Shown here: piece after piece, positions 1-64,000 of the stretch
How positions within the stretch are numbered: the first letter of the stretch is position 1
Layout of the letters: each line of letters starts with the position of its first letter
DNA from: Candidatus Kaiserbacteria bacterium
Lineage (GTDB): Bacteria; Patescibacteriota; Minisyncoccia; Phycocordibacterales; UBA2100
Length of the DNA: 64,000 bases
NCBI GenBank assembly: GCA_016186695.1
Contig: JACPLC010000002.1
Span: 31,335-95,334 of the forward strand
Direction of reading: 5' to 3'
The notes under the pieces: model-generated
What the model was told of the DNA's origin: nothing
Database searches by the model: none
The model's input: only the letters and a program-made list of their open reading frames with translations
Translations under genes and position numbers: made by a program

Positions 1-1
1 T

Positions 2-319
2 CGGGCCGGAAAGCCCATCACGGTGACGGCTCCGGGGACGCAGAAGCGCAATTTCACCCACGTGGAAGATACAGCGCGCGCGCTCCTCATGGTCGGTGAG
101 GGCGGGCATGGCGATGAGTATGGTATAGGCTCGCCGGAGTCGTATTCAATTCTTGAGATCGCGAAGATGTTCACCGATAAGGTTGTGATGTTGCCGGAGC
201 GTAAAGGGAACCGCATGGATTCGGTGGTGGACACAACGCGCATTGAAAAAGAGTTTGGCTGGAAACCACAGCACACGGTGCGCGAATACATCGAATTACT
301 GAAAGCTACCAAGAAATGA
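2..319 (+). CDS. NAD-dependent sugar epimerase/dehydratase (SDR family), C-terminal part; 5' end lies outside the window
   Basis: The frame is open from the window edge (..RAGKPITVTAPGTQKRNFTHVEDTARAL..). The C-terminal region is typical of GalE-like epimerases: a hydrophobic substrate-domain pattern ending GWKPQHTVREYIELL. The 23-coordinate ORF start is GTG inside a longer open frame. Confidence 0.55.
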   Translation, partial: RAGKPITVTAPGTQKRNFTHVEDTARALLMVGEGGHGDEYGIGSPESYSILEIAKMFTDKVVMLPERKGNRMDSVVDTTRIEKEFGWKPQHTVREYIELLKATKK

Positions 320-1557
320 AACGCGTACTTATTTTTTCGCTCGCGTATGTGCCGTATGTGGGGGGTGCGGAACTTGCGATAAAGGAGATTACTGATCGAC
401 TCGATACTTCTGAATACTCGTTTGACATGGTTACGCTTCGTTTCGATCGCAGGCTTCCGGCTATTGAGAAGATCGGAAACGTCACGGTGCATCGGATTGG
501 ATTTACCGCACAGAATGTGAAAGTTTCCGATAGGGCACTTCCGTGGCAGTGCAGGCTCGCAAAATCTTTATTTCCGTTCACTTCATTTCTGAAGGCGCGC
601 TCTCTCCATAAAGATATAAGATTCGACCTCATCTGGGCAATGATGGCCAATCAGGCGGGTTTCGGCGCTCTCTTTTTTTCTGCTTCGCTGAAGCTTCGCA
701 GAACAGGCAAGTACGTGCCCTACTTCTTGGAGCTGCAAGATGGCAACTCACTCGAACAAATTCAGGCGCGCAGGCCAATTGTTTCGCTCCTATGGCCGCT
801 CTATAAGCGTGTTTACTTCAAAGCCGATGCCATAAAGGCGATATCACAGTTCATCGCACGTCTCGCGCGTGAAGTCGGCTACCACGGCAAAGTAGAGGTC
901 ATCCCCAATGCAGTCGATGTTGCCAAGTTCTCTGTACCAATTCCGGAAGATGAGACGGCGGGGCTGAAAGAGAAGCTTGGCAAAAAGATGGGCGATGTGT
1001 TCCTTTTTACCGCATCGCGACTCGTGCTCTCGCGAGGAGTTGAAGAGGTTATTCGCGCACTGCCACAGCTTCCATCAAACGTGAAATTTCTGGTCGCGGG
1101 AGACGGGGAGGATCGTGCAAAACTTGAGGCGATCGCAAAAGAGGCCCATGTCAGGGATAGAGTCATCTTCGCAGGGCATGTCGCGCATGCCGATATTCCA
1201 AAATATTTAAAGGTTTCCGACATCTTCGTGCGGCCTTCGATCATTGAGGGAATGGGGAGTGCATTCGTCGAAGCATTCGCGGCCGGTATTCCTGTGGTAG
1301 CAACACCGGTCGGCGGCATTCCGGATTTTCTTTTTGATCCCGACCGCGACAAAGATATGGAGCCGACAGGACTTTTTTGTGAAGTGCGAAATCCGGAATC
1401 GATCGCGCATGCCGTTAAAAAATATATGGAGAACCCGACTCTCGCGGCTCGGATAATAAAGAATGCAAAAGCTCTCGCAGAAGAGAAGTACGATTGGAAT
1501 CTGATTGCGGAAGCAATGAAAAAGCAGATATTTGATCCGCTTTCCCAAAGAGGATAA
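316..1557 (+). CDS. Glycosyltransferase family 4 (GT-B, glycosyl transferase group 1)
   Basis: 413 aa. C-terminal donor-binding half ..DVFLFTASRLVLSRGVEEVI..SIIEGMGSAFVEAFAAGIPVVATPVGGIPDFL (EX7E-like GT4 signature). ATGA start/stop overlap with the upstream epimerase gene. Confidence 0.75.
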   Translation: MKRVLIFSLAYVPYVGGAELAIKEITDRLDTSEYSFDMVTLRFDRRLPAIEKIGNVTVHRIGFTAQNVKVSDRALPWQCRLAKSLFPFTSFLKARSLHKDIRFDLIWAMMANQAGFGALFFSASLKLRRTGKYVPYFLELQDGNSLEQIQARRPIVSLLWPLYKRVYFKADAIKAISQFIARLAREVGYHGKVEVIPNAVDVAKFSVPIPEDETAGLKEKLGKKMGDVFLFTASRLVLSRGVEEVIRALPQLPSNVKFLVAGDGEDRAKLEAIAKEAHVRDRVIFAGHVAHADIPKYLKVSDIFVRPSIIEGMGSAFVEAFAAGIPVVATPVGGIPDFLFDPDRDKDMEPTGLFCEVRNPESIAHAVKKYMENPTLAARIIKNAKALAEEKYDWNLIAEAMKKQIFDPLSQRG

Positions 1558-1812
1558 ATGGTTTGGAGGTTTGCTCATTCGGGTGTTTGCTGGGCGTAGG
1601 AGGGTGTCATGACAAAAAGAGTGCATCGACACGACCCGCAATGGTCGGACGAGACCAACGCGGCAATCGCACATACGCCCGAATCGACGACGGTCATCGT
1701 ATCGATCGGGATAGGCCCGCTTCCAAGCATGAGCAAAGGAAGCAGCGCTCCCGAATGGATCTGGTTTTTTCCATCGCTGTGGTTTGTGCCACTGACGGAA
1801 GGTTGACGGTAT

Positions 1813-1838
1813 GAGGGAGCGCACGTTCGCGCTCCCTT
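1813..1838. terminator. GC-rich hairpin (gggagcgc-acgttc-gcgctccc) followed by a T-containing tract, inside a 300-bp non-coding gap
   Basis: Perfect 8-10 bp inverted repeat read directly at 1815-1836. tataaagtg lies just downstream, before the next GT gene. Confidence 0.3.
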
Positions 1839-1861
1839 CCACTTTGCTATAAAGTGTTTCA

Positions 1862-2941
1862 ATGCGTCTTCTTCTGGCGACAGGTCTCTATCCGCCTGAA
1901 ATCGGCGGGCCGGCGACGTATGCAAAATTGTTCGAGGAACAACTCCCGAACTACGGCATCGAAGTCTTGGTGCTTCCGTTTAGTCTCGTTCGACACATGC
2001 CGCCGATTGTGAGGCACGTGGCGTATGCGTGGCTGCTCGCACAGCGCATGCGCGATGTGGATCTCGTGCTCGTGCAAGACACCGTCTCCACAGGATTTCC
2101 CGTAGCCATCATAGCGGGGCTTGCGGGAAAGAAGTTTGTCGTTCGCGTACCGGGCGATTACGCATGGGAGCAGGGAACACAGCGGTTTGGCGTCAAAGAT
2201 TCTCTCGATGATTTCCAGAAGCGCTCGTACGGACTGGCCGTCGGATTTCTTCGCTCGATACAGCGATTCGTTGTGATTCGCGCACATCGTGTTATCGCGC
2301 CGAGCACATACCTTGCGAAGGTTATTTCTAGTTGGTCTCCGCGCATAAAGAGGATAGAAGTTATTTACAACGGCATCGAACTGTCGGAGGCGCTTCCGGT
2401 CGCGCGGCAGGAAAATCTCATTGTTTCCTCCGGCAGGCTCGTTCCGTGGAAAGGATTTGACGAGCTTATCGAAGTCGTCAGTGCTCATCCTGAATGGAAG
2501 CTCGAAATTCTCGGCGATGGGCCTCGACATCGCGAACTCAGGGATCAGATACAGAAGGCCGGATGTGAAGAGCGGATAACGCTTCGCGGGCGTGTCTCTC
2601 ACGCAGAGGCCCGCGAGGTCTTCGCAAGCGCGACAGTTTTTGTCCTAAACTCCCGATATGAAGGCCTCTCGCACACGCTTATCGAAGCGATGTCGGTCGG
2701 CACACCGGTCGTTGCGACACGTGCCGGGGGGAACCCCGAGGTTGTTCACGATGGAGAGGACGGCATACTTATTGCGGTCGGCGACAAAATGGCTCTAGAA
2801 GGCGCTCTTACGCATGTGCTGTCGGACGCCGGTCTGCGAAGACGCTTGGGTGCCGCCGCGTCCGGTCGGGCGAAAGACTTTTCAATTAATAAAACCGTCG
2901 AGGCAACCGCCTCGCTTTTGAAATCATGCGTGTCCTCCTAA
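1862..2941 (+). CDS. Glycosyltransferase family 4
   Basis: 359 aa; ..SSGRLVPWKGFDELIEV..NSRYEGLSHTLIEAMSVGTPVVATRAGGNPEVV (GT4 EX7E motif region). Confidence 0.8.
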   Translation: MRLLLATGLYPPEIGGPATYAKLFEEQLPNYGIEVLVLPFSLVRHMPPIVRHVAYAWLLAQRMRDVDLVLVQDTVSTGFPVAIIAGLAGKKFVVRVPGDYAWEQGTQRFGVKDSLDDFQKRSYGLAVGFLRSIQRFVVIRAHRVIAPSTYLAKVISSWSPRIKRIEVIYNGIELSEALPVARQENLIVSSGRLVPWKGFDELIEVVSAHPEWKLEILGDGPRHRELRDQIQKAGCEERITLRGRVSHAEAREVFASATVFVLNSRYEGLSHTLIEAMSVGTPVVATRAGGNPEVVHDGEDGILIAVGDKMALEGALTHVLSDAGLRRRLGAAASGRAKDFSINKTVEATASLLKSCVSS

Positions 2942-4011
2942 TAAGTACTGATAGATCGATATTCGCCGAGGAGAGTTCTACGCGGCGCCGACATCGCGCA
3001 TATGCAAAATATTTTGATGAGCTGCACGTATTATGTATTTCGGAAGGGACTCCATTCGCGGCTGTGCGAGATGGGAATCTCACGATCTACCCATCATCTC
3101 CACCAGCTCCTTTTTTTAGTAAGCTTTCACGGCGTATACGAGCCGCATACAGTATCGCCGGCATTATCAGCAGGTATGGCATTGATGTCGTATCGGTCCA
3201 AGATCCTTTTGAGACTGGAGTTGCCGCACTTATTGGCATGATGGGGTTGGGAGCAACATTTCACGTACAGGTGCATACTGATTTTCTCTCGCCCAACTAT
3301 CGTCGACTTTCACTTATAAATCGAATACGGGCACTTATTGCAGGTTTCGTGTTGCGAAGGGCTTCACGCATCCGGGTCGTCTCTGAGCACATCAAGGCAT
3401 CAATTCAGGAGCAATACCATCTCAACGTACCAATTTCAGCTCTGCCAATTTTTGCTGACGTAGAGCGGATACATAGAGCTTCTCCAGACGAAAAACTGCT
3501 CGTGCGATTTGCTGCGTACAAAACCAAACTGCTTGTCGTTTCGCGTCTCGAGCCCGAAAAAAATGTCGGCCTCGCGATACGCGCGTTCGCGCGATCAGCG
3601 CCGAGAGATGTATGTCTCATTATCGTTGGCAGCGGCAGTGAGAGATTATCATTGCAACGTTTTGCAAAACGCCTGAATGTCGCCGAGCGGGTCTTTTTTG
3701 ACGCTGATGCGGAAGCGGCACCGTACTTCAAGTTTGCGGATCTCGTGTTGGTTCCGTCGAAATACGAAGGATATGGGCTCGTTATCATTGAGGCGCTTGC
3801 GGCGGGGAAACCGGTGCTCGCAACTGATGTCGGCATTGCGCGTGAAGCGGGGGCGATCGTGACGACCGAAGAGAAGTTTGCTGATGCACTTGCGGAGTGG
3901 TTCAAGAGCGGCCCGCGGACGGGAGAGTTGAAGAACTGCCCCTACAAAAATTTTGACGAGTATGTGCGCGCATACTGTGATGACATAAAAAGATGCGCGA
4001 TCGCTCAATAA
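2926..4011 (+). CDS. Glycosyltransferase family 4
   Basis: 361 aa; ..LVVSRLEPEKNVGLAIRAF..PSKYEGYGLVIIEALAAGKPVLATDVG. Overlaps the previous GT by 16 bp, consistent with an operon. Confidence 0.75.
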   Translation: MRVLLISTDRSIFAEESSTRRRHRAYAKYFDELHVLCISEGTPFAAVRDGNLTIYPSSPPAPFFSKLSRRIRAAYSIAGIISRYGIDVVSVQDPFETGVAALIGMMGLGATFHVQVHTDFLSPNYRRLSLINRIRALIAGFVLRRASRIRVVSEHIKASIQEQYHLNVPISALPIFADVERIHRASPDEKLLVRFAAYKTKLLVVSRLEPEKNVGLAIRAFARSAPRDVCLIIVGSGSERLSLQRFAKRLNVAERVFFDADAEAAPYFKFADLVLVPSKYEGYGLVIIEALAAGKPVLATDVGIAREAGAIVTTEEKFADALAEWFKSGPRTGELKNCPYKNFDEYVRAYCDDIKRCAIAQ

Positions 4012-4032
4012 CTGCTACAATCCTATCCCTCT

Positions 4033-4923
4033 ATGGCTCAAAAAAGCAAGCAAAACAAGCCTCTTATTGGTTTTGTCGGGCAGGGCTATGTTGGCAAGAA
4101 CTACGCCGATGATTTCGAGAGTCGCGGGTATCCGGTTGTTAGGTATTCGCTCGAAGAGCCATACATCGAGAACAAGGGCCTCATAAAGGATTGCGATGTC
4201 GTTTTTATTGCCGTCCCGACGCCGTCGACGCCCAAAGGCTTCGACGCGAGCATTGTCGATAGCGCGCTTTCTTTGCTCGGAAAAGGGAAGATCGCTGTCA
4301 TCAAATCGACCATCGTGCCGGGGATGACCCGCCTCCTCCAGAAGAAGCATCCGAACATCGTCGTCATGTTCTGCCCCGAGTTCCTTTCGGTCGCGACCGC
4401 AGCGTACGATGTAGCGAACCCCTTTTTAAATGTTGTTGGTATTCCCTCGAACTCGCAAAAGCACAAGAAGGCGGCGCAGCTCGTGCTCGCAATCCTGAAA
4501 AAAGCACCGGAGAATCTCATGTGCACGAGCGAAGAAGCAGAACTCATCAAGTACGCGCACAACATCAGCGGCTACATGCAAATCCTCACTTTCAATCTCG
4601 TGTACGATCTCGCCGAGCATTTCAAGGCTGATTGGGGCCCGATACAGCGTGCCATTGAGAGCGATCCACTCATTTGCAACCGGTACGCAAATCCTGTGCA
4701 TAAGGGCGGGCGTGGCGCGGGCGGTTTCTGCTTCATCAAGGACATGGCGGCATTCGCGAGGCATTATGAAGAGACTGTTCGCGAGCCTGCCGGCTCCGCG
4801 CTTCTCGAAGCGGCGCAGCTGAAGAACGTCAGCTTGCTTGCTGCCTCGCACAAAGACCTTGATCTCTTGGAAGGAGTGTACGGGCAGAAGATGATGCAGC
4901 GGGCAAAGAAAGCCCGCCGATAG
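4033..4923 (+). CDS. UDP-glucose/GDP-mannose dehydrogenase family protein, short form lacking the C-terminal UDP-binding domain
   Basis: N-terminal Rossmann GFVGQGYVGKNYA and VFIAVPTP; central-domain motifs FCPEFLSVATAAYDVANP (cf. NPEFLREG) and catalytic-Cys motif GGFCFIKD (cf. GGSCFPKD). The ORF ends about 60 aa after the Cys, and the 80-bp downstream gap cannot encode the missing domain. Confidence 0.55.
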   Translation: MAQKSKQNKPLIGFVGQGYVGKNYADDFESRGYPVVRYSLEEPYIENKGLIKDCDVVFIAVPTPSTPKGFDASIVDSALSLLGKGKIAVIKSTIVPGMTRLLQKKHPNIVVMFCPEFLSVATAAYDVANPFLNVVGIPSNSQKHKKAAQLVLAILKKAPENLMCTSEEAELIKYAHNISGYMQILTFNLVYDLAEHFKADWGPIQRAIESDPLICNRYANPVHKGGRGAGGFCFIKDMAAFARHYEETVREPAGSALLEAAQLKNVSLLAASHKDLDLLEGVYGQKMMQRAKKARR

Positions 4924-5002
4924 CGGGCATGCGCCCCATTAGAGGCCGCGGTCGCTGATTGCCTTCGTTTTTTGTCCGCGTACGATACCCACATAGAGCT
5001 TT

Positions 5003-6070
5003 ATGGACAACGCAAGAAGTATGGGGCCGCGACCTACCTCTAACGGGGTAAATCTCCTCATCGTGACGCAGACGCTCGACCGCACCGATCCTGTTCTTGG
5101 GTTTTTTCACCGCTGGATTGAGGAACTATCGAAGCACTACGAACGCATTAACGTTATTTGTTTAAAAGAAGGAGCGCACTCGTTGCCGGAGAACGTGGAC
5201 GTGCATTCGCTCGGAAAAGAAGGGGGGGCGTCTCGGCTGAAATACGTTGCTCGTTTATTCCGCTACATTTGGAAATTGCGAAACGAGTACGACGCGGTTT
5301 TTGTGCACATGAATCAGGAGTATGTACTTCTTGCCGGCCTATTTTGGCGCTTAATCGGCAAACGCATATACCTATGGCGCAACCACTACGCCGGCTCGAT
5401 GATGACCAACCTTGCCGTCGCGCTCTCCACCAAAGTCTTCTGCACGTCGCGATTCTCCTATACCGCGAAATTCCGCAAGACCGTTCTGATGCCCGTTGGA
5501 ATCGACACGAACGTATTCAGGCCGCTGGACCTACCGAGGAAAGCGGGCTCGATACTTTCCCTCGGACGCATCGCGCCTTCGAAGCACGTCGATGTCTTGA
5601 TAGAAGCGGTTGATATCCTCAAACAAAAGTCGGTGGACATCTCGGCTCGCATTTTTGGCGATGCACTGCCAAAAGATGCCGACTATCATGCCAGCCTTTT
5701 GAAACGTATCGAGGAGCTGGGGCTCACAAATATACAGTTTCATGCCGGAGTTCCGAACTACGAGACGCCGAAGGTCTATAGCGCGCACGATATTTTTGTA
5801 AATTGCAGCGGGAGCGGCATGTACGACAAAACGATTTTTGAAGCAGCAGCGTGCGGAGCGCTTCCGCTTGCTTCGAGCCGCGATTTTTCCGAACTTGCTC
5901 CGGATTTTTCCTTCGCAGAAGGAAGTTCCGAGGAATTAGCCGCAGGGATCGAGAGGCTGATGTCAAAGTTAGATGGGGAACGGGAATCAGCGAGAGCCTC
6001 AATGCGCGCTCTCGCTGAACGTCATAGTCTGCGGGAGCTCGGAGTTCGACTCGGGAACGAGATTCGGTGA
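5003..6070 (+). CDS. Glycosyltransferase, GT-B fold (GT4-like)
   Basis: 355 aa; ..SLGRIAPSKHVDVLIEAVDIL..FVNCSGSGMYDKTIFEAAACGALPLAS. Confidence 0.55.
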   Translation: MDNARSMGPRPTSNGVNLLIVTQTLDRTDPVLGFFHRWIEELSKHYERINVICLKEGAHSLPENVDVHSLGKEGGASRLKYVARLFRYIWKLRNEYDAVFVHMNQEYVLLAGLFWRLIGKRIYLWRNHYAGSMMTNLAVALSTKVFCTSRFSYTAKFRKTVLMPVGIDTNVFRPLDLPRKAGSILSLGRIAPSKHVDVLIEAVDILKQKSVDISARIFGDALPKDADYHASLLKRIEELGLTNIQFHAGVPNYETPKVYSAHDIFVNCSGSGMYDKTIFEAAACGALPLASSRDFSELAPDFSFAEGSSEELAAGIERLMSKLDGERESARASMRALAERHSLRELGVRLGNEIR

Positions 6071-7629
6071 GTCTACACTATCCCTACATGCACTACCTTC
6101 GAGAAAATTGGCCCGTCGTCTTCGTGCTTGCGGTAGGGGTACTGCTTTCCTTTTCGTTTACGCTCGCGCCGTTTGATTTCGTTCTCGGGAATTTTCTATC
6201 GGACGATTCGTTTTACTACTTTCAGATAGCACGAAATATCGCCGAAGGGCTTGGCTCAACGTTCGACGGCGTGAACCCGACCAACGGCTACCACCCCCTT
6301 TGGCTCATCGCCGTTCTTCCTTTTTTCTCCGCCCTGTCGGATGGCAGCGCCTACGACATTGTGCCGATACAGGGAGTGCTTGCGCTCTCTGCACTTCTCT
6401 ACGTCGCAACGGGAGCGGTACTGCTTGCGATCATCAGGCGCTACACGAAGAGCGCGTGGGTGAAAGCGGGGGCACTCGGTTTCTGGTTTCTGAATCCTTT
6501 TTTGCTCTACCAGATGTTGAACGGGCTTGAGACGCCGCTCTCCGTATTTTTCATAGCGCTGCTCTTCCTTGCCGGCATCCGTGTTGCTGAATTACCGAGT
6601 ACGCGCCGCTTCATCGAAACGGGGATTGTCGGTGGTCTCATGATGCTCTCCCGCCTCGACACGGTGTTTTATTTTCTGGGTTTTCTTGCGTACCTTGTGT
6701 ATCGCAATAGAGTGCGCCGGAGTGTTCGACCTGTCCTCATTTCCGGCATCGCGGCAACGCTTGTGGTTGCGCCATGGCTATTGTGGAACGCGGTGAATTT
6801 CGGGACGGTCATAACGTCGTCCTCCGTAGCGAGCACGATGGTGAATCACGAGCTCATCGTGCAGGATCACGGCCCGAGCTGGTTCCAGACGTTTAAGGCT
6901 GCCGTGTATATGACCGATAGGGAAGCACGCGCCGTGGTGCCATTCACCGGCATCCCTGTTGTTCTTTTCGTGCTCGCCGGTCTGACGCTCGGCTGGTTTC
7001 TCTTCGGAAAGGGAAGATCTCTCGTCTCGCGTTTTCCGCGAGAAATACCCATTGAGCTTTTTATTGCGTCGGGATTCGTACTCAATTTTGTCGCGAACGC
7101 ATCGATCCGCTGGACTGCGCGGCCGTGGTACTTCATCGCAGTAAACCTTATGATTGCAATATGGCTCGCATGGTTTTTGGAGAAACTGCGCGAAGAAGGA
7201 TATATGCACCGATTCGTTGTAGTTCCTCTCATTCTTTTCTCGCTCTTCCTTTTCTACGTTGGTTGGAGTAAGGACTTGCGCAATGTCGCAGCACCACAGC
7301 GCCAAATGCTCGAGACGACACAGTGGATGAACGCCAATCTTCCGGAAGACGCTTTGCTCGGAGCGTTCAACTCCGGTATCCAAGGGTACTTCTCGACGCA
7401 TCGTGTGGTGAATCTAGACGGCCTCGTGAACAACGAGGCGCTCGCTGCGTTGCAGCGCAAAGATGTATGGGGGTATATGCAGGACGAAGGTATTCAGTAT
7501 CTTGCCGATTACGACCTATACCTCCGGTATCGCTACAAGAGCTTTTTGGGCATCGGCGACCCGTTTTCCCGTCTCGAACTGGTGTATGAGGAGCCCATCA
7601 CCAAACTTCATGTATTCAAGGTCAAATAA
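6067..7629 (+). CDS. Polytopic integral membrane protein, possibly a GT-C type glycosyltransferase or glycan polymerase
   Basis: 520 aa with about 11 hydrophobic helices (e.g. WPVVFVLAVGVLLSFSF, LIAVLPFFSAL, VVLFVLAGLTLGWFLF). ATGA overlap with the upstream GT. No catalytic motif recognised. Confidence 0.35.
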   Translation: MSLHYPYMHYLRENWPVVFVLAVGVLLSFSFTLAPFDFVLGNFLSDDSFYYFQIARNIAEGLGSTFDGVNPTNGYHPLWLIAVLPFFSALSDGSAYDIVPIQGVLALSALLYVATGAVLLAIIRRYTKSAWVKAGALGFWFLNPFLLYQMLNGLETPLSVFFIALLFLAGIRVAELPSTRRFIETGIVGGLMMLSRLDTVFYFLGFLAYLVYRNRVRRSVRPVLISGIAATLVVAPWLLWNAVNFGTVITSSSVASTMVNHELIVQDHGPSWFQTFKAAVYMTDREARAVVPFTGIPVVLFVLAGLTLGWFLFGKGRSLVSRFPREIPIELFIASGFVLNFVANASIRWTARPWYFIAVNLMIAIWLAWFLEKLREEGYMHRFVVVPLILFSLFLFYVGWSKDLRNVAAPQRQMLETTQWMNANLPEDALLGAFNSGIQGYFSTHRVVNLDGLVNNEALAALQRKDVWGYMQDEGIQYLADYDLYLRYRYKSFLGIGDPFSRLELVYEEPITKLHVFKVK

Positions 7630-7649
7630 TATAGAGATATTAGAAGGGG

Positions 7650-8111
7650 TTATCCCGTGGCAGTTAAGTATCCGGAGTAGAAAAGATATGCCGTAAATCC
7701 ACAGCCGGAGGCCAAGCAAAGCAAGACAGTGCCCATGTGCTTCTTGTCAGAATCGAACTCTTCATTTTTAGGAACGTAGTGCCAGAAAAAATTGTTAAAG
7801 GGTGGTGAAAGAAAGAGCAACAATCCTCCCGCTGTCAAAAGCATCCCCAAGCCAAGAAAATATCCGGCAATCACTAGAGTTACTACATCCCGACCCGGGA
7901 AAAATGCAGCAATGCCTAGCGGCATCATTGCAAGCCCGGCAAACACGATTTGAGGCGGCCAAAAATAACGAGCAGCGAAATAGTCTGATTTTGTCATTGG
8001 TTTTCCAATATCTTTGCCAGCACGATATTTAAATCCCGAAGGAGATTGTAAAAACAACGAGTAGAATCCCCAAATGAACATCCCTAGTCCCGCGACTGTC
8101 CACCAAAACAT
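7650..8111 (-). CDS. Small integral membrane protein, hypothetical
   Basis: 153 aa with 4 predicted TM helices (MFWWTVAGLGMFIWGFYSLFL.., VFAGLAMMPLGIAAFF.., LVIAGYFLGLGMLLTAGGLLLFL..). Confidence 0.4.
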   Translation of the reverse strand: MFWWTVAGLGMFIWGFYSLFLQSPSGFKYRAGKDIGKPMTKSDYFAARYFWPPQIVFAGLAMMPLGIAAFFPGRDVVTLVIAGYFLGLGMLLTAGGLLLFLSPPFNNFFWHYVPKNEEFDSDKKHMGTVLLCLASGCGFTAYLFYSGYLTATG

Positions 8112-8112
8112 A

Positions 8113-9231
8113 TCAACTTTTTAAGTGTATCAGGATTATCTGGGCACGGGAGGACCACGTGTATTTCCATACCTCTTCACGGGCTCGTGCGGCTTTCCCG
8201 CGTGCTTCTTCGGGGCGTGAGAGGACGTACTCGATCTGCCGCGCGAGCGCGTGCTCGTCGTCGGGAGGAAACCAAAACGTCGTATCGTCGGTGAGAATTT
8301 CGCGTATGCTCGGAAGATCTGATGCGACGATCGGTACACCAGCTGCCATGTATTGGAAGAGCTTCAAGGGGGAAGTGTAGTGAGAAGAGATTTTTGGCTT
8401 TGCGCTGTTGGGAAGCACTAAACAATCTGCCGACATGGTGACCGAGGGCAATATTTGCCGCGGCTGGTATCCGATCACGTGCACTCGATCGCTCGCGTAT
8501 GTTTTTTTGAATTCTGCAAGCTCGCGATCAACACCTCCCATCAGCACAGTCTCCACTCCATCGGGCAGATATTTTGCGGCATTCGCGAGTGTTTCTCCCC
8601 CTTTCCACCCGTAAAAGTGTCCCGTGTACAGAACAATCTTCTTGTTCGGATCGACGCCATAGCTACGCCATATGTCGCGCGAAGGTTTGATGTCGAATTC
8701 TGCGAGATCCACCGCATCAGGTGCCACGACAATTTTCTCCGGCGGCACGCCGCCTTGTATGAGCGCTTCTTTGAGACCGTTGCTTATAACGACAAGCTTT
8801 GCGGCGCGGGAGACTGCACGGAAAAAAAGAAATGTGCGCTCCGGAATGCTGTGTATTTCAAGCACGATCTCCCTTGCGCGGGCAAAGAGCGCGACTTGGT
8901 AGTCTCTTGTGTAGACCGTCCTATCGAAGCGATGCACCAGCAAGGAGAGGAGGAATGTAAGCTGATCGAGCGCAAAGACAAGGCGCGAGTTCTCGAATTT
9001 TCCCAAAAGGTCGGTCGCCGAGAGTTTGCGGATACTGAACGTCGGCTTGATGGCGTAGTACGTGAAAGGATCTTCTTTGATACCGTGGTGGCGCGTCGGG
9101 ACGTATAGCTTGACATTCGCGCCGTGCGAGGCGAATTGCTCGCACATTTTCATTATCGCGTACCCGTGGGCTCGATCCGTGGGCAGTCGCACGAGCGACA
9201 CATAGGCAATGGATAGCGGCTCATCTCTCAT
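8113..9231 (-). CDS. Glycosyltransferase family 4
   Basis: Likely start MRDEPLSIAYVSL (ATG at 9231; the maximal ORF extends to 9318). C-terminal half ..VLYTGHFYGWKGGETL.. and ..ILPSVTMSADCLVLPNSAKPKISSHYTSPLKLFQYMAAGVPIVASDLPSIREIL. Confidence 0.7.
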   Translation of the reverse strand: MRDEPLSIAYVSLVRLPTDRAHGYAIMKMCEQFASHGANVKLYVPTRHHGIKEDPFTYYAIKPTFSIRKLSATDLLGKFENSRLVFALDQLTFLLSLLVHRFDRTVYTRDYQVALFARAREIVLEIHSIPERTFLFFRAVSRAAKLVVISNGLKEALIQGGVPPEKIVVAPDAVDLAEFDIKPSRDIWRSYGVDPNKKIVLYTGHFYGWKGGETLANAAKYLPDGVETVLMGGVDRELAEFKKTYASDRVHVIGYQPRQILPSVTMSADCLVLPNSAKPKISSHYTSPLKLFQYMAAGVPIVASDLPSIREILTDDTTFWFPPDDEHALARQIEYVLSRPEEARGKAARAREEVWKYTWSSRAQIILIHLKS

Positions 9232-9253
9232 ATATAGTGACGATACTACCTCT

Positions 9254-10270
9254 ATGACGCCTAATACAGAAGTCCTCCGAGGGAAGCGCTTGCTCGTATG
9301 TGGCGGCGCCGGCTTCATGGGCTCGAACTTTATCCTCTATGCGCTTGAGCGCATTCCCGATCTTCGTATCGTCAATCTCGATCTTCTCACGTATGCGGGA
9401 AGTCTCGAGAATCTCGCAGGAGTTGATACGAGCCGGTACTCCTTCGTGAAAGGCGATATCGCTGATGCGGATCTGGCGGCCAAGCTCTTTAAAGACGCCG
9501 ACATGGTCGTTAATTTCGCGGCCGAGACACACGTAGACCGCTCCATCCATACATCTGCAGAGGCATTCGTCCGCACGAACGTGCTCGGCGTTCACTCGCT
9601 CCTTGAAGCACTTCGGCACTCGCCGAATGTCGAACGAATGGTCCACATCTCGACGGATGAAGTATGGGGCGATCTGCCGCTCGATTCAAAAGAGAGATTC
9701 ACCGAAGAGTCGCCATTCCTTCCGAATTCGCCGTACGCCGCTTCGAAGGCAGCGGGCGATCTTCTGATACGCGCGTACGTGGCGACGCACAAGCTGCCGG
9801 TTATCGTGACCCATTCGGTGAATAATTACGGTCCGCGCCAGTTTCCGGAGAAGCTCATCCCGTTCTTTACGGCGCGCGCACTTCGAGACGAGCCTCTACC
9901 TCTCTACGGTGATGGCGAGAACCGCCGCGATTGGCTCCACGTCGACGACCATTCGGAAGCGGTTTTGACGGTGCTCGCGAAAGGCGTTCCCCTCGAGGTG
10001 TATAACATCTCGCAACAAAAAGAATATTCCAACAAAGAGATAGCGCTGCGCATTTTGGAGATTCTCGGGAAGCCCGCATCGCTCATTTCATACGTCGAAG
10101 ATCGTCCTGCGCACGACCGCAAGTATGCCGTGGATTCAACGAAGCTCCGCAGCTTGGGCTGGACGCCGCGATCCTCACTCGAAGAGAAATTTCCCGATGT
10201 TGTGCGCGGGCTCGCGCAAAGCTTGTCTCATGGCGAAGTGCCTGCTACTAATACCCATATCAAATCATGA
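9254..10270 (+). CDS. rfbB: dTDP-glucose 4,6-dehydratase
   Basis: LLVCGGAGFMGSNF (Rossmann), ETHVDRSI, YAASKAAGDLLIRAY (YxxxK), NNYGPRQFPEKLIP. Likely start MTPNTEVL at 9254 (maximal ORF from 9209). Transcribed divergently from the GT4 at 9231. Confidence 0.85.
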   Translation: MTPNTEVLRGKRLLVCGGAGFMGSNFILYALERIPDLRIVNLDLLTYAGSLENLAGVDTSRYSFVKGDIADADLAAKLFKDADMVVNFAAETHVDRSIHTSAEAFVRTNVLGVHSLLEALRHSPNVERMVHISTDEVWGDLPLDSKERFTEESPFLPNSPYAASKAAGDLLIRAYVATHKLPVIVTHSVNNYGPRQFPEKLIPFFTARALRDEPLPLYGDGENRRDWLHVDDHSEAVLTVLAKGVPLEVYNISQQKEYSNKEIALRILEILGKPASLISYVEDRPAHDRKYAVDSTKLRSLGWTPRSSLEEKFPDVVRGLAQSLSHGEVPATNTHIKS

Positions 10271-11145
10271 AGGGGATCATTCTCGCCGGAGGAACCGGCA
10301 CACGGCTCTATCCCTTGACACAGGGCACGAGCAAGCAGCTCATCCCGCTCTATAACAAGCCGATGATCTACTACCCGCTCTCGACGCTGATGCTCGCGGG
10401 CGTCCGCGATATTCTCATCATCACCACACCGCACGAGAGGAATAGCTTCGAGCGGCTTTTGGGAGACGGCTCAAAGCTCGGCTGCAAATTTTCCTACGCA
10501 ATGCAGGAAAAGCCCGAGGGATTGGCACAGGCGTTTGTTATCGGCGAGAAATTTATCGGCAGGGACGATGTCGTACTCATTCTTGGCGACAATTTCTTCT
10601 ACAGCTCGGGACTGCGAAAACTCTTCGAAAGGTGCCGGAAACCGAAGGGAGGCATCATATTCGCGCATCACGTCGCGGATACGACCGGCTACGGCGTCGT
10701 GGAGTTTGACAAGAAGGGGAAAGCGATCTCCGTGGAGGAGAAGCCCAAAAAACCAAAATCGAACTACGCAGTACCGGGTCTGTATTTCTTCGATAACGCA
10801 GCTGTCAGCCATGCAAAGCGCGCAAAACAAAGCGCACGAGGCGAGTACGAGATCACCGAGGTGATCCAAGCATACCTGAAGGCAGGCAAACTGAAGGTTA
10901 TCGAGCTCGATCGCGGGACCGTGTGGCTCGATACGGGGACCTTCGCATCGCTCATGGAGGCCGCGGAATTCGTGCGTGTCATCGAAAATCGGCAGGGTTT
11001 TCTCATCGGGAGTATCGAAGAGGTCGCGTATCGCATGCGCTACATCACCAAAGAACAGCTCAAAAATATAGCGACGCCACTTCTTAAGAGCGGATACGGC
11101 TCGTATCTCATGCGTATTGTCGACGAACCGTACGTGCCCCGGTAG
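10267..11145 (+). CDS. rfbA: Glucose-1-phosphate thymidylyltransferase
   Basis: MKGIILAGGTGTRLYPLTQGTSKQLIPLYNKPMIYYPLSTLMLAGVRDILIITTP is a near-canonical RmlA N-terminus. ATGA overlap with rfbB. Confidence 0.9.
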   Translation: MKGIILAGGTGTRLYPLTQGTSKQLIPLYNKPMIYYPLSTLMLAGVRDILIITTPHERNSFERLLGDGSKLGCKFSYAMQEKPEGLAQAFVIGEKFIGRDDVVLILGDNFFYSSGLRKLFERCRKPKGGIIFAHHVADTTGYGVVEFDKKGKAISVEEKPKKPKSNYAVPGLYFFDNAAVSHAKRAKQSARGEYEITEVIQAYLKAGKLKVIELDRGTVWLDTGTFASLMEAAEFVRVIENRQGFLIGSIEEVAYRMRYITKEQLKNIATPLLKSGYGSYLMRIVDEPYVPR

Positions 11146-11286
11146 TGAAATGTGCCTTAGGCTTACACAAACTATGAAAACGACCAACGAACATATCCAA
11201 AGTGCCACAGGTGGGAATTGGTCGCTCACGCCGCGCCAAGACGGCATGCCGCTTGGCACAAAGGCGCATTCTACTAACCGGGTGCA

Positions 11287-12387
11287 ATGATTAGTATCCT
11301 CTTTGCAGTGCCGAGGATGAGCGTGGGAGGAGCAGAAAAGCTCCTCGTCCATCAGATGCAGGGCATCGATAGGTCGCGGTTTTCGCCAAAGCTCATAACG
11401 CTTTTTACCGAACAAGAGGATTCGCTCGCTGGAGAGGTCGAGATCGCACACTGCTTTGGATTTCAATCGACACTCGACATCATGCGCTTGCCGTCGCTTA
11501 TTGCGTTCCTGAAGCGTGAGCGATTCGATGTTGTGGTGACACACCTCTTCTCCGCGAATCTTCTCGTACGTATTGCGGCAATTCTCGCAGGTGTTCCGGT
11601 CATCATGAGCTACGAGCACAATATCTATCCCGAGAAGCGCCGCTGGCAAATATTCATGGATCGGCTTCTCGCTAGGTGGACGCAGGTCATCATTACGGAT
11701 TCCGAGGCAGCGAGTCGCTTCACTGCTTCGCAGGAACGTATCCCGCTCGAGAAGTTCAGGACCATGTACATTCCTCCGCTTTTGGAAGGGAAACCGAGGG
11801 ATGCACACACCGTGCGCTCCGAGCTCGGCGTGCCCGAAAAAGCACGCGTTGTTCTCACGGTAAGCCGGCTGGTGAGCGATAAGGGTCACACGCATCTCAT
11901 CGACGCGGCAAAAAGCGTTGTTGCGAAATTTCCCGATGTCATCTTTCTCATGGTCGGCTGGGGACCTCTGAAGGAGTCGCTCCTCACGCAAGCGGGCGAG
12001 CTCGGCATAGAACGCAACATTCTTCTGCCGGGGCGCCTCGATATTCAGGATGTGCTGCCTCTTGCGGATGTGTACGTTGATCCTTCGGTATCAACCGACT
12101 TGCCGGTCGCGATAATGGAAGCAATGCGCGAGGGGAAAGCGATCGTTGCAACGGCGGTAGGCGATGTGCCTGTTTTTATTGAGAACGGAAAGACCGGACT
12201 ATGCGTGTCCCCGCGCGATCCGCGCGCGCTTTCCTCTGCAATAGAGAAGTTGCTTTCCGATCGCGCTCTTACATCACGTTTCGGCGAAGCGGCAAAAACA
12301 CGCGTCGCGAAATATTCACTTGCAGAATACATGCATATATTTGAAGAGCTCATTCTTAAGCTCCATGGCACTACTGCGAAAAATTGA
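11287..12387 (+). CDS. Glycosyltransferase family 4
   Basis: 366 aa; ..LTVSRLVSDKGHTHLIDA..VDPSVSTDLPVAIMEAMREGKAIVATAVGDVPVFI. Confidence 0.75.
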   Translation: MISILFAVPRMSVGGAEKLLVHQMQGIDRSRFSPKLITLFTEQEDSLAGEVEIAHCFGFQSTLDIMRLPSLIAFLKRERFDVVVTHLFSANLLVRIAAILAGVPVIMSYEHNIYPEKRRWQIFMDRLLARWTQVIITDSEAASRFTASQERIPLEKFRTMYIPPLLEGKPRDAHTVRSELGVPEKARVVLTVSRLVSDKGHTHLIDAAKSVVAKFPDVIFLMVGWGPLKESLLTQAGELGIERNILLPGRLDIQDVLPLADVYVDPSVSTDLPVAIMEAMREGKAIVATAVGDVPVFIENGKTGLCVSPRDPRALSSAIEKLLSDRALTSRFGEAAKTRVAKYSLAEYMHIFEELILKLHGTTAKN

Positions 12388-14026
12388 ACAATTGATTCGC
12401 GCGGAGCCCGTACTTTTCGCACTTCTTGCGCTTGCGTTTCTCCTTCGGGTCGCCGGTGTCGGCTACGGTCTGCCGCTCACGGTCGTGAACGACGAGTATC
12501 CCTTTACCTACGCCGCACTGCAGATGCTCGATGCACGCACACTCATTCCAGCCCTGAATCCGGAAGCGTTCGCCAACATTCTGCCCTACCCGCCGTACCT
12601 TTCGTATGTGCTCGTGCTTCCATTTGCCGGCATTATCGGCGTGAAAATGCTCCTATGGAACGGAGCATCTGATCTTTTTACCGCATACCTTCTCTCCGAT
12701 CTGTCTGCGTTCTTCGTCACGGCGCGACTCATTCATGTGGTGCTCGGCACTGTTTCCGTCTACCTCGTCTATCGCATCGCCGAAGCACTATTTCGCTCGA
12801 AGGTAGCGGCGACCGCAGCTGGATTTCTCATTGCGACGAGTATTTTGCATCAGGCCCTCTCCATGGTCGGCCGCAACTGGCTTCCCATCTCATTTGTTTT
12901 CCTACTTGTGCTATTTATTCTCACACGTGACATCCGGAAAGAGCGACGCTACCTGTACGCATTCGTCGCGGCAGGCGTCGGCATGGGGATCTCGTCAATC
13001 TCACTCCTCGCGCTTCCGATGATAGGTTTGTATTACCTTTACTTTGACGTAAAGAACTCCAAGCAGATCATTCATGACGTGCCGCCAATGTTCTTGGGTG
13101 TCTTCGCGTTCGTAATTCTCGCGCTTATTCCTGGATTCCTCTGGCAAGGGGGGAATGCATTTCTCGGTGCGACGACGCTGTTCGAAGGAAAGTCACTCGT
13201 CGGCCTCATCGCCGCTCCATGGTCTGCGCTTTCGCTCACGCTCTTCTCGGAGCCGGTCTTCACGGTGTTTTTCTTGATCGGCGCGGCATTTCTCGTCGCG
13301 CGCGAGCGACAGGTATTCTTTTTTGTCCTCGGCTTCTTTTTTTTGTATGTCGCAGTCTTTTACACGTTCTTCAGATTCGATGCTCGCTTTCTTCTCCCGC
13401 TTCTTCCGCTCTATGCACTTCTCGGTGGCTATATCATCTCGAGACTGTGGAATCGCAGTACGGCATTGCTTATGTGTATTGTTCTTTTAGTTCCGCTCGC
13501 TGCATCAGCTCGACTCGCATATCTTTCGTTTCAGGGCGACACCCGTGAGCATGCGAGAGAGTGGGTACTCGAGAACCTCGGCCCGAACGATCGCGTACTT
13601 GTATACTCTTCCTCTCTGCATATCCCGACGCAGGCGAAAGCTGTTGAGGAACTGCGCTCAATTGATCCGAGCGCGCTGCGCAAGATTGACGAGGCCGACG
13701 AGCGTTTGAACCGAGGAGACGTTCCCCATGCGCTTAACAATCTCACGTCTCTCATCGAAACGCCGTTCATGCAAAATCTTCCAGCCTATGCGCAGGAGAA
13801 AAAGTATACACACATCGTTCTCGAGCCGCGCTCTCTAGAGGGCACAGCAGAGACGGCGGATGTTATTGCGACGCTCAGACAAGATGCCGTCGTTGCAGCG
13901 CACTTCTCCGGCATAGGAGCGAAAACTTCTGTATGGGAAAGTGCCTTTCTCGAGCCGCTGCCTGCGCTCTTTGCAGACAAGCGACTGGGACCCGAGATCG
14001 TGATATATCGACTCGCGGATCAGTAG
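12365..14026 (+). CDS. GT-C membrane glycosyltransferase, PMT/ArnT-like (GT39/GT83 family)
   Basis: About 550 aa with multiple TM helices. First periplasmic loop carries the DE motif (..LPLTVVNDEYPFTYAALQM..). Start taken at MALLRKIEQL (the maximal ORF begins at 12320). Confidence 0.55.
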   Translation: MALLRKIEQLIRAEPVLFALLALAFLLRVAGVGYGLPLTVVNDEYPFTYAALQMLDARTLIPALNPEAFANILPYPPYLSYVLVLPFAGIIGVKMLLWNGASDLFTAYLLSDLSAFFVTARLIHVVLGTVSVYLVYRIAEALFRSKVAATAAGFLIATSILHQALSMVGRNWLPISFVFLLVLFILTRDIRKERRYLYAFVAAGVGMGISSISLLALPMIGLYYLYFDVKNSKQIIHDVPPMFLGVFAFVILALIPGFLWQGGNAFLGATTLFEGKSLVGLIAAPWSALSLTLFSEPVFTVFFLIGAAFLVARERQVFFFVLGFFFLYVAVFYTFFRFDARFLLPLLPLYALLGGYIISRLWNRSTALLMCIVLLVPLAASARLAYLSFQGDTREHAREWVLENLGPNDRVLVYSSSLHIPTQAKAVEELRSIDPSALRKIDEADERLNRGDVPHALNNLTSLIETPFMQNLPAYAQEKKYTHIVLEPRSLEGTAETADVIATLRQDAVVAAHFSGIGAKTSVWESAFLEPLPALFADKRLGPEIVIYRLADQ

Positions 14027-15450
14027 GAGAGAACATCCGCGCCATTTCTGCGAAAACGGTTCCACAGCTGGGCGGTAGCTAGGTATATACCGTATATACC
14101 GAGCAAAAGAAGGAATGGCTCAAGCGGCATACGGTAGCGGGTATCATCGCTCGAAGGTCCTGTCATGAAGGCGATCGCGTGAATAAACAGGAAGGCGACT
14201 ACGATCCACACGCTTGTGGAGTCGCGGTATCGAAGAGCACGGTAGGTCGTGTAGAGCATGCCGAGATAGAGTAAGAGCCACAATAGTCGCTCAATGAGAC
14301 GCGGTACGTTCGTAAATGTTTGCACGAAGGCGTCACCCAAGCGCCCCTGCAGTATCATGCCCCACGCTCCTTCTCCGTGTGGACGCTCGCCGGGCAAGAT
14401 CCCAAGTCTGTACAGATGGTATTTTGTGTTGACGATGCTTGAGCCGATGAAAAGCTGCATCGATTTTGCCGTATGGAACGCGGCGTATTGGAACGGATGC
14501 GCGAGGATAACCTCGCGCGCGATCGCCAACTGCTCTCCGGCGTACTTGAATGAACGCAGAATATCTTCTTCCTGCGTACCAAAGTATTTCTCGTTGTATT
14601 CGCGCCGTATTTGTTCGTAGGAAACGCCGGTGCGGGCTTGCTCGAAGGTCGGCATGTTTGCGAAGTACAGGTTGAAAGCGCTGCTCGGGGAGAATGCGAA
14701 GTGTCCAGAAAGCGAGTAGTTGCGCATCATCCACGGAACGATGGTTGCCGCCGTAACGACGAGAAAAATGAGCGCGCCGCGCGCCGCGGTTTTCCACGAC
14801 ACAGCATTTGCAAATGCCAGTAGTGCCAGAAGTGGTGCGAGATAGAGTCCGACGGGCCGCATGTACACCGAAATGCCGAATAGAAGGCCGGCGAGCACAT
14901 ACGGCACCCACGCACGTCGAGCAGGCGTGCCTACGCAATAGATGCTTCCCAGGAGCGAGAGTATGAAGAGTGGTTCGGAAATGGGAACCCACGTGGAATA
15001 TATAATGACCGGATCGATGGTGTAGATTACGGCAGCTGCGATCGCGATGGGGCGGGGAAAGTAACGCACGCCGATGAGATATATGAGTGCGACAGTGCCT
15101 GCGGTGAAGATAATTTGGACAAAGGGAACAACGGTCAGCGTTCCAAAAAAAGCGAGCATGAGTGCGAGAAATGCGGGGTAGCCGGGCACGCGCAGATATT
15201 CCGGCCCGAAAGCGGAAGAGATCTCAAAACGTCCGACCGTGAGCATGTTCTCTGCAAGATGCACATATTCGGTCACGTCGGACGTTTCGGGTCCGCCGAG
15301 CGCGATCATTGTTTCGAAACTCGTGCCATTTGCGGAGCCGAGCAGGAAAAAGACCCCGAATACGATGAGATACAGAATTACGCAGAAACTCGCGAGCAGT
15401 TTCCCAACCTGCATGTCCGTGTATGCGCCGAGCGACGCGAGGCTTGCCAT
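14020..15450 (-). CDS. GT-C membrane glycosyltransferase, ArnT-like (GT83)
   Basis: 476 aa, polytopic. Loop-1 motif ..ETSDVTEYVHLAENMLTVGRFE.. resembles the ArnT DEaRYaeiarEM signature. Convergent with the previous GT-C gene (7-bp overlap). Confidence 0.55.
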   Translation of the reverse strand: MASLASLGAYTDMQVGKLLASFCVILYLIVFGVFFLLGSANGTSFETMIALGGPETSDVTEYVHLAENMLTVGRFEISSAFGPEYLRVPGYPAFLALMLAFFGTLTVVPFVQIIFTAGTVALIYLIGVRYFPRPIAIAAAVIYTIDPVIIYSTWVPISEPLFILSLLGSIYCVGTPARRAWVPYVLAGLLFGISVYMRPVGLYLAPLLALLAFANAVSWKTAARGALIFLVVTAATIVPWMMRNYSLSGHFAFSPSSAFNLYFANMPTFEQARTGVSYEQIRREYNEKYFGTQEEDILRSFKYAGEQLAIAREVILAHPFQYAAFHTAKSMQLFIGSSIVNTKYHLYRLGILPGERPHGEGAWGMILQGRLGDAFVQTFTNVPRLIERLLWLLLYLGMLYTTYRALRYRDSTSVWIVVAFLFIHAIAFMTGPSSDDTRYRMPLEPFLLLLGIYGIYLATAQLWNRFRRNGADVLSY

Positions 15451-15525
15451 ACGTACGGGGCATTGTAGCAGTCTCTTTGTTTTGCGTCATTTGCTCGGTC
15501 ACAGGTTCGCCTCTATAGTAGTGCG

Positions 15526-16671
15526 ATGCGAAAGGATTTTCTCGTATTCGGTTCTCCACTGATCGGACACGAAGAAATAGACGAAGTTGTCGCGACGCTC
15601 AAAAGTGGCTGGATCGGCACAGGCCCAAAGACCCATCACTTTGAAGAAGAGTTCAAAAAGTATGTAGGAGCGCAGTATGCGGTAGCAGTGAATTCGTGCA
15701 CGGCCGCGCTGCACCTTTCGCTCATCGCTCTCGGCGTCGGGCCGGGCGATGAAGTGATAGTGCCGAGCATTACCTTTGCCTCAAGCGCGAATGTCGTTGT
15801 GCACGCGGGAGCGCGTCCTGTGTTTGCTGATTGTGATCGGATGACTCAAAATGTCGATCCGGAAGATATACGACGAAAGATCACGAAACGCACGAAAGCG
15901 ATTATCGTCGTGCACATGGCAGGGCGACCATGCCAGATGGATGAGATCTTAAGCATAGCGAAAGAGCACGATCTCAAAGTCGTCGAGGATGCAGCGCATG
16001 CCGTGGAGACCGAATATAAGACGAGGAAGGTCGGGACAATTGGCGATCTCGGGTGCTACAGTTTTTACACGACGAAGAATCTCGTGACAGCCGAGGGTGG
16101 CATGGTCGTGACGAACGATAAGGCCTATGCAGATCGAATTCGCGTGCTTTCGCTTCACGGCATGAGTGCAGATGCATGGAAGCGCTATGGGAGTGAGGGA
16201 TACAAACACTACGACGTCGTTGAGGCCGGATACAAGTACAACATGACCGATATACAGGCGTCTCTCGGGCTTCATCAGCTTGCGCGCATCAAAAAAAATT
16301 GGTTGCGACGCGCAGAAATATGGAAGATGTACGACAAAGCACTGCAAGGTTTGCCTCTTATTCTCCCAGCTTCGGTGGAGAAAGGAGACCGACACGCACA
16401 CCACCTCTACACGATCCTCATCGACACGGACAAGACGAAGATAACCCGCGATGAGTTTCTGAATGGCATGACAAAAAGGAATATCGGCACCGGCGTGCAT
16501 TTCCGCCCGTTGCACCTGCAGCCGTACTATCGTAAGACGCTGGGGGGCAAGGTGGGTGATCTCCCGAATGCTGAATGGATAGGCGAACGGACAGCTTCGA
16601 TTCCGCTATCCGCAAAGCTCACGGACGATGATGTGCGCGACGTTATAGAAGCAATCAAGGATGTGTTCTAG
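15526..16671 (+). CDS. DegT/DnrJ/EryC1/StrS family PLP-dependent sugar aminotransferase (ArnB/perosamine-synthase-like)
   Basis: 381 aa; ..FLVFGSPLIGHEEIDEVVATLKSGWIGTGPKTHHFEEEFKKYVGAQYAVAVNSCTAALHLSL..GDEVIVPSITFASSANVV.., typical of the family. Confidence 0.85.
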   Translation: MRKDFLVFGSPLIGHEEIDEVVATLKSGWIGTGPKTHHFEEEFKKYVGAQYAVAVNSCTAALHLSLIALGVGPGDEVIVPSITFASSANVVVHAGARPVFADCDRMTQNVDPEDIRRKITKRTKAIIVVHMAGRPCQMDEILSIAKEHDLKVVEDAAHAVETEYKTRKVGTIGDLGCYSFYTTKNLVTAEGGMVVTNDKAYADRIRVLSLHGMSADAWKRYGSEGYKHYDVVEAGYKYNMTDIQASLGLHQLARIKKNWLRRAEIWKMYDKALQGLPLILPASVEKGDRHAHHLYTILIDTDKTKITRDEFLNGMTKRNIGTGVHFRPLHLQPYYRKTLGGKVGDLPNAEWIGERTASIPLSAKLTDDDVRDVIEAIKDVF

Positions 16672-17875
16672 TCGAACAGCTTTGCAGTTTCGAATGGAAT
16701 GAACTGCAGGACCGGCTTTTCGTTATAGCGGAGGTGCGTTCCGAGTCCTAAAATGTGCTTATAGACAGCGACCGTTGAGCGTGTGGACATCTCGATGGTG
16801 AAGAAGCGGCTTCTCTTATATGCGCGCTCGATAAGAGTCTTTCTCACCTCCGGCTTTTTCACGAGAGAGAAGGCATCTGCAAGTGCCTCCGGATCGTGCG
16901 CATCAACAACGATAGCTGCGTCGCCGGCTGCCTCGGGAGAAGCTGTCATGTTTGAGACGATGATGGGTACCTTGCATGCTCCTCCTTCGATGATAGGCAT
17001 GCCGAAGCCCTCGCTCAAGGTGACGAAGGATATGACCATCGCGCCTGCATAGATGGAAGGCACGTCTTCAGTTTCAATGTAGCCGATGAATTTTATGTCG
17101 GACATATATGGCGAGGAGGGAAGCTCGCCGAAGGAGCGGACGTATTCGTCTTTTGTGCTTCCTGCAAGCGCGAGTATCTCTTTTGCATTCGGATTTTTCT
17201 CGCGATAGCGGATGTAAGAGCGCACGAGGTGGCCGACGTGTTTATGGAGGCGGAAACGTCCGAGGAAGAGAACGTATTTCCCTTTTTCGAGCCCGTACTT
17301 TTTCACTGTCGTGGCAATGTGCTCGTCGCTCGGAAGCGGGTCGTACATTTGGTCGACGGCGGGCAAGACCGTGAATACTTTCTCCGGCGAGACGCGGTAT
17401 GCATAGACGACCTCACGATTCCCGTAGTTGGAGACGGCGAGAAAGGCATCGACACGGCGACTGAACCATATCAGGGTGTAGTTGAAGACGAGGCGCGGCA
17501 GCGAAAAGAAGTCGGTGGGTGAGAGCACGTCGCCTCCGGCATGCGCCATGATGACTTTCTTCTTGGCGGGGAAGAGCCAGAAGAAGGGGAAGACGCGCGG
17601 ATGGAGCCAGTGTACGATGTCGAATTGTTCTTTCGTCGTGAGGCAAAAACGAATGAACGAAACGAACCGCGACGCGAATGGCAATTCGATGCGCGGCAGG
17701 ATTATCTCACGTGTTTGCCTGTAGAGCGGCTGGTCGGGGTTTGGTTTCGCGTGAATGAGTGTGAGGTCAATCTCGGGTTCCTTTAGAAGTTGCTCGATGA
17801 GCCGCCGATAGTACGGGCAGCGCTCTTTGCCAACGTCGAGCTCATCGGTGAACATCGCCACTTTGATTTTTTGCA
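16668..17875 (-). CDS. Glycosyltransferase family 4
   Basis: Start MQKIKVAMFTDELDVG (ATG at 17875; the maximal ORF reaches 18035). C-terminal ..FLGRFRLHKHVGHLV.. and ..SFVTLSEGFGMPIIEGGACKVPIIVSNMTASPEAAG. Confidence 0.7.
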
Positions 17876-17959
17876 TGACGCGAGTGTAGCATAAAAAGAT
17901 TCGGGCCTCTCGCGTGCGAGAGGCCCAGTCAAGAATCTGCGGTCGATGTGCCGACTGCT

Positions 17960-18754
17960 CTACACGTCGACATATGCCGCAAGGGCTGCGTGTTCGGCGA
18001 TGCCGAAGACAAGCTCCACGTTGAAGACCTTGCATCCTCGCGCAAGGATGTGGCTCGTGACGCGGTCTCGGCCGTCCGTTACGCCGCGGTTCTTCCAGTC
18101 GATTGTGTTGGTGAGTGAGCGAGGAATGCAGTCTTGAAGCCCTCCCGTATTCGTGAACATCCGATAGGTATAGTCGTCACGATCAAACAGCGATGTTCCG
18201 GCCATAACGAGTGGACCGGGCAGTGACATAACGATGTCGAGTAGCCCACACATGGCACGATCGAGCTCTTCGTTGATTTCTCCTTCTCCTCGCCACGGCC
18301 CATGGGTCGTGACAACCGTGACCGGTTTTCCGTCGACGCTCAACTTAAGGGAACATGCGATTTTGCTCTCGCATGTTGCGAGTAATGCGGCATCTTTCGC
18401 ACTCGCATTCCCATTTGGCGCAAGCGTCACCGCTTGCCGCAGGAGCTTCGGAACAGGCTCCATGTTAAGGAGATACGCTTCCGACGACTTGCCAACGACG
18501 GGTAAGGTCGTGAAAACACCGATTCCGACTTTTGTGTTCTCGCTCTGACCGGTTGCGTCGAAGTGCACTGTGGTGTCAGCGAAATTGCAATGAGGCCATC
18601 GATCTCGGAAGTTTTCGCGCTCGACAACCCTTCGATATACGTCCTGAACAAGCAGAACATCTAAGCTCTTGTCGAGTGCAAAATTCATTACCTCTTCAGA
18701 GCCTGGGTTGTAGCCGCGGTGAAAGTTTACACTTCCAAAACGGAACATTGCCAT
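17960..18754 (-). CDS. Hypothetical protein, possibly endonuclease/exonuclease/phosphatase (EEP) fold
   Basis: 264 aa. N-terminal MAMFRFGSVNFHRG and LDVLLVQDV resemble EEP motifs I/II. The C-terminal ..FGIAEHAALAAYVDV resembles the terminal SDH.P motif. The match is weak. Confidence 0.35.
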   Translation of the reverse strand: MAMFRFGSVNFHRGYNPGSEEVMNFALDKSLDVLLVQDVYRRVVERENFRDRWPHCNFADTTVHFDATGQSENTKVGIGVFTTLPVVGKSSEAYLLNMEPVPKLLRQAVTLAPNGNASAKDAALLATCESKIACSLKLSVDGKPVTVVTTHGPWRGEGEINEELDRAMCGLLDIVMSLPGPLVMAGTSLFDRDDYTYRMFTNTGGLQDCIPRSLTNTIDWKNRGVTDGRDRVTSHILARGCKVFNVELVFGIAEHAALAAYVDV

Positions 18755-18836
18755 AACGCCCTCCTTCCATTAGGTTTCAAACAGCTCATAGGCCACCACG
18801 GCCTACTCGCTCGAGATAGTGCGACGGATTGCTGTT

Positions 18837-19382
18837 CTAGTCAATTTTTGACTCGAGTTCTTTGAGATATTTTTCTGCGAATGCGCGGTGAGGATGATTT
18901 TGGATCATATCTTTTGAGCCGAGGGCGAGCATTTCTTCGCAGGTGAAGAACCGTTTGCCCTCGCTCTCGGCGATTACTCCTCTCGGTTCACATGCGACGA
19001 AGACGGACAGTCCGCCGATACCGGATTCTTCGACCATCCATTTGTGGATATCGAGCGCTCCTTTGTACTCAACGTCGACTCCAAGCTCTCCTCGCGCCAC
19101 TCGCGAGCACGTTTCCTGTATGCTCTCCGACACTTTTCCGAATCCGCCCGGAATATGAAAAAGGCCTTTGTGCGCAGGAATTGTTTCGCCCTCGTAACGG
19201 GTAAGGAGAATGTGAGGTACCTTTTGCTTTTTATCAACGATAACGAGCTCGAATGCGGGCAAGGTGAGCGTGCGGTGGAGCTCCTGCCATGCCAGCAGCG
19301 GTACCCAGTAATCGTTCTCTTGAATCTTCTTGAGGAGTCGTTTCAGCTCTTCGCTCTCTGCTTCCGTAAACGTGTCAGTCAT
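18837..19382 (-). CDS. NUDIX hydrolase
   Basis: Nudix box GGFGKVSESIQETCSRVARGELGV fits GX5EX7REUXEEXGU. ATGA overlap with the upstream gene. Confidence 0.75.
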   Translation of the reverse strand: MTDTFTEAESEELKRLLKKIQENDYWVPLLAWQELHRTLTLPAFELVIVDKKQKVPHILLTRYEGETIPAHKGLFHIPGGFGKVSESIQETCSRVARGELGVDVEYKGALDIHKWMVEESGIGGLSVFVACEPRGVIAESEGKRFFTCEEMLALGSKDMIQNHPHRAFAEKYLKELESKID

Positions 19383-20170
19383 TGTTCGTGATTTGCCGGT
19401 GTCTTTATTTCATAGAACGGTGCGCCGATCTCGAACGCTACTCTATTTTTCGCCGGAATGCGCTCCTGCATCTGAATGTCGCGCAGCTCCAGCGTGCGAC
19501 GTCCCATTTCCTCGAGCCCGAATTCTTGTTCACGGCCCTGTCGTATTGCGGATTCTCTGTCCCATACACGCCCATTCGCCGCTTTCATGTCGGCGATCCA
19601 TTCGTCTTTGACATTGATGCCATCACTGCGAAATGCACCTACTACCTTCGAGTAGAACGCGTATTCACGCTCGAAGGATGGATAATTTTTATTGCCTTTG
19701 AGACGCTCTAGCTTAAGTGCGGTAATGGTGAGACGGTCGACAGTCTCATGGAGGGGCAGTTTGTATGGCGTTTCAGCCGGTATCTGTTCTCCAGTGTCGA
19801 AAAAATCAGTGCCAAGCACCTCGGCCATTTTTGCGCGCTTCACGATGCGTTCGTCGTTCAGATCACGTAGCTGAACTGCAAGTTTGCCCACGTTCTCATT
19901 TGAGAGTTTGTTCTTCTTTGCGTTGCGGATGGCCTCCTCGACGTCCCAGAGTCTTCCATTCACCTCCTTCATGGTGGCGATCCACTCATCGTTGAGCGGG
20001 ACGCCGTCTTTGCGGTATGCATCCAAAACTTTCTTCCAAAACGCGGTTTCGTTCGCGATGGATTGCCGGTTCTCGTCATTTTCGGCTCGTTCATGCTTCA
20101 GTTCGATAATGGTGAATTTGTCGATGGCATCGAGGAGAGGGACCTTGAGATCGCTGTTAAGGTATTTCAT
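19379..20170 (-). CDS. Hypothetical protein built from two tandem ~125-aa repeats
   Basis: Repeat 1: ..DKFTIIELKHERAE..ETAFWKKVLDAYRKDGVPLNDEWIATMKEVNGRLWDVEEAIRNAKKN. Repeat 2: ..DRLTITALKLERLK..EYAFYSKVVGAFRSDGINVKDEWIADMKAANGRVWDRESAIRQGRE. Charged and helical; no family recognised. Confidence 0.5.
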   Translation of the reverse strand: MKYLNSDLKVPLLDAIDKFTIIELKHERAENDENRQSIANETAFWKKVLDAYRKDGVPLNDEWIATMKEVNGRLWDVEEAIRNAKKNKLSNENVGKLAVQLRDLNDERIVKRAKMAEVLGTDFFDTGEQIPAETPYKLPLHETVDRLTITALKLERLKGNKNYPSFEREYAFYSKVVGAFRSDGINVKDEWIADMKAANGRVWDRESAIRQGREQEFGLEEMGRRTLELRDIQMQERIPAKNRVAFEIGAPFYEIKTPANHEQ

Positions 20171-20324
20171 GGAAAACCAGTGTACCCGGTTGTAGATGGT
20201 AGCGAAAGAGGTTTCTGTAACTCGGCAGATTGCTGATGCGCTGTCAATGTCGATTTTACGCCAGAGCTAGGTGATTTGCACGAAGTGCATCGCTACCATT
20301 CACAACGGGGTGTACCATAGCGTG

Positions 20325-21263
20325 ATGCTTAATCTCGAAATGTTGATCAAAGAGGAACTGCTTCCACTTCGGCTTCCCTCGTTTGTCGAAAAAACACACG
20401 AGCAGCATATAGCGTGGCGCGCATACGGATTCGGGGCATGGCGTCGCGGTGAGGTGAGTTTGCTCGAATGTGTGGAGAATCTTATGCCGGGACGTTTTAA
20501 ATCTCCGGAGCTTCAACACAAGCTCCAAGCCCTTCTCGACCGCGAGCTCGAGGGTATTTTTGAACGTGCAGGTCTCTATCAAGAGGTACCGACGCTCTTC
20601 GAAAAGCCGTTTATTGCCACGAGCCCACAGAGATTCAAGAATTGGCTTGTCGCACTTCGGCTTATCAACGAAGTAATCTTGCAGGATGAATACCGCGCGC
20701 GAGGGCGTATTACGGAAGATTCGATCGTGATAGATGCCGGAGCGAATATCGGCACGTTTAGCGTGTTTGCGGCGACGCTCGCGTCACGCGGGAAGATATA
20801 TGCGTTCGAGCCGGCGCGATCGACCTTTGATACACTCGAAAAAAATCTGGGAACCTACGCGAACGCTGTCGCGGTACAAAGTGCGCTCGGGGATCGTTTA
20901 GGCGAGACGGAGCTCCTGATCGAGAATTCCTCCGGCGAAGGAAATACGCTCACGGAATCCGGCATGAGCGGATCATATAGCGGCAAAGAAGAAGTTCCCA
21001 TCACGACCATCGACGCGTTCGTCCACGGGCAGAAACTTTCTGGTGTTGATTTCATCAAGGTTGACAGCGAAGGGTTCGAGAAGCAAATCCTCGAAGGTGC
21101 AACGGAGACGATAAAAAAATATCGTCCCGCTCTCTCACTCTCCGCATACCACAAGCAAGGGGATCCGGCGCGTCTCACGGCGCTCATCAGCAGCTATTCT
21201 CCTCACTATCGATTCGAACTTAAATCAAGCCCCGAACTCGATCTCATCTGCGACGCGAGGTAG
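20325..21263 (+). CDS. FkbM-family SAM-dependent methyltransferase
   Basis: ..VIDAGANIGTFSVFAATLASRGKIYAFEPARSTFDTLEKNL..DFIKVDSEGFEKQILEGA.. Start taken at MLNLEMLIKE (the maximal ORF starts at 20271). Confidence 0.7.
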   Translation: MLNLEMLIKEELLPLRLPSFVEKTHEQHIAWRAYGFGAWRRGEVSLLECVENLMPGRFKSPELQHKLQALLDRELEGIFERAGLYQEVPTLFEKPFIATSPQRFKNWLVALRLINEVILQDEYRARGRITEDSIVIDAGANIGTFSVFAATLASRGKIYAFEPARSTFDTLEKNLGTYANAVAVQSALGDRLGETELLIENSSGEGNTLTESGMSGSYSGKEEVPITTIDAFVHGQKLSGVDFIKVDSEGFEKQILEGATETIKKYRPALSLSAYHKQGDPARLTALISSYSPHYRFELKSSPELDLICDAR

Positions 21264-21296
21264 CTGCCCGCCTCTGTTCGCGATATCCTTTTCGTA

Positions 21297-22091
21297 ATGA
21301 CACTCGAGACACCAAAGAAGGACGACACTGAATCATTTGCTAACCCCGAGACAAAACTTCCGCGGGCTGATTGCCTTGCACTTCTTGGTAGAGGTGTCGT
21401 TAGGGTTAGCTCCGGCGAGGAGGAGCATTGGAAACTTTCACGTTACATAGAGGAAGTGGAACCTGGCAGAGAGGGTGGTTCATCCAGAACAGGAGAACAG
21501 GTTAGTGGAGCTATCTCGGAGCTCCCGCAGGAGAATCTCATTATTTCAGGCGGCACGGCGGGTGTGTTGGGAGCGCTTCAATATCTTGAAGAAGTGGAAG
21601 GAAAGAAACCGCTTGTAGTGATGGCCGCGGGACGTCCCCCGTACTTGAAAAATGCGCCAGAAGAAATGAGCGAAGGGTCAGTTATGAAAAGGGAGCTATT
21701 GCGACGGTTGGATGAGTCGCCCGAGGTGATTGTGAACGATGACAAGAATACATATGAAGGAGTTCTACACTCTTTACAGACGGCACAGGAGCGCGGACGT
21801 TCATCTATCGTTTTTACGACCATCGAGTTGCATATGCCGCGAGTAAAGGAACTACATAAGTACATTGTGCAGGAGCGCCCCGAACTTCGCGCCCTCAAAG
21901 CCTATTTCGTTACAGCTGAGGATCTGCTACGTCGGCGGTACGCGGGGTATCTTCCTCGGCTCGAAGCGTTCGAAAGGATCCAACAGGAGCTCCACGAGAG
22001 CGATGCATGGAAGCGAATGTGGGAGAGAGAGCAACGTGGCGTTCAAGATCTCAAAGAGGGAACCTACCGTCGAGATTGGAAGGATCTGTAG
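21297..22091 (+). CDS. DUF218 (YdcF/SanA/ElyC-like) domain protein
   Basis: ..LIISGGTAG.., ..SEGSVMKRELLRRLDESPEVIVNDDKNTYEGV.. and ..IELHMPRV.. parallel the DUF218 pattern (SEAevMkryL..nTyeNa..HMpRa). Confidence 0.5.
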   Translation: MTLETPKKDDTESFANPETKLPRADCLALLGRGVVRVSSGEEEHWKLSRYIEEVEPGREGGSSRTGEQVSGAISELPQENLIISGGTAGVLGALQYLEEVEGKKPLVVMAAGRPPYLKNAPEEMSEGSVMKRELLRRLDESPEVIVNDDKNTYEGVLHSLQTAQERGRSSIVFTTIELHMPRVKELHKYIVQERPELRALKAYFVTAEDLLRRRYAGYLPRLEAFERIQQELHESDAWKRMWEREQRGVQDLKEGTYRRDWKDL

Positions 22092-22095
22092 TTTT

Positions 22096-22878
22096 TCAAC
22101 GTTGGCTATTATTGCCTGTCTCAGGGATCGTTTTCGGCCTCTTTATGACCGAGACGCCCTTTCTCTTGACCACCTGCGAGGCGCAGAGGTTTGCGAAGGC
22201 GATCGCTTCTTTGATGTCTTCTGTTTCGGCAAAGCGCACGAGGAGTGCCGCAAAGAAGCTATCACCGGCACCTGTCACGTCTTTGACCTCAACAGATTTG
22301 ACGCCGTATGTCTTGCCACGGAACGAAACGCCCTCGCCGCCGCGCGTGCAGATGATCTTGCGGTCGAGATTGCGTGGGATAGGTAGTGAGTGGTCGTATT
22401 CGAATTTGTTTATCTTGATGTAGTGGGCATTATCGAGGAATCTTCCAATACGTTTTTTCGTATCCACGAACACAGAAGGGTGATTCTTGCAGATGTACCG
22501 GATGTCGTCATGGGCCAGAAACCCTTTGTTGTAATCGGAGATACCCACAAGATCGTATTTTTTCAGCGGGATTTTCTTTACGTTCACACGCGGATAAGAG
22601 TGTTTTGAGTCGACGCGGAAGAAGGCTTGCGGGGTTTTCTCGTGCATGAAGCGTGTCTTGGTGATGGCGCGCCAGTTCTTGTTCGTCGCTATGTCGCACC
22701 ACTGGCGGAGTGCTTTTACGTTCCGCTCGACATTTTTTGCCATCCCCGGATTCTGTGTTTGTTTTGTAACGTGCAGAACGGGTACAGGAATGTCCGGCGC
22801 AAGCCGTATGGTGTCGCAGTAGACGAATACATCGCGGCAGCTCTCTCCGATGATGAGTATGCGCTTTTTCTTTTTCAT
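22096..22878 (-). CDS. D-glycero-beta-D-manno-heptose-7-phosphate kinase (HldA / RfaE domain I-like PfkB kinase)
   Basis: N-terminal KRILIIGESCRDVFVYCDTIRLAPDIPVPVLHVTKQTQNPGMAKNV matches the HldE kinase vervspEAPVPVv..GGAaNVa signature. PfkB motif DVTGAGDSFFAAL. Confidence 0.65.
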   Translation of the reverse strand: MKKKKRILIIGESCRDVFVYCDTIRLAPDIPVPVLHVTKQTQNPGMAKNVERNVKALRQWCDIATNKNWRAITKTRFMHEKTPQAFFRVDSKHSYPRVNVKKIPLKKYDLVGISDYNKGFLAHDDIRYICKNHPSVFVDTKKRIGRFLDNAHYIKINKFEYDHSLPIPRNLDRKIICTRGGEGVSFRGKTYGVKSVEVKDVTGAGDSFFAALLVRFAETEDIKEAIAFANLCASQVVKRKGVSVIKRPKTIPETGNNSQR

Positions 22879-23900
22879 ACAATGGTATACGACGGCGCGA
22901 GGTGCAGTTCCGCAAAGGTAAGGGTTTTCTTGACCATTGGCTTCTTCATAGCACGAAGTATCGCGTTTGCGATATCAACCTTTGTCGGGTACCAGTTTGC
23001 GGTAAGGATCGTTGAGGTCGGGCAGGGAACATTGGGGGCTGCAAGTACCACCGGTCTTTGTTTGAGGGTACACGATTTCATAACACCTGCGACAATCTCG
23101 GACCCCACACCAAACGCCTCGCTCGTCGTATCGATGCAAAGAAGTCGTCCGGTCTTCATCACCGATTTTCTTATAGTGTCGTGATCGATCGGGTTGATAC
23201 TCACGACATCTATGAGCTCGACACTGATTTTTCTCCCGATGAGCTCGAGTGCCTGCAGAGAATCCACAAGACCGTCGCCATATGCGACTACTGTGAGGTC
23301 TTTTCCTTTGCAGAGGACTCGCGCTTTTTCGAGCGGCACCTCGAACATGCGTTTAGGCACGTCCTGCTTGGTCTGGTAAAGCCATCGCGGTTCCAGAACG
23401 AGAACAGGATTCGGGTCGCGCACCGCGGAAATAAGCAAGCCCTTCGCCATGTGCGGTGTTGAGGGGATGACTACTTTTAGGCCCCGAACCGCGCCGTACA
23501 TCGCATAGAGGGCTTGGGAGTGCTGCGGACCGTTGCCCCACTGGCGGCCCACGACGATGCGAACAGTGAGCGGTACGGGATTGCCCCCGCCGAACATGTA
23601 GTTCCATTTTGCCGCTTGCGTAAACATCTGGTCGGAGGCAAGAAGACTGAATTCAACGCGGTCGTGGTGAACGATGGGGCGCAGTCCGGACATTGCTGCG
23701 CCCACCGCGAGTCCGGTGAGAGCCGCCTCCGACGTCGGCGTATCGAGCACGCGGTGCGGATACTTTTTGGCAAGGTCCGTCGTCGTCCCGCCTGCGCCCT
23801 GCGGGACGCCTAAGCCGAGCACAAAGACGCGCTTATCACGCAGGAGTAGCTGTTCTGTTGCTTCTTTCAAAGCGTCCGCGTATTTGATTATCCGGGCCAT
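22875..23900 (-). CDS. ThDP-dependent dehydrogenase E1 component beta subunit-like (transketolase-like pyrimidine-binding plus C-terminal domains)
   Basis: ..RVLDTPTSEAALTGLAVGAAMSGLRPIV..QWGNGPQHSQALYAMYGAVRGLKVVIPSTPHMAKGLLISAVRDPNPVLVLEPRWLY.. ATGA overlap with the kinase gene. Confidence 0.8.
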   Translation of the reverse strand: MARIIKYADALKEATEQLLLRDKRVFVLGLGVPQGAGGTTTDLAKKYPHRVLDTPTSEAALTGLAVGAAMSGLRPIVHHDRVEFSLLASDQMFTQAAKWNYMFGGGNPVPLTVRIVVGRQWGNGPQHSQALYAMYGAVRGLKVVIPSTPHMAKGLLISAVRDPNPVLVLEPRWLYQTKQDVPKRMFEVPLEKARVLCKGKDLTVVAYGDGLVDSLQALELIGRKISVELIDVVSINPIDHDTIRKSVMKTGRLLCIDTTSEAFGVGSEIVAGVMKSCTLKQRPVVLAAPNVPCPTSTILTANWYPTKVDIANAILRAMKKPMVKKTLTFAELHLAPSYTIV

Positions 23901-24043
23901 AAAATTTATCGTGCGTACCCGGTTAGTACAATTTCGAATAATTCCTGCTGTGGCTCTACCTGCGAATGTTGCGCCGCCATGAGAGTGCCATTTTTTATTG
24001 CTGTCAGCTGTTGAATGTTCATACGAAGCGATTCGAAATTGTC

Positions 24044-25030
24044 CTACCGGGCGTACATATCGGTGTAGAGTTCGATTTTCTTGGGATACGGCGATTTCTC
24101 TGCAAACGCAATGTCTTTCCGGACCCTCGTGCGTAGTGTGTTCTCCAGCGAAGAAAGTCTTTTTTCTGTGACACCAATACCCAACAACTCATTGTGCAGT
24201 TTTTTCAACGAATCGCTTTCCTGCCGCTTCTCGGCCGTGTCTTCGTTGCGGTATCCTTCTTCCATGAGGGGCGTGCTATGCGCCATATGACGGTACGTCA
24301 TGCACTCAAGGACCGCCGGCTCACTCTTTTCTCTGATCGATTTGACGAGCGAGAGCGCTTTTTTGTGCACATCGTGGTAATCATTCCCGTCTGCCTGCTC
24401 GTAGCGAGCGCCCAATCCTTCGACGATCTTTTTGACGTCGTAGTTCACGGAGCGGCGGTTCTTGATGTATGAGTTGATTGAAAAGAGATTGTTCTCAATG
24501 ACGAGGAGGAGCGGCAGCTTGTAGAGTGCCGCAAGGTTGTACGTCTCGTAAACGACACCCTCTTCGGAGGCACCATCGCCGTAGAAGGCGACCGTGACGG
24601 TGCCGCGCTTATTGTATTTTTGTTCGAAGGCAACTCCTGCAGAGATCGGAACCACGCTACCGAGGAGAGGAGTCGAGCCGACGAAGTTCACCTCTTTCGC
24701 GATCATATGCATTGAGCCGCCCTTGCCGTGTGCCGAGCCGTTTGCCTTTCCGAGGAGTTCGCACACCATTTTGCGAAAGTTACCCCCCTTGGCGAGGTAA
24801 TGGCCATGGGAGCGGTGGTTGCCCATGACCTTGTCGCCCTTTTGAAGCGCGTCGCACACGCCCACGGCGACCGCTTCCTGCCCGATGTAGAAATGGACCA
24901 TGCTGAATATTTTTTTATCCATGTAGAGCTTCACGAGCTCCTCTTGCGCGACTCGGATGGAAAGCATTCTTCGATACGCCTTGAGGAGCGCGTTCTTCTC
25001 GGCGTTTTTTTTACTCTTTTTTACCGTCAT
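24044..25030 (-). CDS. ThDP-dependent dehydrogenase E1 component alpha subunit-like
   Basis: ThDP-binding motif FYGDGASEEGVVYETYNLAALYKLPLLLVIENNLFSI (GDG-X-NN) and E1alpha-type YRHMAHS loop. Confidence 0.8.
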   Translation of the reverse strand: MTVKKSKKNAEKNALLKAYRRMLSIRVAQEELVKLYMDKKIFSMVHFYIGQEAVAVGVCDALQKGDKVMGNHRSHGHYLAKGGNFRKMVCELLGKANGSAHGKGGSMHMIAKEVNFVGSTPLLGSVVPISAGVAFEQKYNKRGTVTVAFYGDGASEEGVVYETYNLAALYKLPLLLVIENNLFSINSYIKNRRSVNYDVKKIVEGLGARYEQADGNDYHDVHKKALSLVKSIREKSEPAVLECMTYRHMAHSTPLMEEGYRNEDTAEKRQESDSLKKLHNELLGIGVTEKRLSSLENTLRTRVRKDIAFAEKSPYPKKIELYTDMYAR

Positions 25031-26052
25031 AGGTCTACCATGATCCGATTCGCTTTCCCTTCGCGCATCATCGTAATCGCATCATTTATCTTGTCGAGCG
25101 CCGTACGATGTGTGATGAGGAGAGATGTATCGAGGGTCTTCGCATACTTCTGTATGTACCGCCCGATGTCTCTCGCCGGCGCAAACTGGCCTCCCTGTGT
25201 CGCTTTTATCATTTTTCCTTCGCCGCCAAAAAGGTGGACCGCATTCATTATCTCCACACTTGCCCCCGGCTTCGGTTGGCCGACCAAAATGTAGCGTCCA
25301 CTGCCCGCAAGAAGGGGAAGCGTGTCCCGAATGCTCTCAGCGCTTCCTGATGTCTCGACGATAACGTTTACATCTTTGATCCCCGCTTTCCCGAGAGCTT
25401 CTTTGATATCTTCTTTTGCGCTATTGAAGAAGTGTGTCGCACCAAGTGACTTGGCCATCGTCTCTTTATCATGAATATCGAGAGCGATGATTGGATTTGC
25501 GCCGGCGAGTGATGCCGCTTTCGTGAGAGAGGCACCGAGCCCTCCCACGCCGACCACAAGCACGCTTTCGCCCCGCTGCACGTTCGCTTCGTTTTCGATC
25601 GTCGCAAGTGCCGTCGAGAGACCGCAACCGAGAAGAGCGCAAAAGTCGTTCGGCGTATCTTTAGGTGCTACCGTGAGCCTGTTTTCAGAGACGATCGAGT
25701 ATTCGCTCAAGGTCGTTACCTTGCCACTCGACATTTTTCTGCCTTTGTACATGTATGAGGGGAAATCTGATTCGATACCTTCGCCCTTCCGCCAATGCAT
25801 CACGACCTTGTCGCCTTTTTTTACGGTCGTAACACCCTCGCCGACCTTCTCCACGATGCCGCATCCCTCATGGCCGAGAAGATGAGGCACAAATTTTGCA
25901 TTGCCCTTGTAGCCGGCGATCTCCTGCAGCTGCGAGCCGCAAACCCCGCTCACGAGGATCTTTACGAGCACCTGACCATTGCCGAGCGGACCAAGCTCCA
26001 CTTCCGAAATAACAAGGGGAGCGTCAATAGTCTCCAACACGGCGGCTTTCAT
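25027..26052 (-). CDS. Zinc-dependent alcohol dehydrogenase (MDR family)
   Basis: GHEGCGIVEKVGEGV (catalytic Zn), CGSQLQE, NAD-binding GVGGLGASLTKAASLAG. Overlaps the E1alpha start. Confidence 0.8.
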   Translation of the reverse strand: MKAAVLETIDAPLVISEVELGPLGNGQVLVKILVSGVCGSQLQEIAGYKGNAKFVPHLLGHEGCGIVEKVGEGVTTVKKGDKVVMHWRKGEGIESDFPSYMYKGRKMSSGKVTTLSEYSIVSENRLTVAPKDTPNDFCALLGCGLSTALATIENEANVQRGESVLVVGVGGLGASLTKAASLAGANPIIALDIHDKETMAKSLGATHFFNSAKEDIKEALGKAGIKDVNVIVETSGSAESIRDTLPLLAGSGRYILVGQPKPGASVEIMNAVHLFGGEGKMIKATQGGQFAPARDIGRYIQKYAKTLDTSLLITHRTALDKINDAITMMREGKANRIMVDL

Positions 26053-26116
26053 CTGGAACTGTATACCACAAAATTGTTTGCTATGCCCTTACGGGAGAGG
26101 GGGAATTGTACCGTGG

Positions 26117-26860
26117 CTATTCTGCGGAGAATGATGCTGCGGCTGCTTCCTCGGCCGGAAGCATCACTGATTTCTGCGGAGTTCCTCGTATTTTGAAAGA
26201 GTCGTATTCCTCGGGCGTAAGCGTGAACTCGTACTCTTTTCCTTGCGCGTCGTAGCACTTGGTCCACGACTGCTCGCCGATCTCCTGCGCGGCTATCATG
26301 CCCGTGGTCGAAGCAACTGCCTCGCCGAGGAAGTATCCCTCCTCCATATGTCCGGAAGTGGTGTCGTACAGAGGGGCGGTATACGACATCAGACATTGCA
26401 GCTTCACTTCGACGAGCTCGTCGGCCGAGACAGATGGGGTTGTAGATGCTTCTGTTTGAACACTCGGTGAGCTTTCTGTTGTCACGTGTACAGATTCTGC
26501 CGGAGGCTCCGCAGTGGAAGTTGCAACAGCAGGAGATGTCGTCTCTGTTGTGCTCGCAGTGTCCGCGGGTGATGTGGTGGCCGTAGCCGATGAAGTTGTC
26601 ACGACAGATTCTTCAGGGGTTGACGTTGCCGCACCAAGTACGGTTGGTTCCGGAGATATTGCGGGATCAGCCGTCGCTTGTTCGGTCGTTGATACCGGCG
26701 CAGAATCTGCGGTATCGGCGGGAGTGGTAGTTCCTAACAGCAACTCGGTGGAACTTGCCACAACCTGCGCCAAAACAGGTCGAACCACAAAAAATCCAAG
26801 CACGACCAATGCAAGAATCGCGAAACCGAGCCCTATAGAAACTACAATGTTGCTTTTCAT
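26117..26860 (-). CDS. Membrane-anchored Thr/Ser/Pro/Ala-rich (mucin-like) protein with a C-terminal globular domain
   Basis: N-terminal signal-anchor MKSNIVVSIGLGFAILALVVLGFFVV. About 130 aa of low-complexity T/S/P/A/E (..TTSSATATTSPADTASTTETTSPAVATSTAEPP..). C-terminal ~90-aa domain with Cys (..LQCLMSYTAPLYD..WTKCYDAQGKEYEF..). Confidence 0.5.
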   Translation of the reverse strand: MKSNIVVSIGLGFAILALVVLGFFVVRPVLAQVVASSTELLLGTTTPADTADSAPVSTTEQATADPAISPEPTVLGAATSTPEESVVTTSSATATTSPADTASTTETTSPAVATSTAEPPAESVHVTTESSPSVQTEASTTPSVSADELVEVKLQCLMSYTAPLYDTTSGHMEEGYFLGEAVASTTGMIAAQEIGEQSWTKCYDAQGKEYEFTLTPEEYDSFKIRGTPQKSVMLPAEEAAAASFSAE

Positions 26861-26874
26861 GTGATTAATATTGC

Positions 26875-27351
26875 CTAATAAAATGCTAATAATGATGACG
26901 ATGTCGTAAGTCGGTTGGCGTAGTCCCAGAGGTACGTCGTCGTTTGTCCATCGGTTGTCTTTTGCGCGAGGTTGCCGTTCGCATCGTACATGTACGTCGT
27001 GGTACTCACTCCGTTTGAGATTTCAGTCACCGCGTGCGGATTCGCATATCCAGTACCTCCATATGTGTACGTGCTTGAGGCTGTTCCACTTCCGCTCCAG
27101 AGCGCCAGCATGCTCCCCAGCGTGTCGTACTCATACTGCTGCTTGTATGGCAGAGAGTCCGCTGCCGTCGTGGAAGCGGAGAGGAGACGGTTCAGGGCAT
27201 CATACGAGAACACCGTCGTCGCGCTTGAGCTTGCCGCGGCGGGATTTGCGAGCTGCGTGATGTTGCCGAAGGATTTGTACAAGCGTATAGCGCGATATGC
27301 TCGCCACATCACAGCAAGAGATTCGGGGATATTTTCAGTTGATGTTTTCAT
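26875..27351 (-). pseudogene. Rhs/YD-repeat core fragment: a displaced partial duplicate of the adjacent rhs gene, lacking the DPxGL motif and a toxin tip
   Basis: About 120 aa (..NITQLANPAAASSSATTVFSYDALNRLL.ASTTAADSLPYKQQYEYDTLGSMLALW..YANPHAVTEISNGVSTTTY.YD.NGNL.QKTTD..TTTYLWDYANRLT) are near-identical to main-gene residues encoded at about 28804-29280. Both ends diverge (N-term MKTSTENIPESLAVMWRAY.., C-term ..TSSSLLAFY*). Confidence 0.55.
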
Positions 27352-27387
27352 TGTTTAAAAGTATCTGACACCATTATCCAAACTCCA

Positions 27388-27603
27388 TTATCTGAATAAC
27401 CAAGTTAATAAGATAAATATGCCAATGATCAAATTCGTCAAAGCTTGGAAGCGTGCAAATCTTATCGTGCCTTCGGTAGTTTCGCTCTGTTTCCATAGGT
27501 TGTGTCTTACCCAGTTGAAGAATTTTTTACTAAAGAGTCCGAGGGCTCCAATAATTGTGAAAAGGAGTCCAGCCAGAAGAATGACGATATCTTGATTCAT
27601 CAT
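27388..27603 (-). CDS. Small two-TM membrane protein, candidate immunity protein for the Rhs C-terminal toxin
   Basis: 71 aa; MMNQDIVILLAGLLFTIIGALGLF..(TM1)..TNLIIGIFILLTWLF (TM2). Immediately downstream of the rhs stop on the same strand, 21-bp gap, AT-richer than the surroundings. Confidence 0.45.
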   Translation of the reverse strand: MMNQDIVILLAGLLFTIIGALGLFSKKFFNWVRHNLWKQSETTEGTIRFARFQALTNLIIGIFILLTWLFR

Positions 27604-27624
27604 TTTTAGTTGCTACGTTAATAA

Positions 27625-30600
27625 TTATGGGCCAGATTTCGACTTTCCGGCTGCTCGTTGAATCAGTGCGTTGAGCTGTGCGCGTATTACATTGATTCTT
27701 GCTTGTATGGCCGCGATTTGTGCCGCAAAAGAGTTACTGGAAACAGAGCCGCCTGAACTGGAACCTCCTTGAGCAGATTGCTGAGATTCAGATGGCCGGG
27801 TCGATTGTTGTTGTGCCGGTCGGTTGTTGCCGCTTCCACCTCCCGAAGAGCTAGGTGGTGGCGAGGATAACGGCGTGCCGGAGATAACTGCCTGTGCAAT
27901 TTGTTGGGGCGTGAGGTTTCCAGAATCAAGGTTGCGACATTCATGCTTTGCACAATATACATCTATTCCTGCAAGCGTAATGCCGGCAACATTTATAAGA
28001 GCGCCATATCCCGTCCACCCATAGAGATATGATGCGGCAGATCCCACAGCAAACAATGATAAATCGACATTTCTCTGTGCTTTATCGGCTTGTATTTCAG
28101 CAGTGCTTTCGTACGAAGAAACAACCCATGCATCATCCACTGATCTCGCTGTCTGCACACCGCTTACGCCTTCGAGAATCGGATAGAAGTAAGTTTCGAT
28201 TCCGGCTCTAGTAATTGTAAGTAGACCACTCGGATCCGAATTCGATATTGGGTTGTCTCCAGCATATGAATAACTATTTAACAGTTGCGGATTTGCGAGT
28301 AGCGTCCTGGCCGGTTTGCCCATGAGTCGCTCGATGTTTGGCGTTCCGATGGCAAGATGTAGAGGGTCTTGACTAAGGAATTGTCCGCGTTCTCCGTCAT
28401 AGTACCTAGCGTTTAGGTATGACAGACCACTTCCTTCGTCGAAGAATTGTCCAATGAATTCTCTGTTGGAGATATCTGTGCCGGAGTCGATTCTTGTACT
28501 GCCATACGGATAGTAGTCGAGCGTCTGCATCACGGCAGTGTTGTTTGCATTGGAGACGATGTTCGTGCTCCCCAGATGATCTGGATGTATATACCGCACT
28601 TCCGCGGTTCCCGTTGCACTGCCGTTCGTGAAGGCCTGATCTATCGTCGAAAGCAACGTATCACTGCTGAATATATACTCGGTCGTGGTCGCGTAGTTAG
28701 TCCCACTTCTCGTGCTTGACGCCACCGAGTACCATTTACTCGCATACGTCGTTGTTGCCGTCGTCGACGCTATCTGATACACCCTCGCCCCGAAGGCGTC
28801 GTAGCCGTAGGTTGTGGTCGAATTGTTGACGCCGAGTGCTGTCAGCCTATTCGCATAGTCCCACAGATACGTTGTCGTCACATTGTCTGTGGTCTTTTGA
28901 GAAAGGTTTCCATTATTGTCATATGAATACGTTGTCGTTGAGACGCCATTTGAAATTTCAGTTACAGCATGGGGATTGGCATAGCTCGTGCCAGAGTAGG
29001 CATACGTGCTGGAGGCCGTCCCGTTCCAGAGAGCCAACATACTCCCGAGCGTGTCGTATTCATACTGCTGCTTGTATGGCAGAGAGTCCGCGGCGGTCGT
29101 CGATGCTTGCAGCAACCTATTCAACGCATCGTACGAGAACACCGTCGTCGCGCTTGAGCTCGCCGCAGCAGGATTCGCGAGCTGTGTGATGTTGCCCGCG
29201 GGATCGTACGTGTATGAGAAATCCTGGACGTTGGAGCTGTTCGCCAATGTTTTTAGGTTCGTCAATCTGTACAGGGCATCGGCGTTGTAGGTGCGCGTGG
29301 TCGAGGCGCCGCTTCCGAAGACTGTCGTGATGGATTGACTCGTCGGCGCATACGTGAGGCTGCTCACGATGTCGCTGAACGATCCGCCTGAAGGTTTGCG
29401 CTGTATTCTGCTCGGCAATCCGGCGTTGTTGTAGCCCACGGTGACGGCTGTGCTGTTCGGGTATGTCCACGAGGTAACATTGCCCTGCCGGTCATACGAG
29501 TATTGCATGTTGTATGCATTGTTTAAGATCGTGGTTGTTGCGGAAAGAATGCGGCCGAGTATGTCGTAGCTATTCGTCGACGTCGCGGACGTCGATGAGG
29601 CGGAGCAAAGGTAGCCGATGCCGTTGGTACAGCTGTCATAGACGAGGGTGACTTCGGTGCCGGAGGCTCCCGTGTAGTTCTCGGTCAGCATGCGGTTGAG
29701 GGCGTCGTATGTGCGGTTCACTGTTTGAGCCTTCGGATCAGTTTGGGACGTGAGATTGCCCTGATGATCGTAGGTGTACGACCAGATGCCGAAGGTCGTG
29801 TCGGTGGCGTTGTGCAGGTCTTGCGCCGAGAGACGCCTGCCGAGGCCATCGTACGTGAAGCCGCGGACATTGCTCCTGCTGTCGGTCGTCGTTGCGAGAT
29901 TATTCTGCACGTCGTACGAATGCGTCGTCGTGGCGAAGACCGGTACCGTTCTCACCTGATTGCCGACACGCGCTTCCACCGCTACCTCGATCCAGTCGCT
30001 GTTCGTGGTATGTGTCCAACCGAGCGATTGAGCGCTGGATGTTGACGTTTTCAGAACGCTCGCGCCATGAGAGAAGTTGTTGGAGCATTGGTTGGTCAGT
30101 TGTTGTATTTGAGGCGAGTTTGCAGTCAGAGTCTGGCTCAAGTTGTACCAGAGATTGTCATCCACGATCGAATTATCACTTTGTGTGGTAATCGAGATTG
30201 AAGGATCGCCCGTTGTGCCGGTATTGAACTTCATTGCCCCGATTGGGTTCACGGTGTCCGTTCCGGTGTACGAGACGGCCGAAACGTACCCACCGCTATT
30301 CGGAGAAAACGTGACAACAACGTTGTTTGAGCCGCTCGTGGGATTAGTTAGGTACCACGTTCCGACTCCTCCTGTTGAAGTGGCGAATGTCATGTCGACG
30401 CCGGCGTACTTCACGGTTGATACAAAGGGAGAATCTATCTGAACAAGTAGCAGCGTCGACGTGGCGCTGACAGTCTTTGAGAGCTCTACAGAGGCCACCG
30501 ATGAGCACATGACAGTATTAGCGGGGCCGTTCGTCCCGGTTTCGATCGATATCGAGGTACCCACCGCTGTCGTCGTCGCGGCGTACAACCCCCGTTCGAC

Positions 30601-33600
30601 GACAGTCGCGAGATTGCCGAATGCGTCATACCAATACACTTTTGTGTTGCCGTTCGGATCGGTCGCCGTCGTTGTCCATTTCGCGTACGAGTTGGTTTTG
30701 GTGCCGACGGCGTTTGCTTCAGACGTGAGACGCTTTAGTGGGTCGTAGAGGTAGTTCGTATAGAGAGCCGTGGTAGCAGTTGGCGTCGTATACGCCGTGC
30801 TAGAGGATGAGTATGGAAGAGTGGACGAAGCGAGAAGTCCCACCTGACTATACTTTCGATCTGTGACGAGGAAGATATTGGAGTCGGGCGATTCTTTGCG
30901 CTCTTGGAACAACCGATTGAATCCATCGAAATACTGGTATGTGTCCACTGTGTTTCCCGGAAAGAGCCAATCGCTTCGCTGAATCGAGCTGGGAGTCGTC
31001 GTGCTGTCGATGTACGTGTAGACAGTGGTCGTCGCGTACGTTGAAGGCGTCGATGTCGAAGACACGTCTACTTCTTTGAGACGCCCGACTCCATCGAATA
31101 CGTTTTTCATCAGTGACTCGTTCGGGTCGTTCTTCCATCGTACTTTTCCGTTTGCATAGTTGTATAGAAGTTGCGTCTTCTGGAGTAGCGCATTCGTGGA
31201 CGTGGCAACGTACAAGTTGTTTGCATCGTAGACATACGACGTTGCGTTGCCATTGCGATCCGTCGAGGTTGCGACAAGGCCGTACGAATTATGCGTCTTG
31301 GTGGAGCTCGCATACATGGTGCCGCTGATCCAGTCTTCCTGCTTCGTGTTGTTGCCGACGTTTACCGACCCGAACGCGAGCGAGTCGTAGTAGAACTTTT
31401 GATCCGTGCTCGTCGCACCGTTGTAGTCGAGGAGCGTCTTTTGGGTAGGTACACTCATGTTCACTGTGCTGCTCGCTGCGTATGATATGTTCGTCGTGCG
31501 TTTGTCCGTTCCACTGTCGGTGAATTCGGCACTGTCCGTATTGCCGCTGACCTCTCCGTACTCGATAGTTTGGATCAGGTCATTCGTAGTCGAGGAGTAA
31601 TGGTAGTCGATCGCTTTGTCGCGGTGGGTGCCGTCCGAGGCATAATCCAGCGTCACCTGCCTACCGAGCCCTATGAACGTGCTATCGCCGTGCTCAACCG
31701 TGTCCCACCGATAGAGCGCGCGCTGTTTGAGATTGTTGGAAGTATCGGAAACGTCTTTGCGCGTAGGTCGGCCGATGCGGGCGAGCGAGTTCTGCCCGTA
31801 GTGTGTCGTGACGATCGAATCGGGATTCGTTACTGTCACCGGTGAAAAGCCGGCGAACCGCCTGTCGCGCACCGTCGTGTTGTACCAGTGCCCGTTCGAG
31901 TATGAATACGTCGTTGTCGCATAGTTGCCGAGACCATCATGGGTCACTGTCGTACTTGCGGCAAGCACTCTGATCGCCGACCCGGGATTCCCGGCCATCT
32001 TGTATGCGATCGCGATGCCGCCGCCTTTGGGATTCGTAACGTTCGTAATCACATCCTGTTGCATTTGCCCGTTGCCATAGAAGTTCACGAACTCGTTGTA
32101 TGCGATCGTGCTCGTTCCCGCGTTGCAGGTTGCTATGTACGCGGGCAATGTGTACCTCGTGCTTGTCGCCCAACCGCTGCCGGTATTGAGGTATACGGCC
32201 TTTACGTCCGCGACTTCGGTGCCGACGCATCCTCCGCCTGATGCGCCGAGGTACGAGCGGACGAGATCCGTGAGACCGTCACCATTCATATCCATGAAGC
32301 GGATACCACGGTCGTAGTAATTGCCGTTCGATAGGTACGTTGTTGATGTGGCGAATGTCCAGTGCGAATCGGGGACGCTGTTCCACCCGCTGCCATTGTT
32401 CAGTAACACATACGTACTGCTTGCGGCGGAATAGACCCAGTCGTCGAGGTTGTCGCCGTTGATATCAACGAGTTGCGACGCGGTTTCCGTGGGCGCAGTC
32501 GAGGGGAACGATTTCGCTGCGGGAAATACCGTTACCGTGCGGTCCCACGCGGATCCGTTGCCGAGGTACGTGGACGTGGCGAGTTCATTGGTGAGCGCCG
32601 TGAGGTAGTCGGGCAAGCCATCGCCGTTCACGTCTCCGAAGAGGCCGCCAGTGAGGTAGAGGCCGCCACTCGTCTTTTTCGCGAAGGTGGGAATGTTTCC
32701 CGTGTAGCTCGTTGACGTTGCCGACCAGCCATACGTGTCAGTGGTAGTCGAATATTGGTTGTTGTAGATGGCGTAATCAGAGGTGCCGGCAGAATCGTCG
32801 ATCCATCCACGCACCGCGTCTGCTTTTCCGTCGCCGTTGATGTCGAGATAGCGCACGCCACGCTCCAGAGGCACCTGATTCGGATATCCCGTACTTGCCC
32901 AGTACTCGGGAGGCGCGTGGCTCGCGTCCGGCACGGCAATAGCGCTTGCCTCGTTGTCGTGCCACATGAAGCCATTGCCCGTCCCGGGCATGAAGAGATT
33001 CACGTCGTTGATCCCGTTGCCGTCGGTGTCTGCGACTGCGTAGTCTGCTCCGTCCACGTTCTGTATCGCCGGTCCGAAGTATTGGGTGGATGAGCTCGCA
33101 TAACTGAATGTCATCGCAGGGAGCGTAACGAGTGTATTGTTGTCGTCGTAGCCCTGCTGCACGATGCTTGTGAGGAGAGAACGAAGGCTGTTGTTTCCAG
33201 TCCCATACCCCAGGAGATACTTTCTGACTGTCGATCCGTTCACTGAAGCATCGATTTCATAAATTCTTTTAGTTGTGGTCGCGGAAAATCCGGATGCGTA
33301 GCTGATGCGAGCGTCGGGCCGCGTCGTCGTTGCAAACGTGATCGTGAACGGCCCGTCGGTCGAGCCCTTACCTGTGTATGTGATCGTATCGGGGTATAGA
33401 GTATTATTATCTCTTAAATATGTGTACTCGATGTAGTTGTCGTTTGTGTCGCGGATCTCTTGGAGCATCCAGCGGTAGGTGTTCGTCGACGTGCCGGTGC
33501 CCGTGTCGTACATCCTGCCGGAATCATCGGAGCCGAACGTGTATCGCGTTCCTCTTTTGTCGTACATCGTCCACGAGGTGGTGGCGAAGGTGTACACGTT

Positions 33601-34707
33601 GAACGACCCGTCATCGACCTTTGCGAGGTACGTACCGGCACTTCCCGAGCTCGCGCTTGGCGCCTTCACCTCTACCGCTATCTCGATCCAAGCGCCGTCA
33701 CCAGCCGAATGTGTCCATCCGAGCGATTGAAGGCCGGAGGATGTCGTCTTCAAGACGCTCGCGCCATGGGAGAAGTTGCCCGAGCAGCTGTCGGTGAGCT
33801 GCTGTATCTGGGGCGAGTTCGCAGTCAATGTTTGAGTCCCATCGTAAAAGACTTGGTCGTCCACTGCCGAGTAGTTGCTCTCCGTCGTGATCAGTACCGA
33901 CGTATTGCCGGTGGAGCCTGTGTTGTACGCCATCGCGCCGATCGGATCCGACGTGTCGGTTCCAGTGTACGAGACGGCAGAAACGTACCCGCCGCTGCTT
34001 TGCGAAAGGTTGACAACCAGATCATTCGTTCCACTCGTCGGGTTTGCGAGATACCATGTCTCAACTCCGCCAGTTGAAGTGGCACGCGTCGTGTTTACAC
34101 CGGCGTACGTCACGCTGGAAATGAAAGGGGTGTCGATGTGCGCAATTAGAAGAGTCGAGGTTGAACTTACAGACTTTGATAGTGAAAATGGGTCCGATGA
34201 CGGCGTGCATCGCATAACTTTCGTCGGTCCATTTGAGTTGGTTTCGATCGAGATGGTTGCCGTTGTCGTTGCTCCGCTTGACGTTGAGCTTGCAACGAGC
34301 TCGCCATCAATCGACGAGGTGAAGTATGGAATCGTGCCGTATAGTTCCTGCGAACCAATCTTGTTGAGGCGTTCGATGTATGGAATGGAAAGCTCCCACC
34401 CGTAGCCGACGATTCCATCTCTCGTGCGCTGGCTGTTGTAATCGAGTGCGATATCCGGTTGGAGGCCGTTACGGCCGGGAAGAATGTCGAGAGGGACGCG
34501 CTGCGTAAATGCTCCGGTGGACCCGTCTATCTTCGGATCCTCCGTTACTGCTGAAAATACCGACGCATTCGGGACTGTTGGCGATCCGTCGCCGAATGCC
34601 GCGAATGCGAGACCAGCCGGTGATATCGAAAAAAGGGAAACAACAAAAACCGCCAGTACGCGGGTGATGCGCCGCAATTCCGCGCCAACGAGATTTCGGC
34701 TTTTCAT
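27625..34707 (-). CDS. Giant Rhs-family polymorphic toxin with TcB-TcC-fusion-like architecture (SpvB-like N-domain, FG-GAP/VCBS repeats, YD/RHS repeats, RHS core, variable C-terminal toxin)
   Basis: About 2360 aa from MKSRNLVG.. (ATG 34707, signal peptide follows; the maximal ORF runs to 34776). SpvB-like ..VPLDILPGRNGLQPDIALDYNSQRTRDGIVGYGWELSIPYIER. FG-GAP/VCBS motifs (DTDGNGINDV, LDINGDGKADAV, GDVNGDGLPDYL, VDINGDNLDDWV, MDMNGDGLTDLV). Dozens of YD repeats (YxYDxxGNL..). Core end ..YYDGERGQFLSQDPLHL..(41 aa)..DPSGL, followed by a 198-aa tail. Confidence 0.85.
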   Translation of the reverse strand: MKSRNLVGAELRRITRVLAVFVVSLFSISPAGLAFAAFGDGSPTVPNASVFSAVTEDPKIDGSTGAFTQRVPLDILPGRNGLQPDIALDYNSQRTRDGIVGYGWELSIPYIERLNKIGSQELYGTIPYFTSSIDGELVASSTSSGATTTATISIETNSNGPTKVMRCTPSSDPFSLSKSVSSTSTLLIAHIDTPFISSVTYAGVNTTRATSTGGVETWYLANPTSGTNDLVVNLSQSSGGYVSAVSYTGTDTSDPIGAMAYNTGSTGNTSVLITTESNYSAVDDQVFYDGTQTLTANSPQIQQLTDSCSGNFSHGASVLKTTSSGLQSLGWTHSAGDGAWIEIAVEVKAPSASSGSAGTYLAKVDDGSFNVYTFATTSWTMYDKRGTRYTFGSDDSGRMYDTGTGTSTNTYRWMLQEIRDTNDNYIEYTYLRDNNTLYPDTITYTGKGSTDGPFTITFATTTRPDARISYASGFSATTTKRIYEIDASVNGSTVRKYLLGYGTGNNSLRSLLTSIVQQGYDDNNTLVTLPAMTFSYASSSTQYFGPAIQNVDGADYAVADTDGNGINDVNLFMPGTGNGFMWHDNEASAIAVPDASHAPPEYWASTGYPNQVPLERGVRYLDINGDGKADAVRGWIDDSAGTSDYAIYNNQYSTTTDTYGWSATSTSYTGNIPTFAKKTSGGLYLTGGLFGDVNGDGLPDYLTALTNELATSTYLGNGSAWDRTVTVFPAAKSFPSTAPTETASQLVDINGDNLDDWVYSAASSTYVLLNNGSGWNSVPDSHWTFATSTTYLSNGNYYDRGIRFMDMNGDGLTDLVRSYLGASGGGCVGTEVADVKAVYLNTGSGWATSTRYTLPAYIATCNAGTSTIAYNEFVNFYGNGQMQQDVITNVTNPKGGGIAIAYKMAGNPGSAIRVLAASTTVTHDGLGNYATTTYSYSNGHWYNTTVRDRRFAGFSPVTVTNPDSIVTTHYGQNSLARIGRPTRKDVSDTSNNLKQRALYRWDTVEHGDSTFIGLGRQVTLDYASDGTHRDKAIDYHYSSTTNDLIQTIEYGEVSGNTDSAEFTDSGTDKRTTNISYAASSTVNMSVPTQKTLLDYNGATSTDQKFYYDSLAFGSVNVGNNTKQEDWISGTMYASSTKTHNSYGLVATSTDRNGNATSYVYDANNLYVATSTNALLQKTQLLYNYANGKVRWKNDPNESLMKNVFDGVGRLKEVDVSSTSTPSTYATTTVYTYIDSTTTPSSIQRSDWLFPGNTVDTYQYFDGFNRLFQERKESPDSNIFLVTDRKYSQVGLLASSTLPYSSSSTAYTTPTATTALYTNYLYDPLKRLTSEANAVGTKTNSYAKWTTTATDPNGNTKVYWYDAFGNLATVVERGLYAATTTAVGTSISIETGTNGPANTVMCSSVASVELSKTVSATSTLLLVQIDSPFVSTVKYAGVDMTFATSTGGVGTWYLTNPTSGSNNVVVTFSPNSGGYVSAVSYTGTDTVNPIGAMKFNTGTTGDPSISITTQSDNSIVDDNLWYNLSQTLTANSPQIQQLTNQCSNNFSHGASVLKTSTSSAQSLGWTHTTNSDWIEVAVEARVGNQVRTVPVFATTTHSYDVQNNLATTTDSRSNVRGFTYDGLGRRLSAQDLHNATDTTFGIWSYTYDHQGNLTSQTDPKAQTVNRTYDALNRMLTENYTGASGTEVTLVYDSCTNGIGYLCSASSTSATSTNSYDILGRILSATTTILNNAYNMQYSYDRQGNVTSWTYPNSTAVTVGYNNAGLPSRIQRKPSGGSFSDIVSSLTYAPTSQSITTVFGSGASTTRTYNADALYRLTNLKTLANSSNVQDFSYTYDPAGNITQLANPAAASSSATTVFSYDALNRLLQASTTAADSLPYKQQYEYDTLGSMLALWNGTASSTYAYSGTSYANPHAVTEISNGVSTTTYSYDNNGNLSQKTTDNVTTTYLWDYANRLTALGVNNSTTTYGYDAFGARVYQIASTTATTTYASKWYSVASSTRSGTNYATTTEYIFSSDTLLSTIDQAFTNGSATGTAEVRYIHPDHLGSTNIVSNANNTAVMQTLDYYPYGSTRIDSGTDISNREFIGQFFDEGSGLSYLNARYYDGERGQFLSQDPLHLAIGTPNIERLMGKPARTLLANPQLLNSYSYAGDNPISNSDPSGLLTITRAGIETYFYPILEGVSGVQTARSVDDAWVVSSYESTAEIQADKAQRNVDLSLFAVGSAASYLYGWTGYGALINVAGITLAGIDVYCAKHECRNLDSGNLTPQQIAQAVISGTPLSSPPPSSSGGGSGNNRPAQQQSTRPSESQQSAQGGSSSGGSVSSNSFAAQIAAIQARINVIRAQLNALIQRAAGKSKSGP
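28804..29280 (-). repeat. Segment of the main rhs gene that is duplicated as the displaced fragment at 26875-27351
   Basis: Shared protein stretch on the sense strand. Shared antisense ORF peptides (..LPSVSYSYCCLYGRESAAVV.., ..RIHTAACMAESP..) appear at both loci with a 1929-bp offset. Confidence 0.55.
29953..30555 (-). repeat. Intragenic duplicated ~200-aa domain, copy 2 (inserted within the RHS-repeat region)
   Basis: ..ISIETGTNGPANTVMCSSVASVELSKTVSATSTLLLVQIDSPFVSTVKYAGV..SGGYVSAVSYTGTDTVNPIGAM..TLTANSPQIQQLTNQCSNNFSHGASVLKT..SLGWTH..WIEVAVEA. About 65% identical to copy 1, offset 3708 bp. Confidence 0.6.
33661..34263 (-). repeat. Intragenic duplicated ~200-aa domain, copy 1 (rhs N-terminal region)
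   Basis: ..ISIETNSNGPTKVMRCTPSSDPFSLSKSVSSTSTLLIAHIDTPFISSVTYAGV..SGGYVSAVSYTGTDTSDPIGAM..TLTANSPQIQQLTDSCSGNFSHGASVLKT..SLGWTH..WIEIAVEV. Mirrored by homologous antisense ORFs at 33875-34405 and 30143-30442. Confidence 0.6.
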
Positions 34708-34776
34708 GAAAGATCTTTCTACGCGCGCGAGTATATAACGACTTCTCGAGCCGTGATTTGAGAAAATCGAGCCCAT

Positions 34777-35054
34777 TTTCTTTATTTCTGTTAATTACCT
34801 GTGAATTGCAAATTCAGAACTTGGCGAGAGCAAAATCGGGCAATTTGGAATTCTTCCAGATCGTGTGCGACGAGATGAAGTCTCGGCTGGCCGAGATGTA
34901 CTTAGGGTGCAAAAACTGAAATGAGACAAAGTTGCTGTGCATAGGCGCGCTGGTTTTCCACAGGACTTGCCTTAGCGGTATTTCAATGTTTTGTCTGGAA
35001 AAACAACATTCTATAAAGCGGGCTTCGGTCTACGTGCTATCATTCGCCCGTTTT
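34777..35054. promoter_or_regulatory. AT-rich divergent intergenic region between rhs (minus) and the methyltransferase gene (plus)
   Basis: Markedly lower GC than the flanks. ttatatact lies about 20 nt upstream of the rhs ATG on the minus strand. No coding potential with homology. Confidence 0.3.
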
Positions 35055-36005
35055 ATGGACAAGCCCGCTGTGTGCTCATTGTGTAAAGCAGCAAGCCCGC
35101 GTGCGACCGGTCGCACGCATACAGATGGTCTGCAGTACACGCAATATAGTTGTGCCTCGTGCGGCGTGCAGTTTTGGTGGCCCCTGAAAAATCCGGGCTC
35201 CGCGTGGTATAGCGCGCACGCGACGTATGGCGCACGCAACCACGATCCGGTTTGGGGGCCGACGTGGAACCATAAGAAGACGCTTCGATTATTGAGCGAT
35301 CAGCAGGGAAGGGTGCTCGATGTGGGCTGCGGCATCGGCAACTTTCTCGAGCTTGCTGTGAGCCGCGGATGGGAGTGTGCAGGCATCGACATCGATCCTG
35401 ATGCCATCGAAGCCACAAGACAAAAGACGGGCATAGCCGATCTCGAAGTCGTCGACGTCGTATCGTACGCCAAACAACATCCGGAAAAGAAATTTGATCT
35501 CGTGACCTTTTTCGATGTGCTCGAGCACATCGACAATCACAACGAATTTATCGAGTCGGTTAAGAGTCTTTTAAAACCGGACGGATACGTCGCGATGAGC
35601 ATGCCCTACCGTGAACACGCGCCATGGCTCATGAAGGGCGATCTTCCTCCCGCGCACCTGACGAATTGGGACCGCACATCGCTCAAGCGTTTTCTGGAAG
35701 CGCGCGGCTTCGAGGTCGTCTACCTCCGGCGCGGCGCGGCCGAGCTCTGGACGCTCGTTATGAAAATGCGCTTCAAGTATGGAAAGAATCTTTCGTTCGA
35801 TGCGGTGCGCGCGGTACGAAGATCTGTCGGCGATACACAAGTGCGGCAAGGCAAGCGGCCGCTCCTTGTGCGTATCGTCCACGCGCTTGCGAAGGTGAAA
35901 GACGCGGTGCTCTTTGGCATTCCTGCAATAGTTGTCTGGCTCTACATGCTTCCGTCGCGCCGTCGCTACTACGACCTCTTTGCCGTTGCTCGCAAACGTT
36001 CGTAG
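35055..36005 (+). CDS. Class I SAM-dependent methyltransferase with an N-terminal zinc-ribbon (CxxC..CxxC)
   Basis: MDKPAVCSLCK..YSCASCGV (zinc ribbon); ..RVLDVGCGIGNFLELAV.. (motif I); ..FDLVTFFDVLEHIDNHNEFIESVKSLLKPDGYVAMSMP.. The maximal ORF starts at 34932. Confidence 0.65.
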   Translation: MDKPAVCSLCKAASPRATGRTHTDGLQYTQYSCASCGVQFWWPLKNPGSAWYSAHATYGARNHDPVWGPTWNHKKTLRLLSDQQGRVLDVGCGIGNFLELAVSRGWECAGIDIDPDAIEATRQKTGIADLEVVDVVSYAKQHPEKKFDLVTFFDVLEHIDNHNEFIESVKSLLKPDGYVAMSMPYREHAPWLMKGDLPPAHLTNWDRTSLKRFLEARGFEVVYLRRGAAELWTLVMKMRFKYGKNLSFDAVRAVRRSVGDTQVRQGKRPLLVRIVHALAKVKDAVLFGIPAIVVWLYMLPSRRRYYDLFAVARKRS

Positions 36006-36023
36006 GGTAGAGTAATCATATTC

Positions 36024-37268
36024 ATGCACTACGCGCCTTGGATGCGTTTGGTCGAGCGGTATGTGGGCTCACTGACGTGCTTTTTCTTTACGCTCATCCA
36101 CAGGCTCCGACCGACGCCGAAAGATAAGACGGTGAGGAAAATCCTTGTGATCGAGCTTGTCGAAATGGGGGCAGCGGTGATGGCATATTCCTCGCTCCGA
36201 TATATAAAAGACAAAATTCCCGACGCCGAGATCCACGCACTCTGTCTCGCGAGCAAAAAGGATTCGTGGCAGATGCTCGACCTGATCGGGGAGGGGAATG
36301 TGCACGTCATCGACGATACGAGCCTTCGCGCGCTGTTTTTTTCTATCGTCGCACAGACGCAAGCGCTCTCCAAAAAGAAGTTCGATCTCATCATCGATTT
36401 TGAACTCTTCTTGCGCATCTCGGCCATCATCGCATTCCTCATTCGCGCAAAGTTTCGTGCAGGCTACTTTCGCTACACGATGGAAGGAATGTACCGCGGC
36501 GATTTTTATGACATCCGCTGCAATTTCAACCAAAACATGCATATCGCCAAGAATCACCTCGCGCTCACCAAGTCCGCCGTCGGCTTGAGTGGGGGTTACT
36601 ACAACTATGCAGGCAGGATCGAGAAAAGTGAGATCGTGGTGCCGTCGTACAAGTCTGATGCCAGTTTGAGGCAACTCGTTCGTGAGCGTCTCAAAGCGCT
36701 CGGACATAGAGGTGAGCCTTTAATCGTCGTCGCGCCGACAGTAGGAAGAGCGCTCTCGATACGCGACTATCCAAAGGAGTTGTATGTGGAGGCCATACGC
36801 AAACTTCTTGCGGCGTTTCCGGTGCACACGGTGGTTCTCGCAGGCACTGAAGAGCATCGCGCCACGTGTGAGTACGTGCGGAGCAGCGTGGGCGGGCGAT
36901 GTCTCAATATGGTGGGAGAGACTCGCACGCTTGCCGAACTTATCGAACTCTTCGGCATGGCAGAGCTTCTCATAAGCAACGACAGCGGAAACCCACACTT
37001 TGCTGCGATGGTGGGGCTTCCGACGCTCGCCATCTTCGGACCCGAAACGCCGTTCTTATACGGCCCCTTAGGAAAAGCAGTGTGTCTCTACGAATTTTTC
37101 CACACGAGCCCGAGCATCACCGCGTACAACCACAAAAATCCGCCTGTCTTGGTAGACCCCTCGCTTCGGCGTATTTCTCCGGAGCGGATCGCCGACATGG
37201 CACGGATCCTTCTTTCCGGCAAAGCGAAATATGGAACTGTTAACAACGAGATACCATACCTTGTATGA
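36024..37268 (+). CDS. Glycosyltransferase family 9 (ADP-heptose:acceptor heptosyltransferase, RfaF/RfaC-like)
   Basis: 414 aa; ..KILVIELVEMGAAVMAYSSL.. N-terminal GT9 pattern and C-terminal ..LISNDSGNPHFAAMVGLPTLAIFGPETP.. (cf. DSGPMHLAAAlg.P.vaLFGpt.P). Confidence 0.7.
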   Translation: MHYAPWMRLVERYVGSLTCFFFTLIHRLRPTPKDKTVRKILVIELVEMGAAVMAYSSLRYIKDKIPDAEIHALCLASKKDSWQMLDLIGEGNVHVIDDTSLRALFFSIVAQTQALSKKKFDLIIDFELFLRISAIIAFLIRAKFRAGYFRYTMEGMYRGDFYDIRCNFNQNMHIAKNHLALTKSAVGLSGGYYNYAGRIEKSEIVVPSYKSDASLRQLVRERLKALGHRGEPLIVVAPTVGRALSIRDYPKELYVEAIRKLLAAFPVHTVVLAGTEEHRATCEYVRSSVGGRCLNMVGETRTLAELIELFGMAELLISNDSGNPHFAAMVGLPTLAIFGPETPFLYGPLGKAVCLYEFFHTSPSITAYNHKNPPVLVDPSLRRISPERIADMARILLSGKAKYGTVNNEIPYLV

Positions 37269-38164
37269 GAATCTTGGTGACAGGCGGTACAGGGTTCATC
37301 GGCTCGAATATCGTGCGAAAGCTCATTGAGCTCGGGCATGAGGTGCTCATCACGGGCACAGATGACGAGCAGACGATACAGGATCCGAGGGTTACACTTC
37401 TCGATCTTGCGGCTCTCGGGAAAGAGCCGAAGACGCTCGGACATGTTGATGCGGTCTTCCACGAAGCAGCCGATAACGATACGACATCACTCGATCGCAA
37501 TGGAATGATGCGCGCGAACGTTGACCTATCGCTTCTTGTTTTCGAACGCGCTGTCGAAAACGGATGTCGTAACATCGTCTACGCCTCCTCGACCGCCGTG
37601 TACGGCAACGGCCCCGCGCCGTACAAAGAGGATCAGCCGCTTCAGCCGCTGAATCCGTACGCAGAATCGAAGAAACTGCTCGAAGAGGAAGCGAGTGCAT
37701 TCGGCAAAGCTCACACGGATGTCACCATGGTCGGCCTTCGCTACTGCAACGTCTACGGGCCGGGGGAGTCGCACAAGGGGAAGCGCGCGAGCATGATCTA
37801 CCAGTTGGCGCAGCAGATGAAGACAGGAAACCCGAGAATCTTTCGCGACGGCACGCAGAAGCGCGACTACATATACGTCAAAGATGTTGTACGGGCAAAC
37901 CTTCTGGGGCTCGAAGCTAAGGAAAGCTGCGTCGTGAACTGCGGCTCGGGAAGCGCGACATCCTTCAATGATCTCGTGAAAATTCTTAATGCAACGCTCG
38001 GCACGTCGAGAATTCCCGCATATGTAGATAACCCGTATGAAGGGCGCTACCAAAACCACACTGAATGCGATATGACACTTGCCAAAGAAAAACTCGGCTT
38101 CATCCCCGAATTCGACATCCAAAAAGGCATCGCTAATTACTTCGCCAGCGGTAGGCTTCTCTAG
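37265..38164 (+). CDS. hldD: ADP-L-glycero-D-manno-heptose 6-epimerase
   Basis: MRILVTGGTGFIGSNIV, YASSTAVYG, NPYAESK, RYCNVYGPGESHKGKRASMIYQ (cf. HldD fNVYGPrE.hKG.MASv). ATGA overlap with the GT9 gene. Confidence 0.8.
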   Translation: MRILVTGGTGFIGSNIVRKLIELGHEVLITGTDDEQTIQDPRVTLLDLAALGKEPKTLGHVDAVFHEAADNDTTSLDRNGMMRANVDLSLLVFERAVENGCRNIVYASSTAVYGNGPAPYKEDQPLQPLNPYAESKKLLEEEASAFGKAHTDVTMVGLRYCNVYGPGESHKGKRASMIYQLAQQMKTGNPRIFRDGTQKRDYIYVKDVVRANLLGLEAKESCVVNCGSGSATSFNDLVKILNATLGTSRIPAYVDNPYEGRYQNHTECDMTLAKEKLGFIPEFDIQKGIANYFASGRLL

Positions 38165-38167
38165 CGG

Positions 38168-38767
38168 CTACCTTCGGCGTGGGGAAGGGTTTTGCACCTG
38201 CGAGGTGTAGATGCAGTTTACCTGCTGGCTCGGGTCAATTTTCAGAGGTGGGATTCCATGTGCGGTTGCGAGGGCTGCATACTCCTCGGCAGAAATCCTG
38301 ACAGCAATTTCTTGTTCGTCGAGCATACACGATTGATAGTAGCTATTTTCAATCTGGTGAACCTCTCTCATGCCGGTCGGTTTTGTCGAACTCTCTACAT
38401 AATGCGGACTGACGCACTTTGGAGCCGCAGGTGTTGATGTTGCGGTTATCCCGGCGCCTACGTATGCGACGTACTTATTTGTTGATGCTTGGAAGTAGTA
38501 GTCGCCGATGTGGAGTAGTCCGTCAGGGGTGTCGAATCCGGTCGTACCGAATGCTGAAGGGCAGGGAACGGTTACTGCACGGCGAGAGGATGGAGCCTGA
38601 TTGAAAACTGGCCGCCAGCAAAACATTTCATTTGTACACATAGCCCTCGCACTCGTTCGCACCCCGATCGAGCGATCTGCATCGGTGAATGAGAACAACG
38701 AAAGACTAATCAGTAATGCGGCCGCAATTATAGATAAAGCACCAAGGAGACTGGAGCTAACTCTCAT
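38168..38767 (-). CDS. Secreted hypothetical protein (signal peptide, 8 Cys)
   Basis: MRVSSSLLGALSIIAAALLISLSLFSF signal; mature part Cys-containing; no recognised domain. Confidence 0.45.
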   Translation of the reverse strand: MRVSSSLLGALSIIAAALLISLSLFSFTDADRSIGVRTSARAMCTNEMFCWRPVFNQAPSSRRAVTVPCPSAFGTTGFDTPDGLLHIGDYYFQASTNKYVAYVGAGITATSTPAAPKCVSPHYVESSTKPTGMREVHQIENSYYQSCMLDEQEIAVRISAEEYAALATAHGIPPLKIDPSQQVNCIYTSQVQNPSPRRR

Positions 38768-38874
38768 AATAGAGTCAGCGTACGCCCACCGCTTTCTCGC
38801 GCAAGGCTGACGTCAGAGCGCGCTTCACGCAGACTCGGCTGTCAAATTCTGCCCGTTAGCGCTACTGCTACTTA

Positions 38875-39150
38875 GTGCGTTCGAGGAGCGAGGTTGTGAA
38901 GAGGCCTTTGATGCGAGGAGCAAGAACGGCTCAATGTGCTATACTGCTCGCCATGGTTTCTGTAATCGCAACAATACCCAAGAAAGTGAGCGGCGGGGAT
39001 GACCTCGTGGTCATTCGGCGTGAAGATTTCGAGGCGTTTCAGAAGTGGCAGGTGGAGGTGGATGACGCTCTTGCAAAGATTGAGCGCGGTCGCACCGAAT
39101 ACCGACGCGGAAAAGCGGTTCGCGCCTCATCTCCCCGAAAATTCCGGTAA
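38875..39150 (+). CDS. Putative type II antitoxin (Phd/YefM-like)
   Basis: ..GGDDLVVIRREDFEAFQKWQ.. resembles the YefM pattern (pvvItrrg..avllsaeeyesl). A 12-bp gap separates it from the downstream RelE/ParE toxin gene. The start is uncertain (M1, M13 or M27). Confidence 0.4.
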   Translation: MRSRSEVVKRPLMRGARTAQCAILLAMVSVIATIPKKVSGGDDLVVIRREDFEAFQKWQVEVDDALAKIERGRTEYRRGKAVRASSPRKFR

Positions 39151-39161
39151 GCTGTTGAAAT

Positions 39162-39425
39162 ATGGCAATCGGGCGCGTGTACTACTCGTCCGACTTTCGG
39201 AAAGCGTATCGCGCTTTACCGAAGCGGCTGCAGAACATCATCGATAGGAAGGACGCTCTTTTTCGCACCGATCCGTTCAGTCCCTCTCTCCGTACACACA
39301 AGCTGCATGGCCCGCTTCAGGGATTATGGTCGTTTAGCATCAACCGCGAGTATCGTGTGCTCTTCGAGTTCGTGAAAGATGGAGCACTCTTTTTAGATGT
39401 TGGAACACATCGGATTTACCAATGA
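39162..39425 (+). CDS. Type II toxin, RelE/ParE superfamily
   Basis: 87 aa; ..LHGPLQGLWSFSINREYRVLFEFVKDGALFLDVGTHRIYQ fits the RelE/ParE C-terminal pattern (l.g.wr.rvgdyRiiye...v.vl.ighRkd.Y). Confidence 0.6.
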   Translation: MAIGRVYYSSDFRKAYRALPKRLQNIIDRKDALFRTDPFSPSLRTHKLHGPLQGLWSFSINREYRVLFEFVKDGALFLDVGTHRIYQ

Positions 39426-39494
39426 TGCTTTGATCCTATCTCCGTTCGATGCGATTGAGCAACAAAGTTGTTGAACGGGCTTTGAAGTGAGGCG

Positions 39495-40073
39495 CTACGT
39501 CAGCAGGGAATGGTAATGCGTGACGGTTCTGATGACGGCGCTCGTAGAGCGGCCCTTGTGGAACGGAGCGAGCACGACGCGGCCTCCATATGATCGAACA
39601 GCTTTTCTTTCGACGATCTCGCGCATCGAGCGGTCGGCGCCTTTGACATGCACGTCAGGTTTTAAGATCTTGAGCCAGCGCATCGGCGTCGTGTCGTCGA
39701 AGATAAAGACGGCGTCGACAGAGCGAAGTGAGGCCACGACTTCAGCACGCTCGCGCTCAGGGCAGATGGGGCGTCCGACACCTTTGAGTTTTCGCACCGA
39801 ATCGTCGGAGTTCACGCCGACGATAAGCAGATCGCCAAGCTTTTTGGCGTAGGAAAGGTACCGCACATGGCCAACGTGCAGAATATCGAAGCAGCCGTTC
39901 GTTGTGACAATTTTCGAGCCCCTTTCTTTCGCGCGTTGCACGAGTCGCACTATTTTCGGAAACGGAAGGATGCGCGCTTTCCTGCCCGCGCTTTTTGAGG
40001 TACGCTGCAAGCGCGAAGTCTTCACACGTGTATGGGGAGAACCACTATTTTTACCTCGGCGTTTTCGCGTCAT
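39495..40073 (-). CDS. D-glycero-beta-D-manno-heptose 1-phosphate adenylyltransferase (HldC / RfaE domain II-like cytidylyltransferase fold)
   Basis: ..GSKIVTTNGCFDILHVGHVRYLSYAKKLGDLLIVGVNSDDSVRKLKG..RPICPERERAEVVASLRSVDAVFIFDDTTP... The start is ambiguous (the maximal ORF reaches 40103). Confidence 0.7.
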   Translation of the reverse strand: MTRKRRGKNSGSPHTRVKTSRLQRTSKSAGRKARILPFPKIVRLVQRAKERGSKIVTTNGCFDILHVGHVRYLSYAKKLGDLLIVGVNSDDSVRKLKGVGRPICPERERAEVVASLRSVDAVFIFDDTTPMRWLKILKPDVHVKGADRSMREIVERKAVRSYGGRVVLAPFHKGRSTSAVIRTVTHYHSLLT

Positions 40074-40094
40074 AGAGATGTGGTGGAGGCAAGT

Positions 40095-40610
40095 ATGCAG
40101 CACATCTTGCCCGATGTCGAACGCGCCGGCGCTCTCTTACTACGCGCGCTCAAGGCCAAGAAGAAAGTACTCGTGTGCGGCAACGGCGGCTCCGCCGCCG
40201 ATAGCCAGCATTTTGCTGCCGAATTGGTCGGGCGCTACAAAAATGAGCGCGAAGCGCTTCCCGCTATCGCGCTTACCGTTGATTCCTCTATGCTCACATC
40301 AATTGGCAACGACTATGGATTCGAACAGATTTTTTCGCGACAAACAGAGGCACTTGGCTCGAAAGGAGATGTGCTTGTAGCAATTTCCACTAGTGGCGCC
40401 TCGAGGAACGTGCTCGAAGCAATCAGTGCCGCGCGAAAGAAAAAGATGCGCGTTGTCGTGCTTACGGGCGAGAAGGGGAAGGCCTTGTGGCGGAAGGTGA
40501 ATGTCGCGATTGTCGTTCCCTCGCGCGAGACGGCTCGGATTCAGGAAATGCACGAGCTCATTTTTCATGCATGGTGTGAATTCATTGATGCGAATTTTTT
40601 GAAGGCATGA
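40095..40610 (+). CDS. gmhA: Phosphoheptose isomerase (SIS domain)
   Basis: ..KKKVLVCGNGGSAADSQHFAAELVGRY.. (cf. GmhA GNGGSasdAqHfaaEl) and ..DVLVAISTSGASRNVLEAI.. Start MQHILPDVERA (the maximal ORF begins at 40032). Confidence 0.8.
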   Translation: MQHILPDVERAGALLLRALKAKKKVLVCGNGGSAADSQHFAAELVGRYKNEREALPAIALTVDSSMLTSIGNDYGFEQIFSRQTEALGSKGDVLVAISTSGASRNVLEAISAARKKKMRVVVLTGEKGKALWRKVNVAIVVPSRETARIQEMHELIFHAWCEFIDANFLKA

Positions 40611-41167
40611 AGTTGAGCGCAGTATTTTTGGACCGCGACGGCGTCATCAATGAGGATGTGGGCTTTGCGAGCCGGCGGAAAGAGGCGCCGCTTCTCTCCG
40701 GTGTTGCTTCTGCCATCCGCCTGCTCAACGAGCAGGACATTCCCGTGTTCGTCGTTTCGAATCAGGCCGGCATTGCGCGCGGCCATCACACTGAAGATGA
40801 TGCACATCACTTCAATGAATCGCTCGCTGCGCAACTGAAAGATGAGGGTGCGCATATCGAAGACTGGTACTTTTGTCCGCACCATCCCGAAGGTTCGATA
40901 GAAGAGTATGCGATCGACTGCGATTGCCGGAAGCCAAAGACAGGACTCCTCGAGAGGGCGGCGAAAGAACACGGCGTTGAACTTTCCCGCTCTGTCATGA
41001 TTGGAGACAAGATGATCGACATCGAAGCAGGCAGGGCCGTTGGTGCGCGGACGATACTCGTGCTGACGGGGCAGGGCAAGCGCGAGTGGACGGCGTGGAA
41101 GGCGGATTTCAAACCCGCGTATGTTGCAAAAGACCTCACAGGGGCGATGGCGTGGCTCCTCGCATAA
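40607..41167 (+). CDS. gmhB: D-glycero-D-manno-heptose 1,7-bisphosphate phosphatase (HAD family)
   Basis: AVFLDRDGVIN (HAD motif I), ..VVSNQAGIARG.., CDCRKPKTG (GmhB zinc/Cys motif), ..IGDKMIDIEAG.. ATGA overlap with gmhA. Confidence 0.75.
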   Translation: MKLSAVFLDRDGVINEDVGFASRRKEAPLLSGVASAIRLLNEQDIPVFVVSNQAGIARGHHTEDDAHHFNESLAAQLKDEGAHIEDWYFCPHHPEGSIEEYAIDCDCRKPKTGLLERAAKEHGVELSRSVMIGDKMIDIEAGRAVGARTILVLTGQGKREWTAWKADFKPAYVAKDLTGAMAWLLA

Positions 41168-41206
41168 GAGGGGTAAATATGCCCATACTGTGCTAGGTTT
41201 ATCGCA

Positions 41207-43009
41207 ATGGAGGGTATCGAGAAGTTCCACATCTACCGCCAGCTCATAGCCGTCGCGCGCCTCGCGCGGAAAGCCTATGCGCCGTACCGCGCGCAGATCC
41301 TCGCACTCACAGGCTTGGGATTCATCGGCGGCATTCTTGAAGGCATTGGCATCAACGCCATCATTCCGCTCCTTACCTCTGCGCTCGGGCTCCAATCGCC
41401 GGCGACCGACATGATCTCGCAGGTGATACAAACCGTGTTCACGTGGGCGCATGTGCCGTTCGTCCCGCGTTACCTGCTTGCATTCATCGTTATTCTTTTT
41501 ATCGGCAAGGCAACGATGTCGCTTTGGATCAGCTACATTCAAATCCGCATCACGAACGAGTATGAACGCGCAACACGCGCAAAACTATTTTCCATGGTCT
41601 TGGATGCCTCGTGGCCGTATCTCCTTCGCCAGAAGCTCGGCAACCTCGAAACGCTTCTCATGATAGATACGCCGGCCGCGACCTCGCTCCTCTCGAAGCT
41701 TAGCTTCACCATCACGCTCCTCACGGGGCTTTTGATGTATCTTGCGGTCGCATTCTCGATCTCGCCCATTGTCACGTTCTGGACGCTCGTTATCGGGGCG
41801 TTGGTGTTCGTCTCTCTCCGCTCCCTCATCGATCGGGTGCATGGCATATCGCGATCGCGCACCGAAAGCTATCGGGACACGATGCATCATGTCACCGAGC
41901 ACGTGGGGGGCCTGAAGAGCGTGAAGGCATACGGTGTTGAGCGCTCCGCGATCGCGCTGGGGAACAGCCTTTTTGAACGCATCAAGAAACTCACGATGCG
42001 CATCGCGATGTTTCAGGCTACCGCGACACAGGTCGTTGCGCCGATCGGCGTTATCTACATAGCCGTGATCCTTTCGCTCGCGTTCAAGACCGAGTTCATT
42101 TCGGTCGCTGCACTGCCGGCGATACTCTACCTTATCTATCGGATCTTCACGTATGTGCAGCAACTGCAGAACAACGTGCAATATATTTCGGAACTTTCGC
42201 CGCACCTCGAACGCGTCATTCTCTATGAGAGCGATGCCGCGGGGGGTGTGCCACCTGTTTCCGGCGATAAGCCCTTTGTGTTCAACGAGAAGCTTCTGTT
42301 CGACAAGGTCACGTTCGCATACCTGCAGGGGAAGGATGTGCTGAAAAATGTCTCATTCACGATACGAAAAGGCTCGATGGTAGGCATTGTGGGTCCATCG
42401 GGAGCGGGTAAGACGACGACGGTTGATCTCATCCTGCGGCTACTTCTGCCGACCAAAGGCGCGATCTCGCTTGACGGTGTCGATTGCCGCGATATTTCTT
42501 TATCGGAATGGCGCGAGAACGTCGCGTATGTCTCGCAAGACCTCTTTCTCCTCCACGACACGATCCGCAACAACATCCGCTTCTACGATGATTCCATCTC
42601 GGAGAGCCAGGTATGGGATGCCGCAAAGAAGGCACACATTGACGGATTCATCAAGGCCTCTCCGGAGGGTCTCGATACGCTCGTGGGCGAACGCGGCATT
42701 CGCTTGAGCGCCGGTGAGCGTCAGCGCATCGTTATCGCTCGCGCTCTTGCCAGGAAGCCCGAGCTTCTCATTCTCGATGAGGCGACAAGCGCTCTCGACA
42801 ACGAATCGGAGGCGCACATAAAGAAAGTTATCGAGGAGTTGAAAGGACACATCACCATCGTCGCGATCGCGCACCGCCTCTCGACGATCATGGGCTCCGA
42901 CTCACTCATCGTGCTCTCCGATGGTGTGCTCGTGGAGGAAGGCCCGCCGCGCAAACTGCTCGCGGATACGAGCTCGTATTTCTACAAAGTCTATACCATC
43001 AATCAATGA
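41207..43009 (+). CDS. ABC transporter, fused permease/ATP-binding protein (MsbA-like exporter)
   Basis: Six-TM N-terminal domain, then Walker A GPSGAGKTT, signature LSAGERQRIVIARAL, Walker B LLILDEATSALD, and H-loop IAHRLST. Confidence 0.85.
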   Translation: MEGIEKFHIYRQLIAVARLARKAYAPYRAQILALTGLGFIGGILEGIGINAIIPLLTSALGLQSPATDMISQVIQTVFTWAHVPFVPRYLLAFIVILFIGKATMSLWISYIQIRITNEYERATRAKLFSMVLDASWPYLLRQKLGNLETLLMIDTPAATSLLSKLSFTITLLTGLLMYLAVAFSISPIVTFWTLVIGALVFVSLRSLIDRVHGISRSRTESYRDTMHHVTEHVGGLKSVKAYGVERSAIALGNSLFERIKKLTMRIAMFQATATQVVAPIGVIYIAVILSLAFKTEFISVAALPAILYLIYRIFTYVQQLQNNVQYISELSPHLERVILYESDAAGGVPPVSGDKPFVFNEKLLFDKVTFAYLQGKDVLKNVSFTIRKGSMVGIVGPSGAGKTTTVDLILRLLLPTKGAISLDGVDCRDISLSEWRENVAYVSQDLFLLHDTIRNNIRFYDDSISESQVWDAAKKAHIDGFIKASPEGLDTLVGERGIRLSAGERQRIVIARALARKPELLILDEATSALDNESEAHIKKVIEELKGHITIVAIAHRLSTIMGSDSLIVLSDGVLVEEGPPRKLLADTSSYFYKVYTINQ

Positions 43010-44436
43010 CTATGCGGGTGATGCTCATCTGGCCGTCGGGCGATCCTGAAATCAACATACTGCTGGACCGTTTGCACAATGAGGGACATAGAATCGCCTA
43101 CTGGGTGGGCGAACATCCGGTCGCGCATCTTGTGCCGCGAGGCTGCATTTTCCACGACCACTACGATGCGTGGGATGCGAAGCGGGCGGAATCGCTCCGC
43201 GACGCGGAGATTCCGCCGGCGAGTCCCGCACTCATTGAGTCGATGATAGCGAGCGAGTCGCTCATCCTCACGATGATGAACAAGCGCTACGATAGAGCGC
43301 CTGTTGATGAACGTAAACATGTCTATTACACGATGCTCGCATACTGGGACCACGTGCTCGAAATGGTGAAGCCCGACGTCGTCATCTACAATACCGTTCC
43401 GCACAGTATTTACAGCAATATTGTCTACGAGCTTGCAAAAAAACGCGGCATTCATACGCTCACCTTTGAAGAAACGTGGGTCGGAGGGCGCCTCATGTTC
43501 TACCGCGATTTTTGGAAGGGGAGCGATGGGTTTCGCGAGGCGCTCAAGAATATTCGCAAAAATAATGTCGAACTCTCCGAATTGCATCCCGAATTGCGCG
43601 AGTACTACGAGCGTCAAACAGGTAGAGAGAGCCAACGGAGCCCGTGGTACATGCATCGACAACGATCGGTAGGGGCAGGATTCGGGCTCTGGGCACATCG
43701 TGCGCGCATTGCCTTTCGCGCGCCGCACCTGATCTTTTCGAGAGCGTTTGGCCTCCTTGTACGATCGCTCCGCGCTGATCTACGCAGCGAATACGAGGCT
43801 CTTGTGCAAAGAGCAGAGGTCTCACGTCCATTTGTCTATTTTCCCCTCAACTTCCAGCCGGAGCGTACCACGAGCCCGCAGGGAGGAATATTTCACGATC
43901 AGATTCTTGCCGTAGAGACGCTCGCGGCGGCTCTTCCCGAGGGATGGGAGATACTCGTGAAGGAACATCCTTCGCAATGGTGGCTGCGGGGTAAAACCCG
44001 CTTCTCAAGTGCTCGCTACTCCGGATACTACGCACGACTCGCGGGCATCCCGAACGTAAAGCTCGTGCCCATTCATACGGACACGTTTGCTCTGACCGAC
44101 AACGCAAAAGTAGTTGCGACGATAACCGGTACCGCAGGATGGGAGGCACTTCTGCGCGGGAAATACGCGCTCGTATTCGGCATACCGTGGTATCGGGATT
44201 GTCCCGGCGTCTTACAAGTCCGTACTGTTGAAGAATGTAAAAAAGCGCTTGCGCTCGTACAAAAAAACCAGACGGTGCCTGCTACTGATGTTCTCTCTTT
44301 TCTCAAGGTCCTCGGTCAAGAGGGTACGCGGGCGTATCTCGTTTCTGCGCCGAATGCCCAGCCGGGAATACCGCTCGAGGAAAGCATGCGGGCGATTGCA
44401 GGCCGTCTGATTCGTGAATTGAGCACTCTTTCCTAG
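43006..44436 (+). CDS. Capsule-polysaccharide-biosynthesis-type protein (KpsS/KpsC-like, Capsule_synth-like), putative glycosyl/nonulosonate transferase
   Basis: 476 aa; ..EGWEILVKEHPSQW.. (HP motif) ..KLVPIHTDTFALTDNAKVVATITGTAGWEALLRGKYALVFGIPWY.. Paralogous to 59841-61346 (VKEHPQM.., TITGAAGWEAALLGRPVLTFG). ATGA overlap with the ABC exporter. Confidence 0.4.
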   Translation: MTMRVMLIWPSGDPEINILLDRLHNEGHRIAYWVGEHPVAHLVPRGCIFHDHYDAWDAKRAESLRDAEIPPASPALIESMIASESLILTMMNKRYDRAPVDERKHVYYTMLAYWDHVLEMVKPDVVIYNTVPHSIYSNIVYELAKKRGIHTLTFEETWVGGRLMFYRDFWKGSDGFREALKNIRKNNVELSELHPELREYYERQTGRESQRSPWYMHRQRSVGAGFGLWAHRARIAFRAPHLIFSRAFGLLVRSLRADLRSEYEALVQRAEVSRPFVYFPLNFQPERTTSPQGGIFHDQILAVETLAAALPEGWEILVKEHPSQWWLRGKTRFSSARYSGYYARLAGIPNVKLVPIHTDTFALTDNAKVVATITGTAGWEALLRGKYALVFGIPWYRDCPGVLQVRTVEECKKALALVQKNQTVPATDVLSFLKVLGQEGTRAYLVSAPNAQPGIPLEESMRAIAGRLIRELSTLS

Positions 44437-44467
44437 GCACTTTTATGGCCGAGCGAGGCGTGGTACT

Positions 44468-45514
44468 GTGCGATGCATGCGAAAAAGGAATACACGTAAC
44501 GTGACCTCTGGCAGCCTTTCAAGGCTCTTCAAAGGCAAGGTAATCCTCATAACGGGAGGCACGGGCTCGTTCGGTCGCGCGTGCGCGGAAGTACTTCTAA
44601 AAAAATACAATCCCAAAGTCGTGCGCATATACAGTCGCGATGAGCTGAAGCAATGGGAGATGGAGCGTGCATTCGGCGGATCAGTGAAACTACGCTTTCT
44701 CATCGGCGATGTGCGCGATGCCGGCCGCCTGAAGCGGGCGACCGAAGGTGTCGATATCCTCATTCACGCTGCCGCTCTCAAACACGTACCTGCATGCGAA
44801 TACAATCCGGTAGACGCTGTGCGCACCAACGTTGATGGCACTATCAACGTCATCAATGCCGCGCTCGACAACAACATCCCGCACGTCATCATGCTTTCGA
44901 CCGACAAAGCCGTGAACCCGACGAATATCTACGGCGCGACAAAGCTGTGCGCGGAGCGGCTCATCATCCAATCCAACAGCTACCGCGGCCCCTCACGGGC
45001 AACCCGTTTTTCCGTCGTGCGCTATGGCAATGTCTTGGGAAGTCGCGGCAGCGTGATCCCGCTTTTTCGCGAGCAGCGCGAGCGCGGCGAGGTAACGATC
45101 ACCGACGAACGTATGACGCGCTTTTGGATCACGCTGCCGCAGGCAGTTGATTTTGTTCTCTCAAGCCTCGGGTCAATGCAGGGCGGCGAGATATTCGTTC
45201 CGAAACTGCCTTCGATGCGTATTACCGACCTTGCATATGTTGTGGCACCAAAAGCAAAGCACAAGGTGATCGGGATCCGTGCCGGTGAGCGTTTGGATGA
45301 ATACCTCATGACACGGGAGGAAAGCCGCCGTGCATATGAAGATTCCGATCGTTACGTGATTGCTCCGGGCATGCATCCATGGCACTGGGATCAAAGCAGA
45401 CTGCGGGCTCTCAAGCAGGTAAAAAGGGATTTTGAATACAATTCGCGGGATAATCCGGAGGTGCTGAACAAAAGAGAATTGCAGAAGATCATCACAGACA
45501 ACCGGCTTGCATGA
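44468..45514 (+). CDS. UDP-GlcNAc 4,6-dehydratase (PseB/FlaA1/CapD family)
   Basis: ..KVILITGGTGSFGRACAEVLLKKYNPKVVRIYSRDELKQ.., ..IHAAALKHVPACEYNPVDAVRTNVDGTINV.., ..LSTDKAVNPTNIYGATK... The IYSRDE.KQ motif is typical of PseB/LegB. Confidence 0.8.
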   Translation: MRCMRKRNTRNVTSGSLSRLFKGKVILITGGTGSFGRACAEVLLKKYNPKVVRIYSRDELKQWEMERAFGGSVKLRFLIGDVRDAGRLKRATEGVDILIHAAALKHVPACEYNPVDAVRTNVDGTINVINAALDNNIPHVIMLSTDKAVNPTNIYGATKLCAERLIIQSNSYRGPSRATRFSVVRYGNVLGSRGSVIPLFREQRERGEVTITDERMTRFWITLPQAVDFVLSSLGSMQGGEIFVPKLPSMRITDLAYVVAPKAKHKVIGIRAGERLDEYLMTREESRRAYEDSDRYVIAPGMHPWHWDQSRLRALKQVKRDFEYNSRDNPEVLNKRELQKIITDNRLA

Positions 45515-46626
45515 TCCCTTATTCGAGGCAGGACATTGATGAACGTGACATAAAAGCTGTATCGCGGACGATGCGATCAGATTGGCTCACACAGGGTCCC
45601 GAGACAGAGAAGTTCGAGCGCTCTCTTGCAGGTTATTGCGGGGCGAAGTATGCAATCGCTGTGGCAAACGGAACGGCCGCGCTGCATGCAGCGTATGTTG
45701 CAGCTGGCATCAAAAAGGGCGATGAAGTGATTACGACCCCGCTGACTTTTTCTGCGACTTCGAACATGGCGCTCGCAGTAGGGGCAAAGGTAATTTTTGC
45801 AGACATCGATGAGAAAACGGGTAATCTCAATCCGGCTGAAGTGGCGCGAAAGATAACGAAACGAACGAAAGCTATCGTCGTGGTCGACTATGGAGGGAAT
45901 CCCGTAGATCTGCGTGCATTTCGCGCGCTTGCAAAAAAGCACTCACTCGTTCTTATCGAGGATGCCGCGCAGGCACTCGGCGCAACCTATCGTGGCAGGA
46001 AGATTGGCTCTGTCGCCGACATGACGACGTTCAGTTTTCATCCCGTGAAATCCATCACCACGGGCGAAGGTGGCGCAATTCTTACGGATCGAAAGGATTA
46101 TGCCGATACGCTCCGGCTTTTCCGCACGCACGGCATTCGGAAGGGAAATCCGAAACACCCCGCGTGGCATCAGGAAATGTTGCTACTCGGATTCAATTAT
46201 CGCCTTACCGATATGCAAGCGGCGCTCGGAAGTTCACAATTACGCCGGCTGAATACGTTCATCACAAAGCGTCGTGCTGCGGCATCGCGCTACTTCAAGC
46301 TTCTTAAAGGTAGTCGGCTGATTCTGCCGCCGGAGGATTCGCTTCGCTCGTCTGCTTGGCACCTTTTTCCCATACGGATTTCGAGAGGGCAGGTGAAGCG
46401 ACGCGATGAGGTGTTCGCAGGCATGCGGAGGCGCGGCATCGGCGTGCAAGTGCACCATGTGCCGGTTCACCTCCATCCATACTACCGGTCACTCGGATAC
46501 AAAAAGGGGCTGTGTCCGAAAGCGGAACAGTTTGCCGCCTCGGAGATCTCGCTCCCACTGTATCCCTCGATAACCGAGAGAGAGCAGCGATTCATCGTCA
46601 AGACGCTTTTACAATTACTCGGCTAA
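45511..46626 (+). CDS. DegT-family PLP-dependent sugar aminotransferase (PseC/LegC-like)
   Basis: ..GPETEKFERSLAGYCGAKYAIAVANGTAALHAAYVAAGIKKGDEVITTPLTFSATSN.. and ..SFHPVKSITTGEGGAILT.. (Lys-containing motif). ATGA overlap with the dehydratase. Confidence 0.8.
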   Translation: MIPYSRQDIDERDIKAVSRTMRSDWLTQGPETEKFERSLAGYCGAKYAIAVANGTAALHAAYVAAGIKKGDEVITTPLTFSATSNMALAVGAKVIFADIDEKTGNLNPAEVARKITKRTKAIVVVDYGGNPVDLRAFRALAKKHSLVLIEDAAQALGATYRGRKIGSVADMTTFSFHPVKSITTGEGGAILTDRKDYADTLRLFRTHGIRKGNPKHPAWHQEMLLLGFNYRLTDMQAALGSSQLRRLNTFITKRRAAASRYFKLLKGSRLILPPEDSLRSSAWHLFPIRISRGQVKRRDEVFAGMRRRGIGVQVHHVPVHLHPYYRSLGYKKGLCPKAEQFAASEISLPLYPSITEREQRFIVKTLLQLLG

Positions 46627-46642
46627 AGCGTACTGTGAGTCT

Positions 46643-47980
46643 ATGGGAAAAAAGTTTCAAAAAGCGTTGCGCGATGGGCGTGGCCAGCGTCTCTGGAGAA
46701 AAGCAAAGACACTGATCCCAGGGGGCAATCAGCTTCTCTCAAAACGTGCAGAAATGTTCCTTCCGGAGCATTGGCCGGCGTATTATTCGAGAGCAAAAGG
46801 CGCGTACATCTGGGATCTCGATGGACGCCGATATACCGATATGTCCATCATGGGTGTCGGCGCGAATATTCTCGGGTATGGCGATCCGGACGTTGATCGC
46901 GCAGCGATAGACGCAGTGAAGCGCAGTCCGATGAGCACCCTGAATGCTCCCGAAGAAGTTGAGCTTGCGGAAGAACTCTGCAGGATACATCCGTGGGCGG
47001 ACATGGTGCGGTATGCGCGAACCGGTGGGGAATCCATGGCTGTCGCAGTACGCATTGCGCGCGCTCACACAAGACGTGACATCATCGCATTCTGCGGATA
47101 TCACGGATGGAGCGATTGGTATCTGGCCACGAATCTCGAGCGGAAGAATGCACTGGCCGGGCACCTTCTAGCAGGGCTTGAACCAAAAGGCGTACCGCAC
47201 GGACTTACCGGCACGATACTTCCGTTCCGCTATAACAGGCTCGAAGAACTGGAACGGATAGTGAAAAAGCACCCGACACTTGCGGCTATTGTCATGGAGC
47301 CGATACGCAATGTCGAGCCGGAAAAAGGGTTTCTGCAGAAGGTGCGGAAGATCGCGGACAAGGCGGGTGCCGTTCTCATTTTTGATGAAATAACCATCGG
47401 GTGGCGTCTTGTACACGGCGGTGCTCATCTCAAATACGGGGTCAACCCTGATATCGCAGTCTTCGGCAAAGCGCTCTCGAATGGCTATCCAATGGCTGCC
47501 ATCATCGGTCGCCGAAAGATCATGCAGTCGGCGCAGGATTCTTTTATCTCGAGTACCTATTGGACCGATCGTATCGGGCCCGCAACGACTCTCGCGGCGC
47601 TCCGTAAAATGAGAAAGGTCAAACTGCCGCAACAGCTTGCGCGAGTGGGGAAAGAGGTGCGACGCATCTGGCTAAGAGCTGCGAAAAAGCATGGACTCCC
47701 GATACATATAAACGGTGTTCTTCCGCTTTCGCACTTCTCATTTGAAGGAGCTGACGCGCAGGCAGCAAAAACACTTTTTACGCAGGAGATGCTGAGGCGT
47801 GGGTTTCTTGCAACCGACTCGCTGTATGCTTCGCTCGCACATACGCCGGCAATACTCACGCAATACGCGAAAGCCGTTGATACGGTCTTTGGCGTAATTG
47901 CGGCGGCAAGAAAGAAAGGTGGAGTCAAAAAGGCACTCAAGGGCCCCGTTGCCCACACCGGTTTTCAACGTCTCAATTAG
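46643..47980 (+). CDS. Class-III aminotransferase (glutamate-1-semialdehyde 2,1-aminomutase-like)
   Basis: 445 aa; ..LIFDEITIGWRLVHGGAHLKYGVNPDIAVFGKALSNGYPMAAIIGRR.. (PLP-Lys motif of HemL-like enzymes). Confidence 0.75.
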   Translation: MGKKFQKALRDGRGQRLWRKAKTLIPGGNQLLSKRAEMFLPEHWPAYYSRAKGAYIWDLDGRRYTDMSIMGVGANILGYGDPDVDRAAIDAVKRSPMSTLNAPEEVELAEELCRIHPWADMVRYARTGGESMAVAVRIARAHTRRDIIAFCGYHGWSDWYLATNLERKNALAGHLLAGLEPKGVPHGLTGTILPFRYNRLEELERIVKKHPTLAAIVMEPIRNVEPEKGFLQKVRKIADKAGAVLIFDEITIGWRLVHGGAHLKYGVNPDIAVFGKALSNGYPMAAIIGRRKIMQSAQDSFISSTYWTDRIGPATTLAALRKMRKVKLPQQLARVGKEVRRIWLRAAKKHGLPIHINGVLPLSHFSFEGADAQAAKTLFTQEMLRRGFLATDSLYASLAHTPAILTQYAKAVDTVFGVIAAARKKGGVKKALKGPVAHTGFQRLN

Positions 47981-48132
47981 GCTTGTTTTAAGGCCTTTGC
48001 TCGGAGGTGTCACACGCTGAGGGTCGCGTCCGCATGTGCTCACGCGGCGCTCCCGCTCGGCGCCTTCGCGCCTCCGCGAAGACCCTCACGACGCAATACC
48101 TCCTCGCTGCCGGAACGAGTTTCAAACGTGTG
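47981..48132. terminator. GC-rich structured intergenic region between convergent genes (nested inverted repeats); candidate bidirectional terminator or small structured RNA
   Basis: Inverted repeats read directly: tgagggtc (48018-25) / gaccctca (48081-88); cggaggtg (48002-09) / cgcctccg (48069-76, one G-U); ggcgc (48046-50) / gcgcc (48060-64). Confidence 0.3.
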
Positions 48133-48975
48133 CTAGCGTGGAATGAGCATGACGAGTCCGCCGACAATGAGGAGGAGAAGGCCGGCTTTCAGCCAGAAAT
48201 ACCGCTCGTGGAAATAGAGTTTGCCGGAGAGAAGCGCAAAGAGAACCGCGAAACTGCGCATCGCTGCCGCGATGACTGATGGGGGCGCGAATAGGTAGGC
48301 GAACGAATTGGCAATGTGCGCCAAGCCGGAGCTGAAGCTTTGTGCAAAGAACACGCTTCGTGCAAGAAAACGTAAAGGATTCTCGCGGGCGATGAATCGG
48401 GCGGCTACGAAGAAATACACGAGAAGGATCATCATGATAATGCCCTGTTCAGCCTCCACGGAATTGAAGTGCGAGATATCGTATTTGTAGAGGGAAATGG
48501 TCACCGAAGCATTTACTGCGCCGATGAGAAGGAACGAGAGGCCGCGCACCGTGTGTCTCTCATAGAAGAGCAGTGTCGAGACGGCGGCGAGTATGAGAGC
48601 CATACCGAGTACCTGCAGAGACGAGAGCGGATAGCCGAGCATGAGGTCAATGACAAGAAGCAGGGGGATCGTCAGTGATTTTACGAATCCAAAGTCAGCT
48701 CGGGAGGCTTCGATGATGCCGCGTGTCGTTACATACGCCTGCAGTATCTCGAGGATCGCGCGGGGGATAAATGTCGGAAGTGACGCGAGCGAAAAGACAA
48801 AACTGTCCCGAGCCATACCCAGGATGACGATAAAGAGCGTTCCGAAGAAAAGGCTGACGAAGCTAAGCGTGTAGACACTTGCCACTCTGTCGTGCCCTTC
48901 CTTTTTCCCGATCGACTCCGAGATCTCGGCAAAGAAGTTGCCAACGCCTGCGAGAAGAATACCGAACATAATCAA
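48133..48975 (-). CDS. DMT-superfamily (EamA-like) membrane transporter
   Basis: 280 aa with about 10 TM helices in two similar halves (..LSFVSLFFGTLFIVILG.. / ..ALILAAVSTLLFYE..; ..GIIMMILLVYFFVAARF.. / ..LLLLIVGGLVMLIP..). Confidence 0.5.
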   Translation of the reverse strand: MIMFGILLAGVGNFFAEISESIGKKEGHDRVASVYTLSFVSLFFGTLFIVILGMARDSFVFSLASLPTFIPRAILEILQAYVTTRGIIEASRADFGFVKSLTIPLLLVIDLMLGYPLSSLQVLGMALILAAVSTLLFYERHTVRGLSFLLIGAVNASVTISLYKYDISHFNSVEAEQGIIMMILLVYFFVAARFIARENPLRFLARSVFFAQSFSSGLAHIANSFAYLFAPPSVIAAAMRSFAVLFALLSGKLYFHERYFWLKAGLLLLIVGGLVMLIPR

Positions 48976-49047
48976 GCTGAAATTCTACTACCGGGCATAG
49001 GTATTACTGTAGCAGAGTTTCTTTAGCGGGCCCCCACGATATATAGT

Positions 49048-49812
49048 GTGACGATGACCGGCGCTATCATTCAGGCCCGTATGAGCTCGACCCGACTTCC
49101 CGGCAAAGTCATGCTGCCGCTTTCGGGTGAGCCGGTCTTGTACCATGTGGTCGAGCGGACGAAGCGCTCGCGAGGCGCTGATGAGGTCATTGTTGCAACG
49201 ACGGTTGAACGTGAGGACGATACGATTGCCGAATTTTGCCAGAAACGCGGCTATGTATGCTTTCGCGGTTCGCGTGACGATGTGCTTGGCCGCTTTCTCG
49301 AGGCCGCACGAGCGTCGAAGCTCGACACGATCGTGCGGATCACGAGCGACTGCCCGTTGATCGATCCGGACATCATCGATGAGACTATTCGCGCATATGA
49401 GCGGGAGTCTTGCGACTACCTGAGCAACGTCGGTCCGGGCGAACGTACATTTCCCCGCGGCCTCGATTGCGAAGTCTTTTCATTCGAGGCACTCTCGCGC
49501 GCGAACACTGAAGCTCGCGAGGAGTACGAGCGGGAGCACGTGACACCCTTTATGCACGAGAACAAAAAAGGTTCGTTCCGGATCGGTCCTCAAATTATGG
49601 CGTCGGGACCGTACGCGCGGCCGCAGTACAGGCTTACACTTGATTATCCGGAGGATTATCAGCTTTTCCAGCACCTCTTCGAGCGTTTTTATCGCGCCGG
49701 CGAAATCATATCCGTGCCGGAGGTCATAGCGTATCTCGACGAGCACCCCGAGATTGTTTCTATCAACGCGGCATACGAGGCAGAGTATCCACGACAGGGA
49801 ATACGCAGGTAA
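49048..49812 (+). CDS. Nonulosonic-acid cytidylyltransferase (PseF/SpsF-type acylneuraminate cytidylyltransferase family)
   Basis: MTMTGAIIQARMSSTRLPGKVMLPLSGEPVLYHVVER.. (cf. aiIqARmgStRLPgKvl); ..IVRITSDCPLIDPDIID.. Confidence 0.75.
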   Translation: MTMTGAIIQARMSSTRLPGKVMLPLSGEPVLYHVVERTKRSRGADEVIVATTVEREDDTIAEFCQKRGYVCFRGSRDDVLGRFLEAARASKLDTIVRITSDCPLIDPDIIDETIRAYERESCDYLSNVGPGERTFPRGLDCEVFSFEALSRANTEAREEYEREHVTPFMHENKKGSFRIGPQIMASGPYARPQYRLTLDYPEDYQLFQHLFERFYRAGEIISVPEVIAYLDEHPEIVSINAAYEAEYPRQGIRR

Positions 49813-49815
49813 CTT

Positions 49816-50499
49816 ATGGTGCAAGCATCGATCATCATACGCGCATACAATGCCGAAGCGACGATCGCCCGCGCACTTGAGAGCGTGTTAAAACAAGACG
49901 TTTCGTATACATACGAGATCGTCGTTGTTGATGATGGATCTCAAGACCGCACTGTGTCTATTGCGAATGAGTTCCTGCGCGAGAACGTGCGCTTGATAGA
50001 GCAGGGCAATCATGGAGTCTCATCTGCCGCGAACACGGGATTCTCCGCTGCGAGAGGAAAAGCCATACTCCTTCTCGATGCCGATGATGAGTTATTGCCG
50101 TCCGTAGCTCTAGGACTTGAGGCTCTTATATCATCACCCGCGGATTATGTGTATGGTGATTACATCGAAGAGTATCGCGGAGAAACGAGCCGCGTCCATG
50201 CGTCGGATCCCTTTAAGGTGCCGGCGGGTGCCGTCATCTGGCGTCGCGAGCGCCTTGTCGATGCAGGAGGATTCAAGAGCGAAACAGTGTTCCCTGAATA
50301 CGAGGTCTTACTCAAGATGTGGGATATCTGGAAAGGAATACACGTACCGGAGCCGTTTTTCGTCTATCATCGAACGGACACCTCTATCACGGCAGATAAG
50401 GAGCGTATTGCGGAGTCTATCCGGCTCTTGAAGCAAAAATTTCCGGCGCGGAGCAAAGAGATCGACCTGATACGAAACTACGATCCGCTCGCGCTATAA
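49816..50499 (+). CDS. Glycosyltransferase family 2
   Basis: MVQASIIIRAYNAEATIARALESVLKQDVSYTYEIVVVDDGSQDRTVSIANEF..LDADDEL (GT-A DxD-type). Confidence 0.7.
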   Translation: MVQASIIIRAYNAEATIARALESVLKQDVSYTYEIVVVDDGSQDRTVSIANEFLRENVRLIEQGNHGVSSAANTGFSAARGKAILLLDADDELLPSVALGLEALISSPADYVYGDYIEEYRGETSRVHASDPFKVPAGAVIWRRERLVDAGGFKSETVFPEYEVLLKMWDIWKGIHVPEPFFVYHRTDTSITADKERIAESIRLLKQKFPARSKEIDLIRNYDPLAL

Positions 50500-50527
50500 G
50501 ACGTGATGTGTATATACTGCAAGCGCC

Positions 50528-51187
50528 ATGAAAAAGAAACGACTGGTCATCACCGTTCTCATCGATAACCCGAAGAGCTGGTTTGTGCCACACGGGCGGG
50601 AGCTTGTCCGACGGCTGCAAAAACGAGGGCATCGAGCGTATTTGGTGCATGCCATGAACGGTCTCAAAAAAGGCGACTGCGCTTTTTTTCTAAGCTGCGA
50701 GAAAATCGTTCCTGCCCGTGTGCGCTCGCGCAACGCGCACAATATCGTCATTCACGGGAGCGCGCTGCCCAAAGGCAAGGGTATGTCGCCACTCACATGG
50801 CAGGTCGTGGAAGGGAAGAAGAAGATCCCGCACACAGTATTCGAGGCGGCCGACACGATCGACAGCGGCGTCGTCTACCACAGAGGTACACTGAAACTCG
50901 AAGGGCACGAGCTTCTCGATGAAATGCACGACAAACAGGGCGCTCTCATCATCTCACTCGCCCTGCATTTCATAGACTCATATCCGCCAAAAAAAGGAAC
51001 GCCGCAGCGAGGGCATCAAACACTGTATCGCCGCCGCCGGCCCGAAGACAGCGAGCTTGATCCCTCGCGGCCACTATCAGAGCAGTTCAACCTACTGCGC
51101 GTAGTCGATAACGAGAAGTACCCAGCATTCTTCAGGCACAGGGGTCACACGTATGTCCTAAAGATATACAAGAGAACACAACTATGA
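50528..51187 (+). CDS. Formyltransferase catalytic domain protein (Fmt/ArnA-N/PurN-like), probable sugar N-formyltransferase
   Basis: ..NIVIHGSALPKGKGMSPLTWQVVEG.. (SLLPxxRG motif with catalytic His) ..FEAADTIDSGVVYH.. (Asp of the N/H/D triad). 219 aa, only the N-terminal catalytic domain. Confidence 0.7.
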   Translation: MKKKRLVITVLIDNPKSWFVPHGRELVRRLQKRGHRAYLVHAMNGLKKGDCAFFLSCEKIVPARVRSRNAHNIVIHGSALPKGKGMSPLTWQVVEGKKKIPHTVFEAADTIDSGVVYHRGTLKLEGHELLDEMHDKQGALIISLALHFIDSYPPKKGTPQRGHQTLYRRRRPEDSELDPSRPLSEQFNLLRVVDNEKYPAFFRHRGHTYVLKIYKRTQL

Positions 51188-52239
51188 AGAGAGAAATACG
51201 TATTGGGAAACGCGCGATCGGTTCGCGACACCCTGTTTTTGTCGTTGCCGAACTCTCTGGCAATCACAAGGGCGATATCAAACGGGCACTGAAGATTATC
51301 GACGTGGCAGCAGAGGCCGGAGCAGACGCGGTCAAGCTCCAAACCTATACGCCTGACACGATGACAATAAACTCCCGCGGCCCGCTCTTTGTTGTGAAGA
51401 CGAATCCGGCGTGGAAAGGGAAAACACTCTATGAGCTCTACAAGGAGGCCCATACGCCGTGGTCGTGGCACAAGAGACTCTTCGCGCATGCCAAAAAGCG
51501 CGGCCTTATCTGTTTTTCAACGCCATTTGATGAGACCGCAGTCGACTTTCTCGAGACACTGAAAGCACCCATCTACAAAGTTGCATCGTTTGAGATCGTC
51601 GATATTCCGCTTCTAAAACGCATCGGGCGGACGAAAAAACCGGTCATTCTCTCTCGCGGCATGGCGAGCAGGGAAGAAATCGCACGTGCCGTCCGTACGT
51701 TGAGAAAAAGCGGCACAAAGGACATCGTCCTCTTGCATTGTGTCAGTGCGTATCCCGCGAAGCCAAAGGACATGAATCTGAAAACCATTCCCGATCTGAA
51801 GAGGCGTTTTCACGTAGAGATCGGGCTCTCCGATCACACATTGGGAAACGATGTCGCGATCACGGCGGTTGCGCTCGGTGCCACCGTGGTAGAGAAGCAC
51901 GTGACACTGAAGCGATCCGAGGGCGGACCCGACGCCGCCTTCTCGCTCGAGCCGCGCGAGCTGAAAGCACTCGTGAAATCGATCCGCACCGCGGAAGCAG
52001 CGCTCGGCAAACCCACCTATGCGCGCAATCCCGATGAGAAACAAAATATCGTGTTCCGCCGGTCACTGTTCGTCGTTCAGGATGTGAAAAGGGGGGAGAG
52101 ATTCACCAAGAAAAACCTCCGTTCTATCCGGCCCGGATACGGTCTCGCGCCGAGATTCTATGATGTCGTTCTCGGCAAGCGAGCCACGCGCAATATTGCC
52201 CGTGGCACGCCGCTCTCGTGGACGTTGATACGGAAGTAG
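51184..52239 (+). CDS. Nonulosonic acid synthase (NeuB/PseI family) with C-terminal SAF domain
   Basis: ..RHPVFVVAELSGNHKGDIKRALKIIDVAAEAGADAVKLQTYT.. (cf. NeuB AEiG.NHnGdl..A..mI.aA..aGadavKfQ); ..GLSDHTLG... ATGA overlap with the formyltransferase. Confidence 0.85.
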   Translation: MKREIRIGKRAIGSRHPVFVVAELSGNHKGDIKRALKIIDVAAEAGADAVKLQTYTPDTMTINSRGPLFVVKTNPAWKGKTLYELYKEAHTPWSWHKRLFAHAKKRGLICFSTPFDETAVDFLETLKAPIYKVASFEIVDIPLLKRIGRTKKPVILSRGMASREEIARAVRTLRKSGTKDIVLLHCVSAYPAKPKDMNLKTIPDLKRRFHVEIGLSDHTLGNDVAITAVALGATVVEKHVTLKRSEGGPDAAFSLEPRELKALVKSIRTAEAALGKPTYARNPDEKQNIVFRRSLFVVQDVKRGERFTKKNLRSIRPGYGLAPRFYDVVLGKRATRNIARGTPLSWTLIRK

Positions 52240-52374
52240 GAGACAGCGCGTAACAACGGGGAGAGACGGGGGCACGCACAGTGAACTGAACGCGAGTTAA
52301 ACTGTGTCCGTCCCTAAATCCCCATAGTTGTGGAAGACTCGTCTTGATCAAGCTGCACCATATATAATGATTTC

Positions 52375-53586
52375 ATGCGCTCTGGACATCTCCGTCTTCT
52401 AACGCTCGCATTGGCCATCGCACTATTCGGCTCGTTGCAAGCGTCTATCGTTTTTGCGCAAGACGTGAGCACCACTACCGCGTCGAACACGGAGCTCCAA
52501 GCGATTATTCGGCAGCTGCAGGCACAAATCAGCTCACTGCAGGAACAGTTGCTCGCATTGCGCCGCGAGGTAGCCGTTGTGAAAGCCGAAGTCGCACTCA
52601 CGAAAACACTGCGAAGGGGCAACACCGGAGAGGAAGTGAAGAGGTTGCAAGAACTCTTGGCTTCAGATCCCGATGTGTATCCAGAGCAATTGATCACCGG
52701 CTATTTCGGTGCCCGTACCGAATTCGCAGTCAAAAGATTTCAAGAAAAGTATCAACAAGATATCCTGGCACCCTTCGGTCTGACCGAGGGCACTGGTATT
52801 GTGGGAGAAGTGACACGGCAGAAGCTGAATGCCGCCGCAGCGCCCGCGAGTTCATCGGAGCTGGCGATTACTGCAAGGGCGATCGCAGGAAATGAAATCT
52901 CGGCAACACCCCCAAGTGCTGCGATACCCACTTCCTCCACGACCGTAACGACCTCTGAAACGGTCGCGGTCTCTCCTGTCGCGACTCAATCACAGTCGTC
53001 CACGCCTCCACCGGGTACCGCCCTTCCACCTCCCGTGACGACGCCAGCGCCGTCTCCAGCGCCTGCACCAGCTCCGACACCAACGCCTGAACCGGTGCCA
53101 CCACCACCTCCTCCACCACCCGCCTTGCCCACCTCCTCTTGTAGCGGCGGAAGCGAACGCATACCAGGGTTACCAAATTGTCTAATGCCGGAAAATCTTC
53201 CAGGAACATCATGGAATGAGGTCGACAACGCAACAGGCGCGGTCATAAACGGCGCCATATGCAGCGCCTCGGTGTGCGGGCGAAACGGCGAATGGAGAAC
53301 GCAGCTCAATTTCCCGAGCGGTTCTACATACATTCAGACGCCGTACAATGTCGCATATTGGGGGCGATACTTCGTTAACGGCGTTTGGGAAACCGCTGCC
53401 GGAGTCATACTCCAACCCGGAGAAATTCCTCCACCACCTCCTTCTGACACATCCGATTCGGGAGCAGACACGGCAACAGGTACACAAAGTACTCGGACAT
53501 CTTCGTTCGCTTCAACGAGTCAAGTCGCGAGTGTGCTCGAAGCTATTCGGCAGCTCCTGAACCAATTGCTTCAGCTTCTCCGGTGA
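52375..53586 (+). CDS. Secreted protein: coiled coil, peptidoglycan-binding (PG_binding_1-like) domain, poly-Pro/Thr linker and a Cys-containing C-terminal domain
   Basis: Signal MRSGHLRLLTLALAIALFGSLQASIVFA; ..LRRGNTGEEVKRLQELLASDPDVYPEQLITGYFGARTEFAVKRFQEKY.. (PGBD pattern); ..PPVTTPAPSPAPAPAPTPTPEPVPPPPPPPPALP.. Confidence 0.55.
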   Translation: MRSGHLRLLTLALAIALFGSLQASIVFAQDVSTTTASNTELQAIIRQLQAQISSLQEQLLALRREVAVVKAEVALTKTLRRGNTGEEVKRLQELLASDPDVYPEQLITGYFGARTEFAVKRFQEKYQQDILAPFGLTEGTGIVGEVTRQKLNAAAAPASSSELAITARAIAGNEISATPPSAAIPTSSTTVTTSETVAVSPVATQSQSSTPPPGTALPPPVTTPAPSPAPAPAPTPTPEPVPPPPPPPPALPTSSCSGGSERIPGLPNCLMPENLPGTSWNEVDNATGAVINGAICSASVCGRNGEWRTQLNFPSGSTYIQTPYNVAYWGRYFVNGVWETAAGVILQPGEIPPPPPSDTSDSGADTATGTQSTRTSSFASTSQVASVLEAIRQLLNQLLQLLR

Positions 53587-53626
53587 TAGTTGGACTTATT
53601 AATATTCTGGGTTGAGGTTTTTCGCG

Positions 53627-54580
53627 CTACGCGGATCGGTAGGCGCCGCGCGGGGCCTTTTTGGCTCCCTTGTATCCGGTGAGTTTGGGCATATCGACAC
53701 CTCGTGCGAGTGGAAGGATCACGAACATATCCTTGAGCTCCACCGCACTCGCAGATTCGTCTTCGGTCATTAAGGTCTCGTGCAATTTCTCGCCGGCTCT
53801 CAAGCCGATCATTTTGATGCTCATGCGCTTTCCCTTCCCGTGCTTCCTGATGAATTCTTTGGCAACATCGATAACACGCTTCGACGGTTTCATCTTCAAC
53901 ACGAATATTTCTCCGCCCTGCATATGTTCGAGCGCCCTGAAAACGAGTTCGACTGCCTCAGACAGTTCCATAAAGAAACGTGTCGCCTTCGCGTCGGTCA
54001 CCGTCACCGCTTTGTCTTCCCGGATCTGTTTTTCCCAGAGTTCGATGACAGAGCCGCGCGAGCCAAGCACGTTCCCAAACCGAACTGAAGCAAAGCGCGT
54101 GCGATGCGGCCCGACTGTCGCGTTTGCGGCTGTCATGAGGCGCTCCATCATCAACTTCGAGGCGCCCAAGACCGAGCCAGGATCGGCAGCTTTGTCGGTC
54201 GAGATGGCGAGCACTTTTTCGAGATCGTTGCGGAGTGCGACTTCGATAATATTCTGCGTGCCGACAATGTTCGTTTTTACCGCCTCGAAGGGATTGTACT
54301 CGCACACCGGCACGTGCTTGAGGGCAGCGGCGTGGAAGCAAATGTCAACGCCCTGAAAGGCAAGGTCGGTGCGCTCCTTGTCGCGAATGTCGCCGATGAG
54401 GTATCGCAGTCGTTTGTCTTCGGGCAGCTCATTTTTGAGCTCATGCTGCTTGTGCTCGTCCCTGCTGTAGATGCGAATTTGTTTTGCTTTCGTTTTCAAT
54501 AATTGCCGTACGATCTCTGAGCCGATCGAGCCGGTCCCGCCTGTCACGATAACGATCTTGCCGTCCGCCGTGTGCTTCAT
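53627..54580 (-). CDS. NDP-HexNAc 4,6-dehydratase (PseB/LegB/CapD family), second copy
   Basis: ..KIVIVTGGTGSIGSEIVRQLLKTKAKQIRIYSRDEHKQ..FHAAALKHVPVCEYNPFEAVKTNIVGTQNI..ISTDKAADPGSVLGASK.. Start MKHTADGK at 54580 (the maximal ORF reaches 54697). Confidence 0.8.
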   Translation of the reverse strand: MKHTADGKIVIVTGGTGSIGSEIVRQLLKTKAKQIRIYSRDEHKQHELKNELPEDKRLRYLIGDIRDKERTDLAFQGVDICFHAAALKHVPVCEYNPFEAVKTNIVGTQNIIEVALRNDLEKVLAISTDKAADPGSVLGASKLMMERLMTAANATVGPHRTRFASVRFGNVLGSRGSVIELWEKQIREDKAVTVTDAKATRFFMELSEAVELVFRALEHMQGGEIFVLKMKPSKRVIDVAKEFIRKHGKGKRMSIKMIGLRAGEKLHETLMTEDESASAVELKDMFVILPLARGVDMPKLTGYKGAKKAPRGAYRSA

Positions 54581-55692
54581 AGGTTGGTAAGGGCATCTTT
54601 CAGTATTTTCGCGATGTATGCAACGTCTCGCTTCGTGAGACCGAGGTAGAAGGGGAGCGCCAGAGTCTTCCCGCTCACGTCTTCGGAAATCGGACATTCG
54701 CCTGCACGGTGTCCGCGAGAGCGGTAGAACTCGAAGAGATGGATGGAAGGCAGGTAGGGTTTCGCGTGGACGCCCCGCTTCTTGAGTGTCTCTATCAGCC
54801 TGTTGCGGTCCACGCGCTTGTCTTTAAGGGCGACAACGTACACGAACCACGTGTGTGTCGCGTTCTTTGCAGGAGTGGGAAGCTCGAGGAGATCGCTGAG
54901 CGGCGCAAGCGCTTCAGCATACGTGTGTGCAAGTTCTTTCCGCTTTCGAATGAGGAAGCGGATATTCTCAAGCTGGGCAAGGCCAAGCGCGGCACTCATC
55001 TCATCAAGCCGGTAATTGTAGCCGAGGTATTTGTGATCGAGCCACTGCATATTCGGTGCGCGTCCTTGGTTGCGCAGCGAGCGACAAAGTTCTGTGACAC
55101 GGTCATCGTCGGTCACGATCATGCCTCCTTCGCCGGTCGTCATCTGCTTGTTGGCGTAGAACGCAAACACTGCGGATTGCCCGAAGGTACCGGCCTTTTT
55201 CCCTTTGTACGTGGAAAGAAGCGACTCACAAGCGTCTTCGACAACGACGAGGTTGTGCTTGTTCGCAATCGCCAAGACCTCATCCATCTTCGCGGGCTGC
55301 CCAAAAATGTGCACCGGCATTATGGCGCGTGTTTTCGGCGTGATCTTCCTCTCGATATTTTTCGGGTCGATGTTGTAGCTCTTCGGATCAATATCGGCGA
55401 ATACGGGCGTTGCGCCCACATACAGAATGGCATTTGCCGATGCGACGAAGGAAAAGGGGGAGGTAATCACTTCGTCGCCGGGCTTTATGCCCGCGGCGAT
55501 AAGCGCGATGTGAAGGCCCGCCGTGCCGCTCGATACGGCAACGGCGTGTTTTGTACCGAGTGTTTTTGCGAACTTCTTTTCGAATTTCTCGATGAACGGC
55601 CCGATGGAGAGTCTGCCGGAGCGAAGCGCCTGCAATACGTAGCGCTCCTCCTTTTTCCCAATGTATGGCCGCGCCGTGGGGTAGAACTTCAT
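54577..55692 (-). CDS. DegT-family PLP-dependent sugar aminotransferase (LegC/PseC-like), second copy
   Basis: MKFYPTARPYIGKKEERYVLQALRSGRLSIGPFIEKFEKKFAKTLGTKHAVAVSSGTAGLHIAL..FSFVASAN... ATGA overlap with the dehydratase start. Confidence 0.8.
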   Translation of the reverse strand: MKFYPTARPYIGKKEERYVLQALRSGRLSIGPFIEKFEKKFAKTLGTKHAVAVSSGTAGLHIALIAAGIKPGDEVITSPFSFVASANAILYVGATPVFADIDPKSYNIDPKNIERKITPKTRAIMPVHIFGQPAKMDEVLAIANKHNLVVVEDACESLLSTYKGKKAGTFGQSAVFAFYANKQMTTGEGGMIVTDDDRVTELCRSLRNQGRAPNMQWLDHKYLGYNYRLDEMSAALGLAQLENIRFLIRKRKELAHTYAEALAPLSDLLELPTPAKNATHTWFVYVVALKDKRVDRNRLIETLKKRGVHAKPYLPSIHLFEFYRSRGHRAGECPISEDVSGKTLALPFYLGLTKRDVAYIAKILKDALTNL

Positions 55693-55699
55693 TGTTAAA

Positions 55700-56110
55700 T
55701 CATTTCTGTTCAAGTTTTTTAACAACTTTTGCAGGAACTCCAAAAGCGACGGTGAACGCCGGAATGTCACTCTTTACATAACTATGTGCGCCGATCAACG
55801 CGCCCTCGCCAATGGTGACACTGGGCATGATGCTGCAATGCGTACCGATCTTCGCCCCCTTACCGATGACGACGCGTCCATGGGTTCCGTCTATCGTGCT
55901 CACGCTGTAAATGGCGCAGTGAGAGCCTATCTGTACCTCATCGTGGATCTCTACGCCATACTGCGGTTGAATATATGTCCCATAACCGATATCGGTGCGT
56001 ACCCCAAGCTTCAATTTATCAATGTGTTTCGGATGCACCTGCCAGCCATACATGGTCGAGCCATCGGCTCGGATTTCCGGCGCTTCCCAGTGCTCAAATC
56101 GATCGCTCAT
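55700..56110 (-). CDS. Hexapeptide-repeat (LbH) sugar N-acetyltransferase (PglD/LegH/PseH-like)
   Basis: 136 aa; tandem hexapeptide repeats ..IGSHCAIYSVSTIDGTHGRVVIGKGAKIGTHCSIMPSVTIGEGALIGAHSYV.. Confidence 0.75.
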   Translation of the reverse strand: MSDRFEHWEAPEIRADGSTMYGWQVHPKHIDKLKLGVRTDIGYGTYIQPQYGVEIHDEVQIGSHCAIYSVSTIDGTHGRVVIGKGAKIGTHCSIMPSVTIGEGALIGAHSYVKSDIPAFTVAFGVPAKVVKKLEQK

Positions 56111-56125
56111 ACGGAAGGGAGTCTA

Positions 56126-57283
56126 TCAAACTCGGAAGCGTTTATCGAGAAGGTCGCGTTTCCGAAGCTGCCGTGCAAGGGTAGTGGCTATGCGTTTTCC
56201 GGCGCCGGCTTTTCCGTAGGGCGAGCGGAAGGGTCGTCCTTTTTGTTTTTTCTTTAGTGCGATCCCGCGAGAGATTGCGGCAGTGATTTTTACGGGGTCA
56301 TAGGGTGTGTCGATAATGCCTGCTCCGCGTTCACGGCCGCGCTCTCGGTTGCCGATATTCACTGTTGGCGTGCCAAGGTAACCCGTCTCGATAATGCCGG
56401 CGGAGGAATTGCCGACGAGCACGTCGCTTCCCGCAATTGCGCTCATAAAGAGGAGTCGCGGGAGTGATTTGAAGACGTGGTACCCTTTTTTCCTCAAATC
56501 GCGGATGGTGCGTACGAAAATAGCACTCCCCGTGTCCGTATTTGGATAGATGGCGACCTTTTCGTGGTGAGGAAATGCATTGAGTGCTTGTATGGTCGAG
56601 GAGAGCTGTTTTTGCAGTGGCTCTTTGTCGAAGGAGCTCGGATGCTGAAGTACCGTTAGCCATGGTCGATTCCGATCAAGCCGGAGGACTTTCGCCACCT
56701 CGGCTCGCGGAAAACGAGTGCTGCGGAGGACCATGTCCACGACGACGCTCCCGAGGGAAAAAATTCTGCGGCGTTCTTCTCCGAGGGCGCTTATGCGTGC
56801 GGCACTCTTTTTCGTTCCGGGGAAGTGGAGGTGGGCAAGTTTTGTTATTGCGTGGCGGATGCCCTCATCAACGCCGGGGCCCGTGACGTCGCCGCCATGA
56901 ATATGCGCAAGGGGAATATTCAAGTGATTTGCAACGATCGCCGCGGCAAGCGGCTCATCTCGATCTCCAAGCACGAGGATGCAGTCAGGGCGATGTTTAA
57001 GACAGTACGCCCGGATCCCCGCGATCTCTTTTGTAAGAGCCTCAAGCATGTCACTCTCCTCTCTGACAGGCACCACGCAGTCGATCTTGTAGCCGTCACG
57101 GACAATCTCTCTTTTTGTCAGCCCGTACGATTTTAGCGTGTGCATACCCGTCACGAGGAGACGGAGCACGAGAGCCGGATGAGCGGCAATGGCATCCATG
57201 GTTGAGCGCAAAAGACCGTATTCGGCACGTGTTCCTGTCACTACCAGTATGTTTTTTCGTTTGTTCATTCGATCATGTCCCAT
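56126..57283 (-). CDS. UDP-N-acetylglucosamine 2-epimerase, hydrolysing (NeuC/LegG-like)
   Basis: ..KNILVVTGTRAEYGLLRSTMDAIAAHPALVLRLLVTGMHT..; ..LAHIHGGDVTGPGVDEGIRHAITKLAHLHF.. The probable start MNKRKNIL at 57268 abuts the NeuB stop. Confidence 0.8.
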   Translation of the reverse strand: MGHDRMNKRKNILVVTGTRAEYGLLRSTMDAIAAHPALVLRLLVTGMHTLKSYGLTKREIVRDGYKIDCVVPVREESDMLEALTKEIAGIRAYCLKHRPDCILVLGDRDEPLAAAIVANHLNIPLAHIHGGDVTGPGVDEGIRHAITKLAHLHFPGTKKSAARISALGEERRRIFSLGSVVVDMVLRSTRFPRAEVAKVLRLDRNRPWLTVLQHPSSFDKEPLQKQLSSTIQALNAFPHHEKVAIYPNTDTGSAIFVRTIRDLRKKGYHVFKSLPRLLFMSAIAGSDVLVGNSSAGIIETGYLGTPTVNIGNRERGRERGAGIIDTPYDPVKITAAISRGIALKKKQKGRPFRSPYGKAGAGKRIATTLARQLRKRDLLDKRFRV

Positions 57284-58335
57284 GAAAGGCTGCTACCCTG
57301 CAGGATACCCACCTTTGCGTGTTTGCCGAGTACATTGTTCCATTCTTTTGGCAAAAGCAAGCCTTCGGGCCGTGCGATGAAAATGTTTGCGTCACTGAGT
57401 GTTTCGCCTTTCCTGATGTCTCTTCGTGCTGCGATGCCTTTTCGTACGAGCCGCTTCGTGGCGAGTTCGTCAGCCGTTGGCTCCTTTTTGGCATTTCCCA
57501 GTATTTCTTCGGGAACGGTGAGCGAGCTGGGGATGGTTTCGCGTACGCGTCTTATAAGCTTAGTGAGTTCAGCGGGCTCGAGTGAGGCATTATGGTCGGG
57601 GCCGGGAAGCGTCTTATCCATCGTGAAGTGCTTCTCGATGAGCACGGCACCGAGCGAGACGGCATAGATGCTCGCGTCCACGCCCTCGGTATGGTCGGAA
57701 AAGCCGACGGGCACGTTGAATGTATCGCGCAACGTTTCAATAGCACGGAGGTTGGCATGCGCCGGTGGACACGGGTACTCCGACGTGCACTGCAGAAGGA
57801 CTACCTCTTTTTTTACCGGGATCGACGCGAGCGTTTCGCGTATTTCCTCGAGCGTTGCCATTCCCGTGGAGAGCAGGATGGGCTTCCCAAATCCGGCGAT
57901 ATGTTCGAGAAGGGGGATGTTGGTGAGGTCGCCCGAGGAGATTTTGTATGCAGGGAGGTCGAGCGAGTGTAAAAAATCGGCATCGGGAATGCTGAAAGGT
58001 GTTGCGAGGAATTCGATGCCTCTTTCGTCGGCATATGCTTTCAGCGTCCTGAACTCGTCGTGCGAAAGCGCGAGCTTGCGAAGCATTGCAGCCTGCGACT
58101 CGGAGATACCCGTATTCTTTGCCTGATAGGCGGCCTGCGGAGCTTCTTCGGTAATGATCTCGTCGACGGTGAACGCCTGAAACTTTACCGCATCCGCACC
58201 GGCCTCCCGTGCGGCATCGATCAACAGCTTGCCGAGCTCGACGTCGCCGTTGTGATTCACGCCCGCTTCGGCGATAACGTATGGGCTGCCCGGTTCGAGC
58301 GCGCGTTGCCCAATTCGCATACTCAAAGAGTCCAA
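57265..58335 (-). CDS. Nonulosonic acid synthase (NeuB/LegI family), second copy
   Basis: ..PYVIAEAGVNHNGDVELGKLLIDAAREAGADAVKFQAF.. and ..GFSDHTEG... C-terminal SAF-like domain. Confidence 0.85.
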   Translation of the reverse strand: MDSLSMRIGQRALEPGSPYVIAEAGVNHNGDVELGKLLIDAAREAGADAVKFQAFTVDEIITEEAPQAAYQAKNTGISESQAAMLRKLALSHDEFRTLKAYADERGIEFLATPFSIPDADFLHSLDLPAYKISSGDLTNIPLLEHIAGFGKPILLSTGMATLEEIRETLASIPVKKEVVLLQCTSEYPCPPAHANLRAIETLRDTFNVPVGFSDHTEGVDASIYAVSLGAVLIEKHFTMDKTLPGPDHNASLEPAELTKLIRRVRETIPSSLTVPEEILGNAKKEPTADELATKRLVRKGIAARRDIRKGETLSDANIFIARPEGLLLPKEWNNVLGKHAKVGILQGSSLSWDMIE

Positions 58336-59069
58336 CCGCCGTCGACGACGATGTTCTGGCCCGTTATGTGTTTCGCGGTGTCGGAGAGAAGGAACACGAC
58401 GGCTCCTGATACGTCGCTTGGCTTGAGCAGTCCGTTGCCAATGGCGAGGTGCTGTGAATATTTCTCCACGAACGCCGCTGGTTGTCCGTCGGCAACCCCG
58501 CCCGGAGATACGGCATTGAAGCGGACATTACGACTGCCGTACATTCGCGCGAAATAGCGTGCAAGTGCGATGACGGCGGCTTTTGCGGCGGCATACTCGG
58601 GGGGGACCCCGATCATTTTCGTGTTCTCGTAAAGTTCCGCGCGCGGCGCAGCAAGTCCATAGATGGAGCCGAGAAATACGATGGAGCCGGCCTTCATCCG
58701 TGGCGCGAAATATTTTGCGGTGCTCATACAGCCGCCGACGTGCATGTCGAGATTTTGGAGCATGTCCTCGACGGTCCCGTCTTCGAATTTCGCGCCAAAC
58801 GTTTTTGTTTTTGGATATGCTGCGTTCACGACGCCGTCTACGGAGCCGACCCGCTTCACGAGCTCTTCTACCGACGAGGGGGAGGTGATGTCGACATGCT
58901 CGAAACGTGCCGACAACGTGTCGGCAAGCGCGCCTCCTCTCTTTTTATCCACATCTGCAATGACGACCGAGGCGTTCTCTGCGGCGCATGCGCGGGCGAA
59001 TTCGCTTCCGAGGAGCCCGGCGCCGATGATGACGATCGTTTTTCCTTCGAGGAGAGCCATGGTGGACAC
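58323..59069 (-). CDS. Short-chain dehydrogenase/reductase (SDR)
   Basis: GKTIVIIGAGLLGSEF (Rossmann TGxxxGxG-like), ..YAAAKAAVIALARY.. (YxxxK). Confidence 0.75.
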   Translation of the reverse strand: MSTMALLEGKTIVIIGAGLLGSEFARACAAENASVVIADVDKKRGGALADTLSARFEHVDITSPSSVEELVKRVGSVDGVVNAAYPKTKTFGAKFEDGTVEDMLQNLDMHVGGCMSTAKYFAPRMKAGSIVFLGSIYGLAAPRAELYENTKMIGVPPEYAAAKAAVIALARYFARMYGSRNVRFNAVSPGGVADGQPAAFVEKYSQHLAIGNGLLKPSDVSGAVVFLLSDTAKHITGQNIVVDGGWTL

Positions 59070-59080
59070 GATAGTATACT

Positions 59081-59809
59081 TTAGGAGAAACCGCGAATTC
59101 GCTTCTCCACCTCTTTGCGATTCCCGAAAATAACCTCTCCAACGACAAAATCCTCCGGCTCGTCGAGATCGATCGCGCGCCAGCGCGGGATCTCGTAGCC
59201 CACGAGTTTTCCGGGGAAGAATGTTTTTTCAGCGATAAGCTTTTTGGCGTCGACAAGGTAGAGCATAGAGCCGTCGAACCGGAAGTATGCGGGAAGCTGC
59301 TGCCTGTTGGGCGAGGTGAGCATCTCGGGATTCTCGAAGTGAATAACATTGCCTTTGTCTTTCGTCATCAGCACGTTCTCACTCCGGCATACGGAGACGA
59401 GTGAGTCCGCCCGCGAATCGTTAAACAATCTCACTGCACTCTCGATATCCTCCGACGTCCGCAATGGGCTCGTTGGCTGCAGCAAGAGGATGTGTGTCGG
59501 TTCATATCCATCTTTTCGTAATTGTTCAAGGAGATGAATAACAGCATCGACAACTGTGCTCGCATCCGTAGCAAGTTCCGCGGGACGCAGGAATGGAACT
59601 TCGGCTCCATATTTTTGGGCTATCCCCGCTATTTCTTGGGAATCAGTAGAAACTACGATCCGATCAAGCGAAGGGGCAGCTTTCGCAACTTCGATCGTGT
59701 ACGCGATGAGTGGTTTACCGGCGAACATCCGGATGTTTTTGTTCGGAATACCGCGGGAACCGGCACGTGCAGGAATTATTGCAAGTATGTTCGCGTCTTT
59801 TCGGGCCAT
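59081..59809 (-). CDS. CMP-nonulosonic acid synthetase (NeuA/LegF acylneuraminate cytidylyltransferase family)
   Basis: ..ILAIIPARAGSRGIPNKNIRMFAGKPLIAYTIE.. (cf. NeuA aiIpARgGSKgi.gKNi). Start MARKDAN at 59809 (the maximal ORF reaches 59881). Confidence 0.8.
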   Translation of the reverse strand: MARKDANILAIIPARAGSRGIPNKNIRMFAGKPLIAYTIEVAKAAPSLDRIVVSTDSQEIAGIAQKYGAEVPFLRPAELATDASTVVDAVIHLLEQLRKDGYEPTHILLLQPTSPLRTSEDIESAVRLFNDSRADSLVSVCRSENVLMTKDKGNVIHFENPEMLTSPNRQQLPAYFRFDGSMLYLVDAKKLIAEKTFFPGKLVGYEIPRWRAIDLDEPEDFVVGEVIFGNRKEVEKRIRGFS

Positions 59810-59840
59810 TGTGTTCCATTGTATAGTGGCATCTATCACT

Positions 59841-61346
59841 ATGAAAGGCTGCCTCGTTCTCCAACGGCGCTTCGCATACATCGGACATGAACTGGGGAAG
59901 CTCTTGAAAGAAAGACATGGGATCGACGAGTTTTGTGCATTTGTATCGCTGCGGGAGAGTTACGAATTCCTGAAAAATCAGAAAGACATTCGCTATACGG
60001 ATATTTTGCTCGACGAGGATGTACAGAAGCGATACGTAGATGAACCGCTCGATATGGAGTACATCCGGAAGTTCGAGAGCACCTACGGCAATGTCCGCGA
60101 CATGATAAAAGTGGATCGTGTCATTGCGCTCGGGCAATTAGTGCGAGAGTACCCGCATGCACGCTCCCCATACACTGAAGGTGAGCGTCTACGGATCGCT
60201 CAGGTATATGCGAAAAGTGTCGAGGCGTTTCTCGCGAAAGAAAGGCCCGATTTTATTCTCACCTACCAGCCCGGTGCACTCTGGATGCTGATGATGTACA
60301 AAATAGCGAAGCAGAAAGGCATCCCTGTGCTTACGATCGTCCTGCCAACCACGAAGAATCGTGTCGCGCTCTCCGAAGAGTACGGATCTCTCTCGTGGGT
60401 GGATGAGTGCTTCAAGCGGGATCTTGCCAAACCGCTTTCCGATGTGGAAGGGTACGAGGAAGCTCGGAAATTTATCGAGGAATTCCGCACGCGCCCTGTT
60501 GTATATTCTGATGTGTACACGAAACTCATCCAGCACGGCACATTGAAGCAATTCCGGTTCCTCGTGCCTCTCAATATGCTTTCTACACTGCGCTCTATCT
60601 TCTTTCTACTCTACAATTGGCTCCGGTCTTCTGCGCTTCGTACAGACTACAACGCACTCAAGCCTCATTGGTACCTATATGACCGTGTACGAAGAAAGTT
60701 GCGCAATCTTGTCGGCGTGAACGATCTCTATGACCCCTATGACTCAAAAAAATCGTTTGCGTTTTACGCGCTCCATTTCGAACCAGAGTTGTCTGTGCTT
60801 TTGCTCTCAGAGGAAACCGATCAGCGGGTCATAATTGCCAAGCTCGCGGCTGCTCTTCCCGAAGAGATGCTTCTCTACGTGAAGGAACATCCGCAGATGA
60901 CCCCCTATCGCACGCGTGCCTATTATAAGCAGCTAAAAAAAATACCGAATGTGCGGCTCGTTCGGCCCGAGCTTTCAAGCTTCGATATCATGCGCTCTGC
61001 TCGTCTCGTCTCAACAATCACCGGCGCTGCGGGCTGGGAAGCCGCACTTTTGGGTCGACCGGTGCTCACCTTCGGCAATGTTTTCTACAATGCGCTTCCC
61101 TCAGTGGGGCACGTTACGGATATGAGCGAGTTACCCCGTGTGGTGCGGCAAACGCTCGAAAGACCCGTTCCCCGTGAAGAAGCGGAGCGGTATCTTGCAG
61201 CGCTTCTTAGAGAGAGTGCCGAGTGTGACATCCTTTCGGTCTGGGAATCGGAAATCGGAAGCCCGGATGCATCTGAAAAGCTCGCCGGCTTTGCAACTCT
61301 TCTTGCCCGCAAGATCAAACTCGTGACGACTCGTGATAGAAGGTAA
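59841..61346 (+). CDS. Capsule-polysaccharide-biosynthesis-type protein (KpsS/KpsC-like), paralog of 43006-44436
   Basis: ..EEMLLYVKEHPQMTPYRTRAYYKQLKKIPNVRLVRPELSSFDIMRSARLVSTITGAAGWEAALLGRPVLTFGNVFY.. Start MKGCLVLQRR (ATG 59841). The N-terminal 285-nt extension of the ORF overlaps the divergent cytidylyltransferase and was discarded. Confidence 0.4.
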   Translation: MKGCLVLQRRFAYIGHELGKLLKERHGIDEFCAFVSLRESYEFLKNQKDIRYTDILLDEDVQKRYVDEPLDMEYIRKFESTYGNVRDMIKVDRVIALGQLVREYPHARSPYTEGERLRIAQVYAKSVEAFLAKERPDFILTYQPGALWMLMMYKIAKQKGIPVLTIVLPTTKNRVALSEEYGSLSWVDECFKRDLAKPLSDVEGYEEARKFIEEFRTRPVVYSDVYTKLIQHGTLKQFRFLVPLNMLSTLRSIFFLLYNWLRSSALRTDYNALKPHWYLYDRVRRKLRNLVGVNDLYDPYDSKKSFAFYALHFEPELSVLLLSEETDQRVIIAKLAAALPEEMLLYVKEHPQMTPYRTRAYYKQLKKIPNVRLVRPELSSFDIMRSARLVSTITGAAGWEAALLGRPVLTFGNVFYNALPSVGHVTDMSELPRVVRQTLERPVPREEAERYLAALLRESAECDILSVWESEIGSPDASEKLAGFATLLARKIKLVTTRDRR

Positions 61347-61356
61347 TCCAATATAG

Positions 61357-62388
61357 TCAAAGCGACTTTTGAATGCGCTCGTAATCTGCCTTTGCCATCA
61401 TACGCACTAATTCTTTGAAGGTTACGTTCGGTTTCCATCCCAATCTTTTCTTTGCTTTTGCCGGATCTCCACGAAGCGAGTTGACCTCCCGCGGTCGGTA
61501 GAATTTCTTATCGACGGTGACTATCGTGTTGCCGGCAGCGTCGACACCGACCTCTTTCACTCCGGTGCCTTTCCACGTGATCTTCATATCGAAGGCGCGA
61601 ATAGTCTCTTCGACGAATTCGCGCACGGAATGAGCGACGCCTGTCGCGATCACACAGTCTTCCGGTTTCTCCCGCTGCAGCATGCGATGCATGGCCCGCA
61701 CGTAGTCGCCCGCAAAACCCCAGTCGCGTTTCGCATCGAGGTTGCCGAGCGCGAAGCTTTTTTGCAGGCCCAATTTGATTTTCGCAAGGGAAATCGATAT
61801 TTTGCGGGTGACGAAATGTTCTCCCCGGCGCGGCGATTCGTGATTGAAAAGGATACCGGAACAGATAAAAAGGCCGTGCCGCTCTCGGTATCCAACGACG
61901 AAATCTTCGTGCGCTTTTACTTTCGACTCGCCGTAGGGGGATACCGGACGAAACGGCGAGCGCTCATTCTGCGGTGGTTTTGTCGTGCCGAACATCTCGC
62001 TCGTGGACGCCTGATAGACTCGCGCTTTGGGGCAGATGTGCTGCACTTCATTGATCAATCGTCCGAGGCCGAAGTAGTTGATCTCGAACGTCTCCTCGGG
62101 GCATTTGAATGATATTCCTACGTCGGATTGCGCGGCGAGGTTGTAAATTTCGTCCGGCTGTGCTTCGGCGAGCGCACGCCCGATTGAGGCGCTGTCACGG
62201 AGGTTCCCGTATACGAGATGAACACGCGGATCCGGTGCGATTCCCTGCAAGCGCATAAGGGGATCGAGGCTCGTGCGTCGCACTAGTCCCCAGACCTCGT
62301 AGCGTAAGGTGAGGAGGTATTCCGCGAGGTACGAACCGTCCTGCCCCGTGATGCCTGTAATCAGGGCGCGCTTCTTCTTCTTCGCCAT
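61357..62388 (-). CDS. gmd: GDP-mannose 4,6-dehydratase
   Basis: MAKKKKRALITGITGQDGSYLAEYLL (classic Gmd N-terminus), ..YQASTSEMFG.., ..PYGESKVKAH.. Start at 62388 (the maximal ORF reaches 62451). Confidence 0.9.
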   Translation of the reverse strand: MAKKKKRALITGITGQDGSYLAEYLLTLRYEVWGLVRRTSLDPLMRLQGIAPDPRVHLVYGNLRDSASIGRALAEAQPDEIYNLAAQSDVGISFKCPEETFEINYFGLGRLINEVQHICPKARVYQASTSEMFGTTKPPQNERSPFRPVSPYGESKVKAHEDFVVGYRERHGLFICSGILFNHESPRRGEHFVTRKISISLAKIKLGLQKSFALGNLDAKRDWGFAGDYVRAMHRMLQREKPEDCVIATGVAHSVREFVEETIRAFDMKITWKGTGVKEVGVDAAGNTIVTVDKKFYRPREVNSLRGDPAKAKKRLGWKPNVTFKELVRMMAKADYERIQKSL

Positions 62389-62411
62389 GTCGCGCGATTC
62401 TAGCTCGACCT

Positions 62412-63584
62412 TCAGCCCTTCGCAATGAGCTGTTGATAGAAATTCAGCCATTTCAACGTGCCCGCATCGCTCTCCATTTCAGCGCGCGTCCTCACTCCGC
62501 CATCAATGATGCGCGTACGCAGTTTCTCGTCGAGAGCGAGCTGCACGATGCACTCGGCAAGCCTCTCGGGATCGTCCGGTGGTACGAGGAGTACGTTCTC
62601 CTCATGCACGAGGTAGTCCGTCAGTGCCTCCACGCGCGAGGCGATGACCGGCTTTCCGGTCTCGAAAGCCTCAAGGGGAACGAGCCCGAACCCCTCGTAG
62701 CGCGAGGGAACGACGACCAGCGAGGCGCGCTCAAATGCGCTCTGAAGTTCCGCATTCGATGCCTGCCCGAGAAACTGAATGCGGTCGCGTACCCCGAGTG
62801 TATCGACGAGTTTTGCAAATGCGTCCGGTTCTGTTGCAGCAGACGAGCTGACGAAAACAAACTTCGGCACGGTTTCGCGAGGAGTGAGCGCAATAGCGCG
62901 CAACAGTACATCCCATCCCTTCCGCTCCTTCATCTGGCCGACGAAAAGCCCGAATGGTTCTTCGGGGAGCGGGCGACTCCCGCGGTCGCGCACCTCCGAA
63001 GCTCTCTGGCGTGCGTCGTCGACGATGAGCGGAATGTAGTGCACATTGCGCGCACCGAGTCTTTTGGCGATTGGTACGTTGTGTTTCGAGTAAAAAACCG
63101 CTGTATCAGCGTGGGTAAACGCGAAATGGAAAAGGTAGCTGCGGATACCCTGCCACGGGTGGCGCGCGACCCGCTCATAGTGGACTGGTTTTCCGAGCGG
63201 ATCGTCTCGGTCATCGACGAGGTAGTGATCGTGTAAGAGGCCGGCTTCGGAAAAGACGAGCGCGATGCGGAAGATTTTTGAAAGAAGCGCCGCGAGCGCA
63301 CCGACGCGATTGTTGCGAAGCATGTGCACGTGGATGATGTCGGGCCGCTCAAAGAGGAGCAGCTGTAGGAGACGGAGTGTGCCGCGTAGCGTCGCGCCGT
63401 ATCGGTATACGTCTATGCCGTGCGTCGTTTCGTATAGCGATTCTCCATCTTCCCGTCTCGTGAGTCCGCGCACATGCCAGTCGTGCTTCGCAAGCAGCCG
63501 CGAGAGCGTGAATTCGGGAAAGTTGATGAGACGGTCATTGAAGCCGTAGGGTACGACAACGAGGATACTCGGTTTCTTGGTCAT
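62412..63584 (-). CDS. Glycosyltransferase family 4
   Basis: ..FGLFVGQMKERKGWDVLLRAI.. and ..VVPSRYEGFGLVPLEAFETGKPVIASRVEALTDYL.. Confidence 0.75.
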   Translation of the reverse strand: MTKKPSILVVVPYGFNDRLINFPEFTLSRLLAKHDWHVRGLTRREDGESLYETTHGIDVYRYGATLRGTLRLLQLLLFERPDIIHVHMLRNNRVGALAALLSKIFRIALVFSEAGLLHDHYLVDDRDDPLGKPVHYERVARHPWQGIRSYLFHFAFTHADTAVFYSKHNVPIAKRLGARNVHYIPLIVDDARQRASEVRDRGSRPLPEEPFGLFVGQMKERKGWDVLLRAIALTPRETVPKFVFVSSSAATEPDAFAKLVDTLGVRDRIQFLGQASNAELQSAFERASLVVVPSRYEGFGLVPLEAFETGKPVIASRVEALTDYLVHEENVLLVPPDDPERLAECIVQLALDEKLRTRIIDGGVRTRAEMESDAGTLKWLNFYQQLIAKG

Positions 63585-64000
63585 ATGGGCATGCAGTATA
63601 CGTTGACCGAACCTTTCTCGAGGTAGGACTCGAGCGTTAGCGAGAAGGGTGCGGCGAGAGGGATAGGGCCGCTTCGCGTGATTGCGTGAAGCTTGAAGCC
63701 GTGTGCGGCGAGGGAATCGGGAAGCGTTTCCGGCGCATTGCCGGCGCGCACGAGCGCTTCTGGATTGTATTCAATGATGAGCCGGGGTTTTAAGGCGAGC
63801 GTTCTTTCCATACCGCGTAGGGCGTTCAATTCACCGCCCTCGATATCCATTTTAATGACATCAGCGTGTCCGGTTCCCGTTTCCTGCATGAACGCATCAA
63901 GCGTTATCGACGGCACTTCTAAACGCTCTGCATGCTCCTGAGCGATCGTGCTGTGGCAGCCGGTGCTTCCCTCCACGTGGTAGAAGGGGGCGCGTCCTTC
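63581..64000 (-). CDS. FkbM-family methyltransferase, C-terminal part (gene start lies beyond the window end)
   Basis: ..GHADVIKMDIEGGELNALRGM.. (FkbM IK.DvEGaE motif). The frame is open to the window edge. ATGA overlap with the GT4. Confidence 0.6.
   Translation of the reverse strand, partial: EGRAPFYHVEGSTGCHSTIAQEHAERLEVPSITLDAFMQETGTGHADVIKMDIEGGELNALRGMERTLALKPRLIIEYNPEALVRAGNAPETLPDSLAAHGFKLHAITRSGPIPLAAPFSLTLESYLEKGSVNVYCMPI

Follow-up and report, generated by a model that had tools for sequence, protein, structure and literature searches.

A large single-chain protein encoded in a glycan-biosynthesis cluster

The stretch of DNA analysed here (the window, 64 kb) comes from a Kaiserbacteria (Patescibacteria) bacterium with a tiny genome and contains one very long gene in a glycan-biosynthesis cluster. 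What this gene encodes, and against which cells its product might be used, is the question addressed below. A sequence-only reading had proposed an Rhs polymorphic toxin in which the B and C subunits of a Tc toxin are fused into one chain of about 2360 aa. The open reading frame at 27625..34776 (minus strand, as for all features below) was uninterrupted across 2383 aa, with 2383 codons from the first ATG followed by a stop codon and without any frameshift. An NCBI entry of identical sequence, annotated 'VCBS repeat-containing protein [Candidatus Kaiserbacteria bacterium]', is 2360 aa long and begins at Met24, and the homologues begin at the equivalent methionine. Thus, the proposed length was correct and translation probably starts at Met24 (position 34707); residues are numbered here from the first ATG. 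No second ORF longer than 600 aa was present in the window.

Homology of the N-terminal half with TcB

Residues 24-60 (34597..34707) were predicted from sequence and hydropathy to be a Sec signal peptide, consisting of a basic stretch (MKSRNLVGAELRRITR), a hydrophobic core and then AFA|A. Across the whole protein, hydropathy in 19-aa windows peaked here, with a Kyte-Doolittle value of 2.2 centred on aa 49, and the N-terminus was kept in 18 homologues and in L007. This region looks like a Sec signal peptide, as had been proposed.

The signal peptide was followed by an SpvB/TcB N-terminal domain in two parts. The first, aa 85-168 (34273..34524), matched Pfam SpvB with E=3.7e-13 and aligned to TcdB2 residues 34-~107. 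The peptide on which the earlier call of an SpvB-like domain was based was present in the protein. The second, aa 376-570 (33067..33651), was assigned to SpvB and the TcdB middle region from a second Pfam stretch and from alignments to homologues and TcdB2. An FG-GAP (integrin-like) beta-propeller at aa 571-900 (32077..33066) was recognised by fold match, by FG-GAP_3 and by five DxNGDGxxD motifs. The FG-GAP_3 match (E=1.4e-5) was 0.9 bits short of the Pfam cut-off (26.0 versus 26.9 bits), but the five motifs were present. In a fold search the propeller also resembled the fungal GlcNAc-binding lectin PVL.

The predicted structure of the N-terminal region, which the sequence-only reading had suggested as a check, gave the same answer. 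An AlphaFold model of aa 60-1010 (951 aa, pLDDT 75.5) was used in a fold search, and the 13 best PDB matches were all TcB chains (E about 7.5e-26 to 4.2e-21), with a sequence identity of just 13-14%. The N-terminal half, with its SpvB domain and propeller, is homologous to TcB.

The C-terminal half is related to Rhs shells and has a predicted autoprotease core

The Rhs/YD shell was found in two parts, namely a TcB-like part at aa 901-1390 (30607..32076), whose end aligned with the TcdB2 C-terminus, and a TcC-like part at aa 1606-2087 (28516..29961), which was defined by Pfam, NCBIfam and PDB profile matches. The suggested HMM searches gave significant matches to both Pfam and NCBIfam models, including RHS_repeat (E=2.1e-22, 4 stretches) and YD_repeat_2x (TIGR01643, E=2.4e-10). 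The repeats were there as claimed, but 'dozens' of them was generous by sequence, with 14 [YFW][DN]xx[GN]x[LVIM] motifs and 22 YD dipeptides; the shell of ~970 aa could have room for about 45 hairpins.

The shell was followed by the Rhs-associated core at aa 2088-2185 (28222..28515), with an NCBIfam Rhs_assc_core (TIGR03696) match at E=2.9e-15 and the DPLHL..DPSGL ending that had been noted before. This core contained PxxxxDPxGL and an upstream DPxxL aspartate, and D2137, P2176, D2181, P2182 and G2184 were invariant across 28 homologues. By analogy with TccC3, in which the catalytic aspartates are D651 and D674 (PMC7861908), D2137 and D2181 would be the catalytic residues of an aspartyl autoprotease, with cleavage predicted after L2185.

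When a profile of the 28-member family was compared with the PDB, the TcdB2-TccC3 fusion was matched with E=3.1e-57, TccC2/YenC2 with ~1e-32, TcdB1 with 1.6e-24 and YenB with 6.3e-21. The C-terminal 500 aa also matched solved T6SS Rhs proteins (E=1e-17 to 1e-10). The C-terminal half is homologous to TcC and Rhs shells and its core has kept both catalytic aspartates. The profile matches, the fold matches and the invariant aspartates were three independent lines that supported the reading as a fused TcB-TcC.

Two jelly-roll domains are inserted in the TcB-TcC framework

Two paralogous inserts of ~205 aa each, 63% identical, interrupted this framework. Copy 1, aa 169-375 (33652..34272), divided the SpvB domain in a loop that corresponds to TcdB2 ~107-120, and copy 2, aa 1391-1605 (29962..30606), lay at the seam between the TcB- and TcC-like parts. 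The insert was modelled as a jelly-roll with a pLDDT of 83.8; within the 951-aa model, insert 1 had low confidence (pLDDT 32-69). It superposed over its full length on predicted structures of phage minor tail proteins (TMq 0.63-0.78, best E=1e-7, 16-22% identity). The full-length jelly-roll fold was shared with the actinobacteriophage 'minor tail proteins' of phrog_553 and phrog_2106, to which weak sequence matches were found (E=3e-5 to 7e-5). The domain was also found in unrelated exported proteins, and the copies in one protein resembled each other more than their positional counterparts in another protein. We infer that these domains move between exported proteins and that the copies inside one protein evolve together.

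A rare C-terminal cargo is followed by a candidate immunity gene

The core was followed by a 198-aa variable tail, aa 2186-2383 (27628..28221; 20.4 kDa, pI 8.0), as had been described. It consisted of a Gly/Ala-rich hydrophobic stretch (aa ~2238-2275), a YCxxHxCRN motif, an S/G/Q-rich linker and a heptad-patterned C-terminal helix in which I, I, I, I, L and L were spaced 3-4-3-4-3 when read from the sequence. There was no counterpart in the 120 closest homologues, and when 1.84 billion representatives were searched exhaustively, no more than five real relatives emerged. All five were Rhs tips with the hydrophobic stretch, the C-terminal helix and D-x-YC-xx-H-x-C in common. The cargo is thus a member of a very small family confined to Rhs tips. 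It had no match in Pfam or the PDB and no recognisable catalytic domain. The 38-aa Gly/Ala-rich stretch reached a Kyte-Doolittle maximum of 1.53 centred on aa 2267, compared with a usual transmembrane threshold of about 1.6, and among the 19-aa windows of this protein only the signal peptide scored higher. These features may hint at a membrane-active cargo; the invariant C-x2-H-x-C could instead serve metal binding or catalysis.

Homologues with the same shell ended in Tox-REase-7, HNH, Ntox44 or Tox-ART-HYD1. Because such nuclease or ADP-ribosyltransferase tails are carried on the same shell, this is a genuine polymorphic-toxin family, and the variability of the tail upheld the earlier assignment. 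These cargoes must reach the cytoplasm, so the family needs a translocation route.

A 71-aa protein with two hydrophobic helices (27388..27603, GC 0.38) was encoded 21 bp past the toxin stop codon. Homologous two-TM ORFs of 70-83 aa lay directly downstream in L003/L004, L005/L015, L006 and L018-L020, and in every related locus with readable DNA a gene with this tail was followed by a member of the two-TM family (23 members, pairwise BLASTP 2e-19). The two-TM gene accompanied the tail even in orphan cassettes without a shell. A small two-TM ORF was also found behind a different Rhs tip in L017. Since its homologues trail the same rare tail in every readable related locus, the 71-aa protein is likely the immunity protein, and a conserved small downstream gene of this kind points to a bacterial target.

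The neighbourhood as a probable record of cassette exchange

Further downstream, a truncated orphan rhs cassette of 158 aa (26875..27351) consisted of a conserved ~28-aa leader and a copy of aa 1857-1979 of the main gene (89% aa identity, 74% nt identity), without a core or a toxin. On the same strand, 14 bp past the orphan, a 247-aa exported protein was encoded (26117..26860) with an N-terminal hydrophobic anchor, an S/T/A/P-rich linker and a small C-terminal domain; whether it is part of the system is uncertain. The GC content was 0.55-0.62 in the gene body, 0.44-0.49 in the tail and core and 0.38-0.40 in the candidate immunity gene. Low GC across the tail and this gene is expected for a swapped cassette, and the orphan together with the low-GC 3' end would be the record of a past cassette exchange by recombination. 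The related locus P0002 likewise had an orphan plus a small gene.

The other genes scanned in the window encoded glycan enzymes, and none encoded TcA, T6SS or T7SS components. The absence of TcA and of T6SS/VgrG/PAAR genes had been stated correctly, but flanks with 'only sugar genes' did not hold immediately downstream, where the 71-aa ORF, the orphan and the 247-aa protein are found. The sequence-only reading had overlooked the two-TM gene and the orphan, and likewise the jelly-roll inserts and the drop in GC. TcA, T6SS and T7SS genes were also absent within 10 kb of the related loci P0002 and P0114. The glycan cluster that the sequence-only reading had emphasised is present here but is not conserved at these two loci, where restriction-modification and phage-like genes surround P0002 and a CBASS-like system neighbours P0114.

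Relation to known systems and alternative explanations

We consider it fairly probable that the gene encodes a TcB-TcC-type Rhs polymorphic toxin that this Kaiserbacteria bacterium makes as a single chain and exports by the Sec route, and that its immunity gene accompanies it. Rhs toxins of bacteria offer one alternative to this explanation. WapA of Bacillus subtilis is a surface Rhs toxin delivered by cell-cell contact and paired with the immunity protein WapI. Together with the T6SS Rhs effectors Tse5, Tse15, RhsA and Tre23, it shares with the Kaiserbacteria protein the Rhs shell, the core with its (here predicted) autoprotease, a variable toxin at the C-terminus and the occurrence of orphan cassettes; the immunity gene downstream of these toxins has a candidate counterpart in the Kaiserbacteria locus. 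The Kaiserbacteria protein has no PAAR, VgrG or clade domain and no wall-binding repeats, and a TcB-like half stands in place of the N-terminal plug. It could be a contact-dependent inhibition toxin that is kept on the surface of the producer and delivered only by cell-cell contact, and the signal peptide, the shell, the variable tail and the candidate immunity gene behind it would fit WapA/WapI logic in a bacterium that lacks an outer membrane; one might speculate that surface retention is mediated by a recurrent A-S/T-S/T-T motif and by the glycan genes nearby. However, domain searches of the protein found no cell-wall-binding, LPXTG, SLH or lipobox element, and WapA has neither an SpvB nor a propeller module, which leaves surface retention unlikely. 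The location of the protein is the sole difference between this alternative and the explanation as an exported toxin.

Patescibacteria are known episymbionts, and the protein could mainly be a surface adhesin or attachment device, similar to teneurins or SGS1, with jelly-rolls and propeller binding the host cell and the hydrophobic tail anchored in the membrane of the host or of the producer. Receptor-like domains that resemble phage minor tail proteins, the likeness of the propeller to PVL and the lack of a recognisable catalytic domain in the tail would agree with such a role. Mosquito SGS1 (PDB 8FJP) is a precedent: its solved structure is a Tc-like shell made from a single chain, in which beta-sandwich receptor domains interrupt the repeats and the cargo consists of transmembrane helices (PMC9935623). 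Teneurins are also single-chain YD shells with inserted segments that form such domains, and SGS1 keeps its hydrophobic helix-forming C-terminal cargo inside the shell behind an aspartyl-protease site. The likeness would be one of design; these proteins are eukaryotic, lack an immunity gene and carry their inserts, of the CBM/lectin type, elsewhere in the chain. Tail variation among close homologues, its replacement by nucleases and an ADP-ribosyltransferase in relatives, a small membrane-protein gene that stays with the tail even where the shell is missing, and Rhs-type cassette turnover are typical of toxin-immunity pairs, and an adhesin is therefore a rather doubtful explanation.

The Tc BC subcomplexes, Photorhabdus TcdB2-TccC3 and Yersinia YenB-YenC2, have in common with the Kaiserbacteria protein an SpvB-type N-domain, an FG-GAP propeller, an Rhs/YD cocoon, an Rhs core with two catalytic aspartates and a hypervariable cargo of ~200 aa. 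The Kaiserbacteria protein differs in being one polypeptide made by a Patescibacterium, in its predicted signal peptide, which to our knowledge Photorhabdus TcB and TcC lack, in the two jelly-roll inserts, in the adjoining immunity-like gene and orphan cassette, in the absence of TcA from the window and in the spacing of the aspartates (44 residues, compared with 23 in TccC3). It is improbable that it forms the BC part of a classical three-part Tc (ABC) toxin with a TcA translocator elsewhere in the genome and a eukaryotic target, e.g. a protist or an invertebrate: Tc proteins are its closest solved relatives, TcA docks on the propeller in Tc toxins, natural B-C fusion genes occur in TcA-encoding bacteria (PMC7861908) and the cytoplasm-acting cargoes of same-shell relatives need a translocator, but the searches for TcA in the window and near two homologues were negative, the identity to TcB is low, the signal peptide sets it apart, and the presence of orphan cassettes and of an immunity-like gene speaks for bacterial targets.

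A proposed mechanism and its place in the toxin family

For the exported single-chain toxin, we propose that the shell would close round the tail and that the aspartyl protease would cut after L2185, so that a 20-kDa cargo would lie free within the shell. Both jelly-roll domains would stick out from the shell and bind a ligand on the surface of the target cell. This cell would be another bacterium, whether kin, a competitor or the host cell. If membrane-active, the cargo would exit via the propeller end, its Gly/Ala-rich hydrophobic hairpin would insert into the target membrane from outside, and the heptad helix would drive oligomerisation. The two-TM protein would block the cargo in the producer's own membrane. 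The delivery route and the membrane-active mode of the tail are conjectural.

The family matches the 'TcdB/TcaC-type' polymorphic toxins catalogued in 2012 by Zhang, de Souza, Anantharaman, Iyer and Aravind (PMC3482391). The architecture given in that catalogue is an exact match, with a signal peptide, SpvB, an integrin-like beta-propeller, RHS repeats, and a variable toxin plus immunity genes; Patescibacteria are absent from its phylum list, and the passages considered here contain no mention of jelly-roll inserts. The Kaiserbacteria tail and its two-TM partner fall outside the named Tox/Ntox/Imm Pfam families. This toxin family is common in Patescibacteria, and the protein described here would add some new parts to a type of bacterial weapon that is already known.

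A predicted TcB–TcC-type capsule in a single reading frame

The toxin frame (27625..34776, minus strand; 2383 codons and a stop, with residues numbered from its first ATG) was unbroken in the window sequence, and a deposited 2360-aa 'VCBS repeat-containing protein [Candidatus Kaiserbacteria bacterium]', encoded on a 105.6-kb contig, was identical to it from Met24 on, in agreement with the intact ORF of about 2360 aa described in the sequence-only reading. The organism is a member of the Patescibacteria. Close homologues begin at the equivalent methionine, so the true start is probably at 34707. Residues 24–60 look like a Sec signal peptide: they contain a run of basic residues, a window more hydrophobic than any other in the protein, and AFA|A. 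The domains proposed earlier were recovered by HMM searches: Pfam matched RHS_repeat (2.1e-22), SpvB (3.7e-13, residues 85–168 and a second stretch) and, 0.9 bits under the cut-off, FG-GAP_3 (1.4e-5), and NCBIfam placed an Rhs-associated core at residues 2088–2185 (2.9e-15) and also matched YD_repeat_2x. Scans for promoters and terminators gave fewer matches than in shuffled sequence and were uninformative.

A single-sequence search of the PDB with the toxin returned T6SS Rhs proteins only, and these over the last ~500 aa only. A profile built from 28 members of the toxin family matched the solved TcdB2-TccC3 fusion (E=3.1e-57) in four significant stretches, as well as TcdB1 (1.6e-24, middle region and propeller), YenB (6.3e-21, SpvB domain) and both TccC2 and YenC2 (about 1e-32). 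The N-terminal part, which had been suggested to resemble TcB, was modeled with AlphaFold (residues 60–1010, mean pLDDT 75.5), and a Foldseek comparison with the PDB gave TcdB1, TcdB2 and YenB chains as the 13 best matches (E=7.5e-26 to 4.2e-21); next came T6SS Rhs shells, the N-domain of SpvB and PVL, a lectin of FG-GAP type. Across the toxin family D2137 and P2176-x4-D2181-P-x-G2184 were invariant, and these correspond to residues needed for TcC self-cleavage (PMC7861908). The two aspartates are 44 residues apart in the toxin and 23 in TccC3. Together, the profile and fold matches to TcB and TcC and the invariant core residues supported the earlier view of a fused B+C cocoon. Natural B–C fusions are already on record (PMC7861908), and a 2012 catalogue of polymorphic toxins contains a 'TcdB/TcaC' class whose architecture is exactly that found here, running from a signal peptide through SpvB, an integrin-like propeller and RHS repeats to a toxin (PMC3482391). 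We are highly confident that the locus encodes a single-chain Rhs polymorphic toxin of the TcB–TcC type and, next to it, an immunity-like gene.

Two phage-tail-like jelly-roll domains are inserted in the shell

The shell contained two jelly-roll inserts of ~205 aa each, copy 1 at residues 169–375 (33652-34272, minus strand) and copy 2 at residues 1391–1605 (29962-30606, minus strand), which were 63% identical to each other (E=9e-89). An assembly artefact was ruled out because the copies are only 71% identical in DNA and because the double-insert architecture also occurs on the independent contig of P0002, a full-length homologue 60% identical to the toxin that has inserts at both of the same positions. 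Copy 1 splits the SpvB domain, and the equivalent loop of TcdB2 is short (around residues 107-120). Copy 2 begins 25-30 residues past the position aligned to TcdB2 residue 1464; since TcdB2 ends at 1474 and copy 2 starts just beyond, it lies at the seam of the B-like and C-like halves. In other homologues the shell bore inserts of other kinds elsewhere, LamG-like and Ig-like domains among them.

No credible Pfam match emerged for the insert domains at E<=5. Predicted viral structures superposed on the insert over its full length (TMq 0.63-0.78, E=1e-7 to 1e-4), and these were annotated 'minor tail proteins' from Gordonia and Mycobacterium phages, plus proteins of uncultured tailed phages. Four of 12 domain copies matched phrog_553 or phrog_2106, both 'minor tail protein'. 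The domain was also present in unrelated exported proteins from a Nitrososphaerota archaeon, Curtissbacteria, Planctomycetales and Dehalococcoidia (non-Rhs proteins at related loci L008 2461-10278, L010 4111-7281, L011 4181-5545 and L013 5668-7440), and is a mobile extracellular module common to bacteria and archaea. The Nitrososphaerota protein has an open frame of 2606 aa, and in the Planctomycetales protein the domain lies directly behind the signal peptide.

The copies within one protein were 62.6% (toxin) and 67.0% (P0002) identical, compared to 56-59% for positional counterparts across proteins; this pattern points to concerted evolution of the two copies, or to selection acting on both for a common ligand. 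We infer that the inserts are an exchangeable, outward-facing recognition module. A solved precedent is the mosquito protein SGS1, whose Tc-like shell carries inserted beta-sandwich receptor domains (PMC9935623).

The cargo tail is paired with a two-TM protein

The 198-aa tail (residues 2186–2383), which starts after DPSGL at L2185, had no match among the 120 closest toxin homologues, consistent with its earlier description as variable. It also gave nothing credible in Pfam at E<=5, and its profile had no match in the PDB. An exhaustive search of 1.84 billion representatives identified only five true relatives, all of them Rhs tips, and a pattern scan of a metagenome collection with a four-sequence tail alignment returned previously known loci and none that were new. 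Common to the family are a Gly/Ala-rich hydrophobic stretch, a D-x-Y-C-x2-H-x-C motif, a linker of low complexity and, at the C terminus, a helix whose hydrophobic residues are spaced 3-4-3-4-3. The hydrophobic stretch has its peak of 1.53 centred on residue 2267, and outside the signal peptide no 19-aa window of the toxin is more hydrophobic. Behind the stretch lies D-x-Y-C-x2-H-x-C-[RK]-[ND] (27952-28065, minus strand; cargo residues ~2272-2282), in which the D, the Y and both cysteines were present in 6/6 family members and the histidine in 5/6. The motif could form a disulfide loop or a small metal site.

A 71-aa ORF with two hydrophobic helices (27388..27603, minus strand) follows 21 bp downstream of the toxin and gave nothing credible in Pfam at E<=5. 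Its family has 23 members (pairwise BLASTP E=2e-19), and homologues were found directly behind the same tail at the related loci L003/L004, L005/L015, L006 and L018-L020. At L017 a homologue stands behind a different Rhs tip of similar layout, and L005/L015 has two tandem copies. This pairing of the tail with a two-TM ORF is, in its gene order, the signature of a putative toxin–immunity pair. Its own hydrophobic stretch and a partner embedded in the membrane lead us to infer that the cargo may act on membranes.

An A-S/T-S/T-T motif is enriched in the toxin

The toxin contained 34 copies of A-[ST]-[ST]-T, compared to 1.7 +/- 1.2 in composition-preserving shuffles, with none in the cargo, and an alanine directly preceded 37 of its 54 S/T runs of at least three residues. 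A DNA repeat was ruled out because the 34 copies use 33 different 12-mers, which indicates selection at the protein level. Enrichment was seen in 60/60 homologues checked; only about 32% of the sites are conserved in position, and thus they turn over. Among the 54 ORFs of the window the motif was nearly limited to exported proteins (toxin 34, a 158-aa orphan Rhs ORF 2, a 247-aa ORF 6). The motif could mark positions of O-glycosylation or be a strand motif. A bolder, independent reading, which we regard as improbable, is that the 64-kb glycan cluster around the toxin serves the toxin copies as O-glycosylation sites.

The toxin family and its genomic neighborhoods

More than 300 homologues share the toxin shell, and the few with names belong to Patescibacteria, Bradyrhizobium, Vicinamibacterales and Thermoanaerobaculia. 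Tips on the same shell include Tox-REase-7, HNH, Ntox44 and Tox-ART-HYD1, and this variety shows a genuine polymorphic-toxin family. Cargo of the nuclease and ADP-ribosyltransferase type works inside the cytoplasm, so the family must have some route across membranes. Four homologues (P0006, P0012, P0013 and P0020) are encoded on Bradyrhizobium chromosomes, in contigs of 8-9 Mb, and are 50-67% identical to the toxin over long stretches; the Bradyrhizobium homologues also carry the jelly-roll domain and the A-S/T-S/T-T motif. The similarity points to a transfer of the gene between Patescibacteria and Bradyrhizobium.

Outside the toxin locus, practically all of the 64-kb window is given over to glycan biosynthesis, as had been noted for the surroundings of the toxin. 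Window positions 1-64000 hold seven GT4 glycosyltransferases, three PMT_2 (GT-C) enzymes, two NeuB-based nonulosonic-acid/CMP-sugar gene sets, three DegT aminotransferases, GT9 and GT2 enzymes and an ABC exporter; no tRNA genes were found in the window. For a genome of ~1 Mb, this is a very large portion. A glycan context as a conserved family feature was ruled out, since P0002 neighbors a type I restriction-modification system and phage-like genes, and P0114, another full-length homologue, neighbors SMODS and SLATT genes (CBASS-like). The glycan setting of the toxin is therefore incidental. At L006 (247-3531) HEPN_AbiU2 and a resolvase lie beside a related cassette, and the toxin family tends to occupy variable islands. 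The proposed absence of TcA and T6SS genes was borne out by a scan of the 64 kb, which also contained no T7SS genes, and no TcA was found within 10 kb of the P0002 and P0114 loci.

An orphan cassette lies downstream of the toxin

GC content was 0.38-0.40 in the candidate immunity gene and 0.44-0.49 in the tail and core, compared to 0.55-0.62 in the gene body. Further downstream, the orphan ORF of 158 aa (26875..27351, minus strand) copies toxin residues 1857–1979 with 89% aa and 74% nt identity, and has neither the core nor the toxin. The differences were mostly synonymous; a Nei-Gojobori estimate was used qualitatively, as synonymous sites were saturated and numbered only ~89. We read the orphan as a probable truncated cassette from a diverged allele. 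It opens with a ~28-aa leader (27264-27351, minus strand), and similar leaders open orphan Rhs cassettes in four independent loci (here, L017 8090, L018 3886 and L001 1545), giving M-x6-9-[ER]-x-S-[LF]-x-x-[MI]-x-x-A-Y-[RL], a pattern set post hoc from these same four sequences. The leader joins different points of the Rhs 3′ region and was absent from the 120 full-length homologues. The leader may act as a start or expression signal specific to these cassettes. Just upstream of it, L017 and L001 have GTACAATTGC in common.

Behind the tail and immunity genes, L017 (9275-9856) and L018 (5651-6280) encode a conserved exported third protein, which in L017 and L018-L020 consists of a signal peptide, an S/T-rich linker and a ~90-aa C-terminal domain (L017 vs L018, E=1e-40). 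The 247-aa ORF of the window (26117-26860, minus strand) resembles this third gene in layout and position; at the sequence level it was ruled out as its counterpart (E=0.64, compared to 1e-40), and it gave nothing credible in Pfam at E<=5.

Working model and implications

Patescibacterial genomes measure about 1 Mb, and these bacteria rely on other cells; even so, many of the more than 300 relatives of the 7-kb toxin gene come from Patescibacteria. In the working model the inserts would dock, the capsule would cleave itself, and a membrane-active cargo would be blocked by the two-TM protein; we hold this mechanism tentatively, at somewhat below even odds, and the identity of the toxin and the model as a combined statement to be moderately probable. 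We regard it as improbable that the toxin is a complete, TcA-free delivery device in one polypeptide. In such a device the phage-tail-like jelly-rolls would dock the capsule on the envelope of the episymbiont's host cell, the propeller gate would open, and the hydrophobic, oligomerising cargo would enter the host membrane as a pore, which would serve the Kaiserbacterium for extracting metabolites from the host or for killing it, with the two-TM protein protecting the producer's own membrane.

A literature search found no paper discussing such proteins in Patescibacteria; new here are the tail, its two-TM partner and the pair of phage-tail-like inserts, each of which has a defined position. The toxin family is a natural case of a TcB–TcC capsule without a visible TcA translocator, through which target recognition and cargo release by Rhs capsules lacking TcA become testable. 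The inserts suggest a target recognition that is integral to the shell and exchangeable, which would be relevant to the engineering of Tc- and Rhs-based protein delivery, and the tail and its partner are a candidate membrane-acting toxin–immunity family. If the target is the episymbiont's host, the finding would bear on how Patescibacteria exploit their hosts.

Follow-up and report, generated by a model that had tools for sequence, protein, structure and literature searches.

Two Capsule_synth-type proteins of the KpsC/WbbB structural group as candidate CMP-nonulosonate transferases in a Candidatus Kaiserbacteria glycan island, one paired with a fused ABC exporter

Few nonulosonic-acid transferases are known, and PMC5420450 calls knowledge of them scarce. 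According to the same paper, Tannerella forsythia has specific transferases for pseudaminic acid (Pse; Tanf_01245) and legionaminic acid (Leg; TFUB4_00887) that carry HP motifs and whose genes lie beside the CMP-Pse and CMP-Leg loci; the protein O-glycan that they cap is assembled on a lipid, and knock-outs of the genes lose the sugar (PMC5420450). A second group of described enzymes comprises the retaining beta-Kdo transferases, namely KpsC and KpsS (GT107) and the N-terminal module of WbbB (GT99). In PMC12887879, the Gln of their QxxxD motif is described as binding the carboxylate and the Asp as the nucleophile, and it is argued that Kdo-like retaining glycosyltransferases may have difficulty accepting ulosonic acids whose C5 substituent is equatorial. 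The paper also describes KpsS1 (GT118) of Acinetobacter baumannii, which transfers Pse with retention and is a relative of KpsS, KpsC and WbbB (PMC12887879).

We analyzed a window of 64,000 nucleotides (contig JACPLC010000002.1 of assembly GCA_016186695.1, positions 31,335 to 95,334 of the forward strand; coordinates below are those of the window) from Candidatus Kaiserbacteria, a CPR bacterium with a 0.9-Mb assembly that is 93.7% complete. Two plus-strand genes encode protein A (43006..44436, 476 amino acids; 471 amino acids from 43021 in its database form) and protein B (59841..61346, 501 amino acids), both candidate KpsC/WbbB-fold glycosyltransferases. A longer frame for B, starting at 59556 (596 amino acids), was rejected as spurious, since it runs into the divergent gene for a cytidylyltransferase, which starts at 59809. 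The initial annotation had taken A and B for two Capsule_synth-type paralogs resembling KpsS and KpsC and had proposed a search with PF05159; both proteins passed it (37.2 bits for A and 31.1 bits for B, gathering score 20), with matches that cover only profile positions ~170 to 280 of 310. PF05159 matched nothing else in the genome, and no other Pfam family matched either protein at E ≤ 0.01. A and B are homologous to each other (27% identity over 388 columns, BLASTP E = 2e-23; hhalign E = 8e-46 over 359 columns); the alignable part spans approximately residues 103 to 474 of A, and the N-terminal parts are unrelated. The motifs VKEHP and TITG(T/A)AGWEA(L/A)L, read earlier from the two sequences, were found again in both.

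No NCBIfam family matched A at E ≤ 1e-5, and the KpsS model NF050054 matched 0/30 members of the A family. Model NF046086 (BFO_1060 family), which was built on the family of the Tannerella Pse and Leg transferases, scored 28.3 bits for B and 20.6 bits for A, below its cut-off of 200, and gave weak matches to 28/30 B-family members (best E = 5e-11) and 10/30 A-family members (best E = 2.7e-7). The B family is large, its profile matching 1,994 clusters (50% identity) at E ≤ 1e-30. All homologues with names are annotated "hypothetical protein"; this holds as well for 10 distant B relatives, including a Legionellales MAG and a Tara record.

Next, we compared the AlphaFold2 models of A and B (pLDDT 90.1 and 89.6) with 48,161 chains by VIA-align. 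For both models, the top three chains were 6mgd (KpsC-C), 6mgb (KpsC-N) and 5fa0 (WbbB). Model A matched KpsC 6mgd at Z 14.5, WbbB at Z 13.8 and KpsC-N at Z 13.3; model B matched KpsC 6mgd at Z 17.1 (rmsd 3.5 Å over 256 residues), 6mgb at 15.4 and WbbB at 15.2. KrkA (GT140) scored Z 10.9 with A and 12.6 with B. Generic GT-B enzymes and UDP-GlcNAc 2-epimerases trailed the top matches by only 1.7 to 3.4 Z units, the epimerases being the next unrelated neighbors (Z 12.8 for A and 13.7 for B). In a Foldseek search of the PDB, generic GT-B enzymes and 2-epimerases came out on top (TM 0.21 to 0.32), with KpsC 35th for A; given this rank and the low TM scores, we considered Foldseek nondiscriminating and used VIA-align instead. 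Profile searches of PDB sequences also reached KpsC (7e-10 from the B family, 1.2e-8 to 8e-8 from the A family), and their alignments paired the HP of A and B with the KVHP of KpsC. Both models thus show a predicted GT-B-like fold of the KpsC/WbbB type. A TagF-like identity, which the initial annotation had named as the contrary outcome, left no signal in the Pfam or structural searches and was rejected, since no other Pfam family was found at E ≤ 0.01 and the top structural neighbors were retaining Kdo transferases. The sequence profiles and predicted structures together support the assignment of A and B to the Capsule_synth/KpsC-WbbB structural group.

Within this group, A and B differ from the characterized members. 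They share with KpsC and WbbB the HP CMP-binding motif, the following G-x-E-A helix and a carboxylate at the nucleophile position; however, identity is only 12 to 15%, and A and B have ~150 additional residues and a helical insert. Protein A carries PLNFQPE (E286), VKEHP (H321) and TITGTAGWEA, and protein B carries ALHFEPE (E316), VKEHP (H350) and TITGAAGWEA. The KEHP motif is invariant in the A and B alignments and aligns to KVHP of KpsC; K[EV]HP occurs in 117/120 A hits and 104/120 B hits. The HP motif was recovered, whereas the canonical QxxxD motif was not: the Asp position holds an invariant Glu in a P-x-x-x-[QE]-P-E motif, the Gln position is H or Q in B and N, H, S or G in A, and QxxxD becomes [N/H/S/G]-x-[Q/E]-P-E. 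Canonical P-x-Q-x-x-x-D was present in 1/120 A hits and 0/120 B hits. The equivalence of Asp and Glu is based on one HMM alignment to 6mgd, in which PGQVESD of KpsC aligns to PLHxEPE of B, and on the A/B profile alignment, which extends it to PLNFQPE of A. Judged by these motifs, A and B are not canonical GT107 or GT99 enzymes.

We then looked at the genes beside A and B, each of which adjoins a nonulosonate cassette, as had been noted before: A by PseB, PseC and PseI, and B by NeuC and NeuB. On the plus strand, A is followed after ~31 nt by PseB (44468-45514; TIGR03589, 447.8 bits, cut-off 407.75), PseC (45511-46626; TIGR03588, 468.5 bits, cut-off 423.5) and a class III aminotransferase resembling glutamate-1-semialdehyde aminomutase (46643..47980; PF00202), a conserved accessory cassette gene with homologues in 28/78 related loci. 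An EamA-like membrane protein (48133..48975; weak PF00892 match, 23 bits, below cut-off) lies inside the cassette on the opposite strand, with homologues in 5/78 related loci. The plus strand continues with a CTP_transf_3 cytidylyltransferase (49048-49812; identified by Pfam and below every NCBIfam cut-off), a GT2-like protein (49816-50499; Pfam), a formyltransferase-like protein (50528-51187; Pfam) and the pseudaminic acid synthase PseI (51184..52239; TIGR03586, 494.6 bits, cut-off 340.25). No PseG was found, so that the Pse cassette is noncanonical.

The second cassette (53627..59809, minus strand) is of the Leg type and encodes a PglF/PseB-like dehydratase, a LegC-like aminotransferase, a hexapeptide N-acetyltransferase, NeuC, NeuB, a PtmA-like SDR and a CMP-sugar synthetase. 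NeuC (TIGR03568, 352.6 bits, cut-off 235.9) and NeuB (TIGR03569, 404.4 bits, cut-off 399.65) exceeded their cut-offs, and the matches to LegC (317.2 against 420), to the PseB model (338.2 against 407.75) and, for the CMP-sugar synthetase (59081-59809, minus strand), to the PseF model (158.9 against 205.7) remained below theirs. Protein B starts 31 bp from this divergent synthetase gene. Convergent with B is a GDP-mannose 4,6-dehydratase (61357..62451, minus strand; PF16363, 399 bits), and a GMD-like gene is a recurrent neighbor of B homologues, lying within ~1 kb of B in loci L083, L088 and L090.

This context bears on whether A and B use nonulosonic acids at all. They might instead be Kdo transferases, TagF-like glycerophosphotransferases or epimerase-like enzymes that happen to lie in a sugar island, a reading with which the closeness of the UDP-GlcNAc 2-epimerases (next in the VIA-align search and first in Foldseek) and the missing canonical nucleophile motif would agree. 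We regard it as highly improbable. Capsule_synth is the sole Pfam family found at E ≤ 0.01, the CMP-binding HP motif is invariant, a separate NeuC already provides the epimerase step, and linkage to nonulosonate genes is strong. Moreover, a search for Kdo-8-P synthase (TIGR01362) in the genome, which is 93.7% complete, gave no match, and KpsC and WbbB use CMP-beta-Kdo as their donor.

To describe how A and B are distributed, we examined loci of related genomes and a class sample of 301 genomes, in which NeuB and PseI were called by cut-off. A nonulosonate gene of some kind was present in 69/77 A loci, and PseB was the gene directly after A in 25/74. Within the class sample, a NeuB-family gene was found in 85/301 genomes and NeuB above cut-off in 12/16 genomes with a B-type gene. 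PseI above cut-off was in no case the same-contig synthase nearest to B (0/14) and was absent from the genomes with B only (0/5); it was present in 10/18 A-type genomes. The idea that each cassette serves one transferase is thus well supported for B, as a non-Pse enzyme, and fits A only loosely.

A different arrangement would be that A and B do not correspond one-to-one with the cassettes and instead share a donor or are promiscuous, differing in acceptor or linkage like the two GT107 modules of KpsC. The synthase nearest to A is of the NeuB type in four genomes (G119, G018, G271 and G212), and in two of these (G018 and G271) a single NeuB-type synthase accompanies both A and B; the tandem copies of A in 6/77 loci and the unrelated N-terminal parts of A and B point in the same direction. 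One further genome (G008) has A with no synthase match at all. Nevertheless, on contigs that hold both genes together with two synthases, PseI lies on A's side (G000 and G079) or beyond A, away from B (G027), and the synthase nearest to B is of the NeuB type or non-Pse in all four cases (these three and G094). Two other genomes (G233 and G244, the latter with a split PseI frame) carry the two genes on separate contigs, A accompanied by PseI and B by a NeuB-type gene, and the frequent placement of PseB directly after A also argues for a match. We therefore consider a shared or promiscuous donor use possible and rather doubtful, and we continue with B as the probable transferase of the NeuB/NeuC-derived sugar and A as that of the PseI-derived one.

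Upstream of A lies a fused TMD-NBD ABC exporter of the ABCB type (type IV half-transporter; 41207..43009, plus strand, 600 amino acids; Pfam ABC_membrane at 69-292 and ABC_tran at 379-528). The ATG of A overlaps its stop codon as ATGA, and in 47/68 related loci the A homologue is immediately preceded by an ABC gene on the same strand (median gap, 17 bp), with the pairing persisting at A identities down to 31%. The pairing that the initial annotation described for one transferase is thus confirmed and conserved. The broader link of these transferases to an ABC exporter holds for A and fails for B, as an ABC gene was present in 0/9 loci that were retrieved around B and lie apart from A. The best NCBIfam models of the exporter were HepA (332.6 bits, cut-off 725), MsbA (297, cut-off 602) and PglK (205.8, cut-off 1000); it shares domain order and family with these transporters, including the Campylobacter N-glycan flippase PglK, and falls below all three equivalog cut-offs. 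A search of PDB sequences returned only generic ABCB/ABCC exporters and was uninformative on the substrate. We know of no described case in which an exporter of the PglK/MsbA/HepA type is translationally coupled to a KpsC-like transferase.

The initial annotation had placed the proteins in an ABC-dependent, capsule-like pathway. Its KpsMT form does not fit: KpsC hosts are Gram-negative bacteria with a KpsMT exporter, whereas A and B belong to a CPR bacterium whose exporter is fused and MsbA/PglK/HepA-like. A group 2/3 capsule was rejected because ABC_membrane and ABC_tran form one protein instead of a separate KpsM and KpsT and no Kdo synthase was found, which also makes a poly-Kdo anchor unlikely. 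A route through Maf and flagellin was rejected as well, neither having been found in the genome; Wzx (PF01943) and LCP proteins were likewise not found there. The genome has 1 Bac_transf, 2 Wzy_C and 3 PMT_2 genes, and its surface-glycan island of at least 74 kb contains many GT4, GT2 and GT9 enzymes, 3 PMT_2 and a Wzy_C.

These genes also bear on what A might modify. A could act as a KpsS-like lipid primer, adding the first ulosonic acid to a phospholipid or glycolipid that the MsbA-like exporter would then flip, which would yield a lipoglycan or capsule-like anchor and not a capped oligosaccharide destined for protein glycosylation. In group 2/3 capsules, phosphatidylglycerol is the lipid that KpsS primes (PMC12887879). 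The ABC-A pairing is tight, conserved and missing for B, and the lipid A flippase MsbA is the second-ranked exporter model, below cut-off. We consider priming by A unlikely, as A shows no KpsS-specific similarity (NF050054, 0/30), the exporter resembles HepA just as closely and is also related to PglK, and the many GT4 enzymes, PMT_2 proteins and Wzy_C of the island fit an oligosaccharide carrier route.

Comparison with KpsS1 and the Tannerella enzymes agrees with a role for A and B in nonulosonate transfer. KpsS1, an alpha-Pse5Ac7Ac transferase, was compared by description only; PMC12887879 places it in a superfamily that would include A and B, and its donor is a CMP-nonulosonate. The genes of KpsS1 and A both lie in loci with Pse synthesis genes. 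GT118 was reportedly established with KpsS1 only in 2024. KpsS1 acts within a capsule locus of the Wzx/Wzy type, whereas the partner of A is an ABC exporter. The Tannerella enzymes have the HP motif and the CMP-sugar locus in common with A and B; they come from different strains and have an identical C terminus, whereas A and B are 27% identical and occur in one genome.

The results above establish the predicted fold, the motifs, the gene context, its conservation across relatives and the co-occurrence of genes; the donors, acceptors, stereochemical outcome and flipping step are inferred. We consider it probable that A and B are CMP-nonulosonate transferases and that the product of A is flipped by the PglK/MsbA-like exporter. 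Both would be soluble or peripheral GT-B enzymes of the KpsC/WbbB/KpsS1 structural group, with CMP-activated nine-carbon ulosonic acids from the flanking cassettes, not CMP-Kdo, as donors. B most likely moves a legionaminic-type sugar derived from NeuB and NeuC, and A most likely moves a pseudaminic-type sugar derived from PseI. The HP motif would bind the CMP phosphate, and the invariant Glu (E286 in A and E316 in B) would take the place of the nucleophilic Asp of KpsC and WbbB. The acceptor may be a lipid-linked surface glycan built by the GT4, GT2 and GT9 enzymes of the island. The product of A would cross the single membrane via the translationally coupled exporter, whose proposed PglK-like role is the flipping of a lipid-linked glycan in a genome where no Wzx gene was found, and GT-C or Wzy_C-type enzymes would hand the glycan to surface proteins or wall polymers.

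A more far-reaching combination is conceivable, and we advance it tentatively. B-type proteins would be KpsC-fold transferases of Leg-type sugars, in which Glu in place of the Asp nucleophile sets apart a catalytic variant, perhaps even an inverting one; the C5 substituent of Leg is equatorial, as in sialic acid, and recent structural work suggests that Kdo-like retaining enzymes should have trouble with donors of this class. In single-membrane CPR bacteria, A and the ABCB exporter coupled to it would constitute a conserved "cap-and-flip" module, in which the nonulosonate cap added by A licenses export of the lipid-linked glycan. The Kdo cap added by WbbB licenses O-antigen export in a comparable way.

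The A and B families are large and unnamed and have a changed catalytic motif, so that their characterization would probably define new glycosyltransferase families; it would also show whether the KpsC fold handles Leg-type sugars. No paper that connects CPR bacteria with nonulosonic acids came up in our searches. A 0.9-Mb genome here devotes at least 74 kb to a putative surface glycan with two sialic-acid-like sugars, a facet of unstudied CPR surface chemistry that may matter for host attachment and for evading phages or host defenses. If the combined reading of the B variant and the "cap-and-flip" module were true, these host-attached ultra-small cells would present a doubly sialic-acid-like surface.

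The open reading frames claimed for the interval from 41207 to 61346 were present as described, as judged by ORF calls and Pfam, in a source assembly of 902,033 bp in 10 contigs that is rated 93.73% complete. A fused ABC exporter gene (41207 to 43009, plus strand; ABC_membrane at residues 69 to 292 and ABC_tran at residues 379 to 528 by Pfam) runs into the gene of protein A (43006 to 44436, plus strand), the TGA of the one and the ATG of the other overlapping as ATGA; A has further in-frame ATGs at 43012 and 43021, and its database entry (P0003) is 471 aa long. A plus-strand Pse cassette (44468 to 52239) and a minus-strand Leg-type cassette (53627 to 59809) follow, with a gene for a peptidoglycan-binding-domain protein (52375 to 53586) between them, and the gene of protein B (59841 to 61346, plus strand) diverges from the adjacent cytidylyltransferase gene, 31 bp away. 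Within the Leg-type cassette, the minus-strand ORF listed for the second dehydratase (53627 to 54697) overlaps that of the LegC-like aminotransferase (54577 to 55770) by about 120 nt; the dehydratase probably has its start codon further into the listed ORF.

These genes belong to a sugar island that extends from the start of the window to the end of the contig and occupies at least 74 kb of the 0.9-Mb genome (the window plus L081, a fetched locus covering positions 94000 to 105604 of the same contig). GT4 genes are numerous in it, and it also encodes FkbM methyltransferases, an ADP-heptose pathway with GT9, a GtrA-GT2 fusion, an RGP-like protein, three PMT_2 GT-C enzymes, and a Wzy_C enzyme whose gene is interrupted by the contig end. 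The middle of the island also encodes a 2,383-aa RHS-repeat/SpvB-domain protein (27625 to 34776, minus strand) and a small RHS-repeat ORF (26875 to 27351, minus strand).

The initial annotation likened A and B to the Capsule_synth family, and a PF05159 search bore this out (37.2 bits for A and 31.1 bits for B versus a gathering score of 20), with the match covering only the C-terminal Rossmann part of each protein (profile positions of about 170 to 280 of 310). They are the sole two Capsule_synth genes in the whole assembly according to Pfam. The two proteins share 27% identity by BLASTP (E value = 2e-23), and their family alignments matched each other by hhalign over 359 columns (E value = 8e-46; residues 103 to 474 of A), the first 100 or so residues of A and B showing no mutual alignment by this method. 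Profiles of the two families matched KpsC chains in the PDB (E values of 8e-8 and 1.2e-8 for the A-family profiles A1 and A4 and of 7e-10 for the B-family profile A2) and matched the WbbB sequence marginally (0.017 and 0.24).

Confident AlphaFold2 models were obtained for A (pLDDT of 90.1, pTM of 0.89) and B (pLDDT of 89.6, pTM of 0.87). Foldseek did not discriminate, with generic GT-B enzymes and 2-epimerases leading the results for both models at TM scores of just 0.21 to 0.32. In an exhaustive VIA-align search of 48,161 chains, the top three matches for both models were the three retaining beta-Kdo transferase structures: KpsC-C (6mgd; Z = 14.5 for A, at 5.4 Å over 259 aligned residues, and Z = 17.1 for B, at 3.5 Å over 256), WbbB (5fa0; 13.8 and 15.2), and KpsC-N (6mgb; 13.3 and 15.4). 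An archaeal 2-epimerase (4nes) scored 12.8 and 13.7, and the GT140 enzyme KrkA (9yfx) scored 10.9 and 12.6. The margin of these predicted folds above generic GT-B enzymes is modest, yet it is consistent with the sequence evidence. A and B are best filed as divergent, unnamed relatives of the KpsC/WbbB/KpsS1 group with a variant catalytic motif. The B-family profile reached 11,502 clusters (50% identity) at an E value of ≤1e-3, 8,049 at 1e-10, and 1,994 at 1e-30; none of ten distant full-length B relatives carried a name, and one came from a Legionellales MAG. Capsule_synth clusters of a similar kind, about 480 aa in length, were found in the ESM Atlas (best structural match, TM score of 0.93), where the few taxon-labelled members were mostly Pseudomonadota or Bacteroidota.

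Aligning the two catalytic motifs of the Kdo transferases upheld one of them. The HP motif is invariant in the alignments of both families, with KEHP aligned on the KVHP of KpsC, and K[EV]HP was found in 117 of the 120 homologues listed for A and 104 of the 120 listed for B. The canonical P-x-Q-x-x-x-D motif did not hold, occurring in 1 of the 120 A homologues listed and in none of the 120 B homologues, while P-x-x-x-[QE]-P-E occurred in 115 and 103, respectively. The single alignment covering this motif paired PGQVESD of KpsC-C with PLHxEPE of the B family, and PLHxEPE corresponds to PLNFQPE of A in the alignment of the A and B profiles. From these two alignments, the position of the KpsC nucleophile Asp is predicted to be that of an invariant Glu, E316 in B and E286 in A. 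The position of the KpsC Gln is mostly His in the B family and is variable in the A family.

We assigned the cassette genes by NCBIfam equivalog cut-offs. PseB (447.8 versus 407.75 bits), PseC (468.5 versus 423.5), and PseI (494.6 versus 340.25) of the plus-strand cassette scored above their cut-offs, as did NeuC (352.6 versus 235.9) and NeuB (404.4 versus 399.65) of the minus-strand cassette. The LegC-like aminotransferase, the second dehydratase, a PtmA-like SDR, and both cytidylyltransferases fell below; the best model was of the KdsB type for the cytidylyltransferase of the Pse cassette and PseF for that of the Leg-type cassette. No PseG was found in a search of the whole genome, and by Pfam the Pse cassette carries a class III aminotransferase, a GT2-like protein, and a formyltransferase-like protein as extras. 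This suggests that the Pse pathway of this genome is non-canonical or modified. Because of the genes below cut-off, the missing PseG, and the extra enzymes of the Pse cassette, the exact sugars of the cassettes are probably modified variants.

The two nonulosonate cassettes are the only CMP-sugar pathways near A and B. A genome search found no KDO8P synthase in this 93.73%-complete genome, and a supply of CMP-Kdo as donor is therefore unlikely. There are precedents for nonulosonate transfer: PMC12887879 describes KpsS1 (GT118) as a retaining Pse transferase akin to KpsS, KpsC, and WbbB, and PMC5420450 describes the Tannerella proteins Tanf_01245 and TFUB4_00887 as Pse specific and Leg specific, not interchangeable, with HP motifs and genes adjoining CMP-sugar loci. 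The NCBIfam model of the Tannerella transferase family (NF046086) gave weak matches to 28 of 30 B-family and 10 of 30 A-family members, with no tested member of either family anywhere near its 200-bit cut-off. A counter-example is SpsB of Bacillus subtilis, a TagB-domain HP-motif protein that adjoins a Leg pathway and is dispensable for Leg transfer (PMC7439481). On balance, it is likely that A and B transfer nonulosonates from CMP donors; we lean slightly towards a Leg-type sugar for B, and the chances that A uses a Pse-type sugar appear even. In full-text searches of non-subscription journals, no paper tied Patescibacteria to nonulosonic acids or the candidate phyla radiation to legionaminic acid, and combining Patescibacteria with pseudaminic acid returned nothing beyond an unrelated poultry microbiome study.

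Next, we considered the context of A in species-representative genomes, where 292 relatives were found and 78 loci were retained, nearly all from Patescibacteria MAGs and two with an automated "Gammaproteobacteria" label. Neighbours were labelled by their best tblastn match to window proteins at a coverage of at least 50%, and one locus (L045) was left out of the counts, its A piece being too short. Among the 68 loci with at least 1,900 bp upstream, the ABC gene lay directly upstream of A on the same strand in 47 (median gap, 17 bp) and anywhere in the locus in 60. A and the PglK/MsbA-like exporter form a conserved pair. The next gene downstream within 400 bp, scored in 74 loci, was PseB-like in 25, a cytidylyltransferase in 13, and another labelled gene or no labelled one in 29, and 69 of 77 loci held at least one nonulosonate gene. 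Tandem A-type copies occurred in 6 of 77 loci (L024, L027, L029, L036, L040, and L050). B was present in 12 of the 78, often divergent immediately upstream of the ABC gene, with the order B-ABC-A seen once (L006). The two loci from "uncultured Gammaproteobacteria" MAGs (L044 and L046) have A homologues of about 36 to 37% identity in the same nonulosonate context, with the ABC gene directly upstream of A in L044 and none labelled in L046; these cases may reflect a transfer or else an error of binning or labelling.

Co-occurrence was assessed in 301 genomes sampled evenly across the class, with matches sorted by hand; these genomes are mutually related, and the counts are descriptive rather than statistical tests. 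A-type genes (best A1 E value of ≤1e-150; G030, with a match split into two pieces of one frame, was included) were found in 18 genomes and B-type genes (A2 E value of ≤1e-180) in 16, with both in 11, A only in 7, and B only in 5. Neither was present in the 12 same-order genomes of the sample, and the island is therefore patchily distributed. NeuB was above cut-off in 12 of the 16 B genomes. On B's own contig, the nearest synthase (n = 14) scored as NeuB above cut-off in 10 cases, as PseI above cut-off in none, and below both cut-offs in the other 4; two B genomes had no synthase on B's contig, and PseI was above cut-off in none of the five B-only genomes. These counts are evidence that B belongs with the NeuB/Leg-type pathway and not with Pse. 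PseI was above cut-off in 10 of the 18 A genomes, and in a further one (G244) a split PseI frame lies close to A. The synthase nearest A is NeuB type in four genomes (G119, G018, G271, and G212), two of which (G018 and G271) hold A and B with one synthase only; another A genome (G008) gave no synthase match. Where A, B, and two synthases share a contig, the synthase nearest B is always NeuB type or non-Pse: PseI is on A's side in the source genome (G000) and G079, it lies beyond A and away from B in G027, with a non-Pse synthase nearer to A, and the second synthase of G094 is below both cut-offs.

In nine loci fetched around B with A absent or on another contig, no ABC gene was found, which is evidence that the ABC link is A's alone, and most had NeuB-, NeuC-, or PseF-like neighbours. 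Three fetched loci (L083, L088, and L090) have a GDP-mannose-dehydratase-like gene at a distance of about 1 kb or less from B, as does the window (61357 to 62451, minus strand), and B's acceptor may contain a 6-deoxyhexose. Another, more divergent paralogue type, the third of the family and not in the window, matched both A and B profiles (E values of 1e-26 to 1e-66) in five genomes (G146:C4:16758-17609, G289:C25:43719-44546, G047:C1:85633-86220, G282:C3:160983-161612, and G180:C3:24154-25608), with PseI above cut-off within about 1 to 4 kb in four of them and at about 14 kb in G180. Across the class sample, any NeuB-family match at an E value of ≤1e-20 was found in 85 of 301 genomes, versus 16 with PseI and 18 with NeuB above cut-off; many of the matched enzymes may therefore produce different or novel nonulosonates.

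The initial annotation had joined candidate CMP-nonulosonate transferases to an ABC-transporter-dependent, capsule-like route; the former reading is likely, but a capsule route of the KpsMT type is not supported, the exporter being a fused, generic ABCB-type half-transporter whose nearest NCBIfam models (HepA, MsbA, and PglK) are all below cut-off. That this exporter flips A's product is a tentative proposal, to which we give slightly less than an even chance. It is also possible that A is instead a KpsS-like lipid-priming enzyme. Genome searches found no Wzx (PF01943), LCP ligase, Maf, or flagellin; they did find a single Bac_transf initiating transferase, a single MraY/WecA-family gene, two Wzy_C genes, of which one lies at the end of this contig, and three PMT_2 GT-C genes, every one of them within the window. 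In the simplest model, glycan assembly would take place on a polyprenyl carrier, the nonulosonates would be added by B and A, the exporter would flip the product, and a GT-C or Wzy_C-type enzyme would move it to surface proteins or the wall.

Follow-up and report, generated by a model that had tools for sequence, protein, structure and literature searches.

Two intact, tightly packed gene arrays, each with one NeuB-type synthase, lie within the 64-kb stretch of Candidatus Kaiserbacteria DNA analysed here (the window; Table 1), and we consider it probable, taking the explanation as a whole, that they encode independent pathways to two CMP-nonulosonates, that each pathway has a KpsS/KpsC-superfamily transferase of its own, and that the locus belongs to a glycan-biosynthesis island extending over at least 64 kb of this CPR genome. 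Side-by-side sets of pseudaminic (Pse) and legionaminic (Leg)-type genes are already known in other bacteria; the Kaiserbacteria Pse set is without two textbook enzymes. Families were assigned by NCBIfam curated equivalog cut-offs, Pfam models and PDB sequence matches. Every gene named by the first-pass annotation is there as an intact ORF, at the position given or very close to it (for three array-2 genes the longest ORFs overshoot the likely starts), and the junctions inside each array span −19 to +31 nt, except at one opposite-strand gene in array 1. The EamA-like gene, the PG-binding gene and the pair of PF05159 genes had been overlooked. The host is a groundwater bacterium with a tiny genome.

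Table 1. Features of the two arrays and their flanks (window coordinates), with the model scores on which their assignments are based
Feature	Position	Strand	Evidence
Fused TMD-NBD ABC transporter, probable exporter/flippase	41207..43009	+	PF00664 + PF00005
Caps1, KpsS/KpsC-superfamily GT-B-like protein	43006..44436	+	PF05159 37.2 bits; weak KpsC sequence matches
PseB, UDP-GlcNAc inverting 4,6-dehydratase	44468..45514	+	TIGR03589 447.8 bits > cut-off 407.75
PseC aminotransferase	45511..46626	+	TIGR03588 468.5 bits > cut-off 423.5
Class-III (GSA-aminomutase-like) aminotransferase, accessory gene	46643..47980	+	PF00202 154.6 bits; PRK06209 250.7 bits < cut-off 486
EamA/DMT-like multi-pass membrane protein	48133..48975	-	PF00892 23 bits, below gathering score
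SpsF-type CTP_transf_3 cytidylyltransferase	49048..49812	+	PF02348 121.4 bits
Short soluble GT2, 227 aa	49816..50499	+	PF00535 108.9 bits
Formyltransferase-fold (Fmt-like) protein, 1ZGH-like subfamily	50528..51187	+	PF00551 29.7 bits; 1ZGH 52 bits
PseI, pseudaminic acid synthase	51184..52239	+	TIGR03586 494.6 bits > cut-off 340.25
Intervening secreted PG_binding_1 protein, long Ser/Thr/Pro-rich tract	52375..53586	+	PF01471 28.1 bits
DH2, Polysacc_synt_2 4,6-dehydratase, tyrosine-less subtype	53627..54580	-	PseB model 338.2 bits < cut-off 407.75; FnlA 262.8; LegB 61.9
AT2, DegT-family sugar 4-aminotransferase	54577..55692	-	LegC family 317.2 bits < 420; PseC 308.3 bits < 423.5
Short LbH acyltransferase, 136 aa	55700..56110	-	PF00132 46.2 bits; NeuD/PglB/VioB TIGR03570 60.7 bits < cut-off 160.8
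NeuC/LegG-type hydrolysing 2-epimerase	56126..57283	-	TIGR03568 352.6 bits > cut-off 235.9
NeuB/LegI-type nonulosonate synthase	57265..58320	-	TIGR03569 404.4 bits > cut-off 399.65; PseI model 268.7 < 340.25
PtmA-like short-chain dehydrogenase (SDR)	58323..59069	-	PRK09186 234 bits < cut-off 255; FlagModPtmA 155.2 bits < cut-off 350
NeuA/PseF-like CTP_transf_3 cytidylyltransferase, array-2 CMP-nonulosonate synthetase	59081..59809	-	PF02348 94.4 bits; PseF model 158.4 bits < cut-off 205.7
Caps2, second PF05159 protein, divergent from array 2	59841..61346 (start inferred at 59841)	+	PF05159 31.1 bits

That the arrays are distinct pathways and not a duplication, as the first-pass annotation had claimed, is borne out by comparison of their sequences. 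Dehydratase, DegT aminotransferase, NeuB and CTP_transf_3 classes are common to both arrays, as a diverged tandem duplication serving one sugar, or an array in decay, would predict, but the counterparts are only 24–49% identical, the two synthases fall under different curated equivalogs, the 2-epimerase occurs only in array 2 and the Fmt-like gene only in array 1, every ORF in both arrays is full length against its model, and other genomes conserve the two arrays separately; we regard duplication or decay, which the equivalog scores and paralogue identities refute, as scarcely credible. In particular, synthase 1 matches Campylobacter jejuni PseI (8H2C) at 318 bits, against 176 bits for Neisseria meningitidis NeuB, while synthase 2 matches 8H2C at 160 bits. 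The dehydratases also differ in type, as had been proposed: PseB and its orthologues keep the catalytic Tyr of the motif TDK...YGATK, which in DH2 reads TDK...LGASK, the Leu being conserved in four orthologues. Among related loci (L numbers), the entire arrangement recurs on an independent 56-kb contig (L005), where the two arrays are again accompanied by the ABC transporter gene and the two PF05159 genes. In a relative from the Kaiserbacteria (L004), array 1 is preserved from PseB to PseI, with Caps1 and Fmt-like proteins 72–78% identical, and L001 and L002 have retained array 2.

Array 1 would begin with conversion of UDP-GlcNAc to UDP-4-amino-4,6-dideoxy-L-AltNAc by PseB and PseC, as their equivalog scores suggest (PseB also matches Helicobacter pylori FlaA1, 2GN4, at 347 bits). 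The 4-amino group may then be acylated, probably formylated, by the Fmt-like protein instead of a GNAT PseH, UDP would be removed by some activity other than a recognizable PseG, and the free sugar would be condensed with PEP by PseI, to judge from its equivalog score. The SpsF-type cytidylyltransferase is probably the CMP-Pse synthetase (PseF step); an enzyme of this type is the sole cytidylyltransferase of compact PseB-PseC-CT-Fmt-PseI clusters (e.g. L072, L038 and L092). It occurs together with the class-III aminotransferase in 23 of 80 Fmt-like loci, and the latter is also found in two Leg-type clusters (L093 and L094). Regarding the EamA-like gene, L005 has a minus-strand gene at the equivalent position, and in L006 the AT3, CT3 and Fmt-like genes have an EamA gene in their vicinity.

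A search of the whole 64-kb window at a threshold as permissive as E<10 detected no PseG homologue, so that array 1 as read is biochemically incomplete; no GNAT PseH was found in the window either. To that extent the earlier observation that both are missing stands, but the further statement that array 1 has no PseH equivalent is not supported, since the Fmt-like protein itself is a likely substitute. We suggest that it most likely takes the N-acylation (formyl) step, a placement that follows from its fusion to genuine PseG (TIGR03590) in three genomes (L063, L071 and L092) and its wide distribution in Pse clusters, a PseI-type synthase being present within 9 kb in 61 of 80 homologous loci. 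The family resembles the sugar N-formyltransferases (ArnA N-terminal domain, VioF and WlaRD) in its Formyl_trans_N fold, in an H-x-S-L-L-P-type motif with catalytic His and Asp (V-x-H-x-S-x-L-P and the Asp are invariant) and in context, the gene adjoining dehydratase–DegT pairs, even in loci that have no NeuB (L008 and L009), which also fits the PseH step. It differs from them in that an invariant Val replaces the canonical catalytic Asn, so formyl transfer is not assured, and some homologues carry GNAT or APH domain fusions in place of PseG, which counts against assignment to the PseH step. The closest structure, 1ZGH, is functionally uncharacterized. We predict that array 1 yields Pse5Ac7Fo, a Pse derivative already known from nature (PMC11040635), or a derivative of it.

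The first-pass annotation had suggested that array 2 supplies the missing functions in trans, the LbH protein acting for PseH and the NeuC-type hydrolase for PseG. Consistent with this, neither PseG nor a GNAT PseH was found in the window, and the two arrays lie next to each other and are conserved together in L005. NeuC-type enzymes, though, hydrolyse the nucleotide sugar and epimerize C2, which would give the wrong stereochemistry for PseI, and to our knowledge NeuC-type 2-epimerases are not PseG equivalents. Since, in addition, array 1 of L004 lies beside a second module that differs from array 2 and contains neither NeuC nor LbH, and the fusions with PseG in other lineages put the Fmt-like protein at the PseH step, supply in trans is not supported, and we judge it very unlikely. 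Moreover, PseG is absent from 15 of 16 CPR Pse loci, with or without a second cassette, compared with 12 of 42 other bacteria. Only in six CPR loci, all without PseG, does a GT2 gene lie beside the Fmt-like gene; the short GT2 of array 1, a full-length match to a 228-aa GT2 structure (6P61), could speculatively be a stand-in for PseG.

Turning to array 2, we suggest that the tyrosine-less dehydratase, the DegT aminotransferase and the LbH acetyltransferase would yield a 2,4-diacetamido-2,4,6-trideoxyhexose nucleotide, which would be hydrolysed and 2-epimerized by the NeuC/LegG-type enzyme and converted by the NeuB/LegI-type synthase and the NeuA-type enzyme to a CMP-legionaminic-type acid, with stereochemistry and nucleotide carrier left unspecified. 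The array follows, as was first noted, the six-step logic of the Leg pathways, and matches them in gene content (the GDP route of C. jejuni LegB/C/H/G/I/F and the UDP-diNAcBac route of Legionella and Acinetobacter). It differs from them in its PseB/CapD-family dehydratase, which is neither LegB (TIGR04180) nor PglF (174 bits; FlaA1, 277 bits, and Bacillus thuringiensis CapD, 272 bits, match better), in an LbH protein without the PglD N-terminal domain and in having no PtmE-like nucleotidyltransferase within the array. Neither the dehydratase nor the aminotransferase nor the LbH protein reaches any curated cut-off; the last, with orthologues of like length (134–136 aa) in L001 and L002, is a candidate LegH/PglD-step N-acetyltransferase. 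Synthase 2 is 100% identical to a database protein (P0001) named Candidatus Kaiserbacteria, and its relatives at about 50% identity sit in Leg-type clusters.

Considering that the NeuC and NeuB profile models cannot tell Neu from Leg enzymes, array 2 might instead form Neu5Ac via NeuC, NeuB and NeuA, the LbH protein being a NeuD-like O-acetyltransferase and the dehydratase and aminotransferase making a separate 4-amino-4,6-dideoxy sugar (bacillosamine- or perosamine-like) of the same glycan. TIGR03568 and TIGR03569 cover Neu enzymes, the NCBI name of P0001 is N-acetylneuraminate synthase, the LbH protein matches the NeuD/PglB/VioB family, and AT2 is closest to GDP-perosamine synthase (291 bits, against 183 for PglE and 175 for PseC), with a GDP-mannose 4,6-dehydratase (GMD) gene nearby. 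In L001, two unrelated genes separate the NeuC-NeuB block from the LbH-DegT-dehydratase block; yet the blocks remain linked there and in L002 and L005, and in the window all seven genes form one tight run (adjacent genes −19 to +15 nt apart). Among PDB structures, the 2-epimerase best matches the GDP/UDP-diNAcBac 2-epimerase of Acinetobacter baumannii (5ZLR, 201 bits; human GNE, 154 bits), and a PtmA-like SDR is present, as it is between the cytidylyltransferase and NeuB in L001, L005 and L094 and in Leg clusters of Plesiomonas, Vibrio and Campylobacter (PMC4481668). Furthermore, synthase 2 has its nearest non-CPR relatives in Leg clusters of the Campylobacter type, which also contain a LegB-like SDR, DegT, PglD_N-LbH, Epimerase_2, the hallmark PtmE-like CBS-nucleotidyltransferase, a cytidylyltransferase and an SDR. 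We therefore hold the combined Neu5Ac and amino-sugar scheme to be unlikely and, from these sequence comparisons, favour a Leg-type over a Neu-type array 2, which is not proven.

Beside each array lies the gene for a KpsS/KpsC-superfamily protein that is likely to be a nonulosonate transferase, and we propose Caps1 as a candidate CMP-pseudaminate transferase and Caps2 (26.5% identical to Caps1 over 388 aa) as a candidate for the array-2 sugar. KpsS1 (GT118) of A. baumannii, related through PF05159, is an established Pse transferase (PMC12887879). With it, and with the beta-Kdo transferases KpsS/KpsC (GT107) and WbbB (GT99), the two proteins share PF05159, an HP-containing motif (KEHP, invariant across 41 homologues), a two-domain GT-B-like model and proximity to CMP-ulosonic acid biosynthesis genes; the likeness to KpsS1 is one of family membership, and solved KpsC is matched only weakly in sequence (26 bits). 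The AF2 model of Caps1 (pLDDT 91) is GT-B-like, with its best, yet low, TM-scores to KpsC (Foldseek 0.31–0.43). A Caps1 homologue also precedes PseB in L004, L005, L048 and L052, and the divergent position of Caps2 recurs in L001, L004 and L005. The ABC transporter gene, whose stop overlaps the Caps1 start by 4 nt, also lies upstream of the Capsule_synth-PseB array in L004 and L005. Both sugars may then be transferred to a surface glycan by Caps1 and Caps2, with export by this transporter.

Finally, compared with the CMP-Pse pathway of C. jejuni and H. pylori (PseB, PseC, PseH, PseG, PseI and PseF), array 1 retains clear orthologues of PseB, PseC and PseI, a CTP_transf_3 cytidylyltransferase and a single operon-like arrangement, but lacks the GNAT PseH and the GT-B PseG, has the 1ZGH-like protein adjoining PseI and a cytidylyltransferase of the SpsF/COG1861 type rather than TIGR03584 PseF, and carries additional class-III aminotransferase, GT2 and EamA-like genes. 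Flagellar glycosylation islands of C. jejuni, Clostridium botulinum and C. butyricum contain both Pse and Leg genes (PMC13317340), and likewise combine two 5,7-diamino nonulosonate pathways in one locus; the present locus differs in its CPR host, in having neither flagellin nor Maf-type transferases and in its PF05159 (KpsS-like) candidates. The PG-binding protein, whose gene is not at the corresponding position in L004 or L005, lies outside both pathways and could be a glycosylation substrate. In the island, GT4, GT-C (PMT_2) and heptose-type genes predominate, a further difference from the flagellar islands.

Two distinct nonulosonate cassettes lie in the window, as the first-pass annotation had proposed: every gene that it listed was recovered as an intact ORF, and PseB, PseC and PseI (synthase 1) of array 1 as well as the 2-epimerase and NeuB-type synthase (synthase 2) of array 2 score above the curated cut-offs of their models. 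Tandem duplication and pseudogenization are rejected, since the ORFs are intact, the two synthases match different curated models (equivalogs) and the identity between counterparts is low, namely 49% for the dehydratases, 38% for the aminotransferases, 36% for the synthases and 24% for the cytidylyltransferases. Synthase 1 scores 318 bits to C. jejuni PseI (8H2C) vs 176 to N. meningitidis NeuB; synthase 2 scores 193 bits to B. subtilis SpsE, 181 to NeuB and 160 to PseI. The dehydratases differ, moreover, at the position of the SDR catalytic Tyr, which is retained in PseB and its orthologues (motif TDK...YGxTK) and is Leu in the array-2 dehydratase and its orthologues from three other lineages. 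Tyrosine-less (Met) variants such as PglF and CapE form a distinct mechanistic subgroup.

The junctions inside each array measure −19 to +31 nt, with four ATGA-type overlaps, and this tight arrangement fits a pair of operon-like units converging on a PG_binding_1 gene. A scan for promoters and terminators gave counts no different from shuffle level. Besides this inter-array gene, the first-pass annotation had overlooked an EamA-like gene inside array 1, an ABC transporter gene joined to the front of this array and the two PF05159 genes (Caps1 and Caps2) that bracket both arrays. The PG_binding_1 protein is secreted, starts with a coiled coil, contains a stretch of ~100 aa rich in Ser, Thr and Pro and could be a glycosylation substrate; its gene is absent from the same position in the related loci L004 and L005. 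The closest relatives of all genes examined belong to Kaiserbacteria, Parcubacteria and other Patescibacteria, and synthase 2 is 100% identical to P0001, which NCBI places in Candidatus Kaiserbacteria; for PseI no exact match was on record.

Positions of the features discussed, in the window and in related loci
Feature	Record	Position	Strand	Remark
PMT_2 (GT-C, ArnT/PMT-like) membrane glycosyltransferases	window	6067-7629, 12320-14026, 14020-15450		
GT9 heptosyltransferase-family gene with SIS, HAD, CTP_transf_like and PfkB genes	window	36024-37268, 39495-41167, 22096-22878		
Split TPP-dependent E1 alpha/beta genes and alcohol dehydrogenase gene	window	22875-26052	-	
Small RHS fragment	window	26875-27351	-	inside glycan island
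RHS-repeat/SpvB/FG-GAP protein, 2,383 aa	window	27625-34776	-	breaks up glycan island
Caps1 (PF05159)	window	43006-44436		
Array 1	window	44468-52239	+	
EamA-like gene	window	48133-48975	-	
Junction of cytidylyltransferase and GT2 genes	window	49812-49816		3-nt gap
Fmt-like gene	window	50528-51187	+	
PG_binding_1 gene	window	52375-53586	+	
Array 2	window	53627-59809	-	
Caps2 (PF05159)	window	about 59841-61346		
GDP-mannose 4,6-dehydratase gene	window	61357-62451	-	just past Caps2, 1.5 kb from array 2
Aldo-keto reductase gene	L004	8431-9330		
Aldo-keto reductase gene	L005	8443-9327		
NeuB-SAF/AP_endonuc_2 fusion	L004	11715-13616	-	633 aa
Fmt-like-PseG fusion	L063	8924-10657		
Fmt-like-PseG fusion	L071	8966-10657		
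Fmt-like-PseG fusion	L092	8915-10657		
Other Fmt-like fusion (APH/GNAT records)	L040	10001-11758		
Formyltransferase + deacetylase pair	L072	11693-13061		
Formyltransferase + deacetylase pair	L042	10638-12006		
Formyltransferase + deacetylase pair	L014	8631-9998		

In array 1, PseB (TIGR03589, 447.8 bits vs a cut-off of 407.75), PseC (TIGR03588, 468.5 vs 423.5) and PseI (TIGR03586, 494.6 vs 340.25) each give near full-length model coverage, and the class-III aminotransferase, the SpsF-type cytidylyltransferase (CTP_transf_3), the GT2 and the Fmt-like protein (Formyl_trans_N) are family matches at the Pfam level. PseG and PseH equivalents are missing from the array, as had been noted before, and from the 64-kb window as a whole: no scanned ORF has a GNAT or TIGR03585 match for PseH, whose place is taken by the formyltransferase-fold Fmt-like protein; no TIGR03590 or Glyco_tran_28 match for PseG was found with NCBIfam and Pfam among essentially all substantial ORFs; and a six-frame scan of the window with an HMM of three verified PseG sequences returned nothing even at E<10. 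The earlier suggestion that array 2 supplies both activities in trans is unlikely to hold, since L004, the closest Kaiserbacteria relative, keeps array 1 without the 2-epimerase or the LbH protein of array 2. The array-1 cytidylyltransferase (PF02348, 121 bits; no TIGR03584 match) probably performs the PseF step, because an SpsF-type enzyme is the sole cytidylyltransferase in many compact Pse clusters. At its junction with the GT2 gene L004 and L005 carry an aldo-keto reductase gene (L005 additionally a methyltransferase gene), and this reductase has been either cleanly lost from the window or never gained.

The Fmt-like subfamily, whose only solved member (1ZGH) is uncharacterised, is named methionyl-tRNA formyltransferase in databases, probably by mis-annotation. 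Its H-x-S-x-L-P motif and Asp are retained, and the Asn-His-Asp triad of N10-formyl-THF-dependent sugar N-formyltransferases is incomplete: His76 and Asp112 are invariant in the family alignment, and the catalytic Asn, its position taken from alignment to ArnA, is replaced by an invariant Val74. In GTDB species genomes, 292 loci were found to encode the family (in CPR, DPANN, Bacteroidota, Firmicutes, Proteobacteria and Cyanobacteria). Among the best 80 of these 292 (L013-L092), a PseI-type synthase lies within 9 kb in 61/80, and PseC and PseB are near in 51/80 and 39/80, respectively. Three genomes encode Fmt-like-PseG fusions as single ORFs of 563-580 aa, and the PseG part of that in L092 is a bona fide PseG (TIGR03590, 343.8 bits); PseG-PseH fusions are common in other organisms. 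Compact clusters such as L072 have the order PseB-PseC-CT-Fmt-PseI, after which come another, divergent formyltransferase, a PIG-L deacetylase and a true PseG (TIGR03590, 256.5 vs 153.55), and in L008 and L009 the Fmt-like gene adjoins a dehydratase and DegT pair with no synthase nearby. Taken together, the PseI neighbours, the PseG fusions and the dehydratase/DegT pairs would place the Fmt-like protein at the N-acylation of the amino sugar, i.e. at the PseH step, a function that, with the canonical Asn missing, we can only infer; the predicted product of array 1 is then 7-N-formyl Pse. Pse5Ac7Fo is a known natural Pse derivative (PMC11040635), and the formyltransferase gene of a Halorubrum Leg cluster has been tied to 5-N-formyl-Leg (PMC6137143).

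In 41/80 loci (the best 80 of 292) the Fmt-like gene is accompanied by a further, divergent formyltransferase together with a deacetylase of the PIG-L/LmbE type. This pair, which is absent from the window, suggests that the N-acetyl group is taken off and another acyl group put in its place, giving, for example, di-N-formyl Pse. In a Peregrinibacteria genome the Fmt-like domain is fused to an APH-type kinase domain, and in two metagenomic proteins to GNAT acetyltransferase domains (records L040, P0167, P0206 and L006), so that the partners of the family vary.

Where L013-L092 hold both Fmt-like and PseI, the PseG HMM detected PseG within ±10 kb in 30/42 loci of non-CPR bacteria, 1/16 of CPR and 0/3 of DPANN. 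A short GT2 lies beside the Fmt-like gene in six CPR loci, and PseG is found in 0/6 of these vs 31/55 of the others (Fisher p=0.011), an anticorrelation that taxonomy confounds, PseG being missing from CPR loci with or without the GT2; as a general PseG substitute the GT2 was therefore dropped. Clustering of unassigned ORFs from the CPR Pse loci yielded no universal PseG-substitute candidate, the recurrent families being HisH/HisF/WbuZ acetamidino genes, PIG-L deacetylase, Wzt ABC, ATP-grasp and DUF218, the last of which is the sole unassigned gene in other lineages (e.g. L048 and L052). Among 78 small unassigned ORFs, PseH was not one of the families with at least seven members, a result that sets an upper bound only. 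We suggest tentatively, as a possibility that we still hold to be doubtful, that CPR and DPANN use a Pse pathway without PseG and PseH, in which the formyltransferase-fold enzyme with the Asn to Val change acylates and a non-orthologous enzyme releases UDP; candidates for this release would differ by lineage, being the soluble 227-aa GT2 here and the DUF218 protein in other Patescibacteria. If true, the Pse pathway would have a new biochemical variant, and ultrasmall episymbionts would invest in two sialic-acid-like surface sugars. The scarcity of PseG in CPR/DPANN Pse clusters and the widespread, probably mis-annotated family of PseG-fused formyltransferase-like proteins are testable leads for pathway enzymology and annotation.

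The Leg logic claimed for array 2 is borne out in part. The gene set follows the six-step Leg logic with a PtmA-like SDR added, and the 2-epimerase (TIGR03568, 352.6 vs a cut-off of 235.9, the model also covering NeuC of the Neu pathway) and synthase 2 (TIGR03569, 404.4 vs 399.65, in a model that does not separate Leg from Neu) exceed their cut-offs, but the dehydratase, the aminotransferase (AT2) and the LbH protein, like the SDR and cytidylyltransferase, are family-level matches under every specific cut-off. PtmA homologues are standard in Leg clusters and required in Plesiomonas (PMC4481668). The array-2 dehydratase is PseB/CapD-like, not LegB- or PglF-like (LegB TIGR04180, 61.9 bits, cut-off 475; PglF 174 vs FlaA1 277 bits). 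Its Tyr-less (Leu) motif, which we take to resemble that of the Met-type enzymes (PglF and CapE), does not allow the stereochemical outcome to be read from sequence. For AT2 the top model is TIGR04181 (317.2 bits, cut-off 420), narrowly above PseC (308.3), and the best PDB match is GDP-perosamine synthase (291 bits; PglE 183, PseC 175); the 136-aa LbH protein matches TIGR03570 over the C-terminal half only (60.7 bits, cut-off 160.8), and this short form (134-136 aa) is kept in the related loci L001 and L002/L003.

The curated NeuB and NeuC models cannot tell Neu from Leg, and further caution towards the Leg reading comes from the PseB/CapD-like dehydratase, from the nearness of AT2 to GDP-perosamine synthase and from the GDP-mannose dehydratase gene nearby; the gene content would also fit a NeuC/NeuB/NeuA pathway, with array 2 making Neu5Ac and a separate amino sugar. 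We consider this improbable, given that the best PDB match of the 2-epimerase is the A. baumannii GDP/UDP-diNAcBac 2-epimerase 5ZLR (201 bits vs 154 for human GNE), and that the nearest non-CPR relatives of synthase 2 (~50% identity) sit within Leg-type clusters, which carry a LegB-like short SDR, DegT, PglD_N-LbH acetyltransferase, Epimerase_2, CBS-NTP_transferase (PtmE-like), cytidylyltransferase and SDR. The diNAcBac relative and the Leg-type neighbours favour the Leg reading, and array 2 would probably make a 5,7-diamino sugar of the Leg type. The GDP-mannose 4,6-dehydratase scores near the cut-off of its model (TIGR01472, 409.3 vs 415), and a GDP-N-acylperosamine side pathway is possible.

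Caps1 and Caps2, which are 26.5% identical, both exceed the PF05159 cut-off of 20 (37.2 and 31.1 bits) and share this domain, with its CMP-binding HP motif, with the KpsS/KpsC superfamily (GT107/GT118). GT118 was founded on KpsS1, a relative of KpsS and an established Pse transferase of the retaining type (PMC12887879). The Caps1 family, in which K319-E320-H321-P322 (the HP-containing KEHP motif) is invariant, is common across Patescibacteria and annotated as hypothetical only; the predicted structure of Caps1 (pLDDT 91) is two-domain and GT-B-like, with its best, yet low, TM-scores to KpsC. Caps1-like genes adjoin Pse clusters in several unrelated loci, and Caps2-like genes are divergent from the second module even where this module changes (L004). 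Solely from this synteny with the biosynthetic arrays we infer that Caps1 may be the Pse transferase and Caps2 that of the second sugar; they would be new candidates for a class, the Pse/Leg transferases, of which very few are known.

The layout of the window is matched end to end in L005, an independent 56-kb metagenomic contig, where ABC transporter, PF05159, PseB, PseC, class-III aminotransferase, opposite-strand gene, cytidylyltransferase, GT2, Fmt-like and PseI are met by a convergent run of dehydratase, DegT, 2-epimerase, NeuB, SDR and cytidylyltransferase, and then by a divergent PF05159 gene. Array 2 occurs by itself in L001 and L002/L003. In L004 the second module is different, comprising a NeuB-AP_endonuc_2 fusion, an SDR, a methyltransferase and a PF05159 gene; the fusion joins NeuB-SAF to a xylose-isomerase-like TIM barrel, an unusual synthase architecture.

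Flagellar glycosylation islands of Campylobacter and Clostridium are known to combine Pse and Leg pathways (PMC13317340), so that the co-location, which the window shares with them, is not new in kind. New here are the CPR host (the literature searched held no link between CPR and nonulosonic acids), the putative Pse variant without PseG or PseH, in which a formyltransferase-fold protein with a modified active site would be the substitute, and a candidate PF05159 transferase paired with each array. Nonulosonic acids affect the charge of the cell surface, the recognition of phage and host and the evasion of immunity. CPR bacteria have minimal genomes and live as obligate episymbionts; that such a genome holds an island of at least 64 kb for two such sugars suggests that surface glycans are central to host attachment/recognition.

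The whole window is a glycan-biosynthesis island, with at least eight GT4, three PMT_2 and one GT9 enzymes, a third DegT aminotransferase, heptose-pathway-like SIS, HAD, PfkB and cytidylyltransferase genes, GDP-mannose dehydratase-type enzymes and methyltransferases. A NUDIX protein (18837-19382) and a DUF218 protein (21297-22091) are encoded in the window as well. The three PMT_2 enzymes may put glycan on protein or lipid acceptors, and the RHS/SpvB protein has the look of a polymorphic toxin, here in the genome of an episymbiont. Together, the GT9, SIS (GmhA-like), HAD (GmhB-like), CTP_transf_like and PfkB genes are reminiscent of an ADP-heptose-type pathway, and a CPR bacterium would be expected to be without LPS; the SIS-HAD-ABC order is the same in L004. 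Inside the island there are also split TPP-dependent E1 alpha/beta (transketolase-like) genes with a Zn-dependent alcohol dehydrogenase gene, and a similar split transketolase pair adjoins the Leg-type array of L002.
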